Notes under the pieces: generated by a model
Told to the model about the DNA's origin: nothing
The model's input: the letters and a program-made list of their open reading frames with translations, nothing else
Databases searched by the model: none
Made by a program: the position numbers and the translations under genes
Virus record (IMG/VR): IMGVR_UViG_3300003310_000099
Location: 298,295-362,294 of that record
Source: a virus
Lineage: Duplodnaviria > Heunggongvirae > Uroviricota > Caudoviricetes
DNA: 64,000 bases
Strand: one strand, 5' to 3'
Part shown: one piece after another, positions 1 through 64,000 of the stretch
Numbering within the stretch: position 1 is the first letter of the stretch
How the letters are laid out: each line of letters begins with the position of its first letter

Positions 1-116
1 ATGGCGGCTGGAATCCCTACGACGATATGATTAAAGGGCAATGGGTACTCGTCGCACGACAATTCACCGCAACCATCCGTAAGAAAGCAGAAAACCTTAG
101 CTGTACCGAGTAAACC

Positions 117-324
117 ATGAAGACTAAAGAACACTACGAGTTTGGCGAATGCCCTGATTGCGGCGAAGATATCCCCCGATAATGCCGTAAGTGGCGAAGA
201 ATGCCATAACTGCGGCCATGTCTGGAATACCGTCTGCGATGATTGTGGCACTGAATTCAAATCCTTTATGAAAGAAACAAACTCAACCCTGGAGGAAGTT
301 TATGGCTGTCCGAAATGTTCTTAA
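117..324 (+). pseudogene. Multi-CxxC zinc-ribbon protein, frameshifted at a C5 tract
   Basis: Leaderless ATG at 117 gives MKTKEHYEFGECPDCGEDIP; the CHNC/CDDC/CPKC part continues in another frame after 173-177. Confidence 0.6.
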
Positions 325-826
325 TAAACTGCGTTGGTGGCTCTTTCATGCAAAACACCCCAATTATGCCCATGAACACTCTGTCTTTAACACCAATGGC
401 ATGAAAGATTTCCAGAAACTACTCGACAAAATTACCTTCCCTGGCTACACTTTCGAGCTAGGTGAACAAAATGGTAATATGTTCGTCCGTGTTAAATACA
501 ATGAACCCGATGTATTCACAGGCGTCAACGAAACTCAGTACGGACGGAAATGGTGGCTTGAACCCGAAAATGATGAAATGCAATTCATCCAAACCTGTTT
601 CAAAGCCCTACTAACGTCCCTCGAACATCGCGCCAGAGAAAATTTCAAGTACGATGGGCTGCCCATTAACTTCCCCCACCGTACCCTCAAAGAAGCCTGC
701 GAACAGGCTAAACGGGAAAAGTCAACCGTAAATATGCCCCCAATCGAATTCACCTTCAAAGATGAATTCAAACAACATCTGAGGGCACAGTTTAATAAGG
801 CAGTATATGAAACAAAAAATCCTTAA
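302..826 (+). CDS. hypothetical phage protein
   Basis: 174-aa ORF in a tightly packed + strand run. Confidence 0.7.
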   Translation: MAVRNVLNKLRWWLFHAKHPNYAHEHSVFNTNGMKDFQKLLDKITFPGYTFELGEQNGNMFVRVKYNEPDVFTGVNETQYGRKWWLEPENDEMQFIQTCFKALLTSLEHRARENFKYDGLPINFPHRTLKEACEQAKREKSTVNMPPIEFTFKDEFKQHLRAQFNKAVYETKNP

Positions 827-1058
827 TCTAGTCACCTTAGACCAATCGCTCCGCTCCAAAGTTGACTCCTGGGACGCCGAAGATGGGGAGCTAATTGACT
901 TAAATAAGGAAATTGGCCTGTCACGCTCCCTAAGTGTCCCATATTACCAAACTCCAATGCACGCCATTGGTGACGGGTGGCGGCTTATCGCCCCTCCCGT
1001 CTTTATCAAAAATTACATAAACGATATCAACGCCTATGAATGGTGGTTTGAAAAATGA
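807..1058 (+). CDS. hypothetical protein
   Basis: ORF overlapping upstream stop. Confidence 0.6.
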   Translation: MKQKILNLVTLDQSLRSKVDSWDAEDGELIDLNKEIGLSRSLSVPYYQTPMHAIGDGWRLIAPPVFIKNYINDINAYEWWFEK

Positions 1059-1220
1059 AAAATTATCACTACCATTGGCTCCATATCCCTACAGGGAAAT
1101 CAGGCACAAGCACAGTCGCTAATATCGACCGCCTAACATTCCTCGAATACCTCAATCGCTGGAACCAAAGCGGGTCCGATTGGAAGTATTGGGAGATACC
1201 TTAGCTGTACCAAGGATATC

Positions 1221-1397
1221 ATGTTCAAAATCCTAAAACGTACCGTCAAAAACAACACATTGGGCAATTGGTTCCCTATCTGGTCCTCCACTGATGGACA
1301 AGATACCGCCAATTACCTCAAACAATGCGTCGAAGCTCAACCCGATGCCCATTTCAAAATGGTGTTTGAATGTTTACCAACGAACAAGCCCAAGTAA
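1221..1397 (+). CDS. hypothetical protein (leaderless)
   Basis: ATG 21 nt after motif at 1200. Confidence 0.55.
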   Translation: MFKILKRTVKNNTLGNWFPIWSSTDGQDTANYLKQCVEAQPDAHFKMVFECLPTNKPK

Positions 1398-1690
1398 TCG
1401 CTGAATCAATCTACCAGTCTTGGAAATGGGGCGATACCTCCCTTGAACCTAATGACTGGTTCATGGTAAAAATGCCCCAGGATGTTCAAGACCTTTGCCA
1501 CGAAAGACTTGACAATGAAGTACACAAAATCACTGAATGAGGCTCTGCAAAATGCCCATCTTGAAGCTCTGTGTTTGAAAGCATGTGCCCTTACGTTGGA
1601 AGATGCCGATAGCCATAACCTTTTTCGGGAAATAGCAGATAAAATCAAACAGTGCAGAGAATTACTCAATAAACACGAATGGAAAACTAT

Positions 1691-1894
1691 ATGAAAGTCC
1701 ATGCAGATGATCTGTTCGCCGCCCTTGTAACCGCCATCGGCTACCAAACCGATAATGAAGTTAATTCCCAAAAACAACAAGGGCCGTTCCGTAAATCCCA
1801 ATTTCTCAAGAATTTAGAGAAAATGCTGGATGCCGTCAAACGTGGCGAACAACTACAACTGGTCTACCCCGATGACCTCAATGAATTAGGATAA
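1691..1894 (+). CDS. hypothetical protein
   Basis: ORF track, packed operon. Confidence 0.55.
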   Translation: MKVHADDLFAALVTAIGYQTDNEVNSQKQQGPFRKSQFLKNLEKMLDAVKRGEQLQLVYPDDLNELG

Positions 1895-1897
1895 ACT

Positions 1898-2254
1898 ATG
1901 AAACCAAACCAACTTAAATGGGACATGAACGACCCAACTACTGACCCAATGACCTATCTGCTCGATGCAGCAAATAGAAAACAAATGATCCAGGTAGATG
2001 CCTCTACTTTAGTCAAGTATCTTACCAAGGCTAAAGAGATTGCAGACAAAGCTACCAATATCGGCGGCGATCAAGCTGCACGCTTGAACTATCTCATGGA
2101 GGATGTTGTCAACTCCATTCCCCAAATGTTTCGCGTTATGGCCGATCCCCCCGATTACCTCGTTGGCATCGGCCCCGATCATGAATTCACCGTCACCGCA
2201 AGAACTCTGTCCAAAGAACGCGCAAAACAGATTGCGAACCTACTCAATGGCTAA
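1898..2254 (+). CDS. hypothetical protein
   Basis: 118-aa ORF with AGGA RBS. Confidence 0.65.
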   Translation: MKPNQLKWDMNDPTTDPMTYLLDAANRKQMIQVDASTLVKYLTKAKEIADKATNIGGDQAARLNYLMEDVVNSIPQMFRVMADPPDYLVGIGPDHEFTVTARTLSKERAKQIANLLNG

Positions 2255-2426
2255 AAAGAAATCCAAAAAAGATGAACTCGCCCAACTAGAACAATATGTC
2301 AGCTTCCTAAAGAACGCAATGGAGTCCGAAAACTTCAAGCAAAATGACCCCGAACGCTACGAAAAAGAAAAAGCTAAATACCAAAAAGCTAAATTCAGAC
2401 TGAAATGCCTGAAAGGGAAACCTTAG
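2247..2426 (+). CDS. small Lys-rich hypothetical protein
   Basis: MAKKKSKK start; stop is the TAG of the motif at 2422. Confidence 0.55.
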   Translation: MAKKKSKKDELAQLEQYVSFLKNAMESENFKQNDPERYEKEKAKYQKAKFRLKCLKGKP

Positions 2427-2464
2427 CTGTACCAAGTAAACTGCCCAAACCAAAGGAGATTATC

Positions 2465-2677
2465 ATGAACGCCGAAAATATGAACCCCGATGCCTGCGGC
2501 GAACTCTACCCCAAAGGCTACCTAACACTCATCGACACCATCGCTAATGATATCTGCGATAGTAGCGATAACCCCGATAACCCACACGAAAATGAAATCG
2601 AAGCCTACTTTGAAGCCCTCGTAGGTGATGTTAAAGACCTACTCGAACGCCGTAAACTTACCTCAAGTCAGGAGTAA
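2465..2677 (+). CDS. acidic hypothetical protein
   Basis: AAGGAG RBS after motif. Confidence 0.65.
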   Translation: MNAENMNPDACGELYPKGYLTLIDTIANDICDSSDNPDNPHENEIEAYFEALVGDVKDLLERRKLTSSQE

Positions 2678-3003
2678 AATGGTAGAATTATCCAAGGCCC
2701 AAGTCGATGCAGGGGAATTAAATAACTTTAACCCCGAACGCTATGACGCCAAATGGAACCCCGATGGCAGCGTTACCCTCTATCCGCTCCTCTGGTGGGA
2801 TGACCAAAGCTATATAAGATACCAAACCCAGGAGTAACCAATGGCGGCTAGTTTTCAATATCCCTGTCACCCCTTCATGGACCCCAAGAAACGCTACCGT
2901 GTCCCTGTTAGATTCGGACAAGATAAAATTAGACATAGCCGCTGTAAAACCTGTGGGAAACGATACTCAATCCAACTTTCACCCAATGGACCTATTATTA
3001 AAC

Positions 3004-3171
3004 ATGAACCAAACTCAATACGGTAAATCCATTGGCTATGAAGACGCCTACCGTGAAGGCTATGCAGCAAAATACGAAGAATGGTTAGTACGCACTAACC
3101 CCTACCCAGAAGATACCGAAGAATTCCGTGGCTATGAAGATGGCTATTGCGAAGCTGTCCTGTTCTCCTGA
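3004..3171 (+). CDS. small hypothetical protein with GYxxGY-like repeats
   Basis: GYEDAYREGY...NPY...GYEDGY pattern common in phage ORFs. Confidence 0.5.
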   Translation: MNQTQYGKSIGYEDAYREGYAAKYEEWLVRTNPYPEDTEEFRGYEDGYCEAVLFS

Positions 3172-3184
3172 GAGGTAATAACCT

Positions 3185-3379
3185 ATGTGGCACCAAGACG
3201 ATAAAGATAGTTATACCATCGAATCATCCATGATGCAAAATGGTAATTGCCCCAAATGTAATCTCCCTATAACCAAAACACACCTGACCAAAACCGATAC
3301 CGATGCAGCAGGTGAAGATGTTTATGGTTGGCGTTATTACCATCCCTGCGGGGCTTCCCTGTTAATCATCAATGATTAA
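3185..3379 (+). CDS. small CxxC hypothetical protein
   Basis: GAGG RBS; CPKC...HPC. Confidence 0.6.
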   Translation: MWHQDDKDSYTIESSMMQNGNCPKCNLPITKTHLTKTDTDAAGEDVYGWRYYHPCGASLLIIND

Positions 3380-3384
3380 CTAAA

Positions 3385-4260
3385 AGTTATTAACGTCACA
3401 AATCTGCATCACAAATTATCCAGCTTGTGATGCCTAATCCTGTGATGCGTATGCACATGTGCGCGAAATTCATGGTTGCGTTAAATGGTTGAAAAACAAT
3501 AATTAGGTTGTGAATGGGCTTGTGATGTGCGTGCGTATGCACATGAGGGGTCTAGCCCCTCCTCATATAAGCCCCGCAAATCATTGTATAAAGCTTTAAT
3601 GTCAATTAAATAAATGAAACTAAAGAAAAGTGACCCTAGCCCCGTCTGTAATCTTTTCCTATTCAAAATAATCATTAAATTGATATTTAGGAAAAGATTA
3701 CATTGTGATGGGTGCGTGTTGTGATGGCGTGTATCCGCGTGTTGTGATGCGTATGTGCGTATGTGCGTATACGCACACATGAGGGAGGGGGAATTAAGAT
3801 GAAATTAAGGTTCAAGGGAACTGATACTTATTTGAATCACGATGGGATTATAATTGAATTCACCGAGTTGGTGGCTGAATGGTTATGTAAAGATTTCCCT
3901 GACCTGGAAATCGTTTATCCTCACGATTATCAAATCTAGTTTTGTGACGCAGGCACGCTCACATGTGTACATACGCTCACATGTGCCCTCGCGGGAGCGT
4001 ATGTACACATAGCATAGGTACATAAAAATAGACCAGGAAGAACTTTCGTCCTTCGCTGGTCTATTGAGAACCAACTCTGTCGCCCATCAGGTTGGTCCTA
4101 CACTCTTATCCTACCACATCCTCCACCATTGTCAAGCCACTATCCCCATTTTCTCCCAATTCATGCCACACCTCAACTTTCATGGCGAATTGGGTGGTGG
4201 AGTGTACAGCGTATGGTAGGGGGTGGGTAACAATATAGATGTGTTAAAATTTGCGTCAAT
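3385..4260. repeat. Non-coding region with TGTGAYG iteron-like repeats; candidate replication origin
   Basis: About 9 TGTGAYG copies (2 inverted), purine-pyrimidine alternating tracts, AT-rich stretches, visible C-rich to G-rich skew switch. Confidence 0.5.
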
Positions 4261-4637
4261 TTAATTTAGCTTAGCTGTACCGAGTGGGTTGAGGCTCGAC
4301 GGAAATCTAACTGGAGGAAGCAGATGCGGGATATGGAGGGGAAGAGTTACGCTGACAGGGTTTACGCTACTGGTACGGCACAGAAGAGGAAGCGTGAGGC
4401 GGCAGACAAGGTGAGGGTGCGGCGTACCAGTAGGCGGAAGGCGAAAAATAAGCTTAGCTGTACCTAGTCGGTTGCGGTTTGACGCCGCAAGGTGGTGTCC
4501 CGTAACGTTTTGGGTCTTGGGGGCGGTTTATTCTGGACTAGAAAAACTGAAACTAGATTTACAAAACGTAGAATTGGGCTAGAATAAAGCTTAGCTGTAC
4601 TGAGTCGAGTGGGTCGAGAACACAACTTTTCAGGAGA

Positions 4638-5627
4638 ATGACAATGGTTGCAGCACTGGAACTGAACGCCAACGGGACCGCGAACATGGCTTATGTTGGT
4701 GAGACGCCGTGGCATCGTTTGGGTACGGTGGTGGATGAGGCGGCGGCGTATGACGCTGAGGGTTTCATCAAGGCGGCTGGTTTGGATTGGGAAGCGGAAA
4801 AGGTGCGGTTGCAGACGTGCGACACTCAGGAAGCGGTGGACGCCTATATGGTTCGTCGGACTTCGGACAAGAAGAAGTTGGCGGATTCGGTGGGCGCACG
4901 GTACACGATTCTTCAGAATCGGGATGCGTTCAAGTGGTTCCAACCGTGGCTGGACGAAAAGGCGGCTGCGTTGCACACTGCGGGCGCTCTGTTCGAGGGT
5001 AGTCGCATCTGGATTTTGGCCAAGTTGAACCGTGATCCGATGGAGATTGCGGCGGGCGACATTGTTGAGAAGTATGTGCTTCTCAGTCATTCGCACGACG
5101 GTACGTTGGCGATTCGGTGCGGTTTCACGCCGATTCGGGTGGTTTGTTGGAATACGTTGAGCATGGCTCATTCCAACGATGCGTCGAAGCTGATTCGGGT
5201 GAAGCACAGTAAGAACGTCATCACGAATTTGGAAAACATTCGTGAGACGATGAACTTGGTGAATGCCGAGTTCGAGGCGACTGCGGAGCAGTATCGCATG
5301 TTGGCTTCCAAGTCGATCAATCAGGCCGACTTGAAGAAGTACATCAAGAAGGTTTTCTCCCTGGACGGGGTTGAAGACAAGGACATTAGCACGCGGTCCA
5401 AGAACATCATGGATGAGGTGATCGGGCTTTGTGAGGCGGGCAAGGGCAACAATCTGCCCTCCGTTCGCGGAACCTACTGGTCCGCGTACAATGGCGTAAC
5501 TGAATACCTCAGTTACGTTTCGGGCCGCAACGAGTCCAACCGAATGGATTCGCTGTGGTTCGGGAAGGCGAACGGCACGAATGCCGACGCCTTGGCCTAC
5601 GCCGTGGAAATGGCGATGGCGGTTTAA
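4638..5627 (+). CDS. DUF932 family phage/plasmid protein (TIGR03299-like)
   Basis: MAYVGETPWHRLG, SHDG, TPIRVVCWNTL and GTYWSAYNGVTEY motifs. Confidence 0.9.
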   Translation: MTMVAALELNANGTANMAYVGETPWHRLGTVVDEAAAYDAEGFIKAAGLDWEAEKVRLQTCDTQEAVDAYMVRRTSDKKKLADSVGARYTILQNRDAFKWFQPWLDEKAAALHTAGALFEGSRIWILAKLNRDPMEIAAGDIVEKYVLLSHSHDGTLAIRCGFTPIRVVCWNTLSMAHSNDASKLIRVKHSKNVITNLENIRETMNLVNAEFEATAEQYRMLASKSINQADLKKYIKKVFSLDGVEDKDISTRSKNIMDEVIGLCEAGKGNNLPSVRGTYWSAYNGVTEYLSYVSGRNESNRMDSLWFGKANGTNADALAYAVEMAMAV

Positions 5628-5635
5628 GGGATGAG

Positions 5636-5669
5636 GTGAGGGGGAGTAAAATCTCCCTCACTTTTTTTT
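5636..5669 (+). terminator. Rho-independent terminator
   Basis: GTGAGGGGGA/TCTCCCTCAC stem followed by a T-run. Confidence 0.8.
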
Positions 5670-5714
5670 GGGTTTAACTCATTTATATCTTAGCTGTACC
5701 TACAGGAGATAGAG

Positions 5715-5948
5715 ATGACGACAATCCATTATGAATACCAATTGAGCATTCTTTCAAAATGCGGTTTAACGCAAGGGGCTTATGAGGCGGCGGTGACTGC
5801 ATTATTGACTCAACAGTATCCAGGGGCTACGATTGAAATAGCCATAGGCACTGACACCTATGGGACTTCGGACGAAATGAGGATATCGGACGCTGACATA
5901 ATTACAGTTGCTGACAATGCGATGGGTGAATTATGTTCGATACCTTAG
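5715..5948 (+). CDS. hypothetical protein
   Basis: AGGAG RBS after motif. Confidence 0.6.
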   Translation: MTTIHYEYQLSILSKCGLTQGAYEAAVTALLTQQYPGATIEIAIGTDTYGTSDEMRISDADIITVADNAMGELCSIP

Positions 5949-5964
5949 CTGTACTGAGTGAAGC

Positions 5965-6207
5965 ATGAAGACAGAACAAGCACTTTTGAAGAGGATTGAC
6001 GAATCGCCGCACAAGCGAACTTGTGTATTATGGGGATATCGGACACATCGCAAGAGGGGCAGTTATGGTAATCGTGAGTTCAACGCGATGATTAGGCTGC
6101 GGGATGCTGGGATTATTGAGATTATCAATAGTTCAAAGTATCAGGATTGCGGACGCACTTCGACTGACAACTGGCATGAGACGATTATACAAAGGAAGCC
6201 CATTTAG
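5965..6207 (+). CDS. hypothetical protein (leaderless)
   Basis: ATG at motif+21. Confidence 0.65.
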   Translation: MKTEQALLKRIDESPHKRTCVLWGYRTHRKRGSYGNREFNAMIRLRDAGIIEIINSSKYQDCGRTSTDNWHETIIQRKPI

Positions 6208-6360
6208 CTAAGCGCTTAGTTAGATTGGGTTTAGGGATAGCATACTCCCCTTTCAAGGGAGGGGTGGGGTGAAAGACCCTACGGGCCGAATGTGCCTAAT
6301 GGTGTAAAAATCCCCTTTGTATATCTTAGCTGTACCGAGTCAATTCTTTGGAGTTCAAAA

Positions 6361-6603
6361 ATGCTGACGGGCAAGGACTATCCTCATCTATGTTCGGCGT
6401 GTCAAGCTGCCATTGATGATATGGCAAGTTTGTATGGGGATGGTTTGATGGAAGACACGGACAATGAGGAAGCGGCTTGTGATGCCGTATACGATCATCG
6501 CATGTTTTGCGGTGGTGGGGAGTGTGTGAACAAGCCTATCAAGTATGTTCACGCACCTTATTGTCCAGGGCCGATGATGTGCAACTGTTACCCAACAAGG
6601 TGA
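6361..6603 (+). CDS. Cys-rich hypothetical protein
   Basis: GGAG RBS after motif 6325. Confidence 0.6.
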   Translation: MLTGKDYPHLCSACQAAIDDMASLYGDGLMEDTDNEEAACDAVYDHRMFCGGGECVNKPIKYVHAPYCPGPMMCNCYPTR

Positions 6604-6605
6604 AA

Positions 6606-6821
6606 ATGGAAAATCCAGTTTATCATGCGTGTCGGGTTGCGTTCAACTGCGGTACGGATGGGGTGCCGTGGCACATGGTATGTCACGCACTGAGGCAGGG
6701 TTTAGGATTGAAGTCTGCAATGACCTATACTCTTACTGAGAAGGACTTTGCAGCATATCCTGATTTACGGGAACTGGTGGATAGATTGGGCCAGACAGGT
6801 TTCGACAGCGACCCTAAGTGA
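6606..6821 (+). CDS. hypothetical protein, 3' end overlaps the tmRNA-like gene
   Basis: ATG just after upstream stop. Confidence 0.45.
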   Translation: MENPVYHACRVAFNCGTDGVPWHMVCHALRQGLGLKSAMTYTLTEKDFAAYPDLRELVDRLGQTGFDSDPK

Positions 6822-6924
6822 CAGGCTTGACCGTGGTAGGTCAGACGCGAAAAGATGCCTCAATTCAAGTAGCGTAGTTTGTCAGCAAGTCGTCTGGAAT
6901 CGGGTTCAAATCCCGACTGGTCCA
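6788..6924 (+). ncRNA. ssrA: Minimal tmRNA (137 nt), predicted tag (A)ASIQVA*
   Basis: 5' GGGCCAG-ACAGGTTTCGAC; acceptor GGGCCAG/CTGGTCC-A with G3.U70; T-arm TCGGG-TTCAAAT-CCCGA; helix 2 TGACAGGCT/AGTTTGTCA; resume context AAGAT-GCC. Confidence 0.8.
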
Positions 6925-7031
6925 CTTAAAGCTTAGCTGTACCAAGTGGTTTGTGTCGGGGAGGTGACTAAGGAAGTTTGCCAGTAACTCTCCAGTACCG
7001 ACATTAAATAAATTCACGGAAACTGGTATGC

Positions 7032-7116
7032 GGACACTGTTCCATACGTCCAGCTGTAACCTGGATGCCATTAAGATGTATGGTGGTGGCGGTGGGTTCG
7101 ATTCCTACAGTGTCCA
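7032..7116 (+). tRNA. tRNA-Tyr(GTA)-like RNA lacking a D-arm
   Basis: Acceptor GGACACT/AGTGTCC-A, anticodon arm TCCAG-CTGTAAC-CTGGA, T-arm GTGGG-TTCGATT-CCTAC; only 10 nt where the D-arm should be. Confidence 0.7.
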
Positions 7117-7143
7117 TTAAATCTTAGCTGTACCAAGGAGTTT

Positions 7144-7359
7144 GTGATGATGAAGGCATTGGCATTGGGCGTGGTGTGGGAGAGTGGCGAGAACAACTCG
7201 ATGGAGGTTGACGCCGACCTTGGTGCGCAGGAAGTTGCGGACCTCATGGAAAATGAATTTGGTTGTGAGTTTGACGACATTTTCATGGTGGTCAATGGGG
7301 ATGGTTGCCCTGATGTGGAGCATCATTGGCGGCGTGGCAAGCACTTTAACAGGGGATAG
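7144..7359 (+). CDS. acidic hypothetical protein
   Basis: GTG at motif+21. Confidence 0.55.
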   Translation: MMMKALALGVVWESGENNSMEVDADLGAQEVADLMENEFGCEFDDIFMVVNGDGCPDVEHHWRRGKHFNRG

Positions 7360-7586
7360 CAATGCAACAGTTTCGGGTTGAATTGGTGGTGACGGTGAAC
7401 ACTCTTGATACGGTGAGTGAGGCGGAAGTGCAGAGGCACTTGGAGGGCTACCTGGAAGATTTCGACATTGGGAATGCTGAGGTTCAGGAGTGTAAGGAAA
7501 TCTAAACCTTAGCTGTACCAAGTCAGTTGTGAGCTAAGCATGACGTGCTAAACATGCCGAGTACCGCCGCGTTAGTGCGGGCATTT

Positions 7587-7658
7587 GCCGCATTCGACTT
7601 CTAGTGAGGTCATCTGGCTTTCACCCAGAGTAGACGGGAGCGTAACCCGTATGCGGCA
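7587..7658 (+). tRNA. tRNA-Glu(TTC) with non-canonical T-loop
   Basis: Acceptor GCCGCAT/ATGCGGC-A, D-stem GACT/GGTC, anticodon arm TCTGG-CTTTCAC-CCAGA, T-arm ACGGG-AGCGTAA-CCCGT; no encoded CCA. Confidence 0.8.
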
Positions 7659-7714
7659 CTAAACCTTAGCTGTACCGAGTGAATTGTTACTTTTCTCTTT
7701 CTAAGGAGTTTGGA

Positions 7715-8158
7715 ATGGGTCGTTACAACAGCAGCAACATCGGTAACATGCTGGAAGAACTCATCAATGATGCGGTGGAAACCGCGATCAACGAGACGGA
7801 TTTCGAGGACAAGATCAACGATACGCTGCCCAATTTCGAGGACATGATCGAAAGGGCAGTCGATAACATCGACATTGACGACAAGGTGAACGACGCGGTT
7901 TCGGAAGCGTTGGACGAGTACGACATTTCCGAAAAGGTGGAGAAGGAAGTTGAGGCGGAACTGACCGCCCACCTCCACGAATACGTTGAGAACGAATTCG
8001 ATTCGTTCTCCAAGACCGACAAGTTCAAGGAACTGGTCATGGCGGAAGTGAATCGGGTATTGGACGCACGGGAAGCGGCGAAGCGTGCGAAGCTGGTGGA
8101 TTACGTCAAGTTTGGGCCGCTTCGTCGGTGGGTTGCGGCTTGGGGTAGCTGGTACTAA
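7715..8158 (+). CDS. highly acidic helical-repeat protein
   Basis: AAGGAG RBS; D/E-rich periodic sequence. Confidence 0.75.
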   Translation: MGRYNSSNIGNMLEELINDAVETAINETDFEDKINDTLPNFEDMIERAVDNIDIDDKVNDAVSEALDEYDISEKVEKEVEAELTAHLHEYVENEFDSFSKTDKFKELVMAEVNRVLDAREAAKRAKLVDYVKFGPLRRWVAAWGSWY

Positions 8159-8249
8159 GAAACAGGGAATCGCCCTCCCTGCTGGAAAGCTTAGCTGTAC
8201 TGAGTTAGTTGTGTCACTTACTTTTCTCTTTTTGAAAGGGTTTCGAGCA

Positions 8250-8558
8250 ATGGTCAAGAACGAACTGGTGCATGTTTGCGGCAACGAGACTTCCGAGGGT
8301 TTCAAGGTGCTTCCGCTGGTGGTTCGCAAGCCGCGTAAGGCCAAGGTGGTGAAGGCCAAGGGCAAGGCGGGTCGTCCGCGAGTGTACAACGGTACGCAAC
8401 GTCGCATCGTGGCGGCGGCGCTGAAGAAGCACGGTCTGACCAAGGGCTTGGAGTTCTTGGCCAAGGAACGCAAGCTCAAGGTGTCGATGACCTTGGCGAT
8501 TGCGGTTGCCAAGGAACACAAGATCGAGTTTCAGCGGGGCCGTCCCAAGGCCGCGTAA
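8250..8558 (+). CDS. basic protein with AT-hook-like GRPR/RGRPK motifs; putative DNA-binding
   Basis: Lys/Arg-rich, ends PKAA, followed by hairpin. Confidence 0.7.
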   Translation: MVKNELVHVCGNETSEGFKVLPLVVRKPRKAKVVKAKGKAGRPRVYNGTQRRIVAAALKKHGLTKGLEFLAKERKLKVSMTLAIAVAKEHKIEFQRGRPKAA

Positions 8559-8623
8559 GGGCTACAAGGGGGGACTGCAACCCCCTTGCCTGCGAGATTT
8601 CTAAATTCTAATTGGGGATTGCC

Positions 8624-8785
8624 ATGAACCGTGAACGCATGATTGACACGATTTGCCTTGACCTGGAGGGTTGGCTTGAGCGTGATCGTCAAGAGTTCCT
8701 GAATCATGTGGAGGAACTGGAGCGGGCTTATCTGAAAACGAAGTCCGACAAGGAACTGACGGAGATTTACGAGGCAAGCGTATAG
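8624..8785 (+). CDS. hypothetical protein
   Basis: 53-aa ORF with GGGG RBS ending at next motif. Confidence 0.55.
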   Translation: MNRERMIDTICLDLEGWLERDRQEFLNHVEELERAYLKTKSDKELTEIYEASV

Positions 8786-8837
8786 CTTAGCTGTACCGAG
8801 TGTGATGTAAGATTTCTTTTTCTCAAAGGGGATTTGA

Positions 8838-9080
8838 ATGGCTCGTCAGGAAACGACTGCTGGTTTCGAGGTTCTGCCGTTGCCGACGTATCGCACTTCT
8901 GCCAAGGAGTTTGCGGAGAAGGCCAAGGTCGATTATGCCGTGGCTCAGGGTTTCATCAAGTTCCTGGTCAGTCAGGGCATTGCGAAGGAAGTGGAGAAGC
9001 GTAAGGTTGTCGGTGCCAAGGGCAAGCCGACGAATGTGTATGAATTGCCGACTGAACTGCGGCTCAAGTTGGCGGCGTAA
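8838..9080 (+). CDS. winged-helix-like DNA-binding protein
   Basis: helix + LVSQGIAKEV + GKPTNVYEL wing; ends KLAA. Confidence 0.7.
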   Translation: MARQETTAGFEVLPLPTYRTSAKEFAEKAKVDYAVAQGFIKFLVSQGIAKEVEKRKVVGAKGKPTNVYELPTELRLKLAA

Positions 9081-9116
9081 GCCAAACAGGGGGGAACAAA
9101 CTGTTCCCCCCTTGAG

Positions 9117-9200
9117 GGCCGCGTGGTGGAATTGGCATACACAAGGGACTTAAAATCCCTCGCCTTTATCGGCTTATGGGTTCGAGTCCCATCGCGGCTA
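9117..9200 (+). tRNA. tRNA-Leu(TAA)
   Basis: Canonical cloverleaf: GTGGAATTGGCATACAC D-arm, AGGGA-CTTAAAA-TCCCT, long variable arm, GGTTCGAGTCC; no encoded CCA. Confidence 0.95.
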
Positions 9201-9239
9201 TTGCTTAGCTGTACTGAGTTCTTAAACGGAGGAATTTCG

Positions 9240-9428
9240 ATGTACGTTCTGAATGGGTGGAATCGGCGTGATGGTGAACTGGAGCAGAATTTCACCAAGA
9301 ATGAGGGTGAGACTGCTTTGGCGATTGCCCGAATTTGGCTGAGTAAGGGTTGGCGTCCTGTCTTGAAGTCTTACGTTGGCGGGATTCATCTCGTTCCTCT
9401 TTCTGTTCCGCTGCGTAAGGCTGCGTAG
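9240..9428 (+). CDS. hypothetical protein
   Basis: GGAGG RBS; ends RKAA. Confidence 0.65.
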   Translation: MYVLNGWNRRDGELEQNFTKNEGETALAIARIWLSKGWRPVLKSYVGGIHLVPLSVPLRKAA

Positions 9429-9483
9429 TGCCAGGGTAATCGCCCACCCTGCATAACCTTAGCTGTACCAAGGAGAGCATGAC

Positions 9484-9678
9484 ATGGAACCGCTGCCGAT
9501 TGGGACTGAGTATGATGGCAACGTAATTGTCGAAGTGGTCGATATGGACCCTTCTGACACTTATCAACCTTTCAGCTATCTCTTGGACAATGGTGAGATT
9601 GTTTGGATTCCTCAAGGGGAGGAACCGCAGTATATTATCACCGAACAAGGCAGGAATGTATTGCGTGCCAATCTGTAA
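9484..9678 (+). CDS. hypothetical protein
   Basis: ORF between two motif copies. Confidence 0.6.
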   Translation: MEPLPIGTEYDGNVIVEVVDMDPSDTYQPFSYLLDNGEIVWIPQGEEPQYIITEQGRNVLRANL

Positions 9679-9837
9679 CCTTAGCTGTACCAAGGAGCTT
9701 GTGATGTGGTGGAAAGTTTTCGCTGACGGCTCCGAGTACGACATTGTTTTCGCCGCAAGTGCCGAAGCAGCGATTGCTTACGCCAAGTGGAAGCATGGGG
9801 AAGCTGTTTGGACTGCACGTCTCTATTAGGAGCAGCA

Positions 9838-10071
9838 ATGCCGAAGATTGATTTCTGTTTTAGTGGTTGGGTGCGTGGCGTCAACGTCACGGAAGCGACG
9901 GACGATGAGGGCAACACGGTTGACGTATCCAAGATGGATGCAGGCGACCTTGCCAGGGACTTGGAGAATGGCAAGCTATTCATTTCCCTTGGCGATTATC
10001 TCTATCAGAATCGCAAAGGTGAAATTGAACTGACCGACTTCGAGGCGACTGACTATCCTCATTTACCTTAG
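9838..10071 (+). CDS. hypothetical protein
   Basis: AGGAG RBS; stop inside motif. Confidence 0.6.
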   Translation: MPKIDFCFSGWVRGVNVTEATDDEGNTVDVSKMDAGDLARDLENGKLFISLGDYLYQNRKGEIELTDFEATDYPHLP

Positions 10072-10207
10072 CTGTACCTAGTTCATTGCCCAATCATTCA
10101 GGAGTCAGTCATGGGTAATCCTGTTGTGACGCCAATGGACATTGCGTGGAACGGTGAAATCATGGAAGATGTTTACGGGTCGATGGAAGAGTATTGGGAG
10201 GAACAAG

Positions 10208-10408
10208 ATGACGTGGCGCAGCCTGATGCGGGAACTCAGTCGAATGAGCGACAACAAGCTGGACGGGCAGGCGATGATCTACCGCCCTTCTAGGGAGTTT
10301 GGGGCGGGTGAAGCCGAAGTTATTGCAATCAAAAGTCTTACGACCATTGACGGCGATATGGCTGAGGAATTCGATTTGGTGGATGGTGATCCAATTGGAT
10401 TAGCTTAG
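10208..10408 (+). CDS. hypothetical protein
   Basis: GAGG RBS; stop inside motif. Confidence 0.55.
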   Translation: MTWRSLMRELSRMSDNKLDGQAMIYRPSREFGAGEAEVIAIKSLTTIDGDMAEEFDLVDGDPIGLA

Positions 10409-10424
10409 CTGTACCAAGGTGGAT

Positions 10425-10688
10425 ATGAAAACACGCAAGTTCAAAATCACTGGAATGCCTTCTGAGCGTGAGTACAATGCTATGCCATTTGGCAGGCAGC
10501 TTGAGTTTGCTCAAAAGCTCAAGGACTTCAAGGCAACGGCCAAGTCAACGTGGCTGAGTCAGAAGCGACAGACGTACCAAAAGGCAATCAAGGAAGCGAT
10601 TGCGTTGCGAGACGTAAAGGAATACTACTGCGAGTTTTACAACGAACCGCAGTGCAAGGACGACGTTTTCGAGTTCTGGTATAAATAA
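10425..10688 (+). CDS. hypothetical protein (leaderless)
   Basis: ATG at motif+21. Confidence 0.65.
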   Translation: MKTRKFKITGMPSEREYNAMPFGRQLEFAQKLKDFKATAKSTWLSQKRQTYQKAIKEAIALRDVKEYYCEFYNEPQCKDDVFEFWYK

Positions 10689-10758
10689 CAAAGGAAACTA
10701 ACTATTAAGACCATACGAGCGCCGCCCGCAAGGGTATGAATTTACCACTTAATTAGAG

Positions 10759-10793
10759 GCAAGAGGGGAAAGTAAACCCTCTTGCTTTTTTTG
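10759..10793 (+). terminator. Rho-independent terminator
   Basis: GCAAGAGGG/CCCTCTTGC stem + T-run. Confidence 0.8.
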
Positions 10794-10864
10794 TCTTTTT
10801 AGAATAAGATTAGCTTAGCTGTACCGAGTGAGTTGTGTCAAGGATACAATTCATGGAGAGAAAC

Positions 10865-11254
10865 ATGACTCAACGCGAAGCGGTTTTTCAGGCGTGTGAG
10901 GATTTGGATGTGCGTTCGAGCGTGCCGACTTTGTTGAATGCGGCTGAGCGGATTTACGGTGGGGACATTACCTATCAGGCAGCGGTGAGTTATCGGTGCG
11001 AGTATCGCAAGCTGCACGGTATCAAGACGGACTGCCGCAAGAACGGGAAGAAGGGCCAATGGCGTCGGGACATGAAGAATGACCATACTGCTTCGTTGAA
11101 GCAGGTGAAGCGGCTGCATCACTTCCTCAAGTTGAAGCGGCCATCGGTGTCAAGTCTGGTGGCTTTGATGGGGGATGGCAGTGAAATGTTCCATAGCGTG
11201 GAACAGATCAAGAACGCGATTGCGGAATTCAACGAACTGCGAAAGGTTGCTTAA
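10865..11254 (+). CDS. hypothetical protein, paralogous to 15080..15547
   Basis: GGAG RBS; shared YxCxxRK...DCR motif. Confidence 0.65.
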   Translation: MTQREAVFQACEDLDVRSSVPTLLNAAERIYGGDITYQAAVSYRCEYRKLHGIKTDCRKNGKKGQWRRDMKNDHTASLKQVKRLHHFLKLKRPSVSSLVALMGDGSEMFHSVEQIKNAIAEFNELRKVA

Positions 11255-11291
11255 CCTTACAGGGTTCGCCCCCTGCTTTGGAGAATTTAAG

Positions 11292-12200
11292 ATGTGCAGT
11301 GTTAAGGGATGCGATAAGCCATGTGCTACAAATCGCAAGATGTGCGAACAGCATTTGGAAATATATCGTAATCGCTCAAAAAAAGTAATACAACAATATA
11401 TTGCAGATGGAAAATGCAGATATTGTCCTCAATTAAGGTTGCCTAATTTCCAAGTATGTGAAATGCACCTTTTGAAAAATAGGGCAAAATGTAAACTTCG
11501 TGGTGAAAAGCTAAGGCAAGAAGTTTTTGACCACTATGGAAAGCAATGTGTCTGTTGCGGCGAGTCAGAAATTAAGTTCTTGACCATCGACCATATCGGG
11601 AACGATGGCAGCACTCATCGTAAGAAGGAAAAGGTTGGGTCGGGAGGCAGTTTCTATGCTTGGTTAAAAAGAAATAATTTTCCTTCTGGCTTTCAAGTTC
11701 TTTGCTGGAATTGCAACGCGGCCAAGGGGCTATACGGTTCTTGCCCACATAACTTAGCTGTACCGAGTAAACATATGAACAATAAAATTCTCGTCATCAT
11801 GCAGGGGCACAGTGGTTCAGGTAAGTCTACCTTGGCGAAACAAATCGCCAAGGTAATTGACGCAGAAATCTTCTCCACGGATGAACTTTTCATTGTAAAC
11901 GGAGTTTATAAATTTGACCCTTCAAAATTAGGATTCTTCCACAAGAAGAACCTTGATAATTGCATTGCAGCAATGAAGAGGGGCGTGAATGTTGTGTGCG
12001 ACAACACAAACATTCGTCAATGGGAAGCTAAAGGGTATGTGGAAGCTGCCCTTGATTTGGGTTTTGAGGTTAAATTCATTCGAGCAACTGGAAACTTTCA
12101 GAACGTGCATGGCGTGCCGAATGACAAGGTTGAGCAGATGCGTGCGCGGCTGGAAGACTTGACGGTGGAAAGTGTCATGGCGAGCAAGAAGCCTTTTTAG
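11292..12200 (+). CDS. HNH endonuclease in frame with an AAA_33/N4BP2-like P-loop polynucleotide kinase (kinase has own start at 11775)
   Basis: CVCCG...LTIDHI...QVLCWNCNAAK; then GHSGSGKST, STD, DNTN, NVHGVP. Confidence 0.85.
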   Translation: MCSVKGCDKPCATNRKMCEQHLEIYRNRSKKVIQQYIADGKCRYCPQLRLPNFQVCEMHLLKNRAKCKLRGEKLRQEVFDHYGKQCVCCGESEIKFLTIDHIGNDGSTHRKKEKVGSGGSFYAWLKRNNFPSGFQVLCWNCNAAKGLYGSCPHNLAVPSKHMNNKILVIMQGHSGSGKSTLAKQIAKVIDAEIFSTDELFIVNGVYKFDPSKLGFFHKKNLDNCIAAMKRGVNVVCDNTNIRQWEAKGYVEAALDLGFEVKFIRATGNFQNVHGVPNDKVEQMRARLEDLTVESVMASKKPF

Positions 12201-12248
12201 CTTAGCTGTACCAAGTCAGTTGTGAGATTACTCTAACTGGAGCGACCG

Positions 12249-12587
12249 ATGAACGACCTGGAAAATGACGGGAACGAAAAAGACCTGTTGGATGAACTCA
12301 TGGAAGAGACGCCGACCAAGGGCGCGCTACTGCAATTCGATGACCTGGAAGCTGGTCAGTTGATTTGCGTCCACAGTATCAAGGGCAGCAATGATGCTGC
12401 TCCGATCATGGGGCAGGCGATGACGGTCAACGCCGTTTGCTTCCCGTTCTTCGTGGCGTCACTTTACGCGAATGGGGAAGTGCTGACGCTGGACGTGCGT
12501 TTCCTCAATCTCATGAAGTGCAACAAGGAATTCGCGGAAGCTCAGAAGAAGGCTGCAATGGCCCATAAGCGTGGGCCACAAGCCTAA
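12249..12587 (+). CDS. hypothetical protein
   Basis: GGAG RBS after motif. Confidence 0.7.
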   Translation: MNDLENDGNEKDLLDELMEETPTKGALLQFDDLEAGQLICVHSIKGSNDAAPIMGQAMTVNAVCFPFFVASLYANGEVLTLDVRFLNLMKCNKEFAEAQKKAAMAHKRGPQA

Positions 12588-12700
12588 ACCACATAGGCAT
12601 TTGTGTCCTGTGACCTTCATGGTCTATGGCACAATGTAAGACCTATTCTTGCTTATACCTTAGCTGTACTGAGTTGAGTGTAACTAAACTTGGGGGAGCT

Positions 12701-12844
12701 ATGGAAACGAACTTCTGCGATTACTGTCATCAGCCGTGTGGCCAACGTCGCTTCTGCGATGAAGTGTGCTATGAGGAGTATGAGAACGAGTACGCTGCAT
12801 TCATGGAATGCGTGCGGGAAGAGAATCACGACACTGACGATTGA
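12701..12844 (+). CDS. small zinc-finger-like protein (CxxC...FC...C)
   Basis: GGGGAG RBS. Confidence 0.55.
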   Translation: METNFCDYCHQPCGQRRFCDEVCYEEYENEYAAFMECVREENHDTDD

Positions 12845-12850
12845 ATCATG

Positions 12851-12982
12851 GTCCCTGTAGTGTAATGGTAGCACGGGTTTAACCGTTTTCTAATGGTGGC
12901 TATAGACGCCATGTAGAACGGCATAGTGCGCACTATGTTGCGAGGTGAAAACCAAGTGTGGCGTCGAAACCCACCAGGGGCA
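12851..12982 (+). ncRNA. tRNA-like RNA with a 68-nt structured region in place of the anticodon loop
   Basis: Acceptor GTCCCTG/CAGGGGC-A, D-arm GTGT-AATGGTA-GCAC, anticodon stem GGTTT/AAACC, degenerate T-arm. Confidence 0.7.
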
Positions 12983-13058
12983 GCCTATACCTTAGCTGTA
13001 CCAAGTCCATTGTAATCGCCCGCGTGTTGCTCCGAGCGAATCGGAGCCTATTTGGAGA

Positions 13059-13319
13059 ATGGCCATGCGGTACGCTGATCGTTTTTGTCAGTACACGGAA
13101 TCGTTCGAGAACGGTCACGTCTACATTTTCACTGGTCCGTGTGTGGTCACGGGCAAGCCTGTTACGGTCAAAGTGCCCGCCGAGGGGCTGTTTGCCTATC
13201 GGTCTGGTGCCCACATTCAGGACGCCTTCCCCACCCTATCCTCTGATGACCGTGAATTCCTCATGAGTGGGATAAGCAAGGAAGCGTGGGATGAGACTTT
13301 CAGTGGGGAAGAGGAGTAA
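13059..13319 (+). CDS. conserved hypothetical phage protein
   Basis: IQDAFPTLSSDDREFLMSGI motif recurrent in phage ORFs. Confidence 0.7.
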   Translation: MAMRYADRFCQYTESFENGHVYIFTGPCVVTGKPVTVKVPAEGLFAYRSGAHIQDAFPTLSSDDREFLMSGISKEAWDETFSGEEE

Positions 13320-13364
13320 TCCTTAGCTGTACCAAGTTCGTTAACTAAACTCTGGAGAACAGCT

Positions 13365-13592
13365 ATGTCAGTGATCGAAAAGATTCAGGCTGATTTCGCG
13401 GCTGCGGGCTATCAGTGGCAGGAACACATCTACAACGATGGTTTGCCTGGATGTAGCATCATGTTCACCAAGGACAAGAATCCTCACTATTTCGCTGAAC
13501 ACCCATGCGGTGATTTTGGGTGGGGCCGCTTTGAACGCTGGTGGGCATGGGCACAGGCTCATGAATGGTTGCTGAAAAGGCAAGCAGCATAG
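13365..13592 (+). CDS. hypothetical protein
   Basis: GGAG RBS; ends RQAA. Confidence 0.65.
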   Translation: MSVIEKIQADFAAAGYQWQEHIYNDGLPGCSIMFTKDKNPHYFAEHPCGDFGWGRFERWWAWAQAHEWLLKRQAA

Positions 13593-13637
13593 CTTAGCTG
13601 TACCAAGTCTTTTGTAATCACCTTTACTGGAGCAATC

Positions 13638-14081
13638 ATGTATCAGCAGTATCCGAGGGACTTGGTTGTTAGCACGCCGTTGGGTTCGGTCAAGGTGGCT
13701 ATCACTGATGATAAGCACGCCTACGTTGAAAGCAATGACGTGCTTATCATCAGTGGCAAGCCGATTCGGGTTACGCTGCACATTTTCCTACGGGATGGGC
13801 AGTGGACCGACAAGAACGAGAACGGGCGCAGCACGATCTACGCCAAAAAGCCCGACGTGTGGACCAATGATGAGGCAACGCCACTCCAAAAGGAAAAGGC
13901 AATCAAGGCAGTGGTGCCGACTGTGGGCAACTTCATCAATGCCAATGCCCATTTGCTGAAACAGGCACAAGCGGCACACGTTGCTAACGCTGTGGAAACG
14001 CTGGAAGGCCGCATTGCCGACAAGCGTAAGGAAATCGAAGAAATGGAAAAGGAAATCGCTGACCTGAAGGCGACTCTGTAA
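13638..14081 (+). CDS. hypothetical protein with C-terminal coiled coil
   Basis: GGAG RBS, cassette between motifs. Confidence 0.75.
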   Translation: MYQQYPRDLVVSTPLGSVKVAITDDKHAYVESNDVLIISGKPIRVTLHIFLRDGQWTDKNENGRSTIYAKKPDVWTNDEATPLQKEKAIKAVVPTVGNFINANAHLLKQAQAAHVANAVETLEGRIADKRKEIEEMEKEIADLKATL

Positions 14082-14129
14082 TAGCTTAGCTGTACTGAGT
14101 ACAGTGTAACCTTACTACGGAGAACGAAA

Positions 14130-14333
14130 ATGCAGGTCATCGACACTCCCGAAGGAATTCGTGCCTATCGTCTGTTGGCTTTGCGGGCCGCTTTGGGACT
14201 GGAAGTCAAGGGGCTGAAAGGGCGAGTGAACGCCTACGCCACAATCAAAAAGGAATTCGGCCTCAAGGGAACCAAGGCAAAGGTCTATGCCTTGTATGAG
14301 GCCAAGTTGCAGGAAATGGGGATTCTTAGCTGA
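14130..14333 (+). CDS. hypothetical phage protein
   Basis: GGAG RBS. Confidence 0.7.
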   Translation: MQVIDTPEGIRAYRLLALRAALGLEVKGLKGRVNAYATIKKEFGLKGTKAKVYALYEAKLQEMGILS

Positions 14334-14462
14334 GCGGAGGGCAGAAATCCTCCCAAGACGGGGAACCATAGGGTAAGAGCGGTGCTGGCTTAGGCCAAGA
14401 ACCTCTATGGTTCCCCGTAATTAGCTTAGCTGTACCAAGTAAAGCATAACCCTGGAGAAACC

Positions 14463-14648
14463 ATGTTGGAAAGCTGGATTCTGGCTCGTTACGATCTGAA
14501 TTACGAGATTGCTGTTGATGAGGGTCATCAGGAAGAGGCAAGCCGCATTGCTTGGGAGTGGACTGAGAAAGAGTACACTCGGATGTTTCATCGGGTCAAG
14601 GGCCAGAAACAGGCGCAGCAGCAGGAAGAAATCGCCCTCCGCGATTAG
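14463..14648 (+). CDS. hypothetical protein
   Basis: GGAG RBS. Confidence 0.6.
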   Translation: MLESWILARYDLNYEIAVDEGHQEEASRIAWEWTEKEYTRMFHRVKGQKQAQQQEEIALRD

Positions 14649-14688
14649 CTTAGCTGTACCAAGTTCATTGTAACCTACCTTTTGGAGA

Positions 14689-15003
14689 ATGGTCATGGAT
14701 ACGCTGGAACTTGCTTCGGCCCCCGTTGGTGAAGAGTGCGCTCAACTCGGTAGTCCCGACTATTACGAGCGGGCAAAGAAGGAATGCAACGCTTTCATTG
14801 GCCAACTTCGCCGTAAGTTCGGCAAAGAGCCAGTCGGCGCAAGGCTTTACGTCAAGGCCAACGCACATGACTTCGGGAGCTATTACGAAGTGGCGTGCAA
14901 ATTTGACGGAAGCAATCAAGAGGCAATCGAGTACGCTTTCGATCTTGAGGCCAATCTGCCCGAAAATTGGGACAAACAGGCCAAGAGCGAACTTGGGTTG
15001 TAG
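14689..15003 (+). CDS. conserved hypothetical phage protein
   Basis: PxxExCAQLG...HDFGSYYEV...LPENWD. Confidence 0.75.
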   Translation: MVMDTLELASAPVGEECAQLGSPDYYERAKKECNAFIGQLRRKFGKEPVGARLYVKANAHDFGSYYEVACKFDGSNQEAIEYAFDLEANLPENWDKQAKSELGL

Positions 15004-15079
15004 GGTTCAGGGTTCGCCCACCCTGCTTAACCTTAGCTGTACTGAGTTGGTTAAATCCCAAGGCTCGGAGTGTCTGGCG

Positions 15080-15547
15080 ATGATTAACACGGCGGAAGAA
15101 ATGATTCGGGTAGTTCTCGATGAAATCGGCCTTCAAAGCAGCTTAGCTGAGATTCGGAACCGAGTGGTCCAATCTCTGAACGAAATTAGAAAGAAATCGG
15201 CAACGGAAAGGATATTGCGTGAAATGGCTAAAGTTTGGGAGAGTTTTGCAAGAGGAGAACAGACATATGAGGCATGTCTGAAAAAAATCGAGCTATGGGC
15301 TGCGTTTATTTGGCAGGCCAATGACGACTCTGGGTATCTGTATGAGGGTTGCACATTAAACCCCGACCACATTTGGCATGAGTGGTGTGCCTGGATTTAT
15401 GTCGCAAATCCAGAAGGGTATAGTGTTGGTTATCCGAGTCTGGCATATTGTTGCCAGATCAGGAAGAAGGTGCAGAGGGAACGTGGCGAGGAATACGACT
15501 GCCGTACCTATGAAGGTCAACCCGACCGCAATATGATTCTGGTCTGA
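15080..15547 (+). CDS. hypothetical protein
   Basis: GGAG RBS after motif 15032. Confidence 0.65.
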   Translation: MINTAEEMIRVVLDEIGLQSSLAEIRNRVVQSLNEIRKKSATERILREMAKVWESFARGEQTYEACLKKIELWAAFIWQANDDSGYLYEGCTLNPDHIWHEWCAWIYVANPEGYSVGYPSLAYCCQIRKKVQRERGEEYDCRTYEGQPDRNMILV

Positions 15548-15600
15548 CCAACAGGGTTCGCCCACCCTGCTTTACAAACCTTAGCTGTACCGAGTACATC

Positions 15601-16695
15601 ATGAACACTCAAGAATATCTGCGTAACGGCAAGACGTTGGAAGACTTGACCTCTGAGTTTCACATCAACGTCACGAAGCACGATACGTTGCCGTTGGTCA
15701 TCCTGAACTACGATCAGATTGAGTCGCCTAAGACTCATCCGATTGTGCGGGAATGCCGTGGTTTGGTTCTCAACTCTGAGGACTATTCGCTGGTGGCGCG
15801 GGCTTTCGGACGGTTTTTCAATTGGGGTGAAGTGGCGGATGAGATGCCGTTGTTCGATTGGGATTCGTGCGTAGCTCACGAAAAGGTTGACGGTTCGCTG
15901 GTTCTCATCTACTACTTCGATGGACGTTGGCACGCGAATACGCGAGGCTCGTTCGCTGGTTGGCCGCTGTTCAACGATGAATATGTGGCGAAGTATTACG
16001 GTTTGCCGACGACGTTCAAGTGGTCCGATGGTTTCCTCAAGGCTTTAGGTGTCAATTCCCTTGAAGAGTTGAACCTTGACAAGTCGTTGACGTATGTATG
16101 CGAGTTTTGTTCGCTCTGGAACAAGGTAGTTCGGACGTACAATGAACCGTGTATGTATATGTTGACGCGGTTTGCGGGCATGGAGGAAATCGGGCCGACG
16201 TATCATCCGAACTTCAAGACGCTGGGGGCTTATCCGTTGAAGTCTGTACAGGATGTGCAGTCGTTTGTGATGGATCATCCCGAAGCGACTTTCGAGGGTG
16301 TAGTCGTCAAGGATGATGCGCACCGACGTTGGAAGTTGAAGAATCCGCGATACGTTGCGTTGCACCACATGAAGGGGAACGGTACGGAAATCTTCAAGCC
16401 TAAGAACTTGATGCCGTACATCCTCAAGAATGAGGGCGACGAATTGCTGACGTACTTCCCCGAAGTCAAGGATGTGTTTGCGGAGTACAAGGGCAAGGTT
16501 GACGATGCCTACAACGTCCTAGAAACGCTCTGGAAGGCGAATAAGGATATTCCCGTCCAAAAGGATTTTGCGTTGTCTATCGTGGGCAAGACGCCGTTTA
16601 CTTCAGTTCTGTTCAATCTCCGCAAGCAAGGGGGAACGTTGCGGGATGAATGGATGAAGCACGGGGATGGCATTCTGAAAGTGTTGTTCAAGTAG
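15601..16695 (+). CDS. RNA ligase, T4 Rnl1-like
   Basis: ECRGLVL, RFFNWGE, motif I EKVDGSL, motif IV EGVVV, motif V KLKNPRY; leaderless start. Confidence 0.9.
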   Translation: MNTQEYLRNGKTLEDLTSEFHINVTKHDTLPLVILNYDQIESPKTHPIVRECRGLVLNSEDYSLVARAFGRFFNWGEVADEMPLFDWDSCVAHEKVDGSLVLIYYFDGRWHANTRGSFAGWPLFNDEYVAKYYGLPTTFKWSDGFLKALGVNSLEELNLDKSLTYVCEFCSLWNKVVRTYNEPCMYMLTRFAGMEEIGPTYHPNFKTLGAYPLKSVQDVQSFVMDHPEATFEGVVVKDDAHRRWKLKNPRYVALHHMKGNGTEIFKPKNLMPYILKNEGDELLTYFPEVKDVFAEYKGKVDDAYNVLETLWKANKDIPVQKDFALSIVGKTPFTSVLFNLRKQGGTLRDEWMKHGDGILKVLFK

Positions 16696-16752
16696 TATCG
16701 AGGGCAGGGGAAAGCCAACCCTGCCCATTACCTTAGCTGTACCAAGGTGAAT

Positions 16753-16944
16753 ATGAAAACCAAAACAGTTTACGTCTGCGTCAAAGTCAAGGTGGAAATA
16801 CCCGACGTGCTTCCCGAAGACGTGGAGGATGCAGTCAACCTTGTAGTCAATGAACTTGACTACACCATGTCTTACGATCAGGATGGCATCAAGATCGTGG
16901 GCACGGAAATCATGGGCACGGTTGAGGCGGATTCAATTATCTAA
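16753..16944 (+). CDS. hypothetical protein (leaderless)
   Basis: ATG at motif+21. Confidence 0.6.
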   Translation: MKTKTVYVCVKVKVEIPDVLPEDVEDAVNLVVNELDYTMSYDQDGIKIVGTEIMGTVEADSII

Positions 16945-17017
16945 GTCAGGGTATCGCCCACCCTGCTTAACCTTAGCTGTACCAAGTCCAATGCAACCAA
17001 ACTCATTGGAGTCAAGT

Positions 17018-17230
17018 ATGTTTAACTTGATCGCAATCGCTGCCAGGTCACTTGGCCACCCGACCACTGGTGACTTCGCTTTCGCTCTATGGGAAATGTG
17101 CAGCGGCAACCGCCTGGACGTTCGGGACGCCAAGGCGTTGTATGAGGCGTGCGGTTATCTTCCTTTCAACGGGTATCCACTAACAAGGGCAACAAATGGG
17201 TTGGCAACGGAAACAGAACGACAAGCGTAA
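17018..17230 (+). CDS. hypothetical protein
   Basis: GGAG RBS. Confidence 0.55.
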   Translation: MFNLIAIAARSLGHPTTGDFAFALWEMCSGNRLDVRDAKALYEACGYLPFNGYPLTRATNGLATETERQA

Positions 17231-17529
17231 GCTGAACGGGCAAAAGGATTGGACGCGAGAACAAAAGGAACAGGTCAAGCGGTTTCTCAAACAGTATCCG
17301 CAAGGAGCGCAAGATGAACGACAGCAACGAAAAGCTGGATGATCTTTGGATTGACATTGGCGGCGAAGGCTAAATCTTAGCTGTACCAAGTAGAATGTAA
17401 CTCAAGTGAACCTTAATGAAAGGAAGCTATATTGCGTATAGTTTAGCCCAGAAGTAGCTCATTAGTTGGAAGTGGGACTAATGAGTGTGGGGCCTTACCA
17501 CTACTAGCTTTCTCTTACCTGGAGCAACC

Positions 17530-17706
17530 ATGTTGAAGATTTACACTCAGGACCACGGTTACAGTGGCATGATTGTTGCAGTCGCCAAGAATGAGGCGGA
17601 TGCAAGGAAGATCATGAAAGCTGCCGCCAACTACTATGAACATACGCCAGTTGAGGAACATGAAATCAAGGAAGGTTTCATGGAATACAATATGGGTGAC
17701 GGCTAA
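17530..17706 (+). CDS. hypothetical protein
   Basis: GGAG RBS; VAVAKNEADARKI. Confidence 0.6.
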   Translation: MLKIYTQDHGYSGMIVAVAKNEADARKIMKAAANYYEHTPVEEHEIKEGFMEYNMGDG

Positions 17707-17751
17707 ACCTTAGCTGTACCTAGTTAATTGTAACCTAACTGGAGCCAACAC

Positions 17752-17955
17752 ATGGCGAAGCTGACGAATGCGGAACGGGAACAGTGGATCAACAACGATG
17801 AGGGTCTGTATGACTGGAAACGGTCGTCAAGGCTCTCAATGCGGGAGTTCATCAAGCAGAACAAGGAAGAGATTGACCAGTGCATCAACAACGTGCTGGG
17901 CAACAAACAGCCTGCCCATTACCTCAAGTATGGGCGCTACCCTACATGGCGGTAG
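17752..17955 (+). CDS. hypothetical phage protein
   Basis: WINNDEGLYDW motif; GGAG RBS. Confidence 0.7.
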   Translation: MAKLTNAEREQWINNDEGLYDWKRSSRLSMREFIKQNKEEIDQCINNVLGNKQPAHYLKYGRYPTWR

Positions 17956-18203
17956 CATCAATCCCAACGCTTGGAGTTCATCCCGTGGAAAACGAATTCG
18001 ATCTTTACATCATCATGGCACACGCTGAACATTTGCGGCGTCAGTTGCTGAACAACGAAAAGCCCGATGCGTGGCGTATCAAGCGGCTGAGTGAATTGGC
18101 TCAAAACATCGAACGCGAGTACGATGAGCAATACCAAAAGTGGTGCGATGAGCAAGAGCTTAGCTGTACCGAGTGAGTTGTGATAACTCAAGCGGAGAGT
18201 ACC

Positions 18204-18428
18204 ATGAAGCTGGACCCGACTGGTTGCATCGACACGAACAACGGCAAGGGTTACTTTCAGGTCCGCGACAATTGGGAAGGCAACGGCTATCGCCTCTACT
18301 TCGGGGGCGATAGGTATGTCTCTCAGGTGGACGGTGAAATCAATGGCAAGGTTTACCGTACCATTAAGGCGGCAAAAGCTGATTGCTTCCGTCGCTTCAA
18401 GCTAGAAGCGAAGCGTGTCTATGACTGA
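18204..18428 (+). CDS. hypothetical protein
   Basis: GGAG RBS. Confidence 0.6.
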   Translation: MKLDPTGCIDTNNGKGYFQVRDNWEGNGYRLYFGGDRYVSQVDGEINGKVYRTIKAAKADCFRRFKLEAKRVYD

Positions 18429-18667
18429 TGCCTTCAAGTCTATAGATAAACTCTGTAGACTTTATGGCACTAACTTCTACATTCAAGTTTCCGAGTGTTC
18501 CATTGGCATCTACAACGTGCCAGATGATGACTTCCATATCTTCACTTGGAGCGAAAATCGCTATGTTCTGACCAACATACAAGACTATATCCCCAATTGG
18601 CTATCCAACAAAGTGGGGATATAGCCTAGCTGTACCAAGTCCATTGTAATTCAAATCACTTTGGAGA

Positions 18668-18925
18668 ATGGTCATGACTGACAGCGTTGCCAAGATTGCC
18701 CGTGTCAACCCGACCTTGGCCAACAAGATCAACGCACAATTCACCTTCCTCACCAATGAGGACATTGCCGAAGTCGAGAAAATCGACCGCATGATGATGG
18801 TGCTGGTGCGTTGCGGCAATGGCCGATTCGTCTGCCCCGTTCAGAACGCACTACACTTCTGCAACATCATCGACAAGGAAGGCACCGACTACGTTCGGGA
18901 TATGAGCTTCCCAAGTAATGGGTAG
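18668..18925 (+). CDS. hypothetical protein
   Basis: GGAG RBS. Confidence 0.65.
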   Translation: MVMTDSVAKIARVNPTLANKINAQFTFLTNEDIAEVEKIDRMMMVLVRCGNGRFVCPVQNALHFCNIIDKEGTDYVRDMSFPSNG

Positions 18926-18996
18926 AACAGGGTTCGCCCACCCTGCTTAAACCTTAGCTGTACTGAGTGTAATGTAACTCATTCAGGAGGACTTCA

Positions 18997-19212
18997 ATGG
19001 CTCAGTGCTGCGGCGAAGAAATGTACAAGGACTGCAACGGCCAACCGCGTTGTGAACAGTGCCAACCGCCGTGTCCGTGTTGCTATGATGGCGGCATGGA
19101 TGACCAAGAGGAAGAAGAAGAATTTTGGCTGACGTGTCTGGATGAGATGGATGCACGATACCGTAAAGGAACGAAAAATGGAAACTCCGCTCCAGAAGCT
19201 GCCATTCGATGA
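18997..19212 (+). CDS. Cys-rich acidic small protein
   Basis: AGGAGG RBS. Confidence 0.6.
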   Translation: MAQCCGEEMYKDCNGQPRCEQCQPPCPCCYDGGMDDQEEEEEFWLTCLDEMDARYRKGTKNGNSAPEAAIR

Positions 19213-19398
19213 AGCCCTGTACCAGACATTCAATTTCGTTAGCAAAATGTCTGAGTCAATGGATGCTACGTTTACTGATGATGAACGGGCAGCTGTCAAG
19301 ATCACTTCACGCATACTCGCCCAAATGGTTGTGGAAATGCACGACGATACCTTAGCTGTACCTAGTAAGTTGTAACCCAACCCCAAACGGAGAGTGCC

Positions 19399-19530
19399 AT
19401 GTACGAAGTCATCCACAAGGGTCGCAGCTTGTTCCGCAACGTCAGCATCGAGCGTTGCCGTCAGTTCATCGCACGGCACAATCTCAGTGGGGCTATCATT
19501 CAGCCCCTCAGTCAAATGTTGGCTGCTTAA
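19399..19530 (+). CDS. 43-aa protein ending QMLAA
   Basis: GGAG RBS; not in ORF track (<60 aa). Confidence 0.6.
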   Translation: MYEVIHKGRSLFRNVSIERCRQFIARHNLSGAIIQPLSQMLAA

Positions 19531-19576
19531 CTCCAGGGTTCGCCCCCCCTGCGCCACATCTATTAAGGAGCCAAAC

Positions 19577-19759
19577 ATGTATGAGGGTGAAGCCGATTAC
19601 GTTCCCTACTTCTGGGAACGCAAGACACCAGTGCAGACCGTTGGCAAGGTGCGTATCTACCTTGTCCAAGACGAAGCTGCACAATTCGATGATCTGATGG
19701 GACGAAGCCAACTCAACTTGGCCGAATGTTCCAACGGCAAGGTCATGGAAATAGCTTAG
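19577..19759 (+). CDS. hypothetical protein
   Basis: AAGGAG RBS. Confidence 0.6.
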   Translation: MYEGEADYVPYFWERKTPVQTVGKVRIYLVQDEAAQFDDLMGRSQLNLAECSNGKVMEIA

Positions 19760-19799
19760 CTGTACCTAGTTAATTGTAACCTTACTCTGGAGCAAACAC

Positions 19800-19991
19800 A
19801 TGCAGGTACATCTTTACGGCAAGCCTCTGGTTGAGGGGAAGACTGTGACGCTGGACCATACGGTTCAGAAGTTCGAGATTCTGATTCGCTCCATGAGTGG
19901 GGTTCATGCACAACGCTTGAAAGACCTCATTCAGAAGCAGTTTGAGGTCGTCAAGATCAAGGAAGTGGACAGCATTTCTTACGTCATCTAA
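19800..19991 (+). CDS. hypothetical protein
   Basis: GGAG RBS. Confidence 0.6.
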   Translation: MQVHLYGKPLVEGKTVTLDHTVQKFEILIRSMSGVHAQRLKDLIQKQFEVVKIKEVDSISYVI

Positions 19992-20260
19992 GGGGCAGGG
20001 TCGCCCACCCTGCTTAAACCTTACGGAGTCCTACCATGAAGATCATTGCTGCCTACAACAAGTACACCAAGGAAGCCTTGACCAACGAACAGCGGGAAGC
20101 TGACATGGAGGCACTACTTGAGGCACATGAAGAAGAAGTGAAAACCAACCCCACATGGAAGTATTTCGGGGGGCATCATCGAGCTAGGCGACCACGAATA
20201 CCAAGTGTGCTAAACCTTAGCTGTACTGAGTACAGTGTAACCCCAACACTTGGAGCAAAC

Positions 20261-20626
20261 ATGGACAAGCATTTGCAAGAGCGTATCGACCGTTTCGTGC
20301 AGGCCGCTGATCGGTGCGTGGAAACCTACTGGACGAACAGTGGCTACACCCACATGTCACCGCCCAAACATCGCGCCAACGAGATTAGCGACAAATGGGT
20401 GCGAGTTGTGACGGTCGAAGAACGCAATGGCGTTTGGCAGGATTCGAGCGTCTACGCCTTCATCTGCCTCAAGGACTATTCGACCAAGGCTTTAGGTCAA
20501 CTCAAGAAGGGCGACATTCACAAACCAGCGACCTACAAGGCCGCTGCGAAGCACGCAAGGGGCAACGTGTTCGACAACGATTTTGAGAAGTGCCTGACGC
20601 CGTGGGGTATCGTCTACTTGAAGTAA
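20261..20626 (+). CDS. conserved hypothetical phage protein
   Basis: SVYAFI...GDIHKPATYKAAAKHARGNV motif. Confidence 0.75.
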   Translation: MDKHLQERIDRFVQAADRCVETYWTNSGYTHMSPPKHRANEISDKWVRVVTVEERNGVWQDSSVYAFICLKDYSTKALGQLKKGDIHKPATYKAAAKHARGNVFDNDFEKCLTPWGIVYLK

Positions 20627-20675
20627 GGGGCAGGGTCGCCCACCCTGCTTAAACCTTAGCTGTACCGAGTAGAGT

Positions 20676-20954
20676 ATGAACAAACAAGAATACGCTGAGT
20701 ATGAGGCACGGGTAGCCGAGTTCTTCAGCCACGGTTTGGCTAACTTGTCAACCAAGTCGGATTGCCATGAACCGTTCTTTTCGTGGCGTCCGTGTCAGTG
20801 CTGCGGGACACACTTAGGCGGCAATCGCTATGAGTGTGACGGGTACAATGAGAAGACAAAGGAAGTCGAAGAGTACGACAACATTTGCGAAGACTGCGTA
20901 TATTACGCAGAATACGGGCAGCTTGACGATACCACTATGGCCAATCTGGAGTAA
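20676..20954 (+). CDS. Cys-containing hypothetical protein (leaderless)
   Basis: FSWRPCQCCG...GNRY; ATG at motif+21. Confidence 0.7.
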   Translation: MNKQEYAEYEARVAEFFSHGLANLSTKSDCHEPFFSWRPCQCCGTHLGGNRYECDGYNEKTKEVEEYDNICEDCVYYAEYGQLDDTTMANLE

Positions 20955-21360
20955 CCATGAAACTCAGCGAAGCTATCCACAAGCTGCAATATACGCTCAA
21001 TCTCCACGGCGATAAGGAAATGAAACAGTGGAAGTATAGCGACGGCAAGGTACAGTCTGTGCCCGTCAAGCTGGAAGTAGCCGAAAACCCCGAAGATGAT
21101 ACCATCGGCGTCATCCTCAGTGCCGAATAACCTTAGCTGTACCGAGTAAAGCATGAACACATCACTTGAAAAGAAGATCAATCATAAGCGGCGTTTGCGT
21201 GTGCTGCGTGAGAGACTTCGCAAGCTGCTGCTCCAATACTACGTTCATTCGGACGCGGGCAAGCTGGAGAAGCATGTTCGTGTGATGAACAAGCTCCGCA
21301 AGGCAATCAGAAAGCTTAGCTGTACCAAGTAGGTTGTAATCACCCTTACTGGAGTCAGCC

Positions 21361-21618
21361 ATGCAAGACCACGTTCTCGACAACTGCCTCATTCATCAGA
21401 AAGATGCCATTATCGACCTCATCGACAGTGGCAAGCACGATGAGGCGATAACGCTGCTCAAGTTCGTCAAGGAACTGTGGGAAGCCGCGAGCTACGACTA
21501 CAAGTACAGAGAACTCAAGGAGCGCGGCGTCAGAGCGGCGGATAACCGAGAGAACTGCCGCCACTGGAAGCACGTCCAGTCACTCACGGCCATTCAGAAC
21601 AAGTATCGTTCACTGTAA
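21361..21618 (+). CDS. hypothetical protein
   Basis: GGAG RBS. Confidence 0.65.
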   Translation: MQDHVLDNCLIHQKDAIIDLIDSGKHDEAITLLKFVKELWEAASYDYKYRELKERGVRAADNRENCRHWKHVQSLTAIQNKYRSL

Positions 21619-21706
21619 GGGGTGGATAGGGGAGAAAGCCAATCCCCTTATCCTGCTGATACCTTAGCTGTACCTAGTGCAGTATAACCCTTACTGGAGA
21701 AGACAC

Positions 21707-21883
21707 ATGAAGGTTTGCCAGAAGTGCGGGGATGAGATTGGCACCAAGGACGGGGACAACTATTGTGGCAAGTGCCACAAGAAGAAGGATGCGGCCAAGA
21801 GACGGAAGGAACGGGAAGACGTGTTGCGTAGTTGTGGGTTGGTGAAGGTGCGTGGGGCAATGGGTGGAACCTATTGGGAATAA
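21707..21883 (+). CDS. small zinc-finger protein
   Basis: CQKC...CGKC; ends VRGAMGGTYWE. Confidence 0.65.
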   Translation: MKVCQKCGDEIGTKDGDNYCGKCHKKKDAAKRRKEREDVLRSCGLVKVRGAMGGTYWE

Positions 21884-21960
21884 CCCAATAGGTCGCCCAA
21901 CCCAGCATAGCTTAGCTGTACCAAGTGCATTGTGACAGTCAAACCCCTGGAGTCAGTGCA

Positions 21961-22317
21961 ATGCGGTATTTCATCAAGTTGGCCAAGAAGAACGACCGTG
22001 GCGAACCCGTCAACACGGGTTGGTATGAAGAGGTGGATGAGTACACGTTCAAGAACGCCAAGTATGCGCTCAACGATTGCGGCGATGGTCCGCGTTACAC
22101 GAACGACGCTGTGATGGTGGACGGCGATGAGGTCACTGCACGGTTGGTCGCAGCCCCAATACGGGACTTGGCCATTCTGACGCGATACTTTCAGGCGTCG
22201 GAACCGAACAAGGTGGAAGGCGGTTTCGTCCGCGAGCAACCGAGTATCAAGTTCAACATTCGCGGCAAGATCAAGCTGCGTGAGAAGGACGGTAGCATCT
22301 GGAGCAAAGCAGCGTAA
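21961..22317 (+). CDS. hypothetical protein
   Basis: GGAG RBS; ends SKAA. Confidence 0.7.
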   Translation: MRYFIKLAKKNDRGEPVNTGWYEEVDEYTFKNAKYALNDCGDGPRYTNDAVMVDGDEVTARLVAAPIRDLAILTRYFQASEPNKVEGGFVREQPSIKFNIRGKIKLREKDGSIWSKAA

Positions 22318-22366
22318 ACCAACAGGGTCGCCCACCCTGCTTTACCTTAGCTGTACGGAGTGGAGT

Positions 22367-22543
22367 ATGAGCTACCTTCGTCACATGCGGACTACTGCTG
22401 AATGCCGCGCTGAAAGCGGGGCCGAAGAACAAGGCGTCAAGGTGCGTGCGAAGCGTAATCGCCGCAATATCCCCAACGCTTGGGACGACGTGCCTCATGC
22501 CCGTCGCCACAAGTGCGACCGCCACAAGGATCATCGTCGCTAA
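22367..22543 (+). CDS. small basic protein (leaderless)
   Basis: IPNAWDD motif; ATG at motif+21. Confidence 0.65.
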   Translation: MSYLRHMRTTAECRAESGAEEQGVKVRAKRNRRNIPNAWDDVPHARRHKCDRHKDHRR

Positions 22544-22970
22544 CGGGCGGGTGTACGGTCTGGCGGCGGGGGCCGTCAGCGTAAGGTAGGCAAACCTACA
22601 CCGTACACCTGCCCAAAAGTACAAAGCTTAGCTGTACCTAGTATAGTGTAATCACCCTTACTGGAGACAGCCATGCACGCTACCACCGAACGCAAGAAGT
22701 CCAACAAGAACGATTTCACCGTCACCACGACGGTCAAGGATCGCGCCATTCACATCCAGACCATCATTATGATGGCAGCAAGGTCCAACCGCGAACCCGA
22801 TAAGCGCCGCAAGCTGCGGGAACGCGACGACCGCCGCATGAGGGACTGATGAGCGAACAAGAAATTGCCGACTGGCTCGCAGAACTACGCGAGTCAGTCG
22901 GCACCAGACCCCAAGGATAGCTTAGCTGTACCAAGTAGGTTGTAACCAACACCCTTACTGGAGAGTACAC

Positions 22971-23354
22971 ATGACCGCTACCGTGTCCCTCAGCTGCGAA
23001 CGCTACTTCCCCGAAACCAACAAGCGGGGCAAGAATGGCAAGCTGCAACGCATTTGCATCGACGTGCGCAAGATGCAGATTCGCGGCGACTTCATCACCA
23101 CGACGGGCTTTGAGGTCAACTACCTCAAGCGGGGCGGCGAATTCCGCTTCTACGTCAAGAGCATCGTCAAGCCTGTCAAGTCGATATGGCAGGAATTGAA
23201 CACCCGTCCGCAACCCATTATCCCGAAGTGGGAGCGGGAAGGCAACTACAGTCGGGATGAATTCGTGGCGTGGCTCAAGGCACGCCGTATCCAAAACGCC
23301 GAAAGCCTTGTCATCGCTCTGATGACGATGCCCCCCGAAAACTTGGCAGCGTAG
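22971..23354 (+). CDS. hypothetical protein
   Basis: GGAG RBS; ends NLAA. Confidence 0.7.
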   Translation: MTATVSLSCERYFPETNKRGKNGKLQRICIDVRKMQIRGDFITTTGFEVNYLKRGGEFRFYVKSIVKPVKSIWQELNTRPQPIIPKWEREGNYSRDEFVAWLKARRIQNAESLVIALMTMPPENLAA

Positions 23355-23615
23355 CCAACAGGGTCGCCCACCCTGCATAGCCCATAGCTTAGCTGTACCA
23401 AGTAGAGTGTAACCAACACTCAGGAGTCAGCACATGCGGGCCAAACATCGTAACGACCACAATCATGGCAAGAGCGGTTGGGTCGGTGGCAATCCACGTT
23501 ATGGCCGTAAACGTGGCTTCCGCAAGTCCGATCAACCCAAAGACAAAGCCGCCTGGAAACGCGAAGTCAAGTAAGGGGTGAGACAGGGGACTGCCAACCC
23601 TGTCTTTTTTCGTTT

Positions 23616-23856
23616 CAACCTAAACTCAGTACAGCTAAGCTTTTACACCTCCATACTGTACAAAGTGCTTCACCTCTCAAATGCGATTAAATGCGTTTTA
23701 AGCCACTCTGAGGTCAAGGTGACTCTCGACCCACTTAACCCATTTGAATCGCTTCTAGGGCCATCCTAGCGTCAGCAAATGGCATCCGCGAATCCAATCC
23801 CGAATGTTCAAAGACCGCACCGAATCCTACCCTAATTAAGCTTAGCTGTACCGAGT
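23616..23856. repeat. ~240-bp non-coding element, copy 1, bounded by outward-facing motif copies
   Basis: Shares long blocks with 25945..26186. Confidence 0.85.
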
Positions 23857-23894
23857 ATATTGTTCTAAACCACCCCATACTGGAGAACACGAAC

Positions 23895-24095
23895 ATGCGT
23901 TGCGAAGATGCCCCGTGCTGCGGTTGCTGCCCGTCCTACTACGATCACGACGCCTACGATGACATGGAGCAGTACGACGACCGCGACGACGCACGGTACG
24001 ACGACGTTGAGGAAGACCACATCCTTGAGCAGCAGGAGCTTGAGGACTTCGAGCAGGCCGACGAATACTTCGGCCACTACAACGATTGGGAGTAG
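23895..24095 (+). CDS. very acidic small protein with CEDAPCCGCC start
   Basis: GGAG RBS; D/E/Y-rich. Confidence 0.7.
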   Translation: MRCEDAPCCGCCPSYYDHDAYDDMEQYDDRDDARYDDVEEDHILEQQELEDFEQADEYFGHYNDWE

Positions 24096-24179
24096 GGGGA
24101 AGGGGTCGCCCACCCCTTTATAATAAGTTTACCTTAGCTGTACCTAGTCCAGTGTAACGCTTCTTACTGGAGTGCAGCA

Positions 24180-24665
24180 ATGCTGACCGTCACCGAACTC
24201 CGCGACAATCTGATGGCCCTGAAGGGCGCAGCGATCATCACGATTGAGGCCGAGACGGAGCCTCAGATGCGCAAGACGGATAACCCCTACGTTGGCACCG
24301 TCAAGGTGTCAAGCGTCAACGGCGTCATCAACTGGATTTACGAGATTGCCGTCAACAACCAACGGCTGCGGGAAGACAAGGAAGCAGACTTCGTTGCCTT
24401 CCCCCGTAAGTGGGGCAAACGCATCAAGGGCACCCCACTGGTGGAACACAAAGGCAAGTTCTACCTTGAAATGAAGGTGCAGAGCGCCAAAGCCAAGTAC
24501 GTTCACGGCGATGCCGAGATTGCCGTAAGTGAGCTAATCCCCTACTTCTACGAACGGGGCAAGTCTCGTCAAGGCGTCGATAAGGAAGTCATCCTACGGG
24601 ACTACGCTCTTGAGAACATCAAGGGCATTCGCTGGGGTGGCGAACTCATCAAGGTAGGGGCATGA
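24180..24665 (+). CDS. conserved hypothetical phage protein
   Basis: MRKTDNPY...YEIAVNNQRLRE...WG...HKGKFYL. Confidence 0.8.
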   Translation: MLTVTELRDNLMALKGAAIITIEAETEPQMRKTDNPYVGTVKVSSVNGVINWIYEIAVNNQRLREDKEADFVAFPRKWGKRIKGTPLVEHKGKFYLEMKVQSAKAKYVHGDAEIAVSELIPYFYERGKSRQGVDKEVILRDYALENIKGIRWGGELIKVGA

Positions 24666-24727
24666 TGCCCTAATTAGGATAGCTTAGCTGTACCTAGTAC
24701 AGTGTTCCTCAACCCCTGGAGACGCAC

Positions 24728-24901
24728 ATGACTCTACACTGCATCCTCTGCGGCGAAGAAGCGGCCTTGACGCTGAATCTGCAAGATGGGGAAACCGTGT
24801 CTTGTCCCGAATGCGGGAACGACTTCACGACCGCCGACGTGAAGGAACGCATCGAAGAGTGGACGCAGGCGTTAGCCTGGATCAACAACATGCCCAAGTA
24901 A
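24728..24901 (+). CDS. small zinc-ribbon protein
   Basis: CILC...CPEC; GGAG RBS. Confidence 0.65.
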   Translation: MTLHCILCGEEAALTLNLQDGETVSCPECGNDFTTADVKERIEEWTQALAWINNMPK

Positions 24902-24980
24902 TGGGCATGGTCGCCCTAATTAGGATAGCTTAGCTGTACCTAGTAGAGTGTAATCACCACCACCTTACTGGAGAGTACAC

Positions 24981-25346
24981 ATGGGCGTCCGTCTCTACCC
25001 GAACACGACCAACGCGGCGAAGCTGGAGAAGTTGGCTGGTGTCCCCGAAGGGACGCACAAGCGGATGGAAGACATGGCAAAGCGGCACGCGGAGGAACGC
25101 GCTGCGGCCACCAACTGGAACGAGTACGAAGACGGCTACCGCCAATGGAAGGAACGGGACAACGACGGTCCTATTGGCGACTTGGACGCCTTCCTTACCT
25201 TCGGGTGGGGCAAGTTCCGCCCAATCGACGGCATCGGGGAGGATTACGCGGGCAACGAGAGCGACCCACAACGGGCCGCGAAGCTGCTCCGATACAACGG
25301 TATCGGGGTGGACGTGAGCCTAACGGAAGGCGTCCACTGGTGCTAG
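24981..25346 (+). CDS. hypothetical protein
   Basis: GGAG RBS, followed by terminator. Confidence 0.7.
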   Translation: MGVRLYPNTTNAAKLEKLAGVPEGTHKRMEDMAKRHAEERAAATNWNEYEDGYRQWKERDNDGPIGDLDAFLTFGWGKFRPIDGIGEDYAGNESDPQRAAKLLRYNGIGVDVSLTEGVHWC

Positions 25347-25665
25347 TGGACAGGGGGCGAAAGCCCCCTTTTCTTTTATACAACCATTACCTTAGCTGTA
25401 CCTAGTGGAGTGTCCCCCCTTCACTACTGGAGCCGCACGATGACGCTGAAACAGCAGCTGGAAAAGTTCGATGCGCAGGCCGACACCTACGCCAAGGCCA
25501 CGAAGGAGCCTTGGGAGTGCGAGAGCTACGCTGAATGGGTGGCTTCGCTGCCCGAAGAAGAACAACCTTATGAAAATGAGTAACACGGGCATCGCCCGCC
25601 CTAATTAGGATAGCTTAGCTGTACCTAGTAAGTTGTTCCAACCAACCCCATACGGAGACACGCAC

Positions 25666-25911
25666 ATGGCCACCGTCATCGCTTCCAACCTCACCGCCGT
25701 TGTCGTCTACCGCGTCGAGAAGACGCTGGGGCCGAATGGCCGCGTCAAGCAGCTGACCGACGTGACGATCAAGGCGGGGCCGCTCACGGTCGCCACCAAG
25801 ACGCTCTGGGGCCGCTACAGTCAGAGCAAGGCTCTGGTGGAGTTCAAGCGGAACCCCAAGGGCTGGACGGTGCTGGATGCCGCCGCGTCCAAGTTGCCGA
25901 TTGCGGCCTAA
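25666..25911 (+). CDS. hypothetical protein
   Basis: GGAG RBS; ends PIAA; terminator 25914-25940. Confidence 0.7.
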   Translation: MATVIASNLTAVVVYRVEKTLGPNGRVKQLTDVTIKAGPLTVATKTLWGRYSQSKALVEFKRNPKGWTVLDAAASKLPIAA

Positions 25912-25944
25912 CGAGAAGGGGGCTTCGGCCCCCTTTTTTTATTC

Positions 25945-26186
25945 CAACCTAAACTCGGTACAGCTAAGTTTTATGTAAAGATTACTGTACATAAGTGCTT
26001 CATGGCTAGAATGCGATTAAATGCGTTTTAAGCCACTCTAAGGTCAAGGTGACTCTCGACCCATTTGAGCAATCTAAACGCCTTCTAGGGCCATCCTAGT
26101 GTCAGCAAATGGCATTCGCAAAGGCAAACCCAAGAGGCAAACCGACTGGCCCAATCCTACCCTAATTAAGCTTAGCTGTACCTAGT
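25945..26186. repeat. ~240-bp non-coding element, copy 2
   Basis: Shared blocks AATGCGATTAAATGCGTTTTAAGCCACTCT, AGGTCAAGGTGACTCTCGACCCA, CTTCTAGGGCCATCCTAG, AATCCTACCCTAATTAAGCTTAGC. Confidence 0.85.
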
Positions 26187-26224
26187 AAGTTGTAAGATTC
26201 ACCCCCCTTACTGGAGAGACGGCC

Positions 26225-26548
26225 ATGCACACCAAGGAAAGCATTGCGGCGCTGTTGGCCACGAACGACAAGGCCGTGTATCGCGCTCTGGTGGTGCTGT
26301 TCGAGCGGCAGACCGCCGACGAACGCGACTCGGAGCAGACGAATCACCTCAACGGGATGGGCTTCAACGGGCGGGACGCCAAGTTCGGCACCTCGTTGGC
26401 CAAACAGGTCATCCGTTGGCAGGACGGGTTGACCAACTACCGAACGCCGTTGACGATGGCGCAGACGAGCGCCGCACGCAAGATGCTCCGCAAGTACGCG
26501 GGACAGTTGGCCAAAGTCGCCAACGAGAAGGCCGCAGTCGGGGTCTAA
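26225..26548 (+). CDS. conserved hypothetical phage protein
   Basis: RQTADE...NGMGFNGRDA...KYAGQL. Confidence 0.8.
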   Translation: MHTKESIAALLATNDKAVYRALVVLFERQTADERDSEQTNHLNGMGFNGRDAKFGTSLAKQVIRWQDGLTNYRTPLTMAQTSAARKMLRKYAGQLAKVANEKAAVGV

Positions 26549-26837
26549 GGGGAAGGGGGCTTCGGCCCCTTTTTCCTTTTATAAGGATTAGCTTAGCTGT
26601 ACCTAGTACAGTGTAACGACGACTGGTCTTCATCATATAGTGGCCCTTCCCTCACCCTGTTCTGGAGTCGGCAATGAAGTACGTCTATGGTGACTTGGTG
26701 CTGAGTGCGGTGCATGGCTGCTACGTCCGTGTCAAGGAACAACAGGGCTGCTACTTGGTTGTCATGGATCGCAATACGCTGGTCGAGTTGCCCGACCACA
26801 TCCACATATCGCAAGCCACGTTCGCCAAGTAGCATGA

Positions 26838-26876
26838 GATTAGCACTAAGCTATTAGGTATAGCTTAGTGCTAATC
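26838..26876. repeat. Perfect 17-bp inverted repeat at end of cassette region
   Basis: GATTAGCACTAAGCTAT-TAGGT-ATAGCTTAGTGCTAATC. Confidence 0.9.
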
Positions 26877-27169
26877 ATATTGAATAGCTTAGCTGTACCA
26901 AGTAAGGTGTAACATAATTAAGAATGGAGAAATTAATTTCAAAAAAGTTTGAAAAAAAGAAAATAAAAAGGAGGGGGCTACCCGCCATACGAGCCTTCTT
27001 ATACATGAAGACAAGAAAAAATTCCACAGGTAGGTTTTCAAATTTCAAATTATAGAAAAAAATTCCCAATTTCGTGTTTCAAAAATTGGGAATTTCAAAA
27101 TTTTCATTTTCCGTTATTAGCTCAAAACTTTACCAAAATCCGATTTCCAAAAATAGCATTGCTGGATTT

Positions 27170-27985
27170 TTAGCACTGGCCTTCAACCCATTTAAAAATC
27201 TCTATACCCTTATCAATTTCCAGTTTATACCATTCATTCTTTTTGTCTTGGAAGACCGCCGCAGGTTGTAATATGCTTTTCAAGAGATTTTCTGCCTTTG
27301 TGCGGTTATCAAATACTTTTGATTTATAATGTCTTTTATAATCTCTAAAAGGCGCGCCAGTTTGATAACTATCTACTCTTTCCTCATAATCAAGTGACTT
27401 ACCAACTTTAAAATATCCTGGCCATGCAGGATTAGTTAATAAATATAAATATCCTTTTTTAATACCACACTGTTTATTTTTCAATGTTGCCAGTATTGCA
27501 TCTCGTTCTTTTCTTATCTCATCTAATTCTTGGTCAAATTCTGTTATTTGTTTAGGAACTATTTTACTAGCAATAAAATTTCGGTCTTCGGCAGATAGAG
27601 GTAATACTACAGGCCGATCATAACAATTACTTACGTTTAATTTTGCACCCTTTCCAGTATCGTAAACCACTAACTTACCTTGGAATAATTTTATAGATGG
27701 AGATGCATCTGGATAGAGTTTTCGGAATTCCTCGACAGCAGGCACCATTGTATTCAAAAATGTCTGGTAGTCTATGCCGATAGATAACAAAGTATGCTTC
27801 ATTCTTCTCCAGCATTCCTTAACTCTACCTAGCACAGTTGAATAAAGTTGGCGGTAATTTTTCCTGTGGCATTCAAGACAAATACTGTCTCGGTCATAAC
27901 GGTGTCCATATCCAGTTGATTTTTTGAATTCATTGAGTAATTTTTCGTCCCCGCAATTTCTACATTTTATTTTTTCAGTAATCAT
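27170..27985 (-). CDS. T5orf172 / GIY-YIG-like nuclease domain protein with N-terminal zinc finger
   Basis: GYLYLLTNPAWPGYFKVGKS...RVDSYQTGAPFRDY...NEWY. Confidence 0.8.
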   Translation of the reverse strand: MITEKIKCRNCGDEKLLNEFKKSTGYGHRYDRDSICLECHRKNYRQLYSTVLGRVKECWRRMKHTLLSIGIDYQTFLNTMVPAVEEFRKLYPDASPSIKLFQGKLVVYDTGKGAKLNVSNCYDRPVVLPLSAEDRNFIASKIVPKQITEFDQELDEIRKERDAILATLKNKQCGIKKGYLYLLTNPAWPGYFKVGKSLDYEERVDSYQTGAPFRDYKRHYKSKVFDNRTKAENLLKSILQPAAVFQDKKNEWYKLEIDKGIEIFKWVEGQC

Positions 27986-28070
27986 AAATTTAACCCTTTG
28001 TTATTAATGTCATTTGTCATTATAGTATCTTGGTAACAAAAATCAATAAAATATTTTCATATATAACTTC

Positions 28071-29681
28071 ATGTTATTTAGTCAATGGTTAGAGACGGAG
28101 CTTAGTCAAGCTGAGCGAGAAATGCTTGGCAAGCCCAAAGTAGGTAAATCTGGCAAGCCGAGTGCATATAATTATCCGAGTGAGGAGGAATGGGGCAAGC
28201 TTCGTCCTTACTTGGTTAATAGAAGTAAGGCATCTAATCCAAATTTAGATCAAGATTTAACGGCATATACTCCTGGTGAAACTTTAACCATATTAAACAA
28301 TCCTAAGATTAGGGCATATCATGACAGGGTATCGCATTTCAGGGTGCCCGACAATTTTGATACGATAGTATTGGTGCCATGTGCGAAGAGTAAGCCGTGG
28401 GGTGCTGGGTGTAAGAGTAATTTTTACAAAGCGTATCATCAATTGATGGGTGATCCTGAGATGGGTAAAGTCTACATGGCGACTATATCGGAGCCATTGG
28501 GGGTAGTCCCTAGTTCGGATTGGGAGAATTTTCCTCAGTATGACAATCCTGGGTTATTTGATGATACGGCGATGCAGAGTAGTTTAATGACGAAGGATTG
28601 GGGTAAGACGCCTGTGGGGTCAAAGAGGATAATGCCATTTGATGTTAATTCGTACAATCAATCTATAGATGTATTGTCTAAGGTGATAGCATCATTTATG
28701 AAGGTGAATAGTGACAAGAGGTTTGTGGCATTTGTGGACGATCCGAGTGGGAAGTTGACGACGCATGGGGACATGTTGAATCGGGCATCAAGTTTAAGTG
28801 GGATACCGATTACTCGTTTTTCGAAGAAGCCAAAGACAGGTAGGGAGAAGGGGACGGTATATCCATACATGAAGAGTAATATTAGGTTTAAAGAGTGGTT
28901 GATTGAGCAGACGTTTAACGAATTTGAAAGATGGTTGCAGGTGAACAATATTGATATGGGGGATTTAATAAAGCAATTACAGAGTAAGGAACCAGACGGG
29001 CATGGGGGTAATGCGGTATTTTACAAGATACCAGGGACTCAATTTGGGGTAAAGATTATTAAGGGCACGAAGGGTATTGGTCAGTTGAGGGCGGCGGATG
29101 ATGAATTGGGGGATGAGAACTACGGGCAGGCGATTGCGCATTATGGTTCAAATATACAAATATTAAAATTGCAATCTGGGATTCCTGCGGGTCATCCTTA
29201 CAAATATGATAAGGATGATATGGAAGGTGCGAAGGCAAGGTATTTGGCAAATTTGGAGTCGGCTGCGGGGATGCCAGTGTCTGAATATGAGCGTTTATTT
29301 AGGAGTATAAAGAAGTTAAATGATAGGGGTTGGGTAATTGATCCGAGCAAGAGTGGGAATTTATTGATAGACAGGGGGCGGTTTAATTTGGTGGACATTA
29401 ATAAGCATGAGGGGGATTACAGGAACAATGCGGGTGAGGTGGTGAGTATGTTGATAGACAATTTTCATTTTGGCAAGTATTTTACGAATGACATGAGGGT
29501 AAAGGGGTTGGCGAAGCAGATAATAGAGAAGGCGGATGAGGCGGCGGCGAGGGTAGGATTTCCTTACAACAAGGAATCATCGACTTCGCAATATTCGCAT
29601 CAACATGCATATGGTCCAGTGGAGGAGCCTTGGAAAGCAGTGGTGAATAATGATAAGGAATTTGGTTGGGATCATGTATAA
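28071..29681 (+). CDS. DUF5591/ArcS-like domain fused to a protein-kinase-like domain
   Basis: VLVPCAKSKPW, SEPLGVVP, QYD; then GHGGNAVFY, VKI, DPSKSGNLLI, LVD. Confidence 0.6.
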   Translation: MLFSQWLETELSQAEREMLGKPKVGKSGKPSAYNYPSEEEWGKLRPYLVNRSKASNPNLDQDLTAYTPGETLTILNNPKIRAYHDRVSHFRVPDNFDTIVLVPCAKSKPWGAGCKSNFYKAYHQLMGDPEMGKVYMATISEPLGVVPSSDWENFPQYDNPGLFDDTAMQSSLMTKDWGKTPVGSKRIMPFDVNSYNQSIDVLSKVIASFMKVNSDKRFVAFVDDPSGKLTTHGDMLNRASSLSGIPITRFSKKPKTGREKGTVYPYMKSNIRFKEWLIEQTFNEFERWLQVNNIDMGDLIKQLQSKEPDGHGGNAVFYKIPGTQFGVKIIKGTKGIGQLRAADDELGDENYGQAIAHYGSNIQILKLQSGIPAGHPYKYDKDDMEGAKARYLANLESAAGMPVSEYERLFRSIKKLNDRGWVIDPSKSGNLLIDRGRFNLVDINKHEGDYRNNAGEVVSMLIDNFHFGKYFTNDMRVKGLAKQIIEKADEAAARVGFPYNKESSTSQYSHQHAYGPVEEPWKAVVNNDKEFGWDHV

Positions 29682-29737
29682 AATTGGTAGAAGTTAATAA
29701 AAACGGGATTTAGGTTAGGTAGGAGATATATAGGGTT

Positions 29738-30370
29738 ATGTATAAATTCAGAGAGTATGTTTCTAAAAGGGATGAGGTCAATTACAATCCTAATTTAGGG
29801 AAGGTATTGCCACAATCTGTTCGTGGGAACGTAGATTTTTCGATACCTACGGCAGCGATGAAGACAGGGGCGGCGGCATTACAGGGAGTTGGGACATTGG
29901 CTGGTGGTATGGTGGCGGCATTGAGTGGGGTGCCCGTAACGATTCAGGCGATGCAGGATGCGAAGACAAGGTTTGAGAGGGCACAGAGGTATATATTACC
30001 TTATTTGGCGAAGGATGAGGGAATGAGGGCTAGGGTATTACAAAAGGTAGATTCGGCATTGGCATTTTTGCAGAGTAATCAGGACAAGGGAGTTATTAGT
30101 GGTGGTGAGGGTTTGCCTGATGTAGGGATGGGTGGTGTACATGGTGGTGTTGGGTCGGCATTATGGAAGGGTTTGAGTGCTACTTTCAAGAATTTATATG
30201 ATACTTTATTAAACAGGAGTAACAGGGCTGGTCCGTTCTTGGAACAGTTTAAGGTTATGTTTGAGTCATTGGGGGAAATGACTAAGGAGGTAGCTTACGG
30301 CAAGTTACGGGCATTCAAGCAGGCTGCTGAGGTAGGCAGCACATATATTGATCCAGATACGATGAGATAA
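29738..30370 (+). CDS. hypothetical protein, probable internal head protein
   Basis: MYKFREYV N-terminus; TATATA upstream. Confidence 0.7.
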   Translation: MYKFREYVSKRDEVNYNPNLGKVLPQSVRGNVDFSIPTAAMKTGAAALQGVGTLAGGMVAALSGVPVTIQAMQDAKTRFERAQRYILPYLAKDEGMRARVLQKVDSALAFLQSNQDKGVISGGEGLPDVGMGGVHGGVGSALWKGLSATFKNLYDTLLNRSNRAGPFLEQFKVMFESLGEMTKEVAYGKLRAFKQAAEVGSTYIDPDTMR

Positions 30371-30383
30371 GGATATATAGGAT

Positions 30384-30578
30384 ATGATTACATTTACTAA
30401 TTGGTTAAAGATGAAGGAGGCATCTGCTTTTACGAGGAGTAGGACTGCTGCTGCTTTAGGTACAGGCCCAACGATTCCAGATGCACAGATTAATAGTCGT
30501 AGTACAGCAAGACCTTGGGAGGCCAAGGCTATCAAGAAGAGAAACAAGAAAAAGTGCAAACCAAAGAAGAAAATGTGA
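30384..30578 (+). CDS. small basic protein
   Basis: MITFTNWLKMKE N-terminus. Confidence 0.6.
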   Translation: MITFTNWLKMKEASAFTRSRTAAALGTGPTIPDAQINSRSTARPWEAKAIKKRNKKKCKPKKKM

Positions 30579-30595
30579 GGCTGATGGTTTATTGG

Positions 30596-30844
30596 TTAGT
30601 TTAGCCAATCCTCTGATTTATAATTTCCTAATTGGTCACTTTGTTCTAGTATTTCGATAGTGGAGAAATACAGATCATCATCACTATTAGAATCAAAGCC
30701 AGCTTCACTTACCATGACAATGGAACTTAAAGATGAAACTGGCTTATTTTCTAGCATTTTAAAAGCATCAATTGCTGCTTTTTTTGGAGTAGGTCGATCA
30801 ATAATTTGTTTAAAGTCGCCTGAAATAACATAATATTTTGCCAT
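30596..30844 (-). CDS. hypothetical protein
   Basis: MAKYYVISG...VSEAGF. Confidence 0.7.
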   Translation of the reverse strand: MAKYYVISGDFKQIIDRPTPKKAAIDAFKMLENKPVSSLSSIVMVSEAGFDSNSDDDLYFSTIEILEQSDQLGNYKSEDWLN

Positions 30845-31119
30845 TATTTATCATTCTCTGCTAATTGGTTGAAATGTGCTGCACCCATTTGGAGCAGTTC
30901 TGCGAGTTCGCTTTCTGGGATATTACGATAATTGATATCCCAACCTTTGTGTAAGGGGCTTTGTTCACCTTTTGCTTCTATATTAGAGTGGAAGATTACG
31001 CCTGCGAAGGTTGATCTTTCGATAATTTCTTCGATTAATTCTTTGGTTGAGTAAAATTCCAGCGCATTTGATCTTCGGACAATTTCATCGACTAATTCTT
31101 TGGTGGTATATTCGTTCAT
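30844..31119 (-). CDS. hypothetical protein with duplicated STKELxxEIxxR motif
   Basis: AGGAG RBS. Confidence 0.7.
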   Translation of the reverse strand: MNEYTTKELVDEIVRRSNALEFYSTKELIEEIIERSTFAGVIFHSNIEAKGEQSPLHKGWDINYRNIPESELAELLQMGAAHFNQLAENDK

Positions 31120-31128
31120 TATAAACTC

Positions 31129-31740
31129 CTATGCAAAATTATGTTCAACAGTTATTTTCAAGCTAATTTCTGGCAAGTGTATATGGTTACACAGTTTATG
31201 TTTTTTGGCTTCTTTTGCATTAAGGAACCATTCAGCGTGGCTTTTTTGGTGGATTAGGTCTAAGAAGTAGTTGGGTGGTTGGCCACAGTTTTTGGCTAGT
31301 AGTGAGAAAATATGTTTGTTAAGGCGTTCGGTTTGTCCTACATCGGCTTTAAGTTCTTCGATTTTGCCGTAGGTGAAGTTTGAAACGTCATGAAGCATGA
31401 TGGTAGCATGTTCAGACATAAATCGCAAGCCATGATTTCCGAACCCAAAGAGAATTGCGCCTGCGGACATTGCCTTGGATTCGCAGATAGTGGCAACTGG
31501 CAATTTGCAATTTTGGATTTCTGAAATCATGGACAGTAGTGCATAAACTTGTCCACCGTAGGAATCTACGACGATGGGTACGACGGTTTGTCCTGAATTG
31601 CAGGCTTTATTGATATCTTCTGAGAAATGTTTTGAGCCATCTTCGTCAAATTTGGTGATTCTAATTACGATAGGGAGGTCAATAAGGTCTTCAGCTGCTT
31701 TTATTTTAATTCTGGGATCGACTTCGATTCGTCTATGCAT
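31129..31740 (-). CDS. clpP: ClpP-family protease proteolytic subunit
   Basis: VDSYGGQV, catalytic AMSAGA, RFMSEHATIMLHD, WFLNAKEA. Confidence 0.85.
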   Translation of the reverse strand: MHRRIEVDPRIKIKAAEDLIDLPIVIRITKFDEDGSKHFSEDINKACNSGQTVVPIVVDSYGGQVYALLSMISEIQNCKLPVATICESKAMSAGAILFGFGNHGLRFMSEHATIMLHDVSNFTYGKIEELKADVGQTERLNKHIFSLLAKNCGQPPNYFLDLIHQKSHAEWFLNAKEAKKHKLCNHIHLPEISLKITVEHNFA

Positions 31741-32336
31741 TGTATTTCCTTTGCCAGCCAAATAATTCTATTTTTACGGATATAGGTAATACTACAATTG
31801 GTTATTTTACCTATACTTGATATACAATGAGTAATCTGAATAACATTTTGAATAAAATCCGTATGTGTAATCAGTATAGACTTTTCTGGGATGGAGTCAA
31901 GGGTTTTTACAAGTCTGTCGCAGAAATCTATTTCATTTTCTTGACGTTTGCTGAGGTTGTCATATGGAGCAAAATGTACTTTACAATTTTGTTCAATGAT
32001 TGCAGAAGTTTCTGCACATCTTTTATAGGGGGAATGGAGTCCCTGGAAGTTTTGGAGGTGCATGGTGGATAAAAAGTTTGCGACCTGGAGTGCTTGTTGG
32101 CGTCCACGCTCAGTGAGTGGGCCATTTTCTTGTTCTGTAGCTTCGCCATGACGTAGGATGATAATTTCTTTGAGGTAGATTACTTTATCTTCATCGGTGA
32201 TGAATTTATGGTTTTTGCAATCGAGGAAGCCAGAGATTAGTTTTCCATCTTTTTCGGTTTCATTTAGCTTACCGAAGGCTTCGCCGTGATGAGTGCCAGT
32301 AACAATTTTATCATCCGTTAAAATAGCTGGGACCAT
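31701..32336 (-). CDS. histidine phosphatase family protein
   Basis: LRHGE, LTERGRQQA, SPYKRCAET, ITH, NCS motifs. Confidence 0.85.
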   Translation of the reverse strand: MVPAILTDDKIVTGTHHGEAFGKLNETEKDGKLISGFLDCKNHKFITDEDKVIYLKEIIILRHGEATEQENGPLTERGRQQALQVANFLSTMHLQNFQGLHSPYKRCAETSAIIEQNCKVHFAPYDNLSKRQENEIDFCDRLVKTLDSIPEKSILITHTDFIQNVIQITHCISSIGKITNCSITYIRKNRIIWLAKEIQCIDESKSIPELK

Positions 32337-32357
32337 AGTAAAGCCTCCATTCTCTAT

Positions 32358-33185
32358 TTATTTCTCGGAAGATTTTTTATATGAAGTAATTACCTTGCCG
32401 ACATAATCCATTGCTTTGTTTGCGTTATACTTTAGGAGTATATCATATGGGTCGCCCATGCTGAAGATGATTGGCGGCTCAAAGCGGAACATGTTTTTAT
32501 TGAAATAAGGTGGTAGACCACGCTTGTAATGAATAAGGTGTTTCAGTTCATTATCCATCAAGGTATTTTCTATACCAACTGTCCCATAATACGTTAAATG
32601 TCCGTAATATTCAAGCATTGTTAATGCCCAGGCAGTTTTTTCCGCATCTTGCCAGCCTGGATGGGTTTTGGCTAGATAATCAGCTAGTTCAAGGACTCTT
32701 TTTACAAATTCATCTGGTAATTTTTCGAAACAGATTGTGGCTCCTAACGGGAGCCACAATTCATCTTCAATTTTTTTTGCATCCTTCACTGTTTTTACAA
32801 AATCTTCTGAACGACTTTTCTGTAATGTGAATTCTGGGTCCATCTGGAAGGTAATGTCGATAGACCTATTTTCTATAGGTTTCACCAGAATAGTATCAGG
32901 ATGAATGAGTGTGAAAGGTGGTTTGATTAAGCCTTTAGTGATGGCAACATAGAGTCCATAGACACGATTAAAATAAGGACAGCCTTTTTCCTTACCGATA
33001 TTGTCATGCACAAAGACATGTTTATGGGAACGAAGATTAACTGGTTCCGAATAGATTGGTTCGGTACTATCTGCAAGTCCTACGACAAGGGAATCTTGCA
33101 GGTTGTGCATTTTGAAACTTTCTATAAGGAGTTCCAATTGCCAGTGATGATAGGCTATGTTTTCTGCGCTTACGAAATACTGCAT
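32358..33185 (-). CDS. putative glycosyltransferase (HPAT/serine galactosyltransferase-like)
   Basis: YHHWQ, YFNR, HPDTILVKP, WxxE, IHY motifs in expected order. Confidence 0.5.
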   Translation of the reverse strand: MQYFVSAENIAYHHWQLELLIESFKMHNLQDSLVVGLADSTEPIYSEPVNLRSHKHVFVHDNIGKEKGCPYFNRVYGLYVAITKGLIKPPFTLIHPDTILVKPIENRSIDITFQMDPEFTLQKSRSEDFVKTVKDAKKIEDELWLPLGATICFEKLPDEFVKRVLELADYLAKTHPGWQDAEKTAWALTMLEYYGHLTYYGTVGIENTLMDNELKHLIHYKRGLPPYFNKNMFRFEPPIIFSMGDPYDILLKYNANKAMDYVGKVITSYKKSSEK

Positions 33186-33186
33186 T

Positions 33187-33492
33187 TTAATTCTCTATAA
33201 AGTTTTCTAAGAACAACCGATATACTTTACTATATGCTCGGCCCCAATTTGGTCCATGAACGTCAACATCCTTATCCCATGCAACGGCGTGGGCGACTTC
33301 ATGAATCATAACATCAATTGAGTAATTTTCTGACAAAATTCTGTTTATTTTAACGAGGAACACGTCATTCTTAATTTCACATTGGCCATCCAATGAAGCT
33401 TTCAACCTAACTCTTCTGATAACGATAGGTTTTTCAGCTAGATTGCTATTTTGGTAAAACTTTGCTACACGCCGATAGAGTTCGTAGTTCAA
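33187..33492 (-). CDS. SprT-like zinc metallopeptidase
   Basis: HEVAH...HGPNW. Confidence 0.75.
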   Translation of the reverse strand: MNYELYRRVAKFYQNSNLAEKPIVIRRVRLKASLDGQCEIKNDVFLVKINRILSENYSIDVMIHEVAHAVAWDKDVDVHGPNWGRAYSKVYRLFLENFIEN

Positions 33493-33527
33493 TGAACCCC
33501 CTGAAGTTGGATGTATGATTATTTAGC

Positions 33528-34178
33528 TTAAACTGAATAGTTTTTGTTACTACGAACGTCGTGGACTAATACAGCCTTTAAATTTGGCCAACTTTCCTTT
33601 AAATTTCTACCAAGTTCCAAAAATTTATTAACGTGGTCTGCTCTATCGTCAAATATCTCTACTGTTTCTATTTCTGGGGACATTAAACGCTTAATAATCA
33701 CGAAAGCCTTGTAATCAAACGTATCATTAGATTTGGGGTATTCTGGGTGTTTTGTTAAATCTTTTTGTCCTTTGAAGTAATATTCATCTGCATGGACGCC
33801 ATAATGGGCAAGAATATCTTTGACACTATCGCCCAAAGCGGCATGTCTGCCTGTCATGATAACTGTATGGGTTTGTGGATCATCGTGGAATGATTTTAAA
33901 GCGTTTGCCACATTTTGGTTAAGTTTTTCTGGAGTGCGGTCGAATTTTAGGGTTTCAGGTCTTCCCCACCATCCTGTTCTTCTGAATTTAGGATCGAATC
34001 CATGTTGAACGGCGGTTTCCTTATCTTTAATCATCCAGGGTTTGCCTGTAGTTTTTTCATATTCTGGGATACCCTGTTCAGGCGTTGGTGTATACACAAG
34101 CGTATCATCAAAGTCTATAATGGCGATACGTTTAATGCCTGTTGGGGCACTTTCCATAAATTGTTTAAAACTCAGCAT
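33528..34178 (-). CDS. HAD phosphatase, Swiss-Army-Knife RNA-repair-like
   Basis: DFDDTLVYTP, WW, MTGR, FDDRADH. Confidence 0.8.
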   Translation of the reverse strand: MLSFKQFMESAPTGIKRIAIIDFDDTLVYTPTPEQGIPEYEKTTGKPWMIKDKETAVQHGFDPKFRRTGWWGRPETLKFDRTPEKLNQNVANALKSFHDDPQTHTVIMTGRHAALGDSVKDILAHYGVHADEYYFKGQKDLTKHPEYPKSNDTFDYKAFVIIKRLMSPEIETVEIFDDRADHVNKFLELGRNLKESWPNLKAVLVHDVRSNKNYSV

Positions 34179-34347
34179 TTTAATTTATACCAAATATAAA
34201 ACCCTACAGCACTGGCTAGGCAACTCCAGTAATCGACATAACCTCCGTACCAAAACATACCTACGCCGATAGCGATGCTATTGACTAAGGCTAAAGTAAA
34301 AGCAATCCATGCTACAAAATTTCTAACTTCATGTTTGGGGCACATAT

Positions 34348-35865
34348 TTACTCTTGTTTGTTATTAAAAGACTTACGGAACTTATCAGTTTCAATATTCT
34401 TAATAGCACTACCGAACTCTTCACCTTGAGGGATTCTGCCGCCAAGGTGTTGTACGATTTCTGGGTTTACTACTCTTCTATCGCCATCCTGAACATAACC
34501 TCTTGTCTGCATATCGTGAGATATGAACTTGTTCATAACGTCGTCTGGAAGTTTATTCATCCTACCCCATTGCTTTGCCAAGCTTGGGACGATGCCTGTT
34601 TTGTGGAAATTTTTCTTCATATCATAGAACTTATCGAAGAACGCTTGTGGATTTTGTTCATGCGAAGAAACCCACTTAGCAAGTTCGATCAAGTGTGTGA
34701 TATCACGAATTTCGTCATTGGTCCAAGTGCCTTGACGAAGTGCTTTTTCAATTTTAAATGTTGGGTTGTTTCTCAACAGCCAAGCGATGGCTAATCTCTT
34801 TTCTTTTTTATCACTGAAGTCTTCAGGTGCATCTAGTTTGAATTCCAAGTCTGGGAATACAGTATTCAGCATACCCAATTCTTTGAATAGTTTTACATAG
34901 TGTGCTGGATCAACGTCTGGATGTTGTAGACCCTTCAAGAATTCATCCCTAATACGTTCACGGCTTACAGATGGCAAGTCCTTAATATCTGTAATTGCTT
35001 CCTTTACGTCATCTGGAATTTTGGTGTTCTTACCATGAGAAGCTACGAAGCGAAGGTAACGCATAGCTCTTAGCTGATCTTCTTCCAATCTTTCTCTTGC
35101 ATTGCCGACGAATTTTACTTCTCCGCTTCTGATGTGGTGAGCGCCACCGTGAGGATCAATAAGTTTAGCGTTTGCACCATCTGCGGTTGTAAGTGGGATA
35201 TACATAGAGTTCATGGTGAAGTCACGGCGTTGTGCATCATCATCGAGTCCAGCGAATTCCATGCGATCTGGTGTTCTCCCGTCACCGCTCTTGGAGTCTT
35301 TTCTGAAAGTTGCGATTTCAAATTCTTCGCCGTTGACTCTAGCGCCGATTACGAATTCTTTACCACTACGGTCCCAGCCCTTGGCATAGAAAATCTTGCT
35401 TTTATTACCAGCTTCTGGGTGTTTTTCATATTTCTTATCAATAGGCGCATTCTTTCCAGTCTGTGGTTTAGTTTCAGCGAAACCTGCACTTCTTAGAATT
35501 AATCTGATTTCATCTGGGGTTGCGTCTGTAGCCAGGTCATAGTCTTTAGGAGTTTTGCCTTTAAGATGATCCCTTACTGCACCGCCGACTAAGTATAGAC
35601 CTTTCTTTTTCAATTTAGGTGTGGTTTCACCTTTAGATGGGTCCATAGTTGTTAATTTTTGTGGATAGCCATCTGGACCAGGCAGACTAACTTGGCCACT
35701 ATCAAGGAATGCCTTGATGATGGTTCTTAGATTAGGATGACGTTCAGCGTCAACTGTAAATGGCTTGAAGTCACTGTCATCACCGAGTTTAACTTCGGAT
35801 GGTGCCTTCTTTCCACCTTCTACATTTTCTTTCAAGCTCAAGTATTCTAAAAAAGTTTTTCTCAT
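34348..35865 (-). CDS. cca: CCA-adding tRNA nucleotidyltransferase (class II)
   Basis: LVGGAVRD, DYDLAT, EIATFR, DAQRRDFTMN, EDQLRAMRYLRF, VSRERIRDEF. Confidence 0.9.
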   Translation of the reverse strand: MRKTFLEYLSLKENVEGGKKAPSEVKLGDDSDFKPFTVDAERHPNLRTIIKAFLDSGQVSLPGPDGYPQKLTTMDPSKGETTPKLKKKGLYLVGGAVRDHLKGKTPKDYDLATDATPDEIRLILRSAGFAETKPQTGKNAPIDKKYEKHPEAGNKSKIFYAKGWDRSGKEFVIGARVNGEEFEIATFRKDSKSGDGRTPDRMEFAGLDDDAQRRDFTMNSMYIPLTTADGANAKLIDPHGGAHHIRSGEVKFVGNARERLEEDQLRAMRYLRFVASHGKNTKIPDDVKEAITDIKDLPSVSRERIRDEFLKGLQHPDVDPAHYVKLFKELGMLNTVFPDLEFKLDAPEDFSDKKEKRLAIAWLLRNNPTFKIEKALRQGTWTNDEIRDITHLIELAKWVSSHEQNPQAFFDKFYDMKKNFHKTGIVPSLAKQWGRMNKLPDDVMNKFISHDMQTRGYVQDGDRRVVNPEIVQHLGGRIPQGEEFGSAIKNIETDKFRKSFNNKQE

Positions 35866-35906
35866 ATCTTTACCTTATTAACTATTTATGGTTGACACTC
35901 GGTTTT

Positions 35907-36308
35907 TCAAGGTTTGATTCCGAGCTTCCATAAAATAATAGCTCCAATTACAACAGTGGCAACTTTGTACAAGAAGTCTATGACATTTGCCCACTTATTA
36001 TCTTGTTGTCCAATACTCTTTTCCATCATATTTATATCTTGTTCTATCTTAATAGATTTACCAGATAAATATTCTACTTTTTCCTGTAAAGCAATGATAT
36101 CGCTCTTAATGCTATCCACATCACTATTGCCTTCAAGTATACTTAATCTAGCTACCAACGTGATTTGATTCTCGGATACTTTTTCAAATCGCGCTTTGAA
36201 TATGTTATTGTCTTCGACAAGAACTTTAACTCTTTCATCAATTCTTGCGGTAACGTCTGAAACGCTTTTAAGCGAGTTACTTAATTCTTTGTAGGCAATC
36301 TCATCCAT
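35907..36308 (-). CDS. coiled-coil protein with C-terminal TM helix (holin-like)
   Basis: ARIDERVK coiled coil, hydrophobic C-terminus. Confidence 0.6.
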   Translation of the reverse strand: MDEIAYKELSNSLKSVSDVTARIDERVKVLVEDNNIFKARFEKVSENQITLVARLSILEGNSDVDSIKSDIIALQEKVEYLSGKSIKIEQDINMMEKSIGQQDNKWANVIDFLYKVATVVIGAIILWKLGIKP

Positions 36309-36384
36309 GACTCTCCTTTAGAAATTATATAGACTTAATACAGATTGGTTCTATGAAAAACTCAAATTTACTCTAAATATAGAT

Positions 36385-36855
36385 ATGGAAAATGAAGAAT
36401 TAGAAAAGCTGTTACCACAAATTAACGTAACTGTTCCACAGCAACTACAGCAACTACAGCAGCAACAAGAAGAAAAAGCAAGTATTGTTCCTCCTGAAAT
36501 GCTTTTAGGCTTAATTTCTGAGGCTTTAGACGATATCAGAAAAGAAAAAGAACAAGTCGATGGCCTGATCGAAACCTTTAGTGATATGGTTTTTAACGAA
36601 GGAGATTCTACCACATCTAGCAAAGAAGCTCTAGTAAATTTGGTCAAAATCAAAACAGACACGACCAACAATAAGACAAAAATCATAGATTTAGCAACAA
36701 GAATCCACCTGAAGGAGAAGGACACCTTCCCAAGATATTTGAATTTACATGCTCAACAAACAAATAACATCGCTGGGCCTTCTGATAAGCGAGAGCTAAT
36801 CAAAGCGATAAACAAAATTAAAAAGAAGAAGGAATTGGAAAGTGGCAATTTATAA
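36385..36855 (+). CDS. hypothetical protein
   Basis: 156-aa ORF after TAAATA. Confidence 0.75.
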   Translation: MENEELEKLLPQINVTVPQQLQQLQQQQEEKASIVPPEMLLGLISEALDDIRKEKEQVDGLIETFSDMVFNEGDSTTSSKEALVNLVKIKTDTTNNKTKIIDLATRIHLKEKDTFPRYLNLHAQQTNNIAGPSDKRELIKAINKIKKKKELESGNL

Positions 36856-36870
36856 CATATATATTTCACA

Positions 36871-38163
36871 ATGACAGATATCATAAATTTAGAAGATTGG
36901 CTAGAGGCATATGGGACTGGTACTGACACTATTGATACTCCAGCGGGCACTCCCCCTGGCAATCCAGGCGGAATGAATCCTGCTGCTGCGCCCCAAGGTG
37001 ATCCAAATATTGCTAATATGCCGCCAGAAGAAATGGACAGTCATCCAGACGAGAATGATCCGTCTTCTGATCCTCAGACTCCAGACATGCCAGAAGAAAA
37101 AGAGCATCTGGACTATGAACAATGGAAAAAACAATTCCTACTTGCGTCCGTTAAGGGCGATGTTCAAGAGATGAAAGAACTGTTAAACGACGTTAAAGAC
37201 CGTGATCTTGACTCTTATCAAAGGAAATTTGTAGACGACAACATGCAGATTGTTGGACTTCGTGAATTTACGAATATTGAAAAAGCTTCGAAGGAAATCA
37301 AGAAGTTAATCAAGGACAACTTGGACCATAACAATCCAGGCACTTCTTTGGCAGAGTATATCACGCAGGTTTTGGATACGATTCCTTTATTGAATCCTAT
37401 TTTCATTAAATTGGCTGGTATGCATGGCATCAAAGCAGACTTACATCGTAAGTACATTGCTTCTTTAACAGGGTCTGTTCAGGTTGGTAGTGGCAGCAAT
37501 ACAGAAGACTTGATTTACAATGACAAAGATTATTCTATTCGCATTTCGACTAGAATGAATGCTAGATTTGGTGATGTTTATATTGGCAGTTGGAATTTAA
37601 GGGCTGATGACCCAGAGAGATATTTAAAGCCACCAGAGCTTCAGCGTCTTCATGAAGGCAGTCCAGAAGAAAAGGATGCTTTGAAGAAAAGAGTTATTAT
37701 CGAATCAATATCTGAAACATGGAAGACCAGGGCATTTATCATTAATGTGGTTGATACAGATGGTACTATTTACACGATTGGTTGGGACATTGCCACGGCT
37801 TTGAAATCTGCATTTACTGAAGGGAAGCTTTTAGTAAAGACTAAGAGTAACGATGGTTCTGAAGCTATGATTGATAAGGATGGTGCTATTGTATCGTTTG
37901 ATGATATGAAGATTGTGTATGTGAAGGACACTGGTGAGATAGACGAGGAAGGCAATACTTTCAAGAGAGAGTCTGAGTTTATCAACAAGAAGAATGGTCA
38001 GTTATATTTGACTGCTAATTTAGGGACGATTAAAGGTGCAGCATCTAGTTTCCCTGGCATGAAGGTAAAGGAAACACCTTGGCAGGGAAATCCAAGTGAC
38101 TTGAAAACCCTGCAAAGGTGTGTTCCATCTGCATCTGAAATTCTTATGAGAACTTGCGGTTAA
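36871..38163 (+). CDS. hypothetical protein, possible virion component
   Basis: 430-aa ORF; acidic Pro-rich N-terminus. Confidence 0.8.
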   Translation: MTDIINLEDWLEAYGTGTDTIDTPAGTPPGNPGGMNPAAAPQGDPNIANMPPEEMDSHPDENDPSSDPQTPDMPEEKEHLDYEQWKKQFLLASVKGDVQEMKELLNDVKDRDLDSYQRKFVDDNMQIVGLREFTNIEKASKEIKKLIKDNLDHNNPGTSLAEYITQVLDTIPLLNPIFIKLAGMHGIKADLHRKYIASLTGSVQVGSGSNTEDLIYNDKDYSIRISTRMNARFGDVYIGSWNLRADDPERYLKPPELQRLHEGSPEEKDALKKRVIIESISETWKTRAFIINVVDTDGTIYTIGWDIATALKSAFTEGKLLVKTKSNDGSEAMIDKDGAIVSFDDMKIVYVKDTGEIDEEGNTFKRESEFINKKNGQLYLTANLGTIKGAASSFPGMKVKETPWQGNPSDLKTLQRCVPSASEILMRTCG

Positions 38164-38756
38164 CGAATGCCTAGATATCCATATTCAATTTTAATTGAAT
38201 TGACCATATCTTTTGGTATTGTCATTGGTGCAAAAGACCCTAATTTTTCTAGGTCTTCATATGCAGCTACTGTCATAATGCCTCTATGGGCTTCCGTCTT
38301 TGTTTCAGGTGGTCGAGTATAAATCTTGTACAACTCACCTTTTTTTGAAACCTGATTAAGGTCAAGAACTTTGACAATTAACTCTCTAAGGTCTTTTGTG
38401 TGATATATTCCAAATTGGGCTTTTGTGATGAATTTGTTTTCTTCATACACCATAAGTTGTGCAATTAATTTGTCCTTAAACGCCCATCCAGACCCAATTG
38501 CGCCATTAGCCTTTGCCAATTCAAGCCAACTCGTATTTGGTGGAATACGGTTCTTTCTTGCTTTTACGTCGATTGGTCTGCCATCTAAGTAACCATCAGC
38601 CCCAGCGCAATCTTCTTTGAGACTGCTATTCAAGAAGTTTTGCTTACGCAAACGACACACTTCCTTGAATAAGTTTTCTGCAAATTCACCTTCCCGCCCA
38701 GCACCACGATTGTCGTACCTATGTCTCATAATACGATCCTCAACATATATTAACAA
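38160..38756 (-). CDS. PD-(D/E)XK nuclease-like protein
   Basis: E...DGYLDGRPIDVKARK...WLE. Confidence 0.65.
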   Translation of the reverse strand: MLIYVEDRIMRHRYDNRGAGREGEFAENLFKEVCRLRKQNFLNSSLKEDCAGADGYLDGRPIDVKARKNRIPPNTSWLELAKANGAIGSGWAFKDKLIAQLMVYEENKFITKAQFGIYHTKDLRELIVKVLDLNQVSKKGELYKIYTRPPETKTEAHRGIMTVAAYEDLEKLGSFAPMTIPKDMVNSIKIEYGYLGIR

Positions 38757-38873
38757 CCTATTCCTCCAATGGCATTGAAATGACGCATTTCAGTTTCATT
38801 TGATTTGTAGGTTACTAACGAAAGATATAGTATCTGATGCTAAAAAATAAGTCAATGTTACTAAATACTCTCA

Positions 38874-39362
38874 ATGTCAAAGTTTTTCGAATTTATTGAT
38901 AAGAAGGAAAGAGAAGCCAAGCATCAATTGAAGATAATTGAAAAAATCCTTGGTGGTCATGGTTTTGTGGTTAAGGACCACATTGGCAATGACGATCCGT
39001 ATGTTTTTGTTTACAACCCAAAGAAAAACACGTTTTTCGATGGGATTAGAATCTACAAAGTGGGGGATCAACTTTCTTTCCGTGTTCAAAAAGAAGAAAA
39101 GACTCATCCATTTGGAAAGGCATATCCATTGGCGATTGAGGATATGTTTACGGATTTGGTATCCGACTTTAAACCAGAAGAAGCTGGCAAGAAAATAATA
39201 GAAGCAGTTTTAACTGAGGTGAAGAAGTTTTTTGAAAAGAGTTCAGAAGCTGAAAAGGATATTAGAGACAAACAGTTTGATAAAGACCCATTCGGTAAGG
39301 TTCAGGTAAGGTCAAGTGATTATGGAATGGATTACAGTAATCTTACTTACATGAAGGCGTAA
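38874..39362 (+). CDS. hypothetical protein
   Basis: TAAATA upstream; MSKFFEFI start. Confidence 0.75.
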   Translation: MSKFFEFIDKKEREAKHQLKIIEKILGGHGFVVKDHIGNDDPYVFVYNPKKNTFFDGIRIYKVGDQLSFRVQKEEKTHPFGKAYPLAIEDMFTDLVSDFKPEEAGKKIIEAVLTEVKKFFEKSSEAEKDIRDKQFDKDPFGKVQVRSSDYGMDYSNLTYMKA

Positions 39363-39552
39363 TATTTCTGCCGAATGTCATATTTCTTTGTAATCTAATT
39401 TCGGGGTTTCTGAAGGACCAGCATTCGCCTGTTTCGTCAATGAACACAATCCAGATCATTTCATGTTCCTGCGAGTAGTCTAGTATGAAATGTGCAAAGC
39501 CTTTTCCTTTGGGTGTTTCAAGAGGGATTGTTGGGTTTAATTGAAGGATCAT
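39343..39552 (-). CDS. conserved small phage protein
   Basis: QLNPTIPLETPKG...DYSQEH...TGECW...N..IR. Confidence 0.75.
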   Translation of the reverse strand: MILQLNPTIPLETPKGKGFAHFILDYSQEHEMIWIVFIDETGECWSFRNPEIRLQRNMTFGRNITPSCK

Positions 39553-39566
39553 ATATATAATTTAGT

Positions 39567-40067
39567 ATGGCTGACATTCAATTACCGCCGAATATAAGTA
39601 AACTTTGGCAAGCTACAGAGTTCCCACAGAAGAACAGGACAAAAGTAGTTCATAAAGGAAGTGTGATTAACTTCTTTTATATGGGGCAAAGAAGAACACC
39701 AATTCATGATCCTTATCCTCTGGTATTGGTTTCGGATATTTTCACAGATGCAGTAAGAGGGGTTAATTTGAATTTACTAGATGCGCCATACGTTACATCA
39801 CTAATAAAAACTTATTTAGACACACCTTTTTCTTATGTTAATATAAAAACAGACAATTATATTACTAATGCATTTAGAACTTATAAAAGAAGTGGTATTA
39901 GTAGTTTGCGAATGATGGATGGTGATTTCTTGAAGGGGTTGGCGGCGGTAGCAAGGTCGCTTGATGTTAATGAGATTGAGCAGATTAGGAGTCAGATTGA
40001 AACTTTAATCAGGCAGGCATCGCAGCAACCTGTAGCAGAACCAGGAGAAATGGATTTTAATTCATAA
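39567..40067 (+). CDS. T4 gp2-like DNA end protector
   Basis: FFY...DPYPLVLV...GVNLNLL...FRTY; located before tail genes. Confidence 0.6.
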   Translation: MADIQLPPNISKLWQATEFPQKNRTKVVHKGSVINFFYMGQRRTPIHDPYPLVLVSDIFTDAVRGVNLNLLDAPYVTSLIKTYLDTPFSYVNIKTDNYITNAFRTYKRSGISSLRMMDGDFLKGLAAVARSLDVNEIEQIRSQIETLIRQASQQPVAEPGEMDFNS

Positions 40068-40089
40068 ATTTAATAATAGATAAGGTAAC

Positions 40090-43000
40090 ATGGCGCAAGA
40101 TATCTTCGGCAGAATAGTCAGCATTGATGATAATGTTTCAGCTATTAAGGCACAGTTATTACAGAGTGTTGGCGCAAAAACTGCCAATACAGGGAGTACA
40201 GACGATAAGCCTGTAGAGAAACTTATCAAGCAAATTGATACTATTACTGGCTATAATCTAGACCAAGAATTAAAGAAGTTCAAAGATTCGCTTGAAGATA
40301 TTAGAAAAATATATGACGACATGGCTGCAAAGAAGGCTCAAAGGAGAAGTTCGGGAAGTGCTGGCGTTACTTCCGCATCGGAGAGCTTGCAAAAAAGTTT
40401 GACCAAAGTGATTAAGCAGACAGAAGCTAGTCTTGTTGATTTTGGCACTAGAATAACTGAAGCATTAGATAAAGTGACAAAGCAAATTTCTAAGGCTGCT
40501 GAGACTGGCAAGATACCAGGCGCACCAGCGGCGGCTAAGAAAAGCACAAAAGATTTAGCTGATCGCATTTGTGAATGTCTCAAAGAACTAACAGGAGGTC
40601 GTGGTGGAAGAGGCAAAGGACGGGGACGTGGACTTGATGGTGATGATGATGGTTATGGTGGTCGAAGAGGCAGAAGGGGTTGGCGTCCACCACCAAATCG
40701 TGAATATGCAAGAAGACTAGACTTAGCCAAAGCTAAAGGTGATGAATATGACAGGGGTAGAGGCAAGGGGGGGTATCTCCCAGGCAGGGCTATGGCAGGA
40801 TATGATAGATTGCAAGCGTATTCAACTGATTCGGCAGAAGGTAAAAAAGCAATTGTCAACGACATAGTAACAGGTGTTAGTAAGGGCGTTGGTGGAGTAG
40901 TAGGCGGCTTAACAGCTTTACTTGCTGGACCTTTGGCGGGAGGTTTCGTTGGAGGATTTGCCGAAGGTCTAATCAGTCTTATTTTCAAACCATTGGCAGA
41001 GCAATTTGAGGCACTGAGTCAAAGAGCAACTTTGATTTATAGTCAAATCGGGTCAGACGCCGCAGATGCAGCATTAAAGCAAAAAGCATTACTGTTTGCT
41101 AATGAAGATGTTTTAGAGGTTGGTGTGTCTCTTAGTAAATTAGAGAAAACAAGGAACAAAAATGCTAAGAAGGGCATCACAGATGCAAAGGTACTAAGGG
41201 CTGTAACTAAAACTGGTTTACAGTTATCTTCACAAATAGGTTCAAACGCTGAAGAAACGGCTGATATGTTTGGTGTTTGGAATACGCAACTAGATTTAAG
41301 TGCTAATAAGCTTAATGTTATATCTCGTAATATGTTGACCGTTTCCAGGCAAACAGGTTTAACTGGAGATAATCTATTGAAAGTAGCACAGCAGTCTCAG
41401 AGCTTTATGACCAATATGAGAAATGCTGGTACATTTACCGCTAATGCTGCAAATAACATTATAGGTTTCTTGGCGCGTGCAGAGAAAACTGGCACAAGTG
41501 CGGGTGCGAGGAACATATTAGAGGTGTTGAAAGGTAGCGTTCTAAATGCTGGCGATCAAGATACTGCAAATTTATTACTACAAGCTGCTGGACGTGATAT
41601 GGACGTTCAAGACAAGCTTACAAAAGGAACAGCGCTTAATGATAAAAGGAGTCTGAAAGTATTGGGTAGTGGTATGCGCAACCTGTTGCAACAGGTTCTA
41701 GGAAGATTTGGCGCTACTAGCATGAAACAATTAACGCCTGAACAAGCAGGCGAAGCAGACCTTGTTATGAAGGGACTTACTAGAGGTAAATATGGTGCTA
41801 AGGAAATAGAACTTATTAGTGAACATTTAGAAGATTTAGGTAAGAACTTTGGTGAACAGATAAAGGATATTGAGAAGAGTAAAAAATTAACCGTAGGCGA
41901 GAAACAAACACAGATACAAGATTTAACATACAATGCAGCAGCGGCGGCTTTGAGTGATTTCACTGATATATTAGAAAGAAGGGGAGGTAATGTAAATGCT
42001 TCATTCGAAGAACTAAATCGAAGGTCTGCGGATTTAGCACCTTTGCTTAAAACCCTTGGTGTGGATGCTAACAAGAGTGGTGATGCTATCGGTGCGCTGA
42101 TTGATTTGCAACACAAACAGTTAATGGAGGATGCTAAGAAGTTTAAGTTAGAGAGTAAGTTTGGGGAGTTAGGCATAACAGATGAAGCGATTAAAAAGGC
42201 AAAAGGCGGGGACAGAGAAGCATTGTCAGCACTTCAAGAGGGTTTTAATGAAATCCAAAGAAGAATAGCTGAGGAAAAAAGAGCAACTACTGATCCCGCA
42301 TTCGCAGTACAAAGAAACTTAGAACTATTAAGGGCAACAATAGACAATGAAATTGCTAAAGTTCTTGCAGCAGAACTGCCAAAAATAAGTAAATGGCTTA
42401 CCGAGAAAATGCCTGAATTCCAAGAATGGATTAAGGCCAATGTTCCTAAAATTATTGATGGTATCGCTGAGTTAATCACTTGGGCAACCAAGAATTTTGA
42501 TGTTTTGGTCAATATAGCAAAAGCATTGGGCATTGCTTATGTCGCAACAAAGGTTGGAGGATTGGTTGGTGGCATGGGAGGTGGAGGTGTAGGTGGCGGA
42601 AAAGGTGCAGGAGGAAATCTGCGTGGTGCGGCTGGAGCAACGGCATTGACAGGATTAGCTTTAGTTATAGCAGATCAAACAATGAGCCTTATAGAGTTCA
42701 ATAAAGGCGTGGATGAGTGGCGTGGCAAAATTGATGAACAAACGAAAGCAACAATACAAAACACAGAGAATTTAATTAAAAATTCTGGCGCATTATTAAA
42801 GAAAAGTCCAGAAGAACTTCAGGCGGATATAGCCGCAGCAAAGAAACAACAAGAAGGTTTAAAACAAGCCCAAAAACAACTTAACGAAGCAGCAGATAGT
42901 GCAGTGGTACGCATTGCCGAAGTTTTACCGTGGACTGGCGATCCAGCAGCAACTCGAAAAGCGCTGCAAGCTCAAATAGACGCAGAACAAAACCTGGCAC

Positions 43001-44841
43001 GAACGAAGGAAATAGAAAATAGAAGGAATTTGGCTATTAAACAAGCCCAGGCCAGACCAATTGAAACAGAGAGGAGAATTACAAGCATTCAGTCAGGAAT
43101 AACAGATCAACAGACTAGAATGAAAAAAGAACAAGAAGCTATAGACAAACTAAAAGAACAATTCGAAGCAGAGAAAGAAAGATTGGGATGGCGAGTAGCA
43201 GACCCTGGTATTGTTTATTTTCCTAGCAAACTTTTCGAAAATTTGAAAAGAGAAATCTATCAAAGAGAATATGGTATGTCTACAGGGAAAAATGAAGCTG
43301 GAATTAAGAGCTATGGTGAACGTGAAGAAGATTTCCGACAATTAGCGATGGAAAAAGCTGCTTTAAAAAAGGCTAAAGCAGATGCGATATTTGAAATGAA
43401 CAAAGATAAAGTTCCTGAAAGATTTCATGAGACATTAAGAGTAGCAGCAGAAAAACTTGCAGATGTTGCGCCTAATTTCGATACCCTTGATGTAGTGAGT
43501 GGTAAAATTGCGGATGAGTTGTTGGAGTTCAATTCCAAGTTGTCCCAGATGGCTGGAAAAGCCATAAATTTAATGGATGCTAATAAAGACTTAGTATTTC
43601 AGGTTGCTGCTGCACAAAAGAAAATGGATATGAATACAGCATTAAAAAAAATGGCGAGTTCGGCAGCTAGCGATTTCATTGCCCATGCATCCCAGGCAAA
43701 AAGAAAAGAATTTGAAACATATATGAAAAGTGTATTGGGATTAAAGGCCGCGCCAGGAACAACTGATTTTGGTAAAGAGCTTAGTGAAGCAGACCCAGAA
43801 AAGTTCAGAGATGCTTTGAAAGGGTATATATCAGAATACAAAGATGATAGTTCGTTAAAACATGCATTAGCCGAATTAACAGAAGCAATTAAAAAAAGAA
43901 ATCAGCAGGAGACTGACCCAGCTATTATGTTCAAACAAGCTTCATTACAAAGGATAAATGATTGGTTTAAGAACAATGCAATGAATCCAAATGCTCCTGC
44001 TCAACAAAAAGCTTACAACAAAATTGCTAGAGGCGATGTTGCTGGCGAGACACTAGACCAAACACTACTAAGAAAAAGACTTGCTCTTACAAAGGAACAA
44101 CAAAGTCAACTAGGCATTACAGACAGTAGCAAATTAGATATGGGTTTATATAACGAGTTGGCTAACGTTTTATATTCTTGGGAACCAGGCGGTGAAGGCA
44201 CTAAAAAGTTCCTTGAAGAAAATGCAAAAAGGCTTGATGAAAACATAGTAAGAGAAATGTTTAAATCCTTTGGGCAAGTTTTACCAAAGACTTTAGAAGA
44301 TAAAATAAAAATTGAGCGTACAGCAGAGGAAAAAAGATTAGGTGCTGAATTACAAAAATTGGCACAAAATGGCAATAAAGGTGGGTCTATATTCACTCAT
44401 GACATGAATGTTGAAGAATCATTAGAGTGGATTTGGGAATCTATAGAAAGTATCAGCAGCAACTCAGCAGCTATCATTGAAAGATTAGATACAATGATAG
44501 AGTTGCAAAGTGAAATTGCAGCGGTGTCTGCTATGTTGCCTGGCATTGATGTAGAAGAGGAAATTAAAAAAAGGCAAATGAATGCAGGTACTGGAACAAG
44601 TGAAATTGTTGCTAACACTGGAGAGACGGCTGAAAACACTCGTAGGACTGCAATCTTGATGGGTGCCCTTCTAAACTGTTTTAGAAGGGCAGGCAGAGGT
44701 CGTGCTACAAATAATATTGCAGGTGAAAACCTAGATGAATCGCCATTTTTCGATCAATTTATAGATTGTGAATGGGTTGACACCACTGCAAGATCAACAG
44801 CATATGTATGGAAACAAGGTAATATAGGCAAGAAAAATTAA
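40090..44841 (+). CDS. tail tape measure protein
   Basis: 1583 aa, Ala/Gly/Lys-rich helical, precedes baseplate genes. Confidence 0.8.
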   Translation: MAQDIFGRIVSIDDNVSAIKAQLLQSVGAKTANTGSTDDKPVEKLIKQIDTITGYNLDQELKKFKDSLEDIRKIYDDMAAKKAQRRSSGSAGVTSASESLQKSLTKVIKQTEASLVDFGTRITEALDKVTKQISKAAETGKIPGAPAAAKKSTKDLADRICECLKELTGGRGGRGKGRGRGLDGDDDGYGGRRGRRGWRPPPNREYARRLDLAKAKGDEYDRGRGKGGYLPGRAMAGYDRLQAYSTDSAEGKKAIVNDIVTGVSKGVGGVVGGLTALLAGPLAGGFVGGFAEGLISLIFKPLAEQFEALSQRATLIYSQIGSDAADAALKQKALLFANEDVLEVGVSLSKLEKTRNKNAKKGITDAKVLRAVTKTGLQLSSQIGSNAEETADMFGVWNTQLDLSANKLNVISRNMLTVSRQTGLTGDNLLKVAQQSQSFMTNMRNAGTFTANAANNIIGFLARAEKTGTSAGARNILEVLKGSVLNAGDQDTANLLLQAAGRDMDVQDKLTKGTALNDKRSLKVLGSGMRNLLQQVLGRFGATSMKQLTPEQAGEADLVMKGLTRGKYGAKEIELISEHLEDLGKNFGEQIKDIEKSKKLTVGEKQTQIQDLTYNAAAAALSDFTDILERRGGNVNASFEELNRRSADLAPLLKTLGVDANKSGDAIGALIDLQHKQLMEDAKKFKLESKFGELGITDEAIKKAKGGDREALSALQEGFNEIQRRIAEEKRATTDPAFAVQRNLELLRATIDNEIAKVLAAELPKISKWLTEKMPEFQEWIKANVPKIIDGIAELITWATKNFDVLVNIAKALGIAYVATKVGGLVGGMGGGGVGGGKGAGGNLRGAAGATALTGLALVIADQTMSLIEFNKGVDEWRGKIDEQTKATIQNTENLIKNSGALLKKSPEELQADIAAAKKQQEGLKQAQKQLNEAADSAVVRIAEVLPWTGDPAATRKALQAQIDAEQNLARTKEIENRRNLAIKQAQARPIETERRITSIQSGITDQQTRMKKEQEAIDKLKEQFEAEKERLGWRVADPGIVYFPSKLFENLKREIYQREYGMSTGKNEAGIKSYGEREEDFRQLAMEKAALKKAKADAIFEMNKDKVPERFHETLRVAAEKLADVAPNFDTLDVVSGKIADELLEFNSKLSQMAGKAINLMDANKDLVFQVAAAQKKMDMNTALKKMASSAASDFIAHASQAKRKEFETYMKSVLGLKAAPGTTDFGKELSEADPEKFRDALKGYISEYKDDSSLKHALAELTEAIKKRNQQETDPAIMFKQASLQRINDWFKNNAMNPNAPAQQKAYNKIARGDVAGETLDQTLLRKRLALTKEQQSQLGITDSSKLDMGLYNELANVLYSWEPGGEGTKKFLEENAKRLDENIVREMFKSFGQVLPKTLEDKIKIERTAEEKRLGAELQKLAQNGNKGGSIFTHDMNVEESLEWIWESIESISSNSAAIIERLDTMIELQSEIAAVSAMLPGIDVEEEIKKRQMNAGTGTSEIVANTGETAENTRRTAILMGALLNCFRRAGRGRATNNIAGENLDESPFFDQFIDCEWVDTTARSTAYVWKQGNIGKKN

Positions 44842-44849
44842 GGAGATTG

Positions 44850-45479
44850 ATGCCAAGAGGTACAGAGAATGATGGGCGTTTAGCAGTATTAAGTAAGTGT
44901 AAGATCATTACGCCTTGTGGTACAATTTGTTTAAGAATATTACCAGATATTTCTGACAGTAAAGCCGCACATTATGCTCCAGAAAACGCAATAGGAAGAA
45001 GTAATCCGTTGATTACATATGCCTATTCTGAGCCAAGAATGATTAACACTGAACTACACTTCATGACAACAAAAACAGACGACATTAATGATAATTGGAG
45101 GGCATTAAGAATAATACAAAGTTTAGTATATCCTGGCACTGCTCTTTTAGATGGTGCTGTGCCGTTTACGCCACCGCCTGTGGTAAAATTTATATGTGGT
45201 GATTTATTAGATGGCCCTAATGGATTGTGTTTGATATTAAAAAGTTACAACACAAGGTATCCAACTAATGTTGCATGGGACGAGCAGACCTATTTGCCTT
45301 ATCAATTTTCAATAAGTTGTAATTGGGAAGTGGTCTACGCTTGTAAGAATTTGCCATCAAATAATTGTGTGCCTAGTAATCCATGTGGACAAAGTGGCCC
45401 GCAATCTTGTCAACCAGTCACGGGCGTCGGTATTCCTTATGTTTCACAAGGCAGCAATCTTAAACCTGTAACTGGATAA
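44850..45479 (+). CDS. tail tube initiator / CIS tube-like baseplate protein
   Basis: IGRSNP..Y..S..R, LVYP, PPPVVKF motifs; synteny. Confidence 0.65.
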   Translation: MPRGTENDGRLAVLSKCKIITPCGTICLRILPDISDSKAAHYAPENAIGRSNPLITYAYSEPRMINTELHFMTTKTDDINDNWRALRIIQSLVYPGTALLDGAVPFTPPPVVKFICGDLLDGPNGLCLILKSYNTRYPTNVAWDEQTYLPYQFSISCNWEVVYACKNLPSNNCVPSNPCGQSGPQSCQPVTGVGIPYVSQGSNLKPVTG

Positions 45480-45484
45480 ATATT

Positions 45485-45811
45485 ATGGCAAATGAAATAA
45501 GTTATACTAATTATGGTACTCAAAACCTAGTGGCTTCCACTAGTCGTTATGCATCCAGAAATGTTATTCACTACGGTAGTGATAAAAAAGCTGCTTTTAC
45601 GGTTAATAGCAAGAAAGTTATTGGTATTGTGCCAGGGGACAAATTCTATGAAATCCAAAAAGACATGGAGTTTAGACCAGATTTAGTGTCAAACCATTTT
45701 TTTGGAATGCCAGATTTATGGTGGCGAATTATGGAAATTAACGGAATGAAAGATATCATGGAATTTAGATCGGGAAGAAATATAAGAATACCTAATAGCT
45801 TTTTAATGTAA
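45485..45811 (+). CDS. LysM-like baseplate protein (gp53/tail X-like)
   Basis: RPDLVSNHFFGMPDLWWRIMEING...IRIP. Confidence 0.75.
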   Translation: MANEISYTNYGTQNLVASTSRYASRNVIHYGSDKKAAFTVNSKKVIGIVPGDKFYEIQKDMEFRPDLVSNHFFGMPDLWWRIMEINGMKDIMEFRSGRNIRIPNSFLM

Positions 45812-45819
45812 GGAGTAAA

Positions 45820-48800
45820 ATGGGAGCATGTCCTGGTATAAGTGGTGGGATAGATGTATTTACACAATGCTCAAGTGTTCCAGTAAATGCCGATAACATG
45901 TATTGTTGTTCTGGCATAGAAAATAAATTCATCAATTATGATGATCCTTATCTATTTGTTGCTGCGCCTAGTTGTGTAAATTTCAGTTTTTATTATAAAA
46001 ATGATGACAATCAGCCGATGTTGAAATCCCCTTTAAACGGCACTTCACAATCCCCTTGGGTAAGGGTAGCTTTTCAGGAATATTGTGTTGAGGGCAATCG
46101 TTCTATTGGTGCTACGAATCAAACTATTATCACTACTGGAAATGTATCACAGTATGGTGGCGACAATGCCGAAAAATGTACCGCCGCAATTAAAGCATTC
46201 CAATATGGTTGGGGAACCGTTGACTCTGGGAACCGTTGTAGAATAACAATTATTGACGAAGAAGGTGGCGGTTTTGAGACGTGGGCCAGAAGAATGGCAA
46301 CCAACGCAGAAGGCGCATCAGCACCAGTAAAAGGACAGTATAAGATGAAGGTGCAATGGGGCTGGTACATTGCAGGAGGAGGTCCAAACGATCAGTGTGG
46401 GCAAGGTGCGGCCCCACCTCCAACTGGAAACAACACATCTGACCCACCTCCTGGGCAAAATACTTCATATAGTATATGCAGCCCAACCTCATGGTTTTTG
46501 CCAGATGCAATCACAGTAAATTGGGAAAATGGCAAGTTTATATACACTTTAGAGGGCGTTGATTTACTAGTTAGAGGGCAAGAGCAAAGATTGAATAGAG
46601 TATTTGGGCAAGATGGCGGTAGCAATAACCCTTTTAATGTGCCGATGTTTTTTACGGATGCGGTCAAACTTTTAGGCACTTACTCAATGCCTCCTTTCAG
46701 ACCAAGGTTTTTATCCTTAAATGCTAGCGGCAAATTAGTCAGCATGAAATTCGCAAGAAGAAAAGGTCCATTGTTAGATGACGAGTGTAAAGGTCCATTT
46801 GCACAATGGCCAACAAGTGAGCTACCGCCCCTGGATATAATAAGAAGGTGGCTTAATGATTTTCCAGTATTGGCGATAGATCAAACAGGTAATATAGAAT
46901 CGCCAGACAAAAAAATAGGCATCACATTAAATTATGACTCTATATTGGACCTTACAAGCTCAACTGGTAAATTTCCAGTAGATAGTTGTGAAAAAGATAT
47001 ACAAGGATGCGGCAGCGACGACCCTACGTCATGTTGCGATCCTAAACTGCCAGAAGTGGGTTCTTTAATTTTGTGGGCTTCTAATGGCGTACCTCATTGT
47101 CAATCGAATGTAACTGGCTTAGATGACAGAATGAAAGCAGTTTATATTGTTAATGGGGGAAATTGCGTAAATGGAAGTAGTGAAATATTGACAGAAGATG
47201 GATGGCAAAGAATAAACAATATTGTTAAAAATAAATATGATGGAAAAGTAGCATGTTTAAATCAAAGTAATGAACTTACTTGGTCAAAAATAAACAATTG
47301 GTACAGAAATAAAATCAACGATAGAAAATTAATAAAAGTTCATTTACATAATAGTCGTCAAAGAAAAGGTAGCATTAGTGGAGCTATTTTCACTGATGAC
47401 CATCCAATACTAACTGACAGAGGTTATGTAGAAGTAAGACATTTGAACTTAGTAGAACATAAAATCAATTCTGGTACTTATCAGCCTTCAAAGGAAGTAC
47501 ACCAAGCAATATTAGGCATGATGTTAGGTGATGGATATATTCGTAATAAAAGTTACAGTTTTCATTGTGCCCATAGTGAAAAACAAAGAGCATACATTGA
47601 GCATAAAGCGACTATGCTTGACTTAAAAGTAATAAACAAGCCTACAAAATATCCTACTGTTAAAATTACATCCAAGTCATCTCCTTATTGGAGGTCATTA
47701 AGAAAGTTATTTTATCCTAATGGCACCAAGATAATTAATGGATATGTGTTAAAAGATTTTAGCATTATATCTTTAGCTTATCTTTTCATGGATGATGGGC
47801 ATTTGAAACTAAACAAAAAACTAGCAGAAATAGCGACTTGTGGATTTACGAACGAAGAAGTTGATTTATTAATGGATAAAATCCATGAATTGGGTATTAA
47901 ATGTTATAGAAGAAAGGGCAGCAAGTATCCAAGAATTCATTTTAGTGTAGATCAAACTAAAGTGTTGTCAGAAAAGATTGCTCCATATGTGATTGAGTCA
48001 ATGAATTATAAAATACTAGACCAACATAGATTTGTCAAGAAATTTAAACTAGATACAAAGCAAGAAATATTTTATGATACTTTTGATTTAGTAAGATGTG
48101 AAAAACTAGAAAAGGCAACAAAATTAGTTTATTGTATAGATGTAGACGATCATCATAATTTTATAACTCATTCTGGGGTTGTGCATAATTGTTCGCCAGT
48201 TCTTTCATTCAATCCAGTAGTCAGATGGCATTTCTTGTTAGGTCTGAAAGCTGGTGGTGTATCATTGCCAATATCTGGTAAACAAAGAAAGCAAACAGAA
48301 GGGTTGGCGGGAACTGGTTGTAATGTTCAAGGTGGACGAAGCGCACTGAGTCAACCTAATCCAAGTCAAGCTGTTGTTGGAACAATGGATCAGCCTGAAC
48401 AGCAAGTTGCTGTAGCAAGAGTTTTGCATACGGCAGGCAATTTGATGGTACACGCTATTGAGGCAGAATTAAGGGTACAGGGTGATCCTAGTGCTTGGCT
48501 ATGCTCACCTATTTCTGGGTTTGGCAAATGTGTGGGCATTATATTTATTAATCCATTTTTCTTAAAAGAAGATGCAATAGAGGGAAATTGTCCTGCTTTT
48601 AAACAAACTACTGCTAATGTATGCAATAATTTTTTAACAAATAAGGGGTGGTTCATAAAAGGTGTAGAGCATCAAGTTAAAGAAGGTAGTTATATTACTA
48701 CTATAAAATTAGCTTTGCCTGCGCCTGGGGCGGAATTAAAATTCAGTAGTGATGGTGGTGTAATTACTGGTGTTGGTGGATGGCCAGGTGGCGCTAAAAT

Positions 48801-48978
48801 GAATTTTGGTGGAACAAACGCAACTATTAAGCAATACCCACAAGGAGATGTGGCGGCTAATTGGCAAACAGTGCCATACGATAATCCTGGTCCTGATTGC
48901 CCAACCGTATGTTATCAGGGCGGCGGTTCAGGCATACAGCCTCCAAATGTTGATTGTCCAGAACCTGTCGGAGGATAA
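45820..48978 (+). CDS. baseplate hub protein (gp27/gpD-like) containing an intein
   Basis: Synteny; AELRVQGDP and GWFIKGVEHQVKEGSYITTIKL C-terminal hub signature. Confidence 0.7.
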   Translation: MGACPGISGGIDVFTQCSSVPVNADNMYCCSGIENKFINYDDPYLFVAAPSCVNFSFYYKNDDNQPMLKSPLNGTSQSPWVRVAFQEYCVEGNRSIGATNQTIITTGNVSQYGGDNAEKCTAAIKAFQYGWGTVDSGNRCRITIIDEEGGGFETWARRMATNAEGASAPVKGQYKMKVQWGWYIAGGGPNDQCGQGAAPPPTGNNTSDPPPGQNTSYSICSPTSWFLPDAITVNWENGKFIYTLEGVDLLVRGQEQRLNRVFGQDGGSNNPFNVPMFFTDAVKLLGTYSMPPFRPRFLSLNASGKLVSMKFARRKGPLLDDECKGPFAQWPTSELPPLDIIRRWLNDFPVLAIDQTGNIESPDKKIGITLNYDSILDLTSSTGKFPVDSCEKDIQGCGSDDPTSCCDPKLPEVGSLILWASNGVPHCQSNVTGLDDRMKAVYIVNGGNCVNGSSEILTEDGWQRINNIVKNKYDGKVACLNQSNELTWSKINNWYRNKINDRKLIKVHLHNSRQRKGSISGAIFTDDHPILTDRGYVEVRHLNLVEHKINSGTYQPSKEVHQAILGMMLGDGYIRNKSYSFHCAHSEKQRAYIEHKATMLDLKVINKPTKYPTVKITSKSSPYWRSLRKLFYPNGTKIINGYVLKDFSIISLAYLFMDDGHLKLNKKLAEIATCGFTNEEVDLLMDKIHELGIKCYRRKGSKYPRIHFSVDQTKVLSEKIAPYVIESMNYKILDQHRFVKKFKLDTKQEIFYDTFDLVRCEKLEKATKLVYCIDVDDHHNFITHSGVVHNCSPVLSFNPVVRWHFLLGLKAGGVSLPISGKQRKQTEGLAGTGCNVQGGRSALSQPNPSQAVVGTMDQPEQQVAVARVLHTAGNLMVHAIEAELRVQGDPSAWLCSPISGFGKCVGIIFINPFFLKEDAIEGNCPAFKQTTANVCNNFLTNKGWFIKGVEHQVKEGSYITTIKLALPAPGAELKFSSDGGVITGVGGWPGGAKMNFGGTNATIKQYPQGDVAANWQTVPYDNPGPDCPTVCYQGGGSGIQPPNVDCPEPVGG
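47164..48189 (+). mobile_element. Intein with LAGLIDADG homing endonuclease (342 aa)
   Basis: N|CVNGSSEILT start, TDDHPILT block B, LGMMLGDG and YLFMDDG blocks, VYCIDVDDHHNF...VHN|C end. Confidence 0.95.
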
Positions 48979-51179
48979 TGATAAAAGAATCTTTAGAAAA
49001 AATATGGAAGATGATTAATCGTCATGAGCAACGATTAAAAGAAATGAACTTCAATGAACAGTTTAATGCTCTGTTCAATAAAAAATTCAACATTTTACAG
49101 CAAATGAACAGCTATTATGGCGTTCATTTAGCTCTTTGTATTGATACGCGCGATCCTTTCAAACAAAATCGAGTAAAATATTTTAGTCCTGTGTTACATA
49201 CCCCGCTTGAATTTAGCGGACTTGGTTTGCCAGGAGGTGGTACTGGACCTAGCCAAGTTACTAAGATATCAGAATTAGAATGGGCTTGGCCGATTTCTTC
49301 TATGGGTGGCTTTGATGACTGTGGTTTGAATTGGGTGCCACCTCCAGGCTCTATGCTAGCTATTATGTTCCTTAATGGCGATGCCAATCAAGCATACTAT
49401 ATCGGTACTACATGGTATAGAGATAAAGGCCCAATACAACACGATAATTGGAACTATCAAATACCCGAATATTACAAAGTATATGAAGGTCATCGTCAAG
49501 GTTACATGGTTGGTAAGAATGATGAGTCACAAGTTTTCCCACCACAGAACACTGACAATTACCAAGGTTTTGATGTAGAAGGCAATATAGATATAGATGT
49601 AAACCCTGACCCAAGTATATTAACAACTTATCCACACATCTACAGCATCAATACACCAGAAAAACATCGTGTAATAATGGACGATGGCGATCCAAAATGT
49701 AATCGTAGGTGGAAAAGACTTGAAATAATTTCCAGTATGGGCAATCTATTTTTGATGAAAGATGACCCATATCATCATTGTGGGGAATGGTTAAATCCGC
49801 AGTGCTTCATACCAGCAGTAGATATTATCCCAGAAGTGTGCCAAATATCCATTACAACATACGTTCCCGATGGTGGTGCAATATCTAATATTATTACTTT
49901 TGAACCTCAAGGCAGTCAATATCCTTGCCCGCAAGGACCAGATAACTGCCCAAGACTTGGCGGTGATGATGGTAGTGGTTTACCAGATTATACTTTAGAT
50001 CAAGAATACCTTGGCACTGAGTTCCTGTGTCCTTCTAAAACGCCATTCCCAGAAGTAGTGCTGCCTCAAATACCAGAAGATTGTTTAAACGGCATTATCA
50101 ATGGTTTAACGGATATTTGTTTCACTTTTAACAACCTTGGTAAGAACAAATATCAAAAACATAGACAACAATGTTTCCCATATTATTGTCAAGATTGTGG
50201 TCTATTACAGTCTGGTATTCAAATACGCTCACGTTCTGGGGCAACATTGGTCATGGATGATTCGGTAGAAGAACCAAGAGAAAGAACTGAATGGGAAAGA
50301 ACACTTAAAGAATTTGATATGGATGGCTGCACAGGCAACTTCAAGGGCAGAACTTACTGGAAGTCTGCAACTGGACATTATATAGAGATGGCAGATATAG
50401 AAGTTCAACCATCACTGAGAAGTGAAAGAAACGGCATTAATATAGTGACTGCTTGTGGCAACAAAATTTGTTTAAATGACCACACTAAGCCTGGTTGTAT
50501 CGCTGGAGAATTGCGTGGGATTCACATAGAAAGTACATCTAAACATCAGATTGACCTCTGCGACAATACGAACAAGCAGTGTAGTGATATTAGAAGAGGG
50601 TGCGAGAAGGGCGGGCCTTATGCTAAGAAGGCATTTGTTAGGATTAGAAGTGGTTATGGTTTGACAATGACTTTTGCTGATGCTGACGATCAGACCAAGA
50701 CAGATCAGCAATACATTCAAATTATGTCTCCTCAAAAGGATAATTTGATTAGGGGTCCACACGTTTTCCACATGCAAGAGAAGGCAGATGGACCTGGGCA
50801 GGTGTTTTTAAGAGCGGGTGGTGATTACATTGTTTACTCGTATGACCAATTTGTTGAGGTTGTAGGTGAGGAAAAAGACAATCCATCTGATAAGATGGAA
50901 TTCATTTCTCGTAACAAGTTGGTTAGTGTAAGAAATGTTTATTACAACAAATCGGGCACGCATGTATTCTGGGCGGATGACTATATATTCTTATTAGCGG
51001 GCAGGGATATTCCAAATGGCCCTGTGGGTAAAGGCGATCCTGTAATATATCCTGTTTGCGTTGCTTACGAACAAATTCCTGAATATGTTTCACATGTGAC
51101 TGGTATTAAGGCTAGTGAACATGTATTCGCTTCGGCTTTGAAGGAACCTGAAGAATGTGAAGGAATTGCAAGTGATTAA
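48978..51179 (+). CDS. baseplate spike, gp5/VgrG OB-fold protein
   Basis: DPFKQNRVK, WAWP, VPPPGS...FLNGD...YYIG; repeated SG/TGHxIxxxD beta-helix units. Confidence 0.8.
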   Translation: MIKESLEKIWKMINRHEQRLKEMNFNEQFNALFNKKFNILQQMNSYYGVHLALCIDTRDPFKQNRVKYFSPVLHTPLEFSGLGLPGGGTGPSQVTKISELEWAWPISSMGGFDDCGLNWVPPPGSMLAIMFLNGDANQAYYIGTTWYRDKGPIQHDNWNYQIPEYYKVYEGHRQGYMVGKNDESQVFPPQNTDNYQGFDVEGNIDIDVNPDPSILTTYPHIYSINTPEKHRVIMDDGDPKCNRRWKRLEIISSMGNLFLMKDDPYHHCGEWLNPQCFIPAVDIIPEVCQISITTYVPDGGAISNIITFEPQGSQYPCPQGPDNCPRLGGDDGSGLPDYTLDQEYLGTEFLCPSKTPFPEVVLPQIPEDCLNGIINGLTDICFTFNNLGKNKYQKHRQQCFPYYCQDCGLLQSGIQIRSRSGATLVMDDSVEEPRERTEWERTLKEFDMDGCTGNFKGRTYWKSATGHYIEMADIEVQPSLRSERNGINIVTACGNKICLNDHTKPGCIAGELRGIHIESTSKHQIDLCDNTNKQCSDIRRGCEKGGPYAKKAFVRIRSGYGLTMTFADADDQTKTDQQYIQIMSPQKDNLIRGPHVFHMQEKADGPGQVFLRAGGDYIVYSYDQFVEVVGEEKDNPSDKMEFISRNKLVSVRNVYYNKSGTHVFWADDYIFLLAGRDIPNGPVGKGDPVIYPVCVAYEQIPEYVSHVTGIKASEHVFASALKEPEECEGIASD

Positions 51180-51190
51180 TAAGGAAATCC

Positions 51191-51604
51191 ATGCTTAAAT
51201 ATAAAGGAATAGTATATCCATTAAGCAAACACCACCAAGGTTTCTTGCATAACGCAAGCTCTGACTTGGAGCAACTGAAATGCAATATGGCTACTATTAT
51301 TTTAACAGAGCCTGGGGAAAGGGTTTGTGAACCTTATTTTGGTACTGTCCTGCTTAGGGTTAATTTAAACCGTCCTGAAGAAGTTGTTAAAGATTCATTT
51401 AGACAAAATGTTGCATATGCTTTGAAACAGTGGGAAAAGCGAGTGCAGGTTCAAGATGTTAAGATTAATCTAAATGTATATGAAAATAATTTGATAGTTA
51501 TGGTAAGTGTATATTTCATCAATCCTTTCAATTTGAAAGATATAGAGGAATTACACATTCAGAAATCTCTTGGAGGAATTGATGGCCGACCTATGCCCTT
51601 TTGA
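51191..51604 (+). CDS. baseplate wedge gp25-like protein
   Basis: ILTEPGERVCEPYFGT...WEKRV. Confidence 0.9.
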   Translation: MLKYKGIVYPLSKHHQGFLHNASSDLEQLKCNMATIILTEPGERVCEPYFGTVLLRVNLNRPEEVVKDSFRQNVAYALKQWEKRVQVQDVKINLNVYENNLIVMVSVYFINPFNLKDIEELHIQKSLGGIDGRPMPF

Positions 51605-53150
51605 TGTAACACCATTGGCAGTGTCAAAAATGATAACACAAACTCCAGTTTATAACTTAAACTATACGAGTCAGGATTATCATTCAATGAAAGCAAGAAT
51701 GCTAGAACTTATGCATAGTAATTTTGGCAATGAGTTTAACGATTTTGCTGAGTCAAGTATGGCAGTGATGCTCATTGAATGCTGGGCTTGGTTGGCTGAT
51801 CTACTGTCATTCAAAATAGACCAGATTGCTAGAGAATTGTTCATTGACACAGTTACAGAACCTGAAAATGCTTTTAGACTAGCAAAACTGCTAGGTTTTA
51901 GACCACAGCCACCATTACCAGCTAGAGCTATGTTCATGGCATCCAAAAATAGCCCACACTCTTTGGACATTTCAATACCGACACCCGCAGTAGTGATATT
52001 GGAGACAGATGCTAATGAAATACGTTATGAATTATTTGCAGCAGACGTAAACAACAACCCTATTTTTGGGCAAAACATAATTATACCCGCTGGGCGTACA
52101 TTCAACAATTCGATAGTCGGATTAGAAGGTTCGAGTCATAACATCAGGCATGTAAGTACAGGCAAAGCAAATCAAGTTGTGAGTCTGCCATATGCATCTG
52201 TTTTTTATAACTCCATAAGTATAACTTCAAAAGATATTATTTGGGAACAAGTTGAAAACTTCACGGAATCAAGAGCTAAGCCAGAGTATATTGTCGAGTA
52301 TGATGCAGACTATAAACCAACCATAATATTTGGCAATGGCAGAACGGGTATGATACCACCGCAAAACATGGAGCTAAAAATAAGTTTCAGAATTGCGAAT
52401 AGAACTACGACTGAAATTATTACTGGTGCTTTTGAGAACAAGTCTTTTATCACTGTGCCTGGGATTCCTTATGGGATAACAATAGATTTTAAAAACTATA
52501 CTAAAAGTGATTACGGATATCCAGGTGACTCTATCAATGAAATCAGAAGGAAGTTGCCAGAGTTTTTGCGGACACAAAACAGAGGTGTAACAGGTGCCGA
52601 TTATAAAAATTTAGCTAATGGTTTTATGTCTCCATATAATGGTTCAATAGGCAAGGCTACAGCCGTACTAAGAAATCATGGATGTGCAGGCAATATCGTT
52701 GACATTATAGTATTATCGCAAACTGGTAATTACAAACTAGTGAAGGCCAATGATAATTTAAAAACGGAACTTATTGAACACTTAAATAATAAGAAGATGT
52801 TTACAGATTATTTATGTGTGAAAGATGGAGAAATAATCTTAGTAGATATTCATCTGGACGTTGTGTTAAATAAGATTAACAAGAAAGCAGAGGATGCCAT
52901 CAGGAGAAAAATAATAGATATACTGGATTGGTTTTTTGATTTACCTAATTGGGAGTTTGGCCAGTCGCTTAAAGACACAGACGTAATAAAGGCTTTATCC
53001 GAAGTACAAGAAGCAACAAGTTTCGGCGTTACTTTTATTACACCACAAAATATCGACATGTTGGATAATGCAGTAAACCCTAAATATAACGAGATAGTAA
53101 GGCCAGATAACATCAATATAAATTTCAATTATAAATCTTCTGGAGAATAA
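51582..53150 (+). CDS. baseplate wedge gp6 / baseplate J-like protein
   Basis: NYTSQDY, NDFAESS, FGNGRTGMIPP, QNRGVTGADY. Confidence 0.9.
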   Translation: MADLCPFDVTPLAVSKMITQTPVYNLNYTSQDYHSMKARMLELMHSNFGNEFNDFAESSMAVMLIECWAWLADLLSFKIDQIARELFIDTVTEPENAFRLAKLLGFRPQPPLPARAMFMASKNSPHSLDISIPTPAVVILETDANEIRYELFAADVNNNPIFGQNIIIPAGRTFNNSIVGLEGSSHNIRHVSTGKANQVVSLPYASVFYNSISITSKDIIWEQVENFTESRAKPEYIVEYDADYKPTIIFGNGRTGMIPPQNMELKISFRIANRTTTEIITGAFENKSFITVPGIPYGITIDFKNYTKSDYGYPGDSINEIRRKLPEFLRTQNRGVTGADYKNLANGFMSPYNGSIGKATAVLRNHGCAGNIVDIIVLSQTGNYKLVKANDNLKTELIEHLNNKKMFTDYLCVKDGEIILVDIHLDVVLNKINKKAEDAIRRKIIDILDWFFDLPNWEFGQSLKDTDVIKALSEVQEATSFGVTFITPQNIDMLDNAVNPKYNEIVRPDNININFNYKSSGE

Positions 53151-54980
53151 ATGGGAATTAAAAAGTATACGGATAATCCCACTATAAATGATACCATTAT
53201 TTTCGATCTGACCACAGAGAGTGATGATGGTATGTATGCAGACCCATTCTCCGTTGAAAAAATAACAATATTTTACTTAGAAAAGAGAGCAAATAACAAT
53301 AAGAGAAAAATAGAAAAGAAATTCTACAATCCAGACCTGCAAAAAAACTACGAGGAATTTAAAGAAATAGCTTTAAATGATCCTTCACATGGTAATATAA
53401 AATTACTGAAAGATATTAAAACAAAGCTTGATACGACTGCTACAAGTACAGACATTTATTATAGAGAAGCACAGTTTGTCATGTCAACGCTTGCTCCGAT
53501 CTGGACGGCAGATGGCAAAGTAAGAAATATTGTTAATATTACAGATAAGAATAAAAATCCTATTCCTGGCAGGTTCTTTTTTGCATGGATGCCTAAAGGC
53601 ATGAGAGAAGGCGATTATATTATTAGATGGGAATGGTTTAATGAAAACAATGGCAATATAAAATCGGCAGAAAAAGTGTTTAGTATAAGTCCAAGTCAAG
53701 AAATATCAACAAACAATGTGAACTTGGTGCCTAGAGACAAATACGATTTTTTGTTAAGGAAATATATTCCAGCGATGTATTTCGTCAAAACCAAAGTAAA
53801 CGATTTAACCCCAAATGTTTTGGAAAAACTGAACAAAACAATTGGGCAATGTTTTATTGAAATCGAGGACATGGTAAGTAATCTTTTTACGCTGTCCGAT
53901 GCAAACTCCATCAAGGCAGATTTTTTGCCGTTGTTAGCTAACAATTTCGGCCTCACCTTAAGGTCAGATAGCACAGATGCTTGGAGAAATCAAATAAGAT
54001 TTGCCTCTAGATTATACAAAAAGAAAGGCACTTATGAAGGTCTAAAACAGGCTTTAGACAAAGCTGGGATTACTCTTCTGAAGCTTACTAATCTTTGGCA
54101 AGTCGTTTCTAAGTGCAATTGGATGGACGGATTTTTAATAGATAAAGACATAAACTTAGACACACAGATTATAGGATATTTGTCTAAAAAGCCTATTAAT
54201 GACGATATAAGTATTGATATTAGGTCTTCTGATAGTGATGAGTATCTTGTGCTTCCTAAAGACATTATTAGTTTTCAAGAGGTGCAGGCACCTGAAACAA
54301 AGACAGCAATTGTTTGGCAGGGCGGCTACACAGACCCACAGATACCCTTGATTAAGGGTGATATTATCAGGATCAAATACCAATATAACAGGGTTTCAGA
54401 CAATGACTTAGCTATTGAAAAATATATAGAAGGGCTATCCTTAGCCGACCAAAGAAATGAACTGGAAGTAAAATACCCACTCAAAAACTGGAATATAAAG
54501 CTCATAGAGGAAGACGATCCTTTGTTCGATTTATTGGTAAAAGAAAGAAATCCTTTCTATCCACAAACTGTGTTTGGCAAGATCAGAACCACGTTTCTTT
54601 ATAGTGAAAAAGTATTCAATATGGACACCTATAATGGTAGTTTATACAACTCCAATAATCCGTGTGATATTGACAAAGATTTCGTAGATACTTGCAGTGG
54701 TGGACGAAGTAGTAAATTTAATGTATATCTAGAATTCGATAAAGTGACTGACGATAAAATTAAAGAAGCAAAAGAAATCATTATAGATTATTCGCCATTC
54801 CATGCTATTTTACATAATATAATCATAAGCAGCAAAACAACCGATTATGTTTTGCCACCTGTTGAGTCAATCAAAAACGATATCAAAGAAGATAAGAAGA
54901 AAGAAAAAATAAGTTTTGGTGAGGCTATTAACTGCAAAATAAAATACAAAGATGGAAGGGAATTGGAGGGAATAATATGA
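53151..54980 (+). CDS. baseplate/tail protein (P2 gpI / gp7-like)
   Basis: FLPLLANNFG...WRNQI...YKKKGTYEGL; PFH near C-terminus. Confidence 0.75.
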   Translation: MGIKKYTDNPTINDTIIFDLTTESDDGMYADPFSVEKITIFYLEKRANNNKRKIEKKFYNPDLQKNYEEFKEIALNDPSHGNIKLLKDIKTKLDTTATSTDIYYREAQFVMSTLAPIWTADGKVRNIVNITDKNKNPIPGRFFFAWMPKGMREGDYIIRWEWFNENNGNIKSAEKVFSISPSQEISTNNVNLVPRDKYDFLLRKYIPAMYFVKTKVNDLTPNVLEKLNKTIGQCFIEIEDMVSNLFTLSDANSIKADFLPLLANNFGLTLRSDSTDAWRNQIRFASRLYKKKGTYEGLKQALDKAGITLLKLTNLWQVVSKCNWMDGFLIDKDINLDTQIIGYLSKKPINDDISIDIRSSDSDEYLVLPKDIISFQEVQAPETKTAIVWQGGYTDPQIPLIKGDIIRIKYQYNRVSDNDLAIEKYIEGLSLADQRNELEVKYPLKNWNIKLIEEDDPLFDLLVKERNPFYPQTVFGKIRTTFLYSEKVFNMDTYNGSLYNSNNPCDIDKDFVDTCSGGRSSKFNVYLEFDKVTDDKIKEAKEIIIDYSPFHAILHNIIISSKTTDYVLPPVESIKNDIKEDKKKEKISFGEAINCKIKYKDGRELEGII

Positions 54981-55441
54981 ATGAATTATTAGTACCTAAA
55001 GGATACATTCAGGCTAGAATAAAATACAAAAATGACAAAATTGAAATATTGAGGTTTAAAAACCAAGTATTAAATAACGGGAAGAGTTTTCTGGCGAGAT
55101 GTTTGCTAGAAGAAAATAAAAGCACTGTTCATGTCGCAAACATGCTTTTTGGAGATGGCGGCACTGTAAACGGTAATCCAAAAGAAGTTTCTCCAAGTGC
55201 GCAACATTTAAATGGTGTGACCAGGATTAAGAAGTCAGTGGTTTCACAAATTGATCCTGAGTCACCAATGCAGGCTATTTTTACAGTCATTATTGGCGAA
55301 GAAGAAGGTAATGATTTCACCATGAATGAAATGGGCCTTGAGCTTAGTGATGAAAGTCTTTTTAGCTTATCAACTTTTGCAGATTTCAACAAAACAGACC
55401 AAATGGAAATTACTTGGAGTTGGTCCATCGCATTCATGTAA
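54977..55441 (+). CDS. tail-collar/baseplate-associated protein
   Basis: NQVLNNGK, FGDGG, NEMGL, KT..MEI.W.W. Confidence 0.65.
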   Translation: MNELLVPKGYIQARIKYKNDKIEILRFKNQVLNNGKSFLARCLLEENKSTVHVANMLFGDGGTVNGNPKEVSPSAQHLNGVTRIKKSVVSQIDPESPMQAIFTVIIGEEEGNDFTMNEMGLELSDESLFSLSTFADFNKTDQMEITWSWSIAFM

Positions 55442-55449
55442 GAGGTAGA

Positions 55450-55968
55450 ATGTATAAATTATATAAATACAAGCCCATAAAAATAGGGTTTGTAATCCTG
55501 TGTCAAAATTGCAATTTTGCACACCTTAAAAACACATTAAATTCAATAAATGTCTATTATCCTACTGCCAAAACAACCTTGGTTGTCCAAGATAAATGTG
55601 AAGGCTACCCAAAAGCCATAAAGGGTGGGGACACACTGATATCTATGATGAACAAAGGTTTGAAAGAACTGTCTGCCGAATGGAATTTAATTGTATATGC
55701 AGATGGATGGATTAAGGATCGGTTGGATATTAAGTATTCTTATTTCATAGAATCAAATAAAGACATTCTCTACCCAATATCAAAAAGCAGAAGCACTAAT
55801 TACAATTTTATATCCCATGATAAAGGAATGATGATACATAAAAAAGCATTTGCAGATATAGGAGAATTCCCAGATGAATCTACGGAAATAAGTAGATTGG
55901 CGTGGGCGGCATCAGCTTTGGATAAAGGGTACAAATTTAAAGGGGTGGTTGGCGGCAGGTTTTTTTAA
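55450..55968 (+). CDS. glycosyltransferase-like protein (GT-A, degenerate)
   Basis: GFVIL...TLNSI...MNKGLK...MIHKKAFADIGEF. Confidence 0.5.
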   Translation: MYKLYKYKPIKIGFVILCQNCNFAHLKNTLNSINVYYPTAKTTLVVQDKCEGYPKAIKGGDTLISMMNKGLKELSAEWNLIVYADGWIKDRLDIKYSYFIESNKDILYPISKSRSTNYNFISHDKGMMIHKKAFADIGEFPDESTEISRLAWAASALDKGYKFKGVVGGRFF

Positions 55969-56004
55969 GTTTAAAATTGATAGCATAACAACTATTATAT
56001 CTTT

Positions 56005-56436
56005 ATGCCAAATATAATTCAAGATTTTACTAATAGTATTGGAATTGCCATTACTTTAGACAGTTTAGCGAACGGTAGTTCAGCTGTTTCATCCGCCATT
56101 AATAATAGCACAACTAGATATCTTTCAGGAAATATTCAGGTCAAAATCAGAACAGGTATTGGCACATCTGCAACTGGTACTGTAACCATCTACATTTTGA
56201 GAAGCGTAGATGGCGGTGTAACTTATGATGATACTAATGCTAATGCTGAAATCATGGGTGTATTTAATGCTAATGTAGACGCTACGGATTATAGGTTCAG
56301 TGTTGATACTAACGTTGTAGGCAGTTTACCTGATTATTGGAAGCTCGCTGTAACTAATAATAGTGGTGCCGCATTTGATGCTACACCTGCTAATTTCAGT
56401 GTAACCATGTTGGCTAAATCACTATTAATTGTATAA
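56005..56436 (+). CDS. hypothetical beta-rich virion protein
   Basis: 143-aa Thr/Asn/Ser-rich ORF. Confidence 0.75.
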   Translation: MPNIIQDFTNSIGIAITLDSLANGSSAVSSAINNSTTRYLSGNIQVKIRTGIGTSATGTVTIYILRSVDGGVTYDDTNANAEIMGVFNANVDATDYRFSVDTNVVGSLPDYWKLAVTNNSGAAFDATPANFSVTMLAKSLLIV

Positions 56437-56446
56437 AAAAGGAAGC

Positions 56447-58159
56447 ATGATTGGGATAGAGCCAAATTCTATTTATCTGGGAAAAAATACGTCAGATGGT
56501 ACACCTGTCAGACTTCTTCCTTTTAAACCATCTCCTGGGCGCACTAATCAAGGACGCAAGTTATTTAAGGCTTTAAATAACAATGCTTTAGTTGTAGCAG
56601 ATCAAGCTGGGACTCCATACCAATTTAGTTTTATAATTTCTTTAGCTAATGCTATAGGTGCTGTAAGCCTATACAACAATACTAATGCTAATATAACTTT
56701 TGATGCTACGCTTGATGCAGGCGGCACAATAACCTTTGATGTGACAGATGTAAACGGTACTACCAGCATAACTACTACCCAGGTTTTAGAAGTAGGATGG
56801 AGTTATGAACTCACGTTTCAATATACTTATAATGGCGAAATAGGTTTTAATCGTTCCGATTTCATGAGAATCTTCATAAATGGGACATTGACAACTTGGG
56901 TTATAAATTTTGATGGTTTAGCTTCAGTTGCTCCCACCTTAGCCGCATCTACTTTGACTATTACCAGCAGTGCAAACACTTATGTTGCGGCAATCGCTCA
57001 GTGGTGGTATGCATGGTGGGTTTCAGCGGGCGTTGCTTTTGCATGGTGGTGGTGGTACTACTGGTGGTATGCATGGTGGAGAAGTTGGTGGTGGTCTTAT
57101 TGGTACTACTGGTGGTGGTGGTATGTCTGGTGGGATTGTGTTATAACTGGTTGTGATCCAAATGATTGCGGGCCAAACGCTTGCCATCCAGCCGCGCCAT
57201 TTGACACAATATATCATTATGAAACCCGTAGGGGTGATATAGATTTTGTATTGGCTGGAGCGGGTATAAGAGATTTTGACACTAATACAACTCCAGCGGA
57301 GATAAACATAACAGTGCCTGGGCCTGTTGTTAAAGCTTATCTTTATTGGAATACTATAGGTGGACCTACGCCGCCGTGCCCCGATACTGCAATTTTTAAT
57401 GGCGATTCTGGTGCTGGTGAAATTATTGGGTGTTGTGGGAACACTTGCTGGTCTGTTTATTGTGTTAACAGTGGCCAAGACACGGATAACACTGTGCCAG
57501 ATCAAAACCTGTTAAACAAGGTTTGGTTCAGAGATGTGACCAGTCTTGTAACTGGTAGTGGTATGTACACTGTTTCAATTCCAAATGTTGTTCCAGGTGA
57601 TTTTATAGCATACGCTGCGTCTGATTCACCGTACTATCCTGGGTGTCAAGGCGGGCAAGGCGTAGCTCTATTGGTTATTTATGAAACAGAACCACAGATA
57701 GTTACCAGGCAACGTTATCATTGCTGTAAACCAATTGGCGAAGAAACGGTGCTTGAAAGAAAATCAAGAGAAATTATCATATATCATGGTGCTAAGCTTC
57801 TTTCTTTCCAGCCACCTGAGCCACCTACAACTGGTGGTAGTAGCAGTCATAGTATTACATTTCAAACAAAATATTCATTTGAAGGCAAATTAGCCAATGG
57901 TGTTGGTGATGCACAAAGTTCATATGCGGATAGTTTTTCGTTTAATGGTGTAGCACTTCCACCATTCCCAAGTTATTTTAACCCAGATGCAGGTAATTTA
58001 TTACATGTGAGAACAGAATACTTGCCTAAGCACTCAATAAAATGTGGATGTGGCCCAAATGGTTACAACAATACAGTCACAGCATCAACTCCAGACGATT
58101 GTTTGTGTTGGTTCTTGTTTGTATTCTCTGGCGCACAAATATGCGTTACTAAATTATAA
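56447..58159 (+). CDS. putative virion/receptor-binding protein with Trp/Tyr tract
   Basis: Beta-sandwich-like N-part, 22-Trp tract, then VVKAYLYW...DVTSLV...LLVIYE domain. Confidence 0.7.
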   Translation: MIGIEPNSIYLGKNTSDGTPVRLLPFKPSPGRTNQGRKLFKALNNNALVVADQAGTPYQFSFIISLANAIGAVSLYNNTNANITFDATLDAGGTITFDVTDVNGTTSITTTQVLEVGWSYELTFQYTYNGEIGFNRSDFMRIFINGTLTTWVINFDGLASVAPTLAASTLTITSSANTYVAAIAQWWYAWWVSAGVAFAWWWWYYWWYAWWRSWWWSYWYYWWWWYVWWDCVITGCDPNDCGPNACHPAAPFDTIYHYETRRGDIDFVLAGAGIRDFDTNTTPAEINITVPGPVVKAYLYWNTIGGPTPPCPDTAIFNGDSGAGEIIGCCGNTCWSVYCVNSGQDTDNTVPDQNLLNKVWFRDVTSLVTGSGMYTVSIPNVVPGDFIAYAASDSPYYPGCQGGQGVALLVIYETEPQIVTRQRYHCCKPIGEETVLERKSREIIIYHGAKLLSFQPPEPPTTGGSSSHSITFQTKYSFEGKLANGVGDAQSSYADSFSFNGVALPPFPSYFNPDAGNLLHVRTEYLPKHSIKCGCGPNGYNNTVTASTPDDCLCWFLFVFSGAQICVTKL

Positions 58160-58672
58160 TTAAATTAGACCATAAACATACGACCAACGATTGTTATGCA
58201 TGTGTTTACCAGCATTTACTTCTCTTAGATACTCATATAAATAATCCCAACTGTCAAACATGAATTCATGTGGAATAAATCCGTAGTACCACAATGGGAC
58301 AAATTGTTTCCCTTGTGGGCAAACCAATAAGGTGGGTTTCTTTGCATTATTGCTATTAATTATTTCATGGTGTGAACCACAAGTTGGGACTTTATAAGGC
58401 AAATTGGCAAAAACAATATCCGCACGATCCACCATAGACAAGTCTTTTCTGACAAATCCTTTGGCTATCCTGGTAATCGTTTCAAAATTCCTTGAATCTC
58501 TTGCTTCTAGCAGTTCGCTGGTAAGAGTTTGTTTTGGGTCTGCAAAAGGATCAAACACATTGATGCCAAATTCTTCTGTCAGAATTCTTTTAGGTTCAGT
58601 ACGCCAATTATGTCCAGAATCATCATGTTCGATAGGGCCAGACATGTAGCCACGCTTATCTTTAGTATACAT
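58160..58672 (-). CDS. nucleoside 2-deoxyribosyltransferase-like protein
   Basis: YMSGPI, WR, DP, DLSMVDRADIV, GSHHEI. Confidence 0.8.
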   Translation of the reverse strand: MYTKDKRGYMSGPIEHDDSGHNWRTEPKRILTEEFGINVFDPFADPKQTLTSELLEARDSRNFETITRIAKGFVRKDLSMVDRADIVFANLPYKVPTCGSHHEIINSNNAKKPTLLVCPQGKQFVPLWYYGFIPHEFMFDSWDYLYEYLREVNAGKHMHNNRWSYVYGLI

Positions 58673-58687
58673 TATTAAGACCTCACT

Positions 58688-58697
58688 ATTATAAATA
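58688..58697 (+). promoter_or_regulatory. T4-type late promoter TATAAATA
   Basis: Exact T4 late consensus; related TAAATA/TATATA boxes lie just before 29738, 30384, 36385, 36871, 38874, 39567, 62559. Confidence 0.55.
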
Positions 58698-58713
58698 ACA
58701 AAGGAGAAAGTAA

Positions 58714-59442
58714 ATGTCAAATACAGAGTTTCAAGAAAAAATGGACAGATTGGTAGAAAAGGCCCCAGAAAATAGGCATAGTTATTACCAGTTGAAATAT
58801 TTTGTCATAGGTAAGCAGCCTACCACACAATCACAATTATGGCAATGCTTAACTGAATTACAATCAAGAAAAGAAACAATAGATAACATTCAGATGCAGG
58901 TTGAAGATTTGGAAGATGAGTTGCAAATTCTTGACCTGCAAGAGTTAAAAGATACTGCGACTGAAAAGAACATCAGGCACGCTTCCGAAGAACTTGAAGA
59001 AATATTTCAAAAAGAGAAGGATATTAAAATAAAGAGGTTAAAAAGGAAAAAGGAATCAATAAATAAGAATATAATTAAATTAGAAAAACAATTAAATTTC
59101 GTAATCCAAGAAGCAAGATTTTTCGTGCAGGCTTTTGAAGCTTTAGAGAAAGTAGAGCCATTAAAGGATTTTGATGACTATGAAGCTCAGAAGGAACTAT
59201 GGGAAGCTAAAGTTTCAGAGGAAATTAATTTGAGGCTTCTTTTCCACCAGCCATTAAGTCCAGACACTTTAAAAACAGCACTTTCTCTGCATGATAATTC
59301 TATGGTTAAACAAGAAGTCATAAAGATGATGGGCAACTTAGAAAAGGCTAATGTGAAGATGATAGAAGAAAACAAACTTAAAATGCTAGAGAATCAGGTG
59401 CCAAGACTTTCAAAGAACAGGATGCAAGAAGGAGTAAAATGA
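58714..59442 (+). CDS. coiled-coil hypothetical protein
   Basis: TATAAATA and AAGGAG upstream. Confidence 0.8.
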   Translation: MSNTEFQEKMDRLVEKAPENRHSYYQLKYFVIGKQPTTQSQLWQCLTELQSRKETIDNIQMQVEDLEDELQILDLQELKDTATEKNIRHASEELEEIFQKEKDIKIKRLKRKKESINKNIIKLEKQLNFVIQEARFFVQAFEALEKVEPLKDFDDYEAQKELWEAKVSEEINLRLLFHQPLSPDTLKTALSLHDNSMVKQEVIKMMGNLEKANVKMIEENKLKMLENQVPRLSKNRMQEGVK

Positions 59443-60431
59443 AAAATAAATTTTCCTTGGACAAATTGCACAAGGACGGCACGCTGTCCGTATTCCCAAA
59501 AGGAAAAGATTCTAAATTAAGTCTGCACGAAGCTAAAAACAATGCTGAAGATAAATTAAGACAGACACTGGCCATTAATGGAAAGTATATCATACTTCAT
59601 GATGCAAGTAAATTTCCTGATAGCGGTATTATAAAAATAACTCCAAGCAATTCAACTAATCTTCTCGATTCTTTTGAGGTTATTTTCTATGCAAAAAAGA
59701 GTGGCAACCACCTGATTATGTTGCAAAGAGGCTATGGTGGTTCGCCAATCAACACTTGGCCATCTGGCAGTAAAGTTTCTTGTCCATTAATGGCCGAACA
59801 CCACAATGCACTAAAAGACGCAATTATACAAATCGAAAAAAAGATTGGTTTGGAAAAAAATCCTTCTGCTGATTCGATTAACGGAATATTAAATTACTTG
59901 GAAAACAAATGGCTATCGCCTAAACCAGTTTTTAGAGCTTACCCAAGGATGGGGCCGTCACCTTTAACTGTAACTTTTCATAACTTTTCTACTGGTTATG
60001 GTGGTAGATACCTGTGGGATTTTGGGGATGGCACAACGAGTACAGAAAAGAACCCAATTCACACTTATCAAGATGAAGGCAAATACGCAATAAGACTTAC
60101 AGTCATTTCCACAAATGGTTCACAAGGATTGACTGAAAAAGCCGATTACATAGAGGTGAATAACGAACAACTTCCTTCGTTTTTTTATGTCACGCCATTA
60201 CAAGGCTCAACAGAAACTGATTTTGAATTTGTGGATCAAAGTGACGGTGATATAGCAGAAAGACATTGGTTTTTTGGAGACGGCACAGATGCAACTGTGA
60301 GTAACCCAAATATTCATACAATAACACATCGTTATGGGCAAGCTGGCAATTATATCCCATCATTGATGATAAGACTCACTAACAACAAGACAAGAAGAGT
60401 ACATTTGCCAGAAGGAATTACAGTAATATGA
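59439..60431 (+). CDS. PKD-domain virion protein
   Basis: YLWDFGDGTTSTEKNPIHTY and HWFFGDG. Confidence 0.85.
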   Translation: MKNKFSLDKLHKDGTLSVFPKGKDSKLSLHEAKNNAEDKLRQTLAINGKYIILHDASKFPDSGIIKITPSNSTNLLDSFEVIFYAKKSGNHLIMLQRGYGGSPINTWPSGSKVSCPLMAEHHNALKDAIIQIEKKIGLEKNPSADSINGILNYLENKWLSPKPVFRAYPRMGPSPLTVTFHNFSTGYGGRYLWDFGDGTTSTEKNPIHTYQDEGKYAIRLTVISTNGSQGLTEKADYIEVNNEQLPSFFYVTPLQGSTETDFEFVDQSDGDIAERHWFFGDGTDATVSNPNIHTITHRYGQAGNYIPSLMIRLTNNKTRRVHLPEGITVI

Positions 60432-62530
60432 GCAATTATCCTGCGACGTTTGACACAAACAATAACCTATACTTGGTAAGAGATGCTTTAAAAATTCCAT
60501 TAGGAATGGATCATCATCCAGGGCAAAACGTTATTATTGCAGATGGAGATATTAGTAATTTCCCATCAAATGGCATTATTACTCTTGTGGATCAAGATAG
60601 TCCAGCACACGAACGAGCAGTATCATTCCATTATAACCGTAGAACCAATAGAGAATTTTTGGACTTAGAACTACTGAATAGCTCTATAGATTGCTTTAAG
60701 CCTAAAAGACTTACATTTATTACAATGCAGGTAATGTCTGACCATCGTGAAGCTTTAAAAGAAGCAATCATGTCTATAGAAAAATTCTTGGGGCCTAAGC
60801 ATATAGTAGACAATCATCCTCACGGTGAAACTATCTTTGGAAGGATAAATTTTTTAAGAAAGATTTTGTTTGAACCAAAAGCTTGGTTTGAAGCAGATAG
60901 AACTACTGGAGCTTCGCCATTTACAGTCAATTTCACATTCACTGGTACTGGCAATACTGGTCCAGTTGGTGAAGTCGAATATACATGGAAATTTGGTGAT
61001 GAAGATGAATTAAAAACAACAGAACCGACTATACAAAAATTGTTCTTAGACCCTGGCAATAAAACAGTTTCCCTAACAGTGAAAAATCAATATGGGGAAG
61101 ATTCTGTATCATTCCCAAATATGATTAAAGTAAAAGGACAAGCGCCAGAACAAGCACTCATTAGATTCTCCCCACAACAACAGCAACTTGGGTTCATGCA
61201 AAATGATGTAATGCCTAAAATCAGGGCACAAGTAAGACAGCCAATAGCAATAGAAATACCACAGAAAATGGTCAGTGAGAAAAGAACATTTGCTGGAGAG
61301 CGGATTGACCCAAATACTTCACGAACCAATGATGTTATTACCAACTATACATGGAATCTAGGAGACGATTTGCCACATGCCAATTCCCCAAAAACAAAAG
61401 CTATTTATAGCGTGGGCGGATTATATGATTTGGTTGTAAGAACCGATACGGCGTCAGGCACACATAGGACTACCGTTTACCCTAATGCAATTGATGTTAT
61501 TGAACCAGTAAACGTTTGGTTGTGGACAATAAACGACAAGCAGATCAGATCATATGAATTTGGTTTATTGAGTGAAGTTTTCAAGACTTCCAGCAACACG
61601 ACTGAACTTGATATCAATGATTCCTTTATTGATGACAATCATAAAAGAGAAAAATTTGAATTCTGGCGTAACAACAACTCTGCCAAAAAAGGAGACATTA
61701 AATCTGGGCAAGGTGGCGATTTGTTAATGTTTTGGGCAAGCGGCAAAAGTGAAAATTCAGTAGGTGAAAGAATTAATTTCAACGAATACAATGGATTCTC
61801 TGATACATATACATCTAAAGACTCAATAGCTGGCAGACCTTGGAATTGGGCTTCATTAGCAAATAACAGTAAAATATATTTCGCTTTTGGCAATAACAAC
61901 GATGGGCCATTACCAACATTGTCAATGACGAATCAGACCAAGATTACTTACGACATAGGTAGTTCTGCAATCTCCTATGATGAAATAGAATACAGGAATT
62001 ATAAGAATGGAGCGCATAATCTTATCCAGAACCCTGATGTTTTCGATAAAGATTATAATGCAGAAGATGGTCATTTTTCAGCTTATAGAACAGTTTGGAA
62101 AAACAACACTGGATACATACTTAGAAATGCATTTTTAGGAGACGATTTTTCTTTCCAACATTTCTATAGGACGGAAGGTACGGTGGGGCAGCCATTTTTA
62201 AACCTTGTGAGGTTGCCAGACTTGCCTGGCGAGAATCACAAGGATGGAGATTTAGCTGCACTAAGTAATGGGGTATATTTCTTCAACAACTCAGGCATGA
62301 CATACTGTTATGGTAGTTCTACTGGAACTTGGGAATTAATAACGCCACACAATAAGGTCGCCATCAATGATTTGGATGGTCTAATGGCAACCTCTGATTC
62401 GGATACAAAAGCCTACCTAACCTTGGATGGCATGAACAATGGTTTTATTAGATTCAACGAACTAGATATGTCTTACACGACATTGAATCAGAAACCAGCA
62501 GGCAAACAATGGCATATAACACTTTTTTAA
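60428..62530 (+). CDS. PKD-domain virion protein
   Basis: YTWKFGD, YTWNLGD; N-domain shared with neighbours. Confidence 0.8.
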   Translation: MSNYPATFDTNNNLYLVRDALKIPLGMDHHPGQNVIIADGDISNFPSNGIITLVDQDSPAHERAVSFHYNRRTNREFLDLELLNSSIDCFKPKRLTFITMQVMSDHREALKEAIMSIEKFLGPKHIVDNHPHGETIFGRINFLRKILFEPKAWFEADRTTGASPFTVNFTFTGTGNTGPVGEVEYTWKFGDEDELKTTEPTIQKLFLDPGNKTVSLTVKNQYGEDSVSFPNMIKVKGQAPEQALIRFSPQQQQLGFMQNDVMPKIRAQVRQPIAIEIPQKMVSEKRTFAGERIDPNTSRTNDVITNYTWNLGDDLPHANSPKTKAIYSVGGLYDLVVRTDTASGTHRTTVYPNAIDVIEPVNVWLWTINDKQIRSYEFGLLSEVFKTSSNTTELDINDSFIDDNHKREKFEFWRNNNSAKKGDIKSGQGGDLLMFWASGKSENSVGERINFNEYNGFSDTYTSKDSIAGRPWNWASLANNSKIYFAFGNNNDGPLPTLSMTNQTKITYDIGSSAISYDEIEYRNYKNGAHNLIQNPDVFDKDYNAEDGHFSAYRTVWKNNTGYILRNAFLGDDFSFQHFYRTEGTVGQPFLNLVRLPDLPGENHKDGDLAALSNGVYFFNNSGMTYCYGSSTGTWELITPHNKVAINDLDGLMATSDSDTKAYLTLDGMNNGFIRFNELDMSYTTLNQKPAGKQWHITLF

Positions 62531-62558
62531 GTTGGCTATATAATAGATAAAGGAGAAA

Positions 62559-64000
62559 ATGCCAAAGGCGATCCCAAAACCAGTATATCCAATAGCTTTA
62601 GATTCTAATTACACTCTATTTAGCACAAATAACAGTGCGCAAACCGCATTATCTGCGGACTTAGACAAAACAAGCGATGTAATTGAAGTCTATCCTAAAT
62701 TTGCAAATAATTCTGATATCTGGGCGGATAACGGGTTTGTTACCATCGAAAAAGAAATAATCTATTACGATAGCGTAACCAAAAATAAAGATAACAAAGT
62801 AACCCAATTAAAAGACTGTATCAGGGGCGTCGAAGGGGAAGCACAATCCTATCCTGCTGGAACACCTGTATGTGCCAATGTTGTAGCACAACTGCACAAT
62901 CAGCTAGTTGATGCAATTGTTGCTATCGAAAATACCATTGGTGATATCTCTGATATGCTAAAGGTTGGTACAAATCTCAAGGCACAGCAAAATGTAAGAA
63001 AAAACCTTGTGCCTAAAAACAACGCAATGACTGCTGTGGATACAGCCTTCACAGCGTCTCTGCACCAAAACTTAACGACAATGTTAGGATGTGCGCCAGC
63101 CCCTGATGACGCTTGCCCTGATGTTGAATTTGAGTTTAATATTCTAGGAGCTACGGCAGAATATTGTGTAAGAATCTTCGGAAGTTATACTGCATTCCAA
63201 GTAGATTTTGGCGACGGTAATTTCACCAATACACAACTGTCTGGCACAATACAATATAATGGAGGCAATCCAACAGTCACAGTAACAACCCCGACTTGTA
63301 CTTTAGTGCAAATGCCAACAACTCCTAACGAAGGTTGTGAGGCACCGACATTACCAAATCCTTCTATCCCGTTTGTAATTGCTGTGCCTGAAGTACCAGA
63401 ATGGCCAGGTTTTATACCACAAAAGAACATATGCCCTGGACCATTATTGAATCTGCCACCTATAATATTTCCTGAATCCAGGTTATGCCCAGCAACTTCA
63501 ACGGTGCCATCTTGTTGTATGCCGAGCATTATAATCTCAGTTATTGAGGCATGTAAAACTCCGCAGATCATAAGGGTCATAAGCCCATGTAGAATAAGCA
63601 TCATATCATTGGTAGGATGCGAACTACCGAGCCAAATATCCCTTATTGGGTGCTGCCCACCAAGCATAATTAGTATAGTAGCCCCAAGCTTAGAATGCAT
63701 AAGATTCTGTGACCCGCCAAGCTTCCAGTGCATAAGCTTCTGTCCTGTGCCAAGCTTTGATGTTATTAGTTTCAGCAAACCACCAAGCTTCGACTTAATT
63801 AGTTTTGCCCCATTCCCAAGTATAGGCAAAGTATCATTTGATGTTGGTGTAGCTTTAAGCCTAAGTCCTGTGTGTTTCTGTGAACCACCTAGTTTTGCAC
63901 CAATTAGTTTTGCAGCAGTACCAAGTATTGGCAGAGTATCTTTTGATGTTTTAGTAAACCTAAGCCTAAGTCCTGTAAGCTTTACTTCACCACCGAGTTT
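62559..64000 (+). CDS. virion protein with Cys/Pro-rich 11-aa repeats, truncated at window end
   Basis: AAGGAG RBS; MPKAIPKPVYPIALDSNYTLF...; PSFxxISFxxx repeats from about 63660. Confidence 0.8.
   Translation, partial: MPKAIPKPVYPIALDSNYTLFSTNNSAQTALSADLDKTSDVIEVYPKFANNSDIWADNGFVTIEKEIIYYDSVTKNKDNKVTQLKDCIRGVEGEAQSYPAGTPVCANVVAQLHNQLVDAIVAIENTIGDISDMLKVGTNLKAQQNVRKNLVPKNNAMTAVDTAFTASLHQNLTTMLGCAPAPDDACPDVEFEFNILGATAEYCVRIFGSYTAFQVDFGDGNFTNTQLSGTIQYNGGNPTVTVTTPTCTLVQMPTTPNEGCEAPTLPNPSIPFVIAVPEVPEWPGFIPQKNICPGPLLNLPPIIFPESRLCPATSTVPSCCMPSIIISVIEACKTPQIIRVISPCRISIISLVGCELPSQISLIGCCPPSIISIVAPSLECIRFCDPPSFQCISFCPVPSFDVISFSKPPSFDLISFAPFPSIGKVSFDVGVALSLSPVCFCEPPSFAPISFAAVPSIGRVSFDVLVNLSLSPVSFTSPPS

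Follow-up and report, generated by a model that had tools for sequence, protein, structure and literature searches.

A repeated motif heading single-gene units in a huge-phage array is a probable promoter of leaderless and leadered mRNAs

Why does a short motif stand ahead of one small gene after another in a phage genome? To answer this question, we analyzed a stretch of 64,000 nucleotides (hereafter the window), covering positions 298,295 to 362,294 of the 373-kb Caudoviricetes record IMGVR_UViG_3300003310_000099 (G000) of an uncultured huge phage, together with related phages. Judging from sequence, we consider it probable that the motif is a phage-sigma-dependent promoter giving rise to mRNAs with and without leaders; its copies form a hyperplastic array similar to the promoter-early stem-loop (PeSL) cassettes of T4-type phages.

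Copies and anatomy of the motif

The 16-mer CTTAGCTGTACYNAGK matches exactly at 59 sites in the window (57 forward and 2 reverse), all of them within 96-26903, compared with none in dinucleotide-preserving shuffles of the window and a chance expectation of zero. Near copies at 5689 (two mismatches), 18625 and 22346 (one mismatch each) bring the number to 62, and the estimate of about 60 copies over 27 kb in the preliminary description was thus right. The entire record contains 110 + strand and 2 − strand copies of the core CTTAGCTGTAC, and 110 of these 112 are co-oriented with the genes downstream. The copies in the window are as follows.

96–26903 (+): array of 60 copies, each 16-mer running from its start to start + 15, median spacing 398 bp; starts at 96, 1200, 2422, 4270, 4453, 4590, 5689 (near copy), 5944, 6325, 6932, 7123, 7508, 7665, 8190, 8786, 9204, 9458, 9680, 10067, 10404, 10814, 11753, 12201, 12659, 12991, 13322, 13593, 14085, 14425, 14649, 15032, 15580, 16732, 16972, 17376, 17709, 18159, 18625 (near copy), 18953, 19351, 19755, 20216, 20655, 21132, 21315, 21663, 21911, 22346 (near copy), 22627, 22921, 23388, 23841, 24133, 24683, 24929, 25391, 25614, 26171, 26592, 26888
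23624–23639 (−): reverse copy inside a ~260-bp repeat (23575-23856), back to back with copy 23841 on the + strand
25953–25968 (−): reverse copy inside another ~260-bp repeat (81% identity between the two repeats), back to back with copy 26171 on the + strand

The motif had been said to precede nearly every ORF or RNA gene. This holds from 4.2 to 27 kb but not from 1 to 4.2 kb, where only 3 copies accompany about 10 ORFs; contrary to the claim on RNA genes, the tmRNA (6788-6927) and tRNA-Leu (9117-9200) have no copy directly ahead. As noted earlier, the TAG of the motif often serves as the upstream stop codon: the TAG of CTTAG ends the upstream frame at 10 of the window's 60 + strand copies and at 19 of the record's 110, and a stop within the 4-6 bases just 5′ of the motif does so at 14 more in the window.

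Counting offsets from the first C of the 16-mer, we found that the conserved block comprises 20 nt rather than 16, because WWAS precedes the 16-mer. It carries about 33 bits of information and is followed by four loose, weakly constrained, purine-rich bases and then by Y-R-T at offsets 20-22. Neither a −35 element nor TAnnnT is found in the block, bearing out the earlier remark that it does not have the sigma70 −35/−10 layout. If offset 21 is +1, the block extends from −25 to −6; the 3′ edge of the span proposed before (−21 to −6) stands, and its 5′ edge moves outward to include WWAS. As RNA, the motif does not fold by itself (z −0.09 and −0.83).

Offset 21 marks the start of coding sequences and of a tRNA

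Of the 110 copies of G000, 27 have the start codon ATG precisely at offset 21, compared with 0-5 at the neighboring offsets. Twenty-five of these 27 ATGs open at least 51 codons, versus 26% of random ATGs. All nine copies singled out previously have an ATG at this distance, and a tenth was found at 9458. The units concerned, followed by two with other spacings, are listed below.

96–324 (+): motif and ATG at offset 21; frame closes after 21 codons
1200–1223 (+): motif and ATG at offset 21; leaderless class, 58 codons
5944–5967 (+): motif and ATG at offset 21; 80 codons
9458–9526 (+): motif and ATG at offset 21; only 15 codons
10404–10427 (+): motif and ATG at offset 21; 87 codons
15580–16695 (+): motif and ATG at offset 21; 364-aa RNA ligase like T4 Rnl1 (PF09511, E 1.2e-12)
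16732–16944 (+): motif and ATG at offset 21; 63 codons
20655–20954 (+): motif and ATG at offset 21; 92 codons
21132–21332 (+): motif and ATG at offset 21; 59 codons
22346–22543 (+): near copy CTTAGCTGTACGGAGT and ATG at offset 21; 58 codons
11753–12200 (+): motif and ATG at offset 22; 141-aa AAA_33 kinase-like protein (PF13671, E 1.7e-13)
4590–5627 (+): motif and 27-nt leader with GGAG; 329-aa DUF932 gene

At copy 96, a run of five Cs (173-177) shifts the frame and splits the 21-codon frame from ORF 142-324; joined, the two encode a CxxC...CxxC zinc ribbon. The 60 + strand copies of the window divide into 46 leadered units with a Shine-Dalgarno (SD) sequence, 8 leaderless units with an ORF of at least 40 codons and 6 others. 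Offsets 20-22 read TGT in 44 of the 110 copies of G000, extended to TGTAAC or TGTAAT in 21, as the preliminary description had it, and the leader ending CTTACTGGAG reported there is indeed frequent from 12 to 26 kb. The same distance applies to an RNA gene: tRNA-Met starts at offset 21 of the copy at 124467 of G000, located in a divergent intergenic region, where the gene upstream is on the − strand and real (67% homolog in the 390-kb relative G001). The tRNA in the corresponding arrangement of G001 starts at offset 23.

The leaderless ATGs were described as generally lacking a good ribosome-binding site, which holds with one reservation: in both G000 and G001, the ATG-21 class is enriched for GAG at offsets 12-14 (p 0.014 and 0.0007), so that some of these ATGs may also use a weak SD on read-through RNA; GAG is absent from 9 of the 27 ATG-21 copies in G000 and from 16 of 21 in G001.

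Relatives keep the geometry and change the letters

G001 carries the version CTTAGTTGTAC at all 84 + 2 sites, with no real C copies: the letter at offset 5 is C in 110 copies and T in none in G000, and T in 84 copies of G001 next to 2 chance C copies. The switch extends to the promoters of orthologous genes. An ATG is found at offset 21 in 21 of 67 copies of G001 and, in both phages, almost never at 20, 22 or 23; the RNA ligase, too, has a G001 ortholog (74% identity) beginning at offset 21 of a G001 motif copy. The complete 595-kb genome LR756511 has the version TAAAGCTGTACWWAA on both strands, tracking gene direction, with − strand copies heading − strand genes. There, an ATG lies at offset 21 or 22 in 16 of 88 copies, and this peak persists with TAT or TAC where G000 has Y-R-T. 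The core AGYTGTAC is found in G000, G001 and LR756511, and a fourth phage, G004, uses another motif. In two diverged relatives, the geometry of the motif is kept and its letters are changed; a lineage-wide switch of this kind is as expected from a change in a phage-encoded reader.

The ATG-21 peak, the Y-R-T context, the tRNA-Met start and the geometry in the two relatives together make it very probable that the motif is a promoter from which transcription starts at offset 21 ± 1, in line with the start site deduced earlier. Transcription would begin at the offset-21 purine in the context Y(−1) R(+1) T(+2). For about a quarter of the units, this base would be the A of the start codon, yielding a leaderless mRNA, and for one unit the first base of a tRNA; the remaining units would have a 15-45-nt leader with GGAG ahead of the ATG, often of the form GTAAC...CTTACTGGAG.

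Sigma factors and polymerases

Three phage sigma genes are present in the record and conserved in G000, G001 and LR756511. One encodes a 110-aa protein consisting of region 2 only; the other two have region 4, among them a FliA-like protein of 159 aa. The model of the 110-aa protein (pLDDT 93.7) matches sigma region-2 domains only, aligning 104 of 110 residues with T4 gp55 (PDB 7d7c; Z 9.3, rmsd 2.8 Å), a match tied with ShbA and sigmaE region 2, and no solved sigma domain fits better than gp55. In the array (7.4-27.3 kb), sigma70-like promoters number 9 (15 ± 4 in shuffles), all of them scoring below 10/12. Elsewhere in the genome, 36 near-consensus sigma70 promoters contrast with 7-15 in shuffles, and one of them, conserved in G001, precedes the 159-aa sigma gene.

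These observations suggest a relay in which the host sigma70 holoenzyme would first read canonical TTGACA-N16/17-TATAAT promoters elsewhere, including the one before the 159-aa sigma gene; a phage-encoded sigma would then redirect the host core RNA polymerase to the motif and fire at least 110 promoters carrying the WWAS-CTTAGCTGTACYNAGK block, heading small ORFan genes, tRNA-like RNAs and an RNA-repair set. We regard host core enzyme with a phage sigma as the likelier reader, with the region-2-only protein, of gp55-like architecture, and the FliA-like protein as candidates. The assignment to a particular sigma is ambiguous. The helix expected to read DNA in the 110-aa protein differs between G000 and G001, and its homologs occur in 12 further huge-phage contigs where AGYTGTAC is not enriched. 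The 159-aa protein is present in the three phages with this core and absent from G004, but its DNA-reading helices hardly differ between G000 and G001, although the motif does. Two points count against a phage sigma: a contiguous 20-nt block ending at −6 exceeds the expected reach of a lone region-2 domain, and it mismatches the −35/−10 spacing expected of the two sigmas with region 4.

Phage-encoded or virion-carried RNA polymerases have precedents in N4, phiKZ and crAss-like phages, and we also considered an unrecognized enzyme of this kind as the reader in place of host core and phage sigma, which we deem unlikely. Promoters of dedicated phage polymerases (T7 family) are typically long, contiguous, near-invariant blocks, and the motif resembles them in its many near-identical copies of about 20 nt, its information far above the need of site finding and its diverged specificities among sister phages. 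The units, too, resemble early host-takeover genes, for which such an enzyme would be needed at injection. Three ORFs (1,070, 1,583 and 1,877 aa) contain no recognizable domains. An identical sigma protein was found on a 596,617-bp contig; the record is probably part of a genome of ~600 kb, and a polymerase gene could lie in the about 220 kb outside it. On the other hand, PF00940, Rpb1_2 and Rpb2_6, representing T7-like and beta-type polymerases, gave no signal in G000, G001, G004 and the complete LR756511 (PF00940 having been searched without a positive control), and no ORF of at least 700 aa matched a polymerase. The block stops at −6, unlike T7-type promoters, which run through +1 to +6, and the three conserved sigmas require some promoters on which to act. 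Since these genes are present and no polymerase was detected, the sigma branch of the earlier proposal of a phage or virion polymerase or sigma factor is favored, and nothing found points to a virion-carried enzyme.

Start site or processing site

A fixed distance to both ATG and tRNA 5′ ends would equally be expected if an endoribonuclease cut read-through transcripts 5 nt past the motif into monocistronic RNAs beginning at offset 21. Indeed, at 24 of the 60 window copies no terminator separates the motif from the upstream ORF, which stops within it or directly against it, so that motif-containing read-through RNA must exist, and RNA-handling enzymes are encoded in the array. We nevertheless find processing improbable. 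The motif lacks RNA structure, some copies follow strong terminators located 12-17 nt 5′, the tRNA-Met copy has no co-directional gene upstream, and the 20-kb array offers no other promoter candidate to make a precursor. Moreover, the preference for Y(−1) R(+1) is the usual signature of bacterial transcription starts.

Alternatively, the 20-nt block could be an upstream element only, and T-R-T-R-A at offsets 20-24 (TGTAAC, TGTAAT, TGTGAT) a −10-like hexamer, placing the start ~7 nt further, near offset 32, and leaving ATG-21 to be translated from read-through RNA via GAG 12-14. TGTAAT and TGTGAT resemble TATAAT, and the GAG enrichment in both phages would fit. This arrangement is very improbable in view of the many ATG-21 copies without GAG, the avoidance of offsets 20, 22 and 23, where an SD would tolerate 5-9 nt spacing, the tRNA-Met start at offset 21 and the persistence of the ATG peak in LR756511 with TAT/TAC in the place of the hexamer.

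Closure and plasticity of the units

The units headed by the putative promoter are often closed by a conserved hairpin or terminator, and their content and order vary among relatives.

8164–23375 (+): 11 conserved hairpins CAGGGT(T)CGCCCACCCTG, all on the + strand; CGCCCACCCTG cores start at 8171, 9441, 15015, 15559, 16955, 18935, 19541, 20002, 20637, 22329, 23365
25352–25379 (+): intrinsic terminator (AGGGGGCGAAAGCCCCCT and T run), 12 nt ahead of copy 25391
26549–26585 (+): intrinsic terminator (10-bp stem and T run), directly ahead of copy 26592
6932–7122 (+): motif-headed unit without ORF, whose last part resembles the T-arm and acceptor 3′ end of a tRNA
7508–7664 (+): motif-headed unit with a tRNA-like gene (ARAGORN 7566-7659, ambiguous anticodon)

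Nine of the 11 hairpins sit 6-12 nt ahead of a motif copy (folding −8.1 kcal/mol, z −2.26). About half of the G000 cassettes have no homolog in G001, the dense array shows a scrambled gene order (Spearman 0.63, versus 0.93 upstream), and the cassette genes are not paralogs of one another. Cassette shuffling by way of the repeats, as suggested earlier, agrees with this hyperplastic, reordered array, but the single indel mapped has its breakpoints in two similar terminators, outside the motif, and no tyrosine recombinase was found in the 373-kb record. That the motif is mainly a site-specific recombination site (integron attC-like) capturing these one-gene cassettes, with a secondary promoter role, is scarcely credible, as it is asymmetric, unfolded and unlike attC, its fixed distance to ATG and tRNA serves no recombination purpose, and homologous recombination between repeated regulatory DNA accounts for the plasticity without a dedicated site.

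Comparison with known systems

The promoters of T4 late genes (TATAAATA), recognized by gp55, a sigma with region 2 only, likewise consist of a single block near the start with no −35 element and a 3′ edge near −6, and the 110-aa sigma parallels gp55 in architecture and model alignment. However, the sequences are unrelated, the present block has 20 nt versus 8, the fold match is shared with ECF region-2 domains, and the genes resemble accessory or early rather than virion genes; dependence on gp33 or a sliding clamp is not inferable for the present motif. In phiEco32, the divergent phage sigma gp36 with gp79 redirects the host core to a middle/late element AATGTA centered at −11.5, and the early genes, the sigma gene among them, are read by host sigma70 (PMC12276001). 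The relay from host sigma70 to phage sigma proposed here follows the same logic, with a short conserved element near −10, but TGTAC would lie at −15 to −11 in a block three times longer, and there are three sigma genes instead of one and no evidence of a gp79-like partner.

The array itself most resembles the PeSL cassettes of RB49 and phi1 (Arbiol et al., 2010; PMC2839356). In both systems, a regulatory cassette recurs about 50-110 times, mostly in hyperplastic regions. Each copy stands just 5′ of a small ORFan, with the upstream stop codon inside the cassette, often a stem-loop or terminator, and SD and ATG at the 3′ end; relatives also differ in gene content and order. Unlike PeSL promoters, which follow the host sigma70 consensus, the present motif has neither −35 nor TATAAT and is private to its lineage, a quarter of the units are leaderless and only about a third have a clear hairpin. 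Mini-circles and recombination at the promoter belong to the PeSL side.

Leaderless mRNAs are known from lambda cI and are widespread in Actinobacteria (PMC3898074). As there, the start codon coincides with the (here predicted) transcript 5′ end, leaving no room for an SD; in contrast, one phage promoter type would here serve leaderless and leadered classes side by side, and a weak bias for GAG is seen 6 nt before the ATG in the leaderless class.

Copies and anatomy of the motif

A scan of the window with the pattern CTTAGCTGTACYNAGK gave 59 matches (57 on the + strand and 2 on the - strand), all within 96-26903, compared with 0 matches in dinucleotide-preserving shuffles of the window. A mismatch-tolerant scan revealed extra copies at 5689, 18625, and 22346. 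In the entire virus record (373,404 bp, hereafter G000), of which the window covers bases 298295-362294, the core CTTAGCTGTAC occurs 110 times on the + strand and twice on the - strand, sparsely at 32-240 kb and then ever more densely up to 325 kb. A 596,617-bp contig carries an identical copy of one G000 protein. Because the G000 record is probably part of a genome of about 600 kb, all motif counts are lower bounds.

We denote positions as offsets from the first C of the 16-mer. Alignment of the 110 copies delimits a conserved stretch from offset -4 to +15, composed of W, W, A, and S followed by the 16-mer, with an information content of about 33 bits, 22 of which are fixed by the way the copies were selected. 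The 16-mer is followed by four A/G-rich, weakly constrained bases and then by Y, R, and T at offsets 20, 21, and 22; further upstream of the WWAS prefix, the same alignment shows no conservation.

Offset 21 is occupied by an ATG in 27 of the 110 G000 copies, against 0-5 at neighbouring offsets, and 25 of these 27 open at least 51 codons, compared with 26% of random ATGs. All nine window copies for which the preliminary description listed an ATG at this offset are correct. Copy 9458 carries one as well, which opens only 15 codons; for copy 96, the frame is shifted by a C5 run after 21 codons. The latter copy lies in a zinc-ribbon-like gene (CxxC...CxxC, window 96-324) split by the five-C run at 173-177, and the split may reflect a frameshift, an error of assembly, or a slippery site.

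Among the 60 + strand copies in the window, eight are leaderless with an ORF of at least 40 codons, and 46 are leadered, with a GGAG-type Shine-Dalgarno sequence (SD) and the ATG mostly at offsets 43-54. The remaining six comprise ORF-less units with tRNA-like ends, a copy whose ATG falls at offset 22, and the final copy of the array. The upstream ORF stops at the TAG of CTTAG in 10/60 copies and within the WWAS bases in 14/60.

The motif as a probable promoter

Judging from the sequence, the motif is very probably a promoter with its transcription start (+1) at offset 21. Leaderless copies read CAT or TAT at offsets 20-22, leadered ones TGT; with these offsets constrained in both classes, the position itself matters, beyond the ATG. 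At G000 124467, a copy lies 95 nt past a - strand gene, and a tRNA-Met starts at its offset 21. The - strand gene is real, having a 67% homolog in the 390-kb sister phage (G001), which keeps the arrangement with the tRNA starting at offset 23. Two more tRNAs start at motif offsets 23 and 26. In the 595-kb phage LR756511, 33 - strand copies head - strand genes. Motif orientation thus tracks gene direction, which argues against strand-specific DNA functions; length-based gene calling, which yields spurious - strand ORFs in the G+C-rich array, was left out of the orientation statistics.

As the preliminary description held, the motif lies outside the -35/-10 layout of sigma70: offsets -15 to -5 (about -36 to -26) carry at most 0.12 bit per position, and positions -12 to -7 read ACCNAG, as opposed to the TATAAT-like hexamer of sigma70-type promoters. 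A sigma70 consensus scan of window 7.4-27.3 kb gave 9 matches versus 15 +/- 4 in shuffles. The dense array has no sigma70-like promoters, yet strong terminators stand directly before some copies (25352, 26549).

The motif geometry fits leaderless mRNAs whose 5' end would be the A of the start codon. GAG is found at offsets 12-14 in 18/27 ATG-21 copies versus 32/83 others in G000, and in 5/21 versus 0/61 in G001. The offset-21 ATGs may therefore also be used through a weak SD on read-through RNA, although an SD alone would be insufficient, since many of them have no GAG and the spacing is too exact. At window 20002-20045, CTTAAAC-CTTACGGAG-N7-ATG comes after a conserved hairpin, with the motif missing in between. 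This looks like a unit whose promoter is gone, perhaps through a deletion between the motif's CTTA and that of the leader.

Relatives and a switched letter

Relatives were traced via the CCA-adding enzyme gene adjoining the array (34348-35865, - strand). The sister phage G001 (IMGVR_UViG_3300036766_002289, 390 kb) and G000 are collinear, with a nucleotide identity of about 72%. The two phages differ in the motif by C versus T at -16 (CTTAGCTGTACCGAGT in G000, CTTAGTTGTACCAATT in G001): CTTAGTTGTAC has 84 + and 2 - sites in G001 and 0 in G000, and G001 holds just two copies of the C form, which is chance level. The 3' part also differs, AAWW in G001 versus NAGT in G000. Unchanged between the two are the WWAS prefix, the Y-R-T of offsets 20-22, and the peak of ATGs at offset 21 (21/67 copies in G001), and orthologous genes stand behind the respective versions of the motif.

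LR756511, whose CCA-adding enzyme is 78% identical to that of the window, has AGCTGTAC 88 times within the first 50 kb (consensus TAAAGCTGTACWWAAW); ATG peaks at offsets 21 and 22 of these copies, and offsets 20-21 read T-A. All three phages have the geometry and the core AGYTGTAC (-18 to -11) in common, but each lineage has flanks of its own. Their arrays also share a rise in G+C, to 0.50-0.56 versus 0.39-0.41 in the remainder of the genome:

Window 4000-26000: G+C-rich array of G000
G001 295-315 kb: G+C-rich array of the sister phage
LR756511 (L074) 1-20000: G+C-rich array of the 595-kb phage

A more distant phage (G004, complete, 533 kb) has 27 copies of AAGT-TTCCGAACCT-N14-GGTCTTCC before leadered genes at 213-230 kb; 25 of the copies share a strand, and the layout is bipartite like an ECF-type -35/-10 pair. 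Beyond these phages, the exact motif occurred in 62 other IMG/VR viral contigs as a single copy each, which is chance level, and a scan for further carriers of the LR756511 version gave singletons only. The metagenome scan likewise returned mostly chance singletons, together with a few short contigs (Ga0315273, Ga0315277, Ga0315286) from a third, C-type relative.

Candidate readers and alternative explanations

The preliminary description had guessed at a phage RNA polymerase or sigma factor. The sigma part of this guess is favored by three sigma-like genes in G000. The first product (159 aa) contains regions 2 and 4, with FliA and WhiG as nearest solved relatives; the second (110 aa, ORF at G000 96335-96667, - strand) matches Sigma70_r2 only; the third (275 aa) again contains regions 2 and 4 and is closest to SigA and RpoD among solved structures. 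The orthologs of the 159-, 110-, and 275-aa proteins are 81, 60, and 56% identical in G001, and 49, 51, and 37% in LR756511.

A region-2-only sigma factor would suit a promoter without a -35 element, and indirect hints make the 110-aa protein a candidate reader of the motif. Its family counts 244 representatives, all short. Its model (pLDDT 93.7) matches region-2 domains, with T4 gp55 as joint best match (Z 9.3, rmsd 2.8 Å, 104 residues); an encoded region-2-only sigma is thus a feature that G000 shares with gp55-type systems. A region-4-only partner was not found, as Pfam Sigma70_r4 matches only the two known sigma genes. The presumed DNA-reading helix of the 110-aa protein differs between G000 and G001. 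Homologs exist also in phages without the motif: AGYTGTAC was not enriched in 12 further huge-phage contigs carrying them, and we rejected a co-occurrence of the family with this core.

The 159-aa protein is the other candidate, favored by its own early-type promoter and by its distribution, since all three AGYTGTAC phages encode it and G004 does not. What speaks against this protein is that its reading helices hardly differ between G000 and G001. Near-consensus sigma70 promoters number 36 in G000 versus 7-15 in shuffles, mostly at 10-200 kb, and TTGACA-17-TATTAT lies 105 nt upstream of the 159-aa sigma gene (TTGACT-17-TATACT in G001). These promoters, including the one before the 159-aa gene, fit a cascade in which host sigma70 would act first and a phage sigma factor would then fire the motif promoters.

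The polymerase part of the guess found no match in G000, itself probably partial. Six-frame Pfam searches gave no match to a T7-like polymerase, Rpb1_2, or Rpb2_6 in G000, nor to PF00940 or PF00562 in G001, G004, and the complete LR756511; the PF00940 search of all four ran without a positive control. Among most ORFs of at least 700 aa (the 700-aa ORF at window 60428-62530 was left out), hmmscan detected no polymerase family, and three giant ORFs have no domain at all. We consider it unlikely that the motif promoter is served by an unseen phage polymerase. That the motif is an RNA processing site is more doubtful still, as it does not fold as RNA (z -0.09 and -0.83). We give even less credence to TGTAAY, the TGT of which leadered copies carry at offsets 20-22, being a -10-like element with transcription starting further downstream. 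Least probable is a recombination site: the motif is asymmetric and does not fold, unlike integron attC sites, imperfect palindromes that fold as single strands and go with a tyrosine recombinase, for which (PF00589) the G000 record has 0 matches.

Behaviour of the cassette array

With 60 motif copies in 27 kb, the array consists mostly of genes without a Pfam match. About half of the 93 G000 units at 244-325 kb have no G001 homolog. Of the first genes, 24 have a full-length G001 homolog, and in 18 of these cases the homolog follows a G001 motif copy at no more than 130 nt. Gene order in the dense array is poorly kept relative to G001 (Spearman 0.63, 6/23 neighbour pairs retained), versus 0.93 upstream. 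Duplication of cassette genes was rejected, as they are not paralogs of one another apart from a single weak pair.

A conserved hairpin, CAGGGT(T)CGCCCACCCTG, has 11 copies in the window, nine of which sit 6-12 nt before a motif copy; G001 and LR756511 carry similar hairpins with a CGCC(C/A)A loop. A hairpin before every copy was rejected: the 45 nt upstream of motif copies fold with a mean of -8.76 kcal/mol versus -8.82 in controls, although several true terminators exist.

The preliminary description suggested that the repeats could provide homology for cassette shuffling, to be checked by gene gain and loss with breakpoints at the motif. Gain and loss are seen against the relatives, but the one mapped indel breaks elsewhere. 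In L348, a metagenome contig of the third, C-type relative, the ortholog of unit 24929 is joined directly to the element preceding unit 26171, from which it follows that G000 has two extra units (25391, 25614). The breakpoints fall within two similar terminators; their placement comes from this indel, the other compared relatives being too diverged.

The recognisable array genes are DUF932, an AAA_33 kinase, and a leaderless T4 Rnl1-like ligase. They make up an RNA-repair set that accompanies tRNA-like RNAs and a tmRNA. The tmRNA is short (window 6788-6927; Rfam RF00023, 49.8 bits versus a gathering score of 47) and ends 4 nt before motif copy 6932. Two non-coding repeats of about 260 bp (window 23575-23856 and 25941-26186) are 81% identical. 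In each, a terminator is followed by a motif copy on the reverse strand, some 200 conserved bases, and then a forward copy. G001 and the examined parts of LR756511 lack both repeats; they may represent pairs of divergent promoters or a gene for a small RNA.

Known systems and significance

The array resembles PeSL cassettes, in which repeated promoters likewise stand upstream of ORFans in hyperplastic regions (PMC2839356). The PeSL promoter is a strong host sigma70-like early type, which the G000 motif is not, and a terminator or attenuator stem-loop is part of the PeSL cassette; the G000 array has the 11 hairpins and several terminators. Recombination between PeSL cassettes causes indels; G000 shows similar plasticity, with the mapped breakpoints in terminators. 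Mobile regulatory cassettes of the PeSL kind thus probably exist outside T4-type phages, on a presumably non-host promoter.

There are precedents for phage-private promoters, phage sigma cascades, leaderless mRNAs, and PeSL-type cassettes taken singly. Literature searches on the motif string and on LR756511 found nothing relevant, and as far as our searches show, the combination of these elements in G000, with host-type promoters absent from the cassettes, a complete C/T switch between sister phages, and uncultured phages of about 600 kb, has not been described. To our knowledge, nothing is known from experiment about the transcription organisation of uncultured huge phages.

We tentatively propose, as a joint claim that we regard as possible but doubtful, that a clade of huge phages of about 600 kb uses a private transcription code, in which a small phage sigma factor reads a 20-nt promoter. 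The sigma factor would possibly belong to the region-2-only family resembling gp55, of which huge phages have hundreds of members, and the promoter letters would be rewritten in concert at all of the roughly 100 sites at lineage splits, as with C to T at -16 between G000 and G001. If so, each phage's accessory-gene array would be insulated from relatives and host, and the same promoter would launch leaderless mRNAs as well as tRNAs that need no 5' trimming.

The motif offers a testable map of more than 110 transcription units with predicted start sites and predicts a large class of leaderless phage mRNAs. For annotation, it pins down the start codon in many small ORFan genes for which gene callers would otherwise choose a wrong one. 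The three sigma factors, together with the natural C/T switch between sister phages, provide a handle on promoter-sigma co-evolution.

Other features of G000

We rejected a second repeated promoter in G000, since the other frequent k-mers are not dispersed signals but internal repeats of a 1,877-aa ORF (window 62559-64000, continuing to G000 366486). This ORF has repeats of about 33 nt period and no family match; G004 encodes a similar repeat protein. A 1,052-aa ORF at window 45820-48978 is interrupted by an intein with a LAGLIDADG endonuclease. Outside the window, G000 27-172 kb contains 58 tRNA/tmRNA calls; one of these, at 167507, is a tRNA with the anticodon CUA.

What the first reader, a model, noticed from the sequence alone, without database searches (positions are those of the whole stretch)
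6788..6924. A 137-nt minimal tmRNA with an intact tag ORF
Seen in sequence: a tmRNA-type 5' end (GGGCCAG ACAGGTTTCGAC), a 7-bp acceptor stem with the G3.U70 alanine determinant and discriminator A, and a canonical T-arm. Helix 2 is AGCGAC/GTCGTCT plus TGACAGGCT/AGTTTGTCA. A possible PK1 is TGAC/GTCA with CGTG/CGCG. Then come AAAAGAT and GCC TCA ATT CAA GTA GCG TAG (6857-6877), giving ASIQVA*, whose stop runs straight back into helix 2. Established: bacterial tmRNAs are about 350 nt with PK2-PK4, resume at GCN and have hydrophobic/Ala-ending tags. Inference: this is a stripped-down phage tmRNA lacking PK2-4. It would use host SmpB, need CCA added (phage cca at 34348-35865), and either rescue ribosomes with an altered tag or act as an SmpB/AlaRS decoy.
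Basis: partly seen in the sequence, partly recalled or inferred. Interest (0 to 1): 0.92.

Follow-up and report, generated by a model that had tools for sequence, protein, structure and literature searches.

The report
Jumbo-phage 137-nt miniature tmRNA gene
A giant phage carries a real, conserved 137-base miniature of the bacterial ribosome-rescue RNA (tmRNA) that keeps the alanine-accepting end and a folded stub of the coding part. The short "tag" reading frame is not conserved, so the RNA probably competes with or hijacks the host's rescue system and may not add a real tag.

Summary
The RNA gene at 6788-6924 is real. Rfam tmRNA (RF00023) scores it at 49.8 bits, above the gathering score of 47, although ARAGORN misses it. 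Three relatives (two jumbo-phage records and one metagenome contig) keep it at 83-94% identity, while the only alignable flanking DNA is 69-72% identical. All six helices covary: 10 of 37 pairs carry double changes.

The proposed PK1 second stem is not. The one variable base breaks it and is compensated instead in a nested 4-bp helix that closes a 23-nt loop holding the A-rich stretch and GCC.

The GCC frame gives ASIQVA*, ASTQVA*, ASIK* and A* in the four relatives. Indels are not multiples of three and there is no degron-like end.

At least four other viral or metagenomic lineages share the same roughly 135-nt architecture with an A-rich-GCC/GCA loop. Two of them have no in-frame stop.

None of the five phage records searched for SmpB encodes it. 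One relative also carries a full-length tmRNA.

Best reading (0.45): a tag-less competitor or hijacker of host SmpB and trans-translation. Rival (0.30): a true minimal rescue template.

This scan has already noted a look-alike 136-nt element on other DNA. I class it as a new variant of a known kind.

The parts
6788..6924 (+). Whole mini-tmRNA gene (137 nt, no encoded CCA)
   Evidence: RF00023 scores 49.8 bits against a gathering score of 47. My own model R1 scores 164.9 bits. The conserved block against relatives is 6785-6929.
6788..6794 (+). Acceptor stem, 5' strand. It pairs with 6917-6923. G3:U70 is 6790:6921 and the discriminator A is 6924.
   Evidence: All 7 pairs are kept. C5-G becomes U-A in one relative. 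G3:U70 is invariant in 11 of 11 class members.
6798..6806 (+). GGUUUCGAC, the D-loop analogue of the tRNA-like domain. It contains the GAC triplet whose mutation was used to disrupt SmpB binding in H. pylori tmRNA.
   Evidence: Invariant in all 11 aligned class members. PMC2584231 describes the SsrA-SmpB mutant G19U/A20U/C21A.
6806..6812 (+). Helix 2a, 5' strand. It pairs with 6889-6896, with U at 6893 bulged.
   Evidence: 100% paired. C25-G102 changes to U-A and to G-C in relatives.
6819..6827 (+). Helix 2b, 5' strand. It pairs with 6876-6884.
   Evidence: 4 of 9 pairs carry double changes. In the metagenome relative the helix is rewritten as CAAUUAG/CUAAUUG.
6828..6843 (+). Hairpin H3 (UGACC-GUGGUA-GGUCA), in the place where PK1 sits in full-length tmRNA
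   Evidence: A-U becomes U-A in one relative. A hairpin holds this position in all 11 class members, and the GUGGUA loop recurs in two other lineages.
6845..6848 (+). Helix H5, 5' strand (ACGC). It pairs with 6872-6875 (GCGU) and closes the 23-nt loop.
   Evidence: G60-C86 becomes C-G in relative G002. At class level 95.5% of cells pair and all 4 pairs carry double changes.
6849..6871 (+). 23-nt loop GAAAAGAUGCCUCAAUUCAAGUA, holding an A-rich stretch followed by GCC (6857-6859), a stub that looks like a resume site
   Evidence: GAAAAGAUGCCUCAA is identical in 3 of 4 relatives. Every one of the five class lineages has an A-rich stretch followed by GCC or GCA in this loop.
6857..6877 (+). Putative tag frame GCC UCA AUU CAA GUA GCG UAG (ASIQVA*)
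   Evidence: Present in the window. The frame is not conserved: relatives give ASTQVA*, ASIK* and A*. Codons 6-7 lie in helices H5 and H2b.
6900..6916 (+). T-arm (UCGGG-UUCAAAU-CCCGA)
   Evidence: Two pairs carry double changes in relatives.
6932..6946 (+). Copy of the repeated 15-nt motif CTTAGCTGTACCAAG, 7 nt after the RNA's 3' end. It is probably a phage promoter or an RNA-processing signal.
   Evidence: 61 copies in the window against 0 expected by chance. Relatives have a TGTACYAA core at the same place.
34348..35865 (-). CCA-adding enzyme / poly(A) polymerase family gene, which could add the missing CCA
   Evidence: PF01743 at 2.5e-26 and PF12627 at 4.1e-08.
4638..5627 (+). DUF932 gene, a syntenic marker about 1.2 kb upstream of the RNA in all three jumbo-phage relatives that carry it
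   Evidence: PF06067 at 1e-50. Synteny is shown.

Best explanation
It is a genuine phage gene for a miniature tmRNA.

Anatomy:
- A complete alanine-type tRNA-like domain, with G3:U70, discriminator A, the GG..UUCGAC D-loop analogue and a T-arm.
- A two-part helix 2.
- A small three-way junction made of one hairpin and a 4-bp helix. That helix closes a 23-nt loop carrying an A-rich stretch followed by GCC, which looks like a stub of the resume site.

Proposed mechanism. Every step is inferred and none is shown.
1. The RNA is cut out of an early polycistronic transcript, with RNase P making the 5' end.
2. The phage's own nucleotidyltransferase adds CCA.
3. Host AlaRS charges it with alanine, and it binds host SmpB and EF-Tu.
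4. It then competes with host tmRNA for SmpB and stalled ribosomes, so the proteolysis tag is not added during infection.

The short GCC frame is not a conserved tag. The folded 48-nt ring is too small to wrap the 30S beak as the pseudoknot ring of full-length tmRNA does.
For: Shown:
- RF00023 scores above the gathering score here and in the relatives: 49.8, 48.1 and 50.4 bits.
- All six helices covary.
- The RNA is better conserved than its flanks.
- G3:U70 and GGUUUCGAC are invariant in 11 class members.
- No SmpB gene was found in the five phage records searched: G000, G001, G002, G003 and G004.
- No CCA is encoded, and a CCA-adding-family gene is present.

Against a templated tag, and so in favour of this reading:
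- The tag length varies from 1 to 6 codons through non-triplet indels, and the conserved AAGUAG is read in different frames.
- The stop codon and the last sense codon sit in helices H5 and H2b, which covary.
- Two sister lineages with the same architecture have no in-frame stop after GCC.
- The canonical ring measures 81x97 A and later 96x128 A around the 30S beak (PMC8363625). This ring is 48 nt. That it is too small is my inference.

Precedent: Hudson, Lau and Williams 2014 state that the TLD-only tmRNA of phage DS6A resembles a molecule that strongly inhibits tmRNA, perhaps by titrating SmpB (PMC4131195).
Against: - The A-rich-GCC/GCA motif is conserved in the loop of all five lineages, whatever the sequence of the neighbouring hairpin loop. 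That is what a working resume codon predicts. A pure decoy needs an extra assumption, such as a second SmpB contact or an S1 contact.
- All four members of this lineage keep an in-frame stop within 2-7 codons. G002's only in-frame stop is the UAA directly after GCC.
- Relative G001 also carries a phage-borne full-length tmRNA with a canonical tag, ATPYEYALAA. An SmpB sponge would inhibit that RNA too.
- There is no expression, charging or binding data. The closest relative by the DUF932 gene (G004, 98% complete) lacks the gene, so it is dispensable.
Confidence: 0.45

Rival explanations
1. It is a working minimal tmRNA. Ala-charged RNA with host SmpB enters stalled ribosomes, translation resumes at GCC (6857), and the ribosome terminates after 1-6 codons. 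Ribosomes are released and the protein gets a short tail (AASIQVA here) that is not a ClpXP-type degron. The result is rescue without proteolytic marking.
For: - The layout matches the order PK1, A-rich linker, resume GCN of full-length tmRNA (E. coli layout recalled from memory): a hairpin in the PK1 position, a 13-nt A-rich linker with A at -4, then GCC.
- A-rich-GCC/GCA is conserved in all five lineages.
- All four members of this lineage keep an in-frame stop despite indels.
- G001 keeps both a full-length tagging tmRNA and the mini form, which suggests the two are not redundant.
Against: - The frame and peptide are not conserved, and two sister lineages have no stop in the GCC frame.
- The stop codon and part of the linker are locked in covarying helices.
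- With GCC in the A site, only 19 nt remain before helix 2b and 32 nt before helix 2a. The canonical ring has to pass round the 30S beak, with dimensions of 81x97 to 96x128 A (PMC8363625). A closed 48-76-nt ring looks too short. This is my inference and was not modelled.
- Four sequences give little statistical power for the in-frame-stop argument.
Confidence: 0.3
2. It is a tRNA-like RNA with a job outside trans-translation. Candidates are a decoy or substrate for anti-phage tRNA/tmRNA-targeting nucleases, a partner of the phage's tRNA-repair enzymes, or an RNase P punctuation signal for processing the early polycistronic transcripts.
For: - It sits in a run of odd tRNA-like genes (7032-7115, 7566-7659, 9117-9200). 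Each is followed by the same 15-nt motif.
- The window also encodes an Rnl1-type RNA ligase, an AAA_33 kinase-like protein and a CCA-adding-family enzyme.
- Phage T4 has stable RNAs of unknown function with tRNA-like ends in its tRNA cluster, rnaC and rnaD.
Against: - The features that are conserved are specifically tmRNA features: GG..UUCGAC, G3:U70, GGA before the T-arm, and helix 2. That is why RF00023 scores above its gathering score.
- A processing signal alone would not need the conserved three-way junction and its loop.
- T4 rnaC matches only through its acceptor and T arms, at 22.9 bits with R1 and with no RF00023 hit.
Confidence: 0.15
3. It is a decaying remnant of a full-length phage tmRNA, or an att-site fragment of host ssrA, with no function.
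For: - A relative (G001) has a full-length tmRNA.
- The gene is absent from the closest relative, G004.
- IMG/VR labels the record 'provirus'.
Against: - Both halves of the tRNA-like domain are present, so it is not a 3' att fragment.
- Compensatory changes occur in every helix.
- It is conserved more strongly than the flanking coding DNA.
- The same architecture recurs in at least five lineages.
- By eye, it shows no sequence likeness to G001's full-length tmRNA beyond the generic TLD.
Confidence: 0.05

Closest known systems
One-piece bacterial and phage tmRNA (Rfam RF00023), for example the full-length tmRNA in relative G001 (359 nt, tag ATPYEYALAA)
   Same: The tRNA-like domain with G3:U70, discriminator A, GG..UUCGAC and T-arm. 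Helix 2. An A-rich stretch followed by a GCN alanine codon downstream of a structured element. Dependence on a host SmpB.
   Different: It is 137 nt, where the Rfam model has 374 positions. PK2-4 and the H5 ORF hairpin are absent, and PK1 is replaced by a plain hairpin. The resume-like codon sits in a 23-nt closed loop. The frame is 1-6 codons long, is not conserved, and has no (Y)ALAA-type end. ARAGORN does not detect it.
'TLD only' tmRNA of Mycobacterium phage DS6A (Hudson, Lau and Williams 2014, PMC4131195; the TLD-only inhibition result is attributed there to Mao et al. 2009)
   Same: A phage-encoded, drastically shortened tmRNA with a complete alanine-type tRNA-like domain, and a proposed role in titrating SmpB. 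I saw 68-79-nt forms of this kind in many viral contigs.
   Different: This RNA keeps about 60 extra nucleotides: helix 2b, a hairpin, and a helix-closed loop with a conserved A-rich-GCC motif and, in this lineage, an in-frame stop. It is intermediate between TLD-only and full-length forms.
Engineered H. pylori SsrA-STOP, with stop codons placed directly after the resume codon (PMC2584231)
   Same: It shows that a tmRNA adding only one templated residue can still rescue ribosomes. Relative G002 reads GCC UAA in just this way.
   Different: That construct keeps the full-size scaffold with all its pseudoknots. Here the scaffold itself is reduced.
Phage T4 stable RNAs rnaC (species 1, 139 nt) and rnaD (species 2, 119 nt)
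   Same: Phage-encoded stable RNAs of similar size in a tRNA cluster. rnaC has a tRNA-like acceptor/T-arm end that includes a G3:U pair.
   Different: rnaC gives no RF00023 match at E <= 1. It lacks the GG..UUCGAC motif and shares no helix 2 or three-way-junction architecture. R1 aligns only the acceptor and T arms, at 22.9 bits.
Two-piece (permuted) tmRNAs of marine phages, for example OM43 phage Melnitz (PMC9004378)
   Same: Phage-borne tmRNA variants that depart from the standard one-piece form.
   Different: Those are permuted, full-function genes with a normal tag ORF. This one is unpermuted and miniaturised.

Membership tests
tmRNA (Rfam RF00023) | Covariance-model score at or above the curated gathering score (47 bits) | tested here: met
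   The window scores 49.8 bits. Relatives score 48.1 and 50.4 bits. Only the TLD and helix 2 align, and the 269 interior model positions are skipped.
tmRNA (Rfam RF00023) | Alanine-type tRNA-like domain: 7-bp acceptor stem with G3:U70, discriminator A, T-arm, and a D-loop analogue with GG..UUCGAC | tested here: met
   Read directly from the sequence. These features are invariant or covarying in 4 family members and 11 class members.
tmRNA (Rfam RF00023) | Long helix 2 joining the TLD to the rest of the molecule | tested here: met
   Helix 2a (7 bp) and helix 2b (9 bp) both carry compensatory changes.
tmRNA (Rfam RF00023) | Pseudoknot PK1 just upstream of the resume codon | tested here: not met
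   Only a hairpin is supported. The proposed second stem (nt 45-48 with 59-62) has no covariation and is broken in G002. The same change is compensated in nested helix H5.
tmRNA (Rfam RF00023) | mRNA-like domain: a resume GCN codon followed by a conserved tag ORF that ends in a stop and encodes a proteolysis tag | tested here: inconclusive
   The A-rich-GCC motif is conserved, and all four lineage members have an in-frame stop. However, the peptides are ASIQVA, ASTQVA, ASIK and A, the indels are not multiples of three, and none has a degron-like end. Two sister lineages have no stop.
tmRNA (Rfam RF00023) | Pseudoknots PK2-PK4 forming the ring around the 30S beak | tested here: not met
   Only 48 nt lie between the two strands of helix 2b, which leaves no room for them.
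tmRNA (Rfam RF00023) | Alanylation by AlaRS, binding of SmpB and EF-Tu, and entry into stalled ribosomes | not testable with these tools
   Only the sequence determinants are present: G3:U70, A73 and the UUCGAC GAC triplet.
TLD-only phage tmRNA (DS6A type) | [quoted passage not shown] | tested here: not met
   About 60 extra conserved, covarying nucleotides with a resume-like GCC loop. True TLD-only forms of 68-79 nt are distinct sequences in my scans.
TLD-only phage tmRNA (DS6A type) | Phage-encoded and reliant on host SmpB | tested here: met
   The window lies in a 373-kb virus record. PF01668 is absent from G000-G004.
Phage T4 rnaC/rnaD stable RNAs | Sequence or structure homology to T4 species 1 and 2 RNAs | tested here: not met
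   R1 matches only the acceptor and T arms of rnaC, at 22.9 bits. rnaC and rnaD give no RF00023 hit.

The most novel reading that the evidence does not exclude
The 133-137-nt three-way-junction RNAs are natural, fully working minimal tmRNAs. With host SmpB they resume translation at the loop GCC and release the ribosome after 1-6 codons. That would show that neither the pseudoknot ring nor a degradation tag is needed for trans-translation, and that phages use 'rescue without destruction'.
Probability: 0.28. Interest if true: 0.85.

Novelty: new variant of a known kind. Interest (0 to 1): 0.62.

Why it matters
tmRNA is a textbook RNA about 350 nt long, and its ring of pseudoknots is thought to be needed to thread the coding part into the ribosome. 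Here evolution has cut it to 137 nt. It keeps the alanine-accepting end and the sequence around the resume codon, and the same design recurs in several unrelated phage lineages.

If the RNA still templates release, it defines the minimal working tmRNA and a rescue mode without a degradation tag. If it is a competitor, it is a cheap RNA weapon against a host quality-control pathway. That would explain why shortened tmRNAs are common in phages yet invisible to ARAGORN, the program that the phage-genome studies I read used to call tmRNAs. Either outcome can be tested with simple assays.

Tried and rejected
- ARAGORN on the window, the whole genome and the relatives' loci did not call the mini-tmRNA.
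- blastn of the region and of the RNA against 50,697 GenBank phage records found no homologue, only a 30-nt T-arm match.
- The 14-mer GACCGTGGTAGGTC in IMG/VR retrieved only the three known relatives. The other matches were chance.
- The pattern CGTGGTAGNNCNGACNCGAAAA found four bacterial MAG hits in genome contigs, all chance matches and none a tmRNA. In IMG/VR it found only the known relatives.
- I considered a kissing pair between the hairpin loop GGUA and the loop UGCC. It is invariant in this family, so it cannot be tested there. Sister lineages keep GCC with unrelated hairpin loops, so it is unlikely to be general (by eye).
- TAG recoding is rejected, even though the genome has a tRNA(CUA). 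Making TAG a sense codon lengthens ORFs less than doing the same for TGA or TAA.
- Derivation from G001's full-length tmRNA is not supported. By eye there is no likeness beyond the generic TLD.
- T4 rnaC/rnaD are not homologues.
- Partial hits of sister-lineage RNAs to cultured phages (Cellulophaga Calle, Xanthomonas Rb1 and JGB6, Synechococcus S-CAM3) were not members of this architecture.

Full report
**What is there.** The window is bases 298295-362294 of a 373,404-bp IMG/VR virus record. It is a jumbo phage with 58 ARAGORN tRNA genes.
- a 7-bp acceptor stem GGGCCAG/CTGGTCC with G3:U70, discriminator A, then CTT and not CCA;
- ACAGGTTTCGAC, the tmRNA D-loop analogue;
- the T-arm TCGGG-TTCAAAT-CCCGA;
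- two helix-2 segments;
- GCC TCA ATT CAA GTA GCG TAG at 6857-6877.

Rfam's tmRNA model RF00023 matches 6788-6927 end to end at 49.8 bits (gathering score 47, E = 1.2e-16). It aligns the tRNA-like domain and helix 2 and skips 269 interior positions. ARAGORN does not call the gene. The MFE fold (-46.7 kcal/mol, z = -2.7) gives the same helices.

**Relatives and conservation.** Pattern scans of IMG/VR and of metagenome contigs, filtered for a paired acceptor stem, found three further distinct sequences of the same RNA.
- G001 is IMGVR_UViG_3300014202_001521 (341 kb). The identical sequence occurs in the 129-kb record G003.
- G002 is IMGVR_UViG_3300037137_001027 (160 kb).
- The third is on metagenome contig Ga0315275_10727886 (133 nt).

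RF00023 scores 48.1 bits in G001 and 50.4 bits in G002, both above the gathering score.

In the jumbo-phage relatives the RNA lies about 1.2 kb downstream of the same DUF932 gene. blastn shows the conserved block is window 6785-6929, exactly the RNA. It is 94% identical to G001 and 83% to G002, while the DUF932 gene is 72% and 69% identical and the DNA between them does not align at all.

G004 (390 kb, 98% complete) is the closest relative by DUF932, at 87% amino-acid identity. It lacks the RNA at this locus and anywhere else. The gene is therefore accessory.

**Structure.** I built covariance model R1 from the four sequences and realigned them to it.
- 97.3% of cells form standard pairs.
- 10 of 37 pairs have changes on both sides, spread over all six helices.
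- 0 of 500 shuffles reach the observed percentage of paired cells, number of double-change pairs or covariation score, and slid controls give 0-1.

Examples of the changes:
- Acceptor pair C5-G becomes U-A.
- T-stem pairs U-A and C-G are swapped.
- H2a pair C25-G102 becomes U-A in one relative and G-C in another.
- H2b is rewritten as CAAUUAG/CUAAUUG in the metagenome member.
- The hairpin stem GACC/GGUC becomes GUCC/GGAC.

Nucleotides 58-61 (ACGC) pair with 85-88 (GCGU), which is window 6845-6848 with 6872-6875. In G002 this helix is ACCC/GGGU. It closes a 23-nt loop, GAAAAGAUGCCUCAAUUCAAGUA.

The interior is therefore a three-way junction of helix 2b, a hairpin with loop GUGGUA, and this helix-closed loop. 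Its only variable position (G60 to C in G002) breaks that stem and is compensated in the nested helix instead. PK1 as proposed is not supported.

**The tag frame.** Reading from GCC, the four members give ASIQVA*, ASTQVA*, ASIK* and A* (GCC UAA).
- The stretch between GCC and the conserved AAGUAG differs in length by 12-14 nt, so that hexamer is read in different frames.
- The peptides share no C-terminal character.
- In the window, the last sense codon and the stop (GCG UAG) lie inside helices H5 and H2b.

This is not how a tag under coding selection behaves. Still, all four keep a stop in the GCC frame within 2-7 codons, and G002's only in-frame stop is the UAA directly after GCC. With four sequences this is suggestive at best.

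**A wider class.** R1 also matches, end to end at 37-64 bits, RNAs of 134-137 nt from unrelated viral and metagenome contigs. Aligned together they make 11 sequences in five lineages: the window's lineage plus four others.
- They share the whole architecture. 90.4% of cells pair, 28 of 37 pairs have double changes, and the loop-closing helix is 95.5% paired with double changes at all four pairs.
- G3:U70 and GGUUUCGAC are invariant.
- Every lineage has an A-rich stretch followed by GCC (GCA in one) in the closed loop, whatever the neighbouring hairpin loop is. That argues against GCC being merely a kissing partner and for homology with the resume site.
- Two lineages, the L126/L154/L165 group and L353, have no stop in the GCC frame before the 3' end.

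My scans also picked up many 68-79-nt forms that consist of the tRNA-like domain alone.

**Context relevant to function.**
- None of the five phage records searched (G000, G001, G002, G003, G004) encodes SmpB.
- The RNA lacks an encoded CCA in all four members.
- The window encodes a CCA-adding/poly(A)-polymerase-family protein at 34348-35865, an Rnl1-type RNA ligase and an AAA_33 kinase-like protein.
- G001 also has a 359-nt canonical tmRNA (120 bits, tag ATPYEYALAA). It sits among phage genes including a DNA polymerase, so it is phage-borne. The mini form is therefore not simply a replacement for a full-length one.
- The window's genome has no full-length tmRNA.
- The genome is not TAG-recoded.

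**Literature.**
- Hudson, Lau and Williams 2014 list phage ssrA genes. [quoted passage not shown]
- In H. pylori, a tmRNA with stop codons placed directly after the resume codon is viable. One templated codon is therefore enough for rescue on a full-size scaffold (PMC2584231).
- Cryo-EM shows the MLD, H5 and PK ring as an ellipse of 81x97 A, later 96x128 A, around the 30S beak (PMC8363625).
- I found no paper describing natural tmRNAs of about 135 nt.

**Mechanism.** The sequence determinants for alanylation and SmpB binding are intact, so the RNA should be charged and bound by host factors. This is inferred. What happens next is open.

The ring between the strands of helix 2b is 48 nt. With the hairpin folded, I estimate its contour at roughly 230 A at most. 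That is below the roughly 280-350 A perimeter of the canonical ring. With GCC in the A site, only 32 nt remain before helix 2a. This is my own estimate and I did not model it.

Four points lead me to favour a tag-less competitor or hijacker of the host SmpB/trans-translation system (0.45): the unconserved frame, the stop buried in covarying helices, the sister lineages without a stop, and the small ring.

A true minimal rescue template is my second choice (0.30). The conserved A-rich-GCC motif, the in-frame stops in all four lineage members, and the coexistence with a full-length tmRNA in G001 keep that rival alive.

A role outside trans-translation gets 0.15. A functionless remnant gets 0.05 and is contradicted by the covariation.

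**Comparison and novelty.** By its tRNA-like domain and helix 2, and by its Rfam score, this RNA is a member of the tmRNA family in the broad sense. It fails the PK1 and PK2-4 features, and the test for a conserved tag is inconclusive. It is not a TLD-only form either, because about 60 extra nucleotides are conserved and covary. T4 rnaC and rnaD are not homologues.

Other notes report many TLD-only phage forms. My alignment and covariation results were obtained independently of those notes.

I rate it a new variant of a known kind.

Noticed in passing
window 96-26902 (61 sites; e.g. 6932-6946, 7123-7137, 7665-7679, 9204-9218): The 15-nt motif CTTAGCTGTACYRAG occurs 61 times with up to one mismatch, 59 of them on the + strand, against 0 expected by chance. 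In the stretch I read (5900-9400), copies precede the small ORFs and follow each tRNA-like gene. The whole genome has 110 + strand copies of the core, concentrated at 250-330 kb. Relatives have a TGTACYAA core at the matching place. It is probably a promoter for a phage RNA polymerase or an RNA-processing site.
   Followed up: partly
window 7032-7115: An 84-nt non-canonical tRNA-like gene with an 8-bp acceptor stem, a GGTTCGATTCC T-loop and an anticodon-like loop CUGUAAC (GUA). ARAGORN does not call it. The only Rfam match is a weak tRNA-Sec hit (25.2 bits, below the gathering score).
   Followed up: partly
window 7566-7659: ARAGORN reports 'tRNA-???' with a 2-nt anticodon (ag). No Rfam match covers it at E <= 1, and about 80% identical DNA is present in relative G004. 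It is another odd tRNA-like element in the same array.
   Followed up: no
window 6606-6821: A 71-codon ORF (ATG at 6606 after an AAGGTG ribosome-binding site) runs 34 nt into the 5' end of the RNA gene before its TGA. If RNase P cuts at 6788, the upstream message would lose its stop codon. The ORF region shows no nucleotide or translated similarity in the relatives.
   Followed up: partly
own genome C1:24758-24884 and C1:82583-82660 (outside the window): Two more alanine-type (G3:U70) tRNA-like RNAs give weak RF00023 matches, at 29.1 and 22.3 bits. They are 127 and 78 nt long and lack the UUCGAC motif. G004 has two weak RF00023 hits of similar kind, one clearly similar to the 78-nt element.
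   Followed up: partly
own genome C1:167507-167581 (outside the window): A tRNA with anticodon CUA, an amber suppressor that ARAGORN labels 'Pyl'. The genome shows no sign of TAG recoding.
   Followed up: partly
window 45820-48978: A 1052-aa ORF interrupted by an intein with a LAGLIDADG homing endonuclease (PF03161 at 3.9e-25; Intein_splicing at 7.4e-07).
   Followed up: no
window 11175-12200, 15601-16695, 34348-35865: A likely tRNA-repair and maturation set: an AAA_33 kinase-like protein, a T4 Rnl1-type RNA ligase and a CCA-adding-family enzyme. All lie in the same early region as the tRNA-like genes.
   Followed up: no
L265 1503-1859 (-) = G001:C1:8556-8914: The related jumbo phage G001 carries a canonical 357-359-nt tmRNA (120 bits, tag ATPYEYALAA) next to its DNA polymerase gene, in addition to the mini-tmRNA.
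   Followed up: yes
L128, L129, L141, L146, L164, L185, L398 and others: Many viral and metagenome contigs carry 68-79-nt RNAs that consist only of a tmRNA tRNA-like domain with G3:U70. Several 114-130-nt forms with other interiors also occur (L136, L144, L151, L160, L163, L177, L191, L357).
   Followed up: partly

Follow-up and report, generated by a model that had tools for sequence, protein, structure and literature searches.

In the 373-kb genome of an uncultured phage, a 29-kb locus brings together genes for tRNA supply and mending, proteolysis and a minimal tmRNA, and on balance these are better read as three co-resident toolkits than as one wired circuit. The original prediction had joined them into a single circuit, and every part that it listed was found in the window (the whole stretch of 64,000 nucleotides analysed) at the same or close coordinates (Table 1). 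Of the circuit itself, a linked tRNA-mending set stood and a proteolysis arm is plausible, whereas the claim of one module did not hold, the parts falling into two blocks unlike in strand, GC content and promoter. Block 1, on the + strand at ~50% GC, has a private promoter motif ahead of almost every gene and contains the mini-tmRNA, tRNA-Leu(UAA), two aberrant tRNAs (one Tyr-GUA-like, the other Glu-UUC-like) and the genes of an Rnl1 ligase and a PNK-clade kinase of 141 aa. Block 2, a gene cluster on the - strand at 38% GC, contains the CCA-adding enzyme and the HAD_SAK phosphatase together with SprT-like, GT-A-like, His-phosphatase and ClpP-like genes; the Block 1 motif heads none of the genes of this cluster. 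Between the parts in the two blocks lie about 45 unrelated small genes. The tRNA-mending genes are thus spread over both of these unlike blocks, which counts against one organised unit. The most unusual feature of the locus is an Ala-Ala tail, of the kind read by Clp proteases, on about one in eight of the small Block 1 genes.

Table 1. Features of the locus, with positions in the window and supporting evidence.
Feature	Position	Strand	Evidence or remark
Mini-tmRNA, 140 nt	6788..6927	+	Rfam RF00023, 49.8 bits (gathering score 47)
tRNA-Tyr(GUA)-like element	7032..7116	+	weak: 25.2 bits, E 0.1, tRNA-Sec model
tRNA-Glu(UUC)-like, 73 nt	7587..7659	+	homologous to tRNA-Glu genes of two relatives
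Ala-Ala-tailed small protein (..RPKAA)	8250..8558	+	paralogue of 8838-9080; GC hairpin after it
Ala-Ala-tailed small protein (..KLAA)	8838..9080	+	tail kept in G001
tRNA-Leu(UAA), canonical, without encoded CCA	9117..9200	+	54.9 bits
Ala-Ala-tailed small protein (..RKAA)	9240..9428	+	tail kept in G001 and W01
HNH-endonuclease-like ORF	11175..11774	+	phrog_2255 1.1e-7
P-loop kinase, polynucleotide/tRNA-kinase clade, stand-alone, 141 aa	11775..12200	+	PF13671 1.9e-12; phrog_2071 2.3e-23
Ala-Ala-tailed small protein (..RQAA)	13365..13592	+	in the motif-headed gene count
Rnl1-family RNA ligase, 364 aa	15601..16695	+	PF09511 1.2e-12; phrog_562 7e-41 over aa 1-350
Ala-Ala-tailed small protein (..SKAA)	21961..22317	+	G001 orthologue ends ..SVA
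Ala-Ala-tailed protein (..NLAA)	22971..23354	+	tail kept in G001 and W01
Ala-Ala-tailed small protein (..PIAA)	25633..25911	+	in the motif-headed gene count
ClpP-superfamily serine protease, divergent	31129..31761	-	PF00574 3e-20; PDB ClpP 1.4e-12
Histidine-phosphatase-superfamily protein, SixA/PGAM-like	31701..32336	-	PF00300 3.2e-11; TIGR00249 3.5e-8, under its cut-off
275-aa protein, possibly GT-A glycosyltransferase fold (low confidence)	32358..33185	-	AF2 pLDDT 55
SprT-like zinc metallopeptidase domain protein, 101 aa	33187..33492	-	PF10263 6.4e-7
HAD phosphatase, stand-alone, 'Swiss Army Knife' RNA-repair family (HAD_SAK_1)	33528..34178	-	PF10307 4.3e-15; phrog_415 3.4e-6
Class II tRNA nucleotidyltransferase, CCA-adding type	34348..35865	-	PF01743 2.5e-26; phrog_2244 3.4e-48

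tRNA supply and mending

The domain assignments and gene linkage of the repair genes are observed, and at the sequence level they support reading the kinase, the HAD phosphatase, the Rnl1 ligase and the CCA-adding enzyme as one functionally linked set for healing and sealing tRNA ends. All four enzymes had been predicted, and the profile matches in Table 1 bear them out. The kinase also matches phrog_505 (polynucleotide kinase, 7e-9), and its AF2 model (pLDDT 90.6) finds its best folds in PSTK, mammalian PNKP, C. thermocellum Pnkp and T4 Pnkp (TM 0.6-0.77). Its AAA_33 domain lies in an ORF spanning 11175-12200, the kinase gene proper having its own promoter motif at 11753. The HNH-like ORF, which is in frame with the kinase gene and has no stop codon before it, is absent upstream of the kinase in relatives, with no tblastn match in G001 or W01. 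Motifs I (KVDG), IV (EGVV) and V (KLK) are found in the ligase, and the DxDxT motif of the phosphatase is intact (DFDDT). The CCA enzyme matches PDB CCA-adding enzymes at 3.5e-23 and carries GGAVRD..DYD, RRDFTMN and EDQLR motifs, with a 50-aa insert in the head domain; both it (143 bits against NF009814, cut-off 290) and the ligase score under NCBIfam equivalog cut-offs. A search for a 2H or RtcB enzyme found none, which leaves the HAD and histidine phosphatases as candidates for opening 2',3'-cyclic phosphates. In addition, an Rnl2-like ligase is encoded elsewhere in the phage genome.

The four-gene kit recurs in four relatives, G001, W01 and G003 among them, and its members co-occur in every relative with the region covered, the kinase and ligase lying 280 nt apart in W01 and ~720 nt in G003. 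The predicted co-occurrence thus held for these enzymes; it did not extend to the mini-tmRNA, which is missing from G001, the closest relative (98% complete). Furthermore, a distant 162-kb phage contig (L075) carries all four genes within 9 kb, inside tRNA arrays, in the order CCA enzyme, six tRNAs, kinase, HAD, Rnl1 and more tRNAs. Across viral loci, the HAD_SAK gene lies at most 10 kb from a CCA-type gene in 26 of 80.

As had been predicted, the three tRNA or tRNA-like genes of Block 1 lack an encoded CCA, and so does the mini-tmRNA. Genome-wide this holds for at least 56 of the 58 tRNA genes (at most two have one), so the CCA enzyme is needed for plain maturation too. The tRNA-Leu(UAA) gene is kept in the equivalent block of G001 and W01. 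In the Glu(UUC)-like gene both the D-loop and the T-loop are altered (no GG, no UUC), and its anticodon stem shows covariation with the homologues in G001 and G003; ARAGORN's 'tRNA-???' at 7566-7659 is a poorer description of this gene, as the longer call adds an upstream hairpin. The Tyr(GUA)-like element combines an acceptor stem of 7 bp with a canonical T-arm and the anticodon loop CUGUAAC, and has no normal D-arm. In the same block, G003 has a canonical tRNA-Tyr(GUA) as its counterpart, and the present phage genome contains no other tRNA-Tyr.

Together these enzymes would form a split T4-type pathway, in which the small PNK-clade kinase would phosphorylate 5'-OH ends, the stand-alone HAD_SAK phosphatase would remove 3'- or 2',3'-phosphate, and Rnl1 would seal the break. 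The class II CCA-adding enzyme would restore the 3' CCA or, more simply, make it, and the three Block 1 tRNAs would act as replacement tRNAs. Both the substrates of the kit and a counter-defence role are suggested by analogy with the T4 Pnkp/Rnl1-PrrC paradigm.

Mini-tmRNA, Ala-Ala tails and Clp proteins

The mini-tmRNA of the original prediction is present, its score exceeding the RF00023 gathering score. Besides a tRNA-like domain, which has G3:U70, it contains helix 2, a single hairpin and a short loop where GCC..UAG reads ASIQVA*; it lacks PK2-4. No SmpB gene was found in the phage genome, and the RNA would rely on host AlaRS, host SmpB and CCA addition.

The predicted Ala-Ala-tailed proteins are real and far above chance. 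Seven of the 52 motif-headed Block 1 genes end in Ala-Ala (~13%) against 0.4 expected, and the enrichment returns in three relatives (9/64 in G001, 6/56 in W01 and 11/110 in G003; each P ~1e-10 to 3e-6). In each of the four phages Ala-Ala ranks first among C-terminal dipeptides, whereas 0 of 67 opposite-strand control ORFs here, and 1 of 120 in a second such control, end in this way. With ~13% of the small Block 1 proteins so tailed, we infer that the phage would time the removal of these early-block proteins through Clp.

A bona fide phage ClpX (560.8 bits against a cut-off of 359) is encoded elsewhere in the genome, behind a sigma70-like promoter, with a zinc finger and GYVG, RKH and IGF loops; the three loops are kept in three phages, and ClpX was not found in the incomplete records G003-G007. 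The predicted ClpP likewise proved to be a ClpP-family protein, though a divergent one. Its triad is Ser99, His124 and Glu177 (Asp in W01), its N-terminus does not align with ClpP, and it scores 68 bits where NCBIfam ClpP cut-offs are ~250-300. Among its neighbours, the 275-aa protein gives Foldseek matches to glycogenin and GT6 (TM ~0.44) and is missing from W01 and G003 in the synteny comparison. A proteolysis arm made of the phage ClpX, the ClpP-like gene and the conserved Ala-Ala-tailed proteins is plausible; most likely, ClpX would unfold Ala-Ala-ended proteins and deliver them either to host ClpP or to the divergent ClpP-like protease that the phage encodes.

Weighing the alternatives

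The original prediction held that tRNA repair or decoying, tmRNA rescue and ClpP degradation are coupled and co-inherited as one counter-defence circuit. In its favour, the parts span only 29 kb, the tRNAs and the mini-tmRNA both depend on the CCA enzyme, relatives with full-length tmRNA combine LAA or MAA tags with ClpX and the ClpP-like gene, and the synteny of CCA-HAD with the ClpP-like gene holds down to ~30% identity. Such a circuit is nevertheless decidedly improbable: besides the division into two dissimilar blocks with unrelated genes between them, G001 has lost the mini-tmRNA yet retains everything else, and the tag varies within the RNA family. Nor did the ClpP-like gene stand as a module member, since it accompanies CCA-HAD in one phage lineage only, where a flanking 430-aa gene is also shared, which points to lineage synteny rather than function; the 20.5-kb locus holding the compact repair cluster of L075 contains no ClpP-like gene. 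Within the toolkit reading, the mini-tmRNA may still be a non-working tmRNA, whether a relic or attachment-site fragment of host ssrA or a tRNA-like domain with a non-tagging use, which we hold to be somewhat unlikely. The margin above the gathering score is just 2.8 bits, and ARAGORN makes no call at 6788-6927. ASIQVA, the tag named in the original prediction, is not kept across the family (frames ASIQVA, ASTQVA, ASIK, AYIKVAC and AN), and two members have no in-frame stop. W01 and G003 additionally encode full-length tmRNA (tags ending MAA and LAA, respectively), and two more G3:U70 tRNA-like elements sit elsewhere in the phage genome. However, among seven distinct family sequences from different samples, 13 of 35 consensus pairs show compensatory changes, the covarying pairs falling in helix 2, in the hairpin and in the closing stem of the tag loop; G3:U70 is invariant, and AAAAGAUGCC upstream of the putative resume codon is kept in five of the seven. 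As both halves of the tRNA-like domain are present, the gene is not a 3' att fragment. In tmRNA, moreover, a hairpin can stand in for PK1 and single strands for PK2-4. The mini-tmRNA probably frees stalled ribosomes; that it adds a degradation tag is doubtful.

The repair enzymes might instead be housekeeping only, serving the 58 largely CCA-less tRNAs and other RNA transactions, such as processing or a second Rnl1 role comparable to the tail-fibre attachment of T4 gp63, with no anti-nuclease role. The best PHROG of the ligase is indeed named 'RNA ligase and tail fiber protein attachment catalyst', the L075 enzymes are embedded in tRNA arrays, and no host defence system is known for this uncultured phage. 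We judge this unlikely, because CCA synthesis requires no 5'-kinase, 3'-phosphatase or ligase. Glu-UUC, Leu-UAA and Tyr-GUA tRNAs, the three kinds in Block 1, are wobble-modified classes and targets of known anticodon nucleases. The enzyme trio itself marks repair of 5'-OH/3'-P breaks (T4 Pnkp/Rnl1; PMC7824862). Similarly improbable is that the ClpP-like protein is a prohead (head-maturation) protease and the Ala-Ala tails are due to something else. Its best PHROG matches read 'head maturation protease' (phrog_94, 4.5e-22), its score against NCBIfam Clp_rel_HeadMat ('head maturation protease, ClpP-related') is 52 bits, nearly as good as the ClpP score, Bacillus phage homologues at ~30% identity carry either annotation, and a tail/baseplate module starts a few kb away. 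No other prohead protease (S77, S78) was detected elsewhere in the genome; jumbo-phage prohead proteases are frequently too divergent for Pfam, so these blank searches prove little. On the other side, the protein, 210 aa long, is not fused to a scaffold or capsid protein, its gene is flanked by a phosphatase and small unknown genes rather than portal, scaffold or capsid genes, the ClpP subfamily score is the higher of the two, and the IGF loop that docks ClpP is present in the full ClpX that the genome retains.

Comparison with known systems

The repair enzymes resemble T4 Pnkp and Rnl1, the answer to the PrrC anticodon nuclease, in combining a PNK-clade P-loop 5'-kinase, a DxDxT HAD 3'-phosphatase and an Rnl1-family ligase with motifs I, IV and V. 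Unlike in T4, kinase and phosphatase are encoded by two genes that lie ~22 kb from each other on opposite strands, and the phosphatase is a stand-alone HAD_SAK protein rather than a Pnkp-fused HAD; phmmer against the PDB entries of the T4 proteins gave no match, identity being too low. Jumbo phages have been described with such a kit, comprising polynucleotide kinase, Rnl1/Rnl2 ligases, a stand-alone HAD phosphatase of the SAK family and a CCA-adding enzyme alongside many tRNAs; ClpP and SprT-like peptidases are mentioned separately (Iyer et al., 2021; PMC7824862). The inventory is the same here, Rnl2-like ligase included. Distinct from those toolkits are a CCA plus HAD_SAK block with SprT-like and ClpP-like genes, conserved across one lineage, and the position of the kinase and Rnl1, which lie apart from it in a promoter-rich early block that also holds odd tRNAs and the mini-tmRNA.

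Natural C-terminal ClpX degrons of the ssrA-like 'LAA' class are known, and ClpXP controls phage proteins, as in lambda (O) and Mu. The tails described here, many of which follow a Leu or a basic residue, are similar, as is the ClpX with its RKH, GYVG and IGF loops. The differences are that these putative degrons are class-wide, on ~10-14% of one block's genes and conserved in four phages, and that the unfoldase is phage-encoded.

Like bacterial tmRNA of the tmRNA-SmpB/ClpXP system, the mini-tmRNA has a G3:U70 tRNA-like domain, the 5' element GGUUUCGAC, helix 2 and an A-rich stretch followed by a short ORF. It differs in family length (137-140 nt), in a hairpin instead of PK1 without PK2-4, in an unconserved tag of 2-7 residues that ends VA here and not LAA, and in a phage genome without SmpB. 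Both tmRNA and a CCA-adding enzyme have been reported from huge phages (Al-Shayeb et al., 2020; PMC7162821), but the survey tool, ARAGORN, misses the mini-tmRNA. Finally, phage tRNAs have been described as substitutes that evade defences directed at tRNAs (van den Berg et al., 2023; PMC10264068). The extra tRNA copies in an early-type block beside repair enzymes, two of them with altered loops, are comparable, and the changes here differ in lying in the D- and T-loops (elbow) or in loss of the D-arm, rather than in the anticodon loop.

Layout of the parts and co-distribution of the repair enzymes

The source of the window is a single viral contig of 373,404 bp with 41% GC and a completeness rating of 98%. 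Among the datasets listed as matching the window were only DNA contigs of small share, from bioreactor and biofilm metagenomes, and none of RNA. All the small RNAs and proteins listed in the original prediction exist according to Rfam, ARAGORN and domain matches, and a His-phosphatase and a SprT-like peptidase missing from that list are present as well. These parts fall into two units. The first lies within a compositional island of 48–58% GC, beyond which GC drops to 33–44%, and has the mini-tmRNA, three tRNAs, the kinase and the Rnl1 ligase dispersed among approximately 55 small plus-strand genes. The motif CTTAGCTGTACYRAG occurs in this island in 61 copies (59 on the plus strand), one preceding nearly every small gene and one lying immediately 3' of every small RNA; the entire genome holds 111 plus-strand copies. 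Counterparts were found in three related huge phages, namely CTTAGTTGTACC in G001, AGCTGTAC in W01 (LR756511.1) and CAATTGTACC in G003. The second unit is a single minus-strand cluster of 38% GC without the motif, comprising genes for the CCA-adding enzyme, the HAD_SAK phosphatase, the SprT-like protein, an unknown 275-aa protein, the His-phosphatase, the ClpP-like protein and two small ORFs, and is followed by plus-strand tail and baseplate genes. A sigma70/terminator scan of 27–37 kb gave no difference from shuffled sequence. Neither the 430-aa gene flanking the cluster nor the ORF immediately 5' of Rnl1 had a Pfam or PHROG match, and the fold of the 275-aa protein was poorly predicted (pLDDT 55), so that its modelled resemblance to GT-A is only a lead.

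Coordinates of the features discussed (window numbering unless marked genome)
Feature	Position	Strand	Remarks
GC-rich island	4,000-27,000
DUF932 gene	4638-5627	+
Mini-tmRNA	6788-6927		140 nt
tRNA-Tyr-like element	7032-7116		7-bp acceptor stem, canonical T-arm, Tyr (GUA) anticodon loop; without normal D-arm
tRNA-Glu(UUC)-like gene	7587-7659		73 nt; better reading of ARAGORN's odd call at 7566-7659
tRNA-Leu(UAA)	9117-9200		canonical
HNH-like region plus kinase	11175-12200		one frame
Kinase	11775-12200	+	141 aa; own promoter motif at 11753
T5orf172 / endonuclease-VII-like gene	27170-27985	-	33% GC pocket
DUF5591 protein gene	28071-29681	+	536 aa; segment at aa 73-158
CCA/HAD/ClpP-like cluster	36,725 to 30,596	-
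HAD_SAK_1 phosphatase	33528-34178	-
LAGLIDADG-containing gene	45820-48978	+	1052 aa; segment at aa 557-735
tRNA-like element	genome 24758-24884		127 nt; L148:1501-1627
tRNA-like element	genome 82583-82660		78 nt; L149:1501-1578
ClpX	genome 155,108-156,412		L032:1120-2424
Rnl2-like ligase	genome 194818-195336

Several neighbouring genes were also recorded. Each of the four phages has the well-conserved DUF932 protein at the head of its early block (62–87% identity), and the mini-tmRNA, where present, lies about 0.3–1.2 kb downstream of its gene. The T5orf172 / endonuclease-VII-like gene, exactly at the edge of the GC-rich block, is probably a mobile nuclease gene. Next to it, in strong G-over-C skew (up to +0.45), sits the gene for a protein with a DUF5591 / archaeosine-synthase-alpha-like segment; this protein had no PDB match by phmmer and may be a 7-deazaguanine modification enzyme acting on tRNA or DNA. 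The LAGLIDADG homing-endonuclease segment may be an intein or an endonuclease inserted within a large structural-module gene.

Distribution of the RNA elements and ClpX in this genome and its relatives
Phage	Size, completeness	CCA enzyme aa identity	Mini-tmRNA	Full-length tmRNA	Block tRNAs	ClpX
This genome (G000)	373 kb, 98%		yes	no	Tyr-like, Glu-like, Leu	yes
G001	390 kb, 98%	90%	no	no	Glu, Leu	yes (85%)
W01 (LR756511.1)	595 kb	78%	yes	yes	Leu	yes (72%)
G003	341 kb, 68%	72%	yes	yes	Tyr, Glu	not found

The order of the minus-strand cluster is conserved in all three relatives, as is the placement of kinase and Rnl1 within a GC-rich block, where the two are separated by 280 nt in W01 and by approximately 720 nt, adjoining tRNA-Tyr and tRNA-Glu, in G003. 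In a stretch examined in a further relative (G004), neither the repeated motif nor Ala-Ala tails occurred, and it is probably not an equivalent of the first unit. A scan of IMG/VR using the HAD alignment returned 80 HAD_SAK loci, 26 of which carried a CCA-type gene within 10 kb, so that linkage of this stand-alone phosphatase to CCA-adding enzymes is widespread among phages. In a 162-kb contig from a different, distant phage (L075), approximately 18 kb hold the gene for a CCA-adding enzyme, six tRNAs, the kinase, HAD and Rnl1 genes, and additional tRNAs; the 20.5-kb locus has no ClpP-like gene. The order CCA, HAD, SprT, (275-aa gene), ClpP-like persists in contigs with HAD identity as low as 29–35%; however, it is invariably accompanied by the 430-aa flanking gene and therefore reflects lineage synteny.

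The proposal that all these parts form one counter-defence module was thus borne out only in part. The repair enzymes are co-distributed across all three relatives, but the parts lie in two units, the tmRNA is absent from G001, and the link to the ClpP-like protein is lineage-bound. Altogether, the data agree with three toolkits residing side by side: a well-supported one for tRNA supply and mending, a plausible one for proteolysis by ClpX and the ClpP-like protein, and a minimal tmRNA. Two features go beyond the descriptions found, namely a structurally conserved tmRNA family of approximately 140 nt and class-wide Ala-Ala tails in phages with their own ClpX.

The mini-tmRNA family and the tRNA genes

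The mini-tmRNA scored 49.8 bits on RF00023, just over the gathering score of 47. Its tRNA-like domain has a T-arm, lacks an anticodon arm, and has a G3:U70 acceptor that is invariant in seven family members. The pseudoknots PK1–PK4 are not represented, 269 RF00023 model positions being reduced to 37 nt. By pattern scanning of viral and metagenome contigs, seven distinct homologues of 137–140 nt were obtained; a looser first viral scan had given mainly tandem tRNAs. The RNAalifold consensus comprises the acceptor stem and the T-arm, helix 2 in two parts, a single hairpin ahead of the tag loop, and a stem of 4 bp that closes this loop of about 23 nt. Compensatory changes were found in 13 of the 35 pairs, indicating a conserved structured RNA. 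An ssrA attachment-site fragment was considered as an alternative and rejected, since neither half of the tRNA-like domain is missing and the helices show covariation.

Whether this RNA tags proteins is less certain. The stretch AAAAGAUGCC is conserved in five of the seven sequences, and the sequence 3' of it is variable and includes 1-nt indels. Reading from GCC gives ASIQVA* in this phage and ASTQVA*, ASIK*, AYIKVAC* or AN* in others, with two family members having no in-frame stop. The full-length tmRNAs of W01 and G003, by comparison, encode the tags ANPEFAMAA and ATPYEYALAA. SmpB (PF01668) was not matched in the 98%-complete genome, and the host would therefore need to provide it. The minimal tmRNA is real as an RNA and plausibly serves in ribosome rescue; a tagging role is uncertain, and a degradation tag doubtful. 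Mutagenesis of tmRNA suggests a minimal design, to which this family of approximately 140 nt comes close, making it a natural test of tmRNA requirements. In huge phages, tmRNA, SmpB and CCA-adding enzymes have been described previously with ARAGORN (Al-Shayeb et al., 2020; PMC7162821), a program by which the mini-tmRNA was missed.

Of the 58 tRNA genes called genome-wide by ARAGORN, 56 lie at 27–172 kb, distant from the window. The tRNA-Glu(UUC)-like gene aligns to the tRNA-Glu genes of G001 and G003, its anticodon stem showing compensatory changes; the GG of its D-loop and the UUC of its T-loop are lost. Statistical support for the tRNA-Tyr-like element is weak (25 bits, E 0.1); a canonical tRNA-Tyr(GUA) occupies the equivalent place in G003, and no other tRNA-Tyr was found among the 58 genes. 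The claim that these genes lack an encoded CCA held: it is absent from the mini-tmRNA and all three block tRNAs, and possible in at most two of the 58 genes. The base directly after the ARAGORN gene end is T in 54 of 58 cases, most genes ending in C, and this uniform 3' trailer may mark a common processing rule. Two further tRNA-like elements elsewhere in the genome, of 127 and 78 nt, score 29 and 22 bits on RF00023, respectively. Both have G3:U70 acceptor stems and canonical T-arms, neither was called by ARAGORN, and the shorter one lies immediately 3' of tRNA-Arg(CCU).

Ala-Ala tails and the Clp components

The Ala-Ala-tailed proteins proved to be a real class. Seven of the 52 motif-headed block genes end in Ala-Ala, compared with 0.4 expected from the Ala frequency in the same ORFs. 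In greedy ORF sets, such ends were found in 6/57 ORFs here, 9/64 in G001, 6/56 in W01 and 11/110 in G003 (P values from approximately 1e-10 to 3e-6), with Ala-Ala ranking first among C-terminal dipeptides in each phage. The tails ..KLAA, ..RKAA and ..NLAA are conserved in orthologues of 44–69% identity. As the tail Ala codons vary from gene to gene, selection appears to act at the protein level. None of the seven proteins had a Pfam or PHROG match. An origin of the tails as a by-product of GC content was rejected, given the far lower same-ORF expectation and the opposite-strand controls (0/67 and 1/120). Similarly, a by-product of the promoter motif was rejected because only 1 of 53 motif-headed genes outside the block carries the tail.

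The phage-encoded ClpX can be regarded from its sequence as bona fide, scoring 560.8 bits against an NCBIfam equivalog cut-off of 359 and containing the zinc finger and the GYVG, RKH and IGF loops. It is preceded by TTGACA-N16-TATAGT, a near-consensus sigma70-type promoter, instead of the phage motif. The ClpX C-terminus is ..EAA in this genome, G001 and W01. Recognition of ssrA-like C-terminal Ala-Ala by ClpX is established, and by analogy we infer that the phage enzyme recognizes the Ala-Ala tails.

The ClpP-like protein is more divergent. With 73 bits it clears the Pfam cut-off of 20 but reaches only 52–68 bits on NCBIfam ClpP models with cut-offs of 249–308, and scores similarly on a ClpP-related head-protease model. 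Searches for T4-type or HK97-type prohead proteases and capsid proteins gave no matches. In the predicted triad, Ser99 and His124 are invariant, with Glu177 at the third position here and Asp in W01. The N-terminus does not align with ClpP; the phage ClpX has the IGF loop. Proteolysis of Ala-Ala-tailed early proteins by ClpX and the ClpP-like protein is plausible.

A more speculative scheme, which we consider rather unlikely in its entirety, is that this huge-phage clade has its own degradation timer. Herein, a conserved C-terminal Ala-Ala degron would mark roughly one-eighth of the small proteins from the GC-rich, promoter-dense block; ClpX, expressed via its host-type promoter, would read the tails and pass the proteins to the divergent ClpP; and phage tmRNAs, whether full-length and encoding LAA/MAA tags or of the minimal 140-nt form, would route stalled products likewise. 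Should the tails act as degrons, a huge phage would have a simple mechanism for the scheduled removal of its early proteins, and the presence of Clp genes in such phages would be explained.

The repair enzymes and known phage systems

The kinase carries the Walker A motif GSGKST and an AAA_33 domain, and matches phrog_505 (polynucleotide kinase) at 7e-9. Its confident AlphaFold (AF2) model (pLDDT 90.6) most closely resembles PSTK, mammalian PNKP, Clostridium thermocellum Pnkp and T4 Pnkp, placing it, on predicted structure, in the polynucleotide/tRNA-kinase clade. Upstream, an HNH-endonuclease-like domain continues in frame, without a stop, across the promoter motif into the kinase gene; the relatives' kinase genes have no such part, which looks like a homing-endonuclease insertion, although a fusion protein may also be made.

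The phosphatase matches PF10307 (4.3e-15) with DFDDT and the later HAD motifs conserved. Rnl1 matches phrog_562 over its full length (7e-41) and PF09511 above cut-off, contains the motifs KVDG, EGVV and KLK, and scores 38 bits on the NCBIfam equivalog, below the cut-off of 242. Neither protein had a PDB match by phmmer. The nucleotidyltransferase matches both PF01743 and PF12627 and, in alignment to CCA-adding enzymes from the PDB, shows a Pol-beta head with the motifs GGAVRD..DYD, RRDFTMN and EDQLR, which mark it as a class II enzyme of predicted CCA type; CCA models score best among NCBIfam models (143 bits, under the cut-off of 290), with PcnB models at 114 bits. Far from the window, the genome also encodes an Rnl2-like RNA ligase (PF09414, 79.6 bits), so that the phage has two RNA ligases. 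Neither RtcB nor a 2H enzyme was found in the genome.

Jumbo-phage RNA-repair sets have been described as comprising Rnl1/Rnl2, polynucleotide kinase, a stand-alone SAK HAD, a CCA-adding enzyme and tRNAs, with ClpP and SprT-like peptidases mentioned separately (Iyer et al., 2021; PMC7824862), and the repair kit found here is of this already known type. It shares with the T4-type pathway a P-loop 5'-OH kinase domain, a DxDxT HAD 3'-phosphatase and an Rnl1-family ligase; whereas kinase and phosphatase are fused in T4 Pnkp, they are encoded here by two genes on opposite strands. By analogy, the kit would represent a further, split-gene case of the known phage answer to tRNA-cutting defences.
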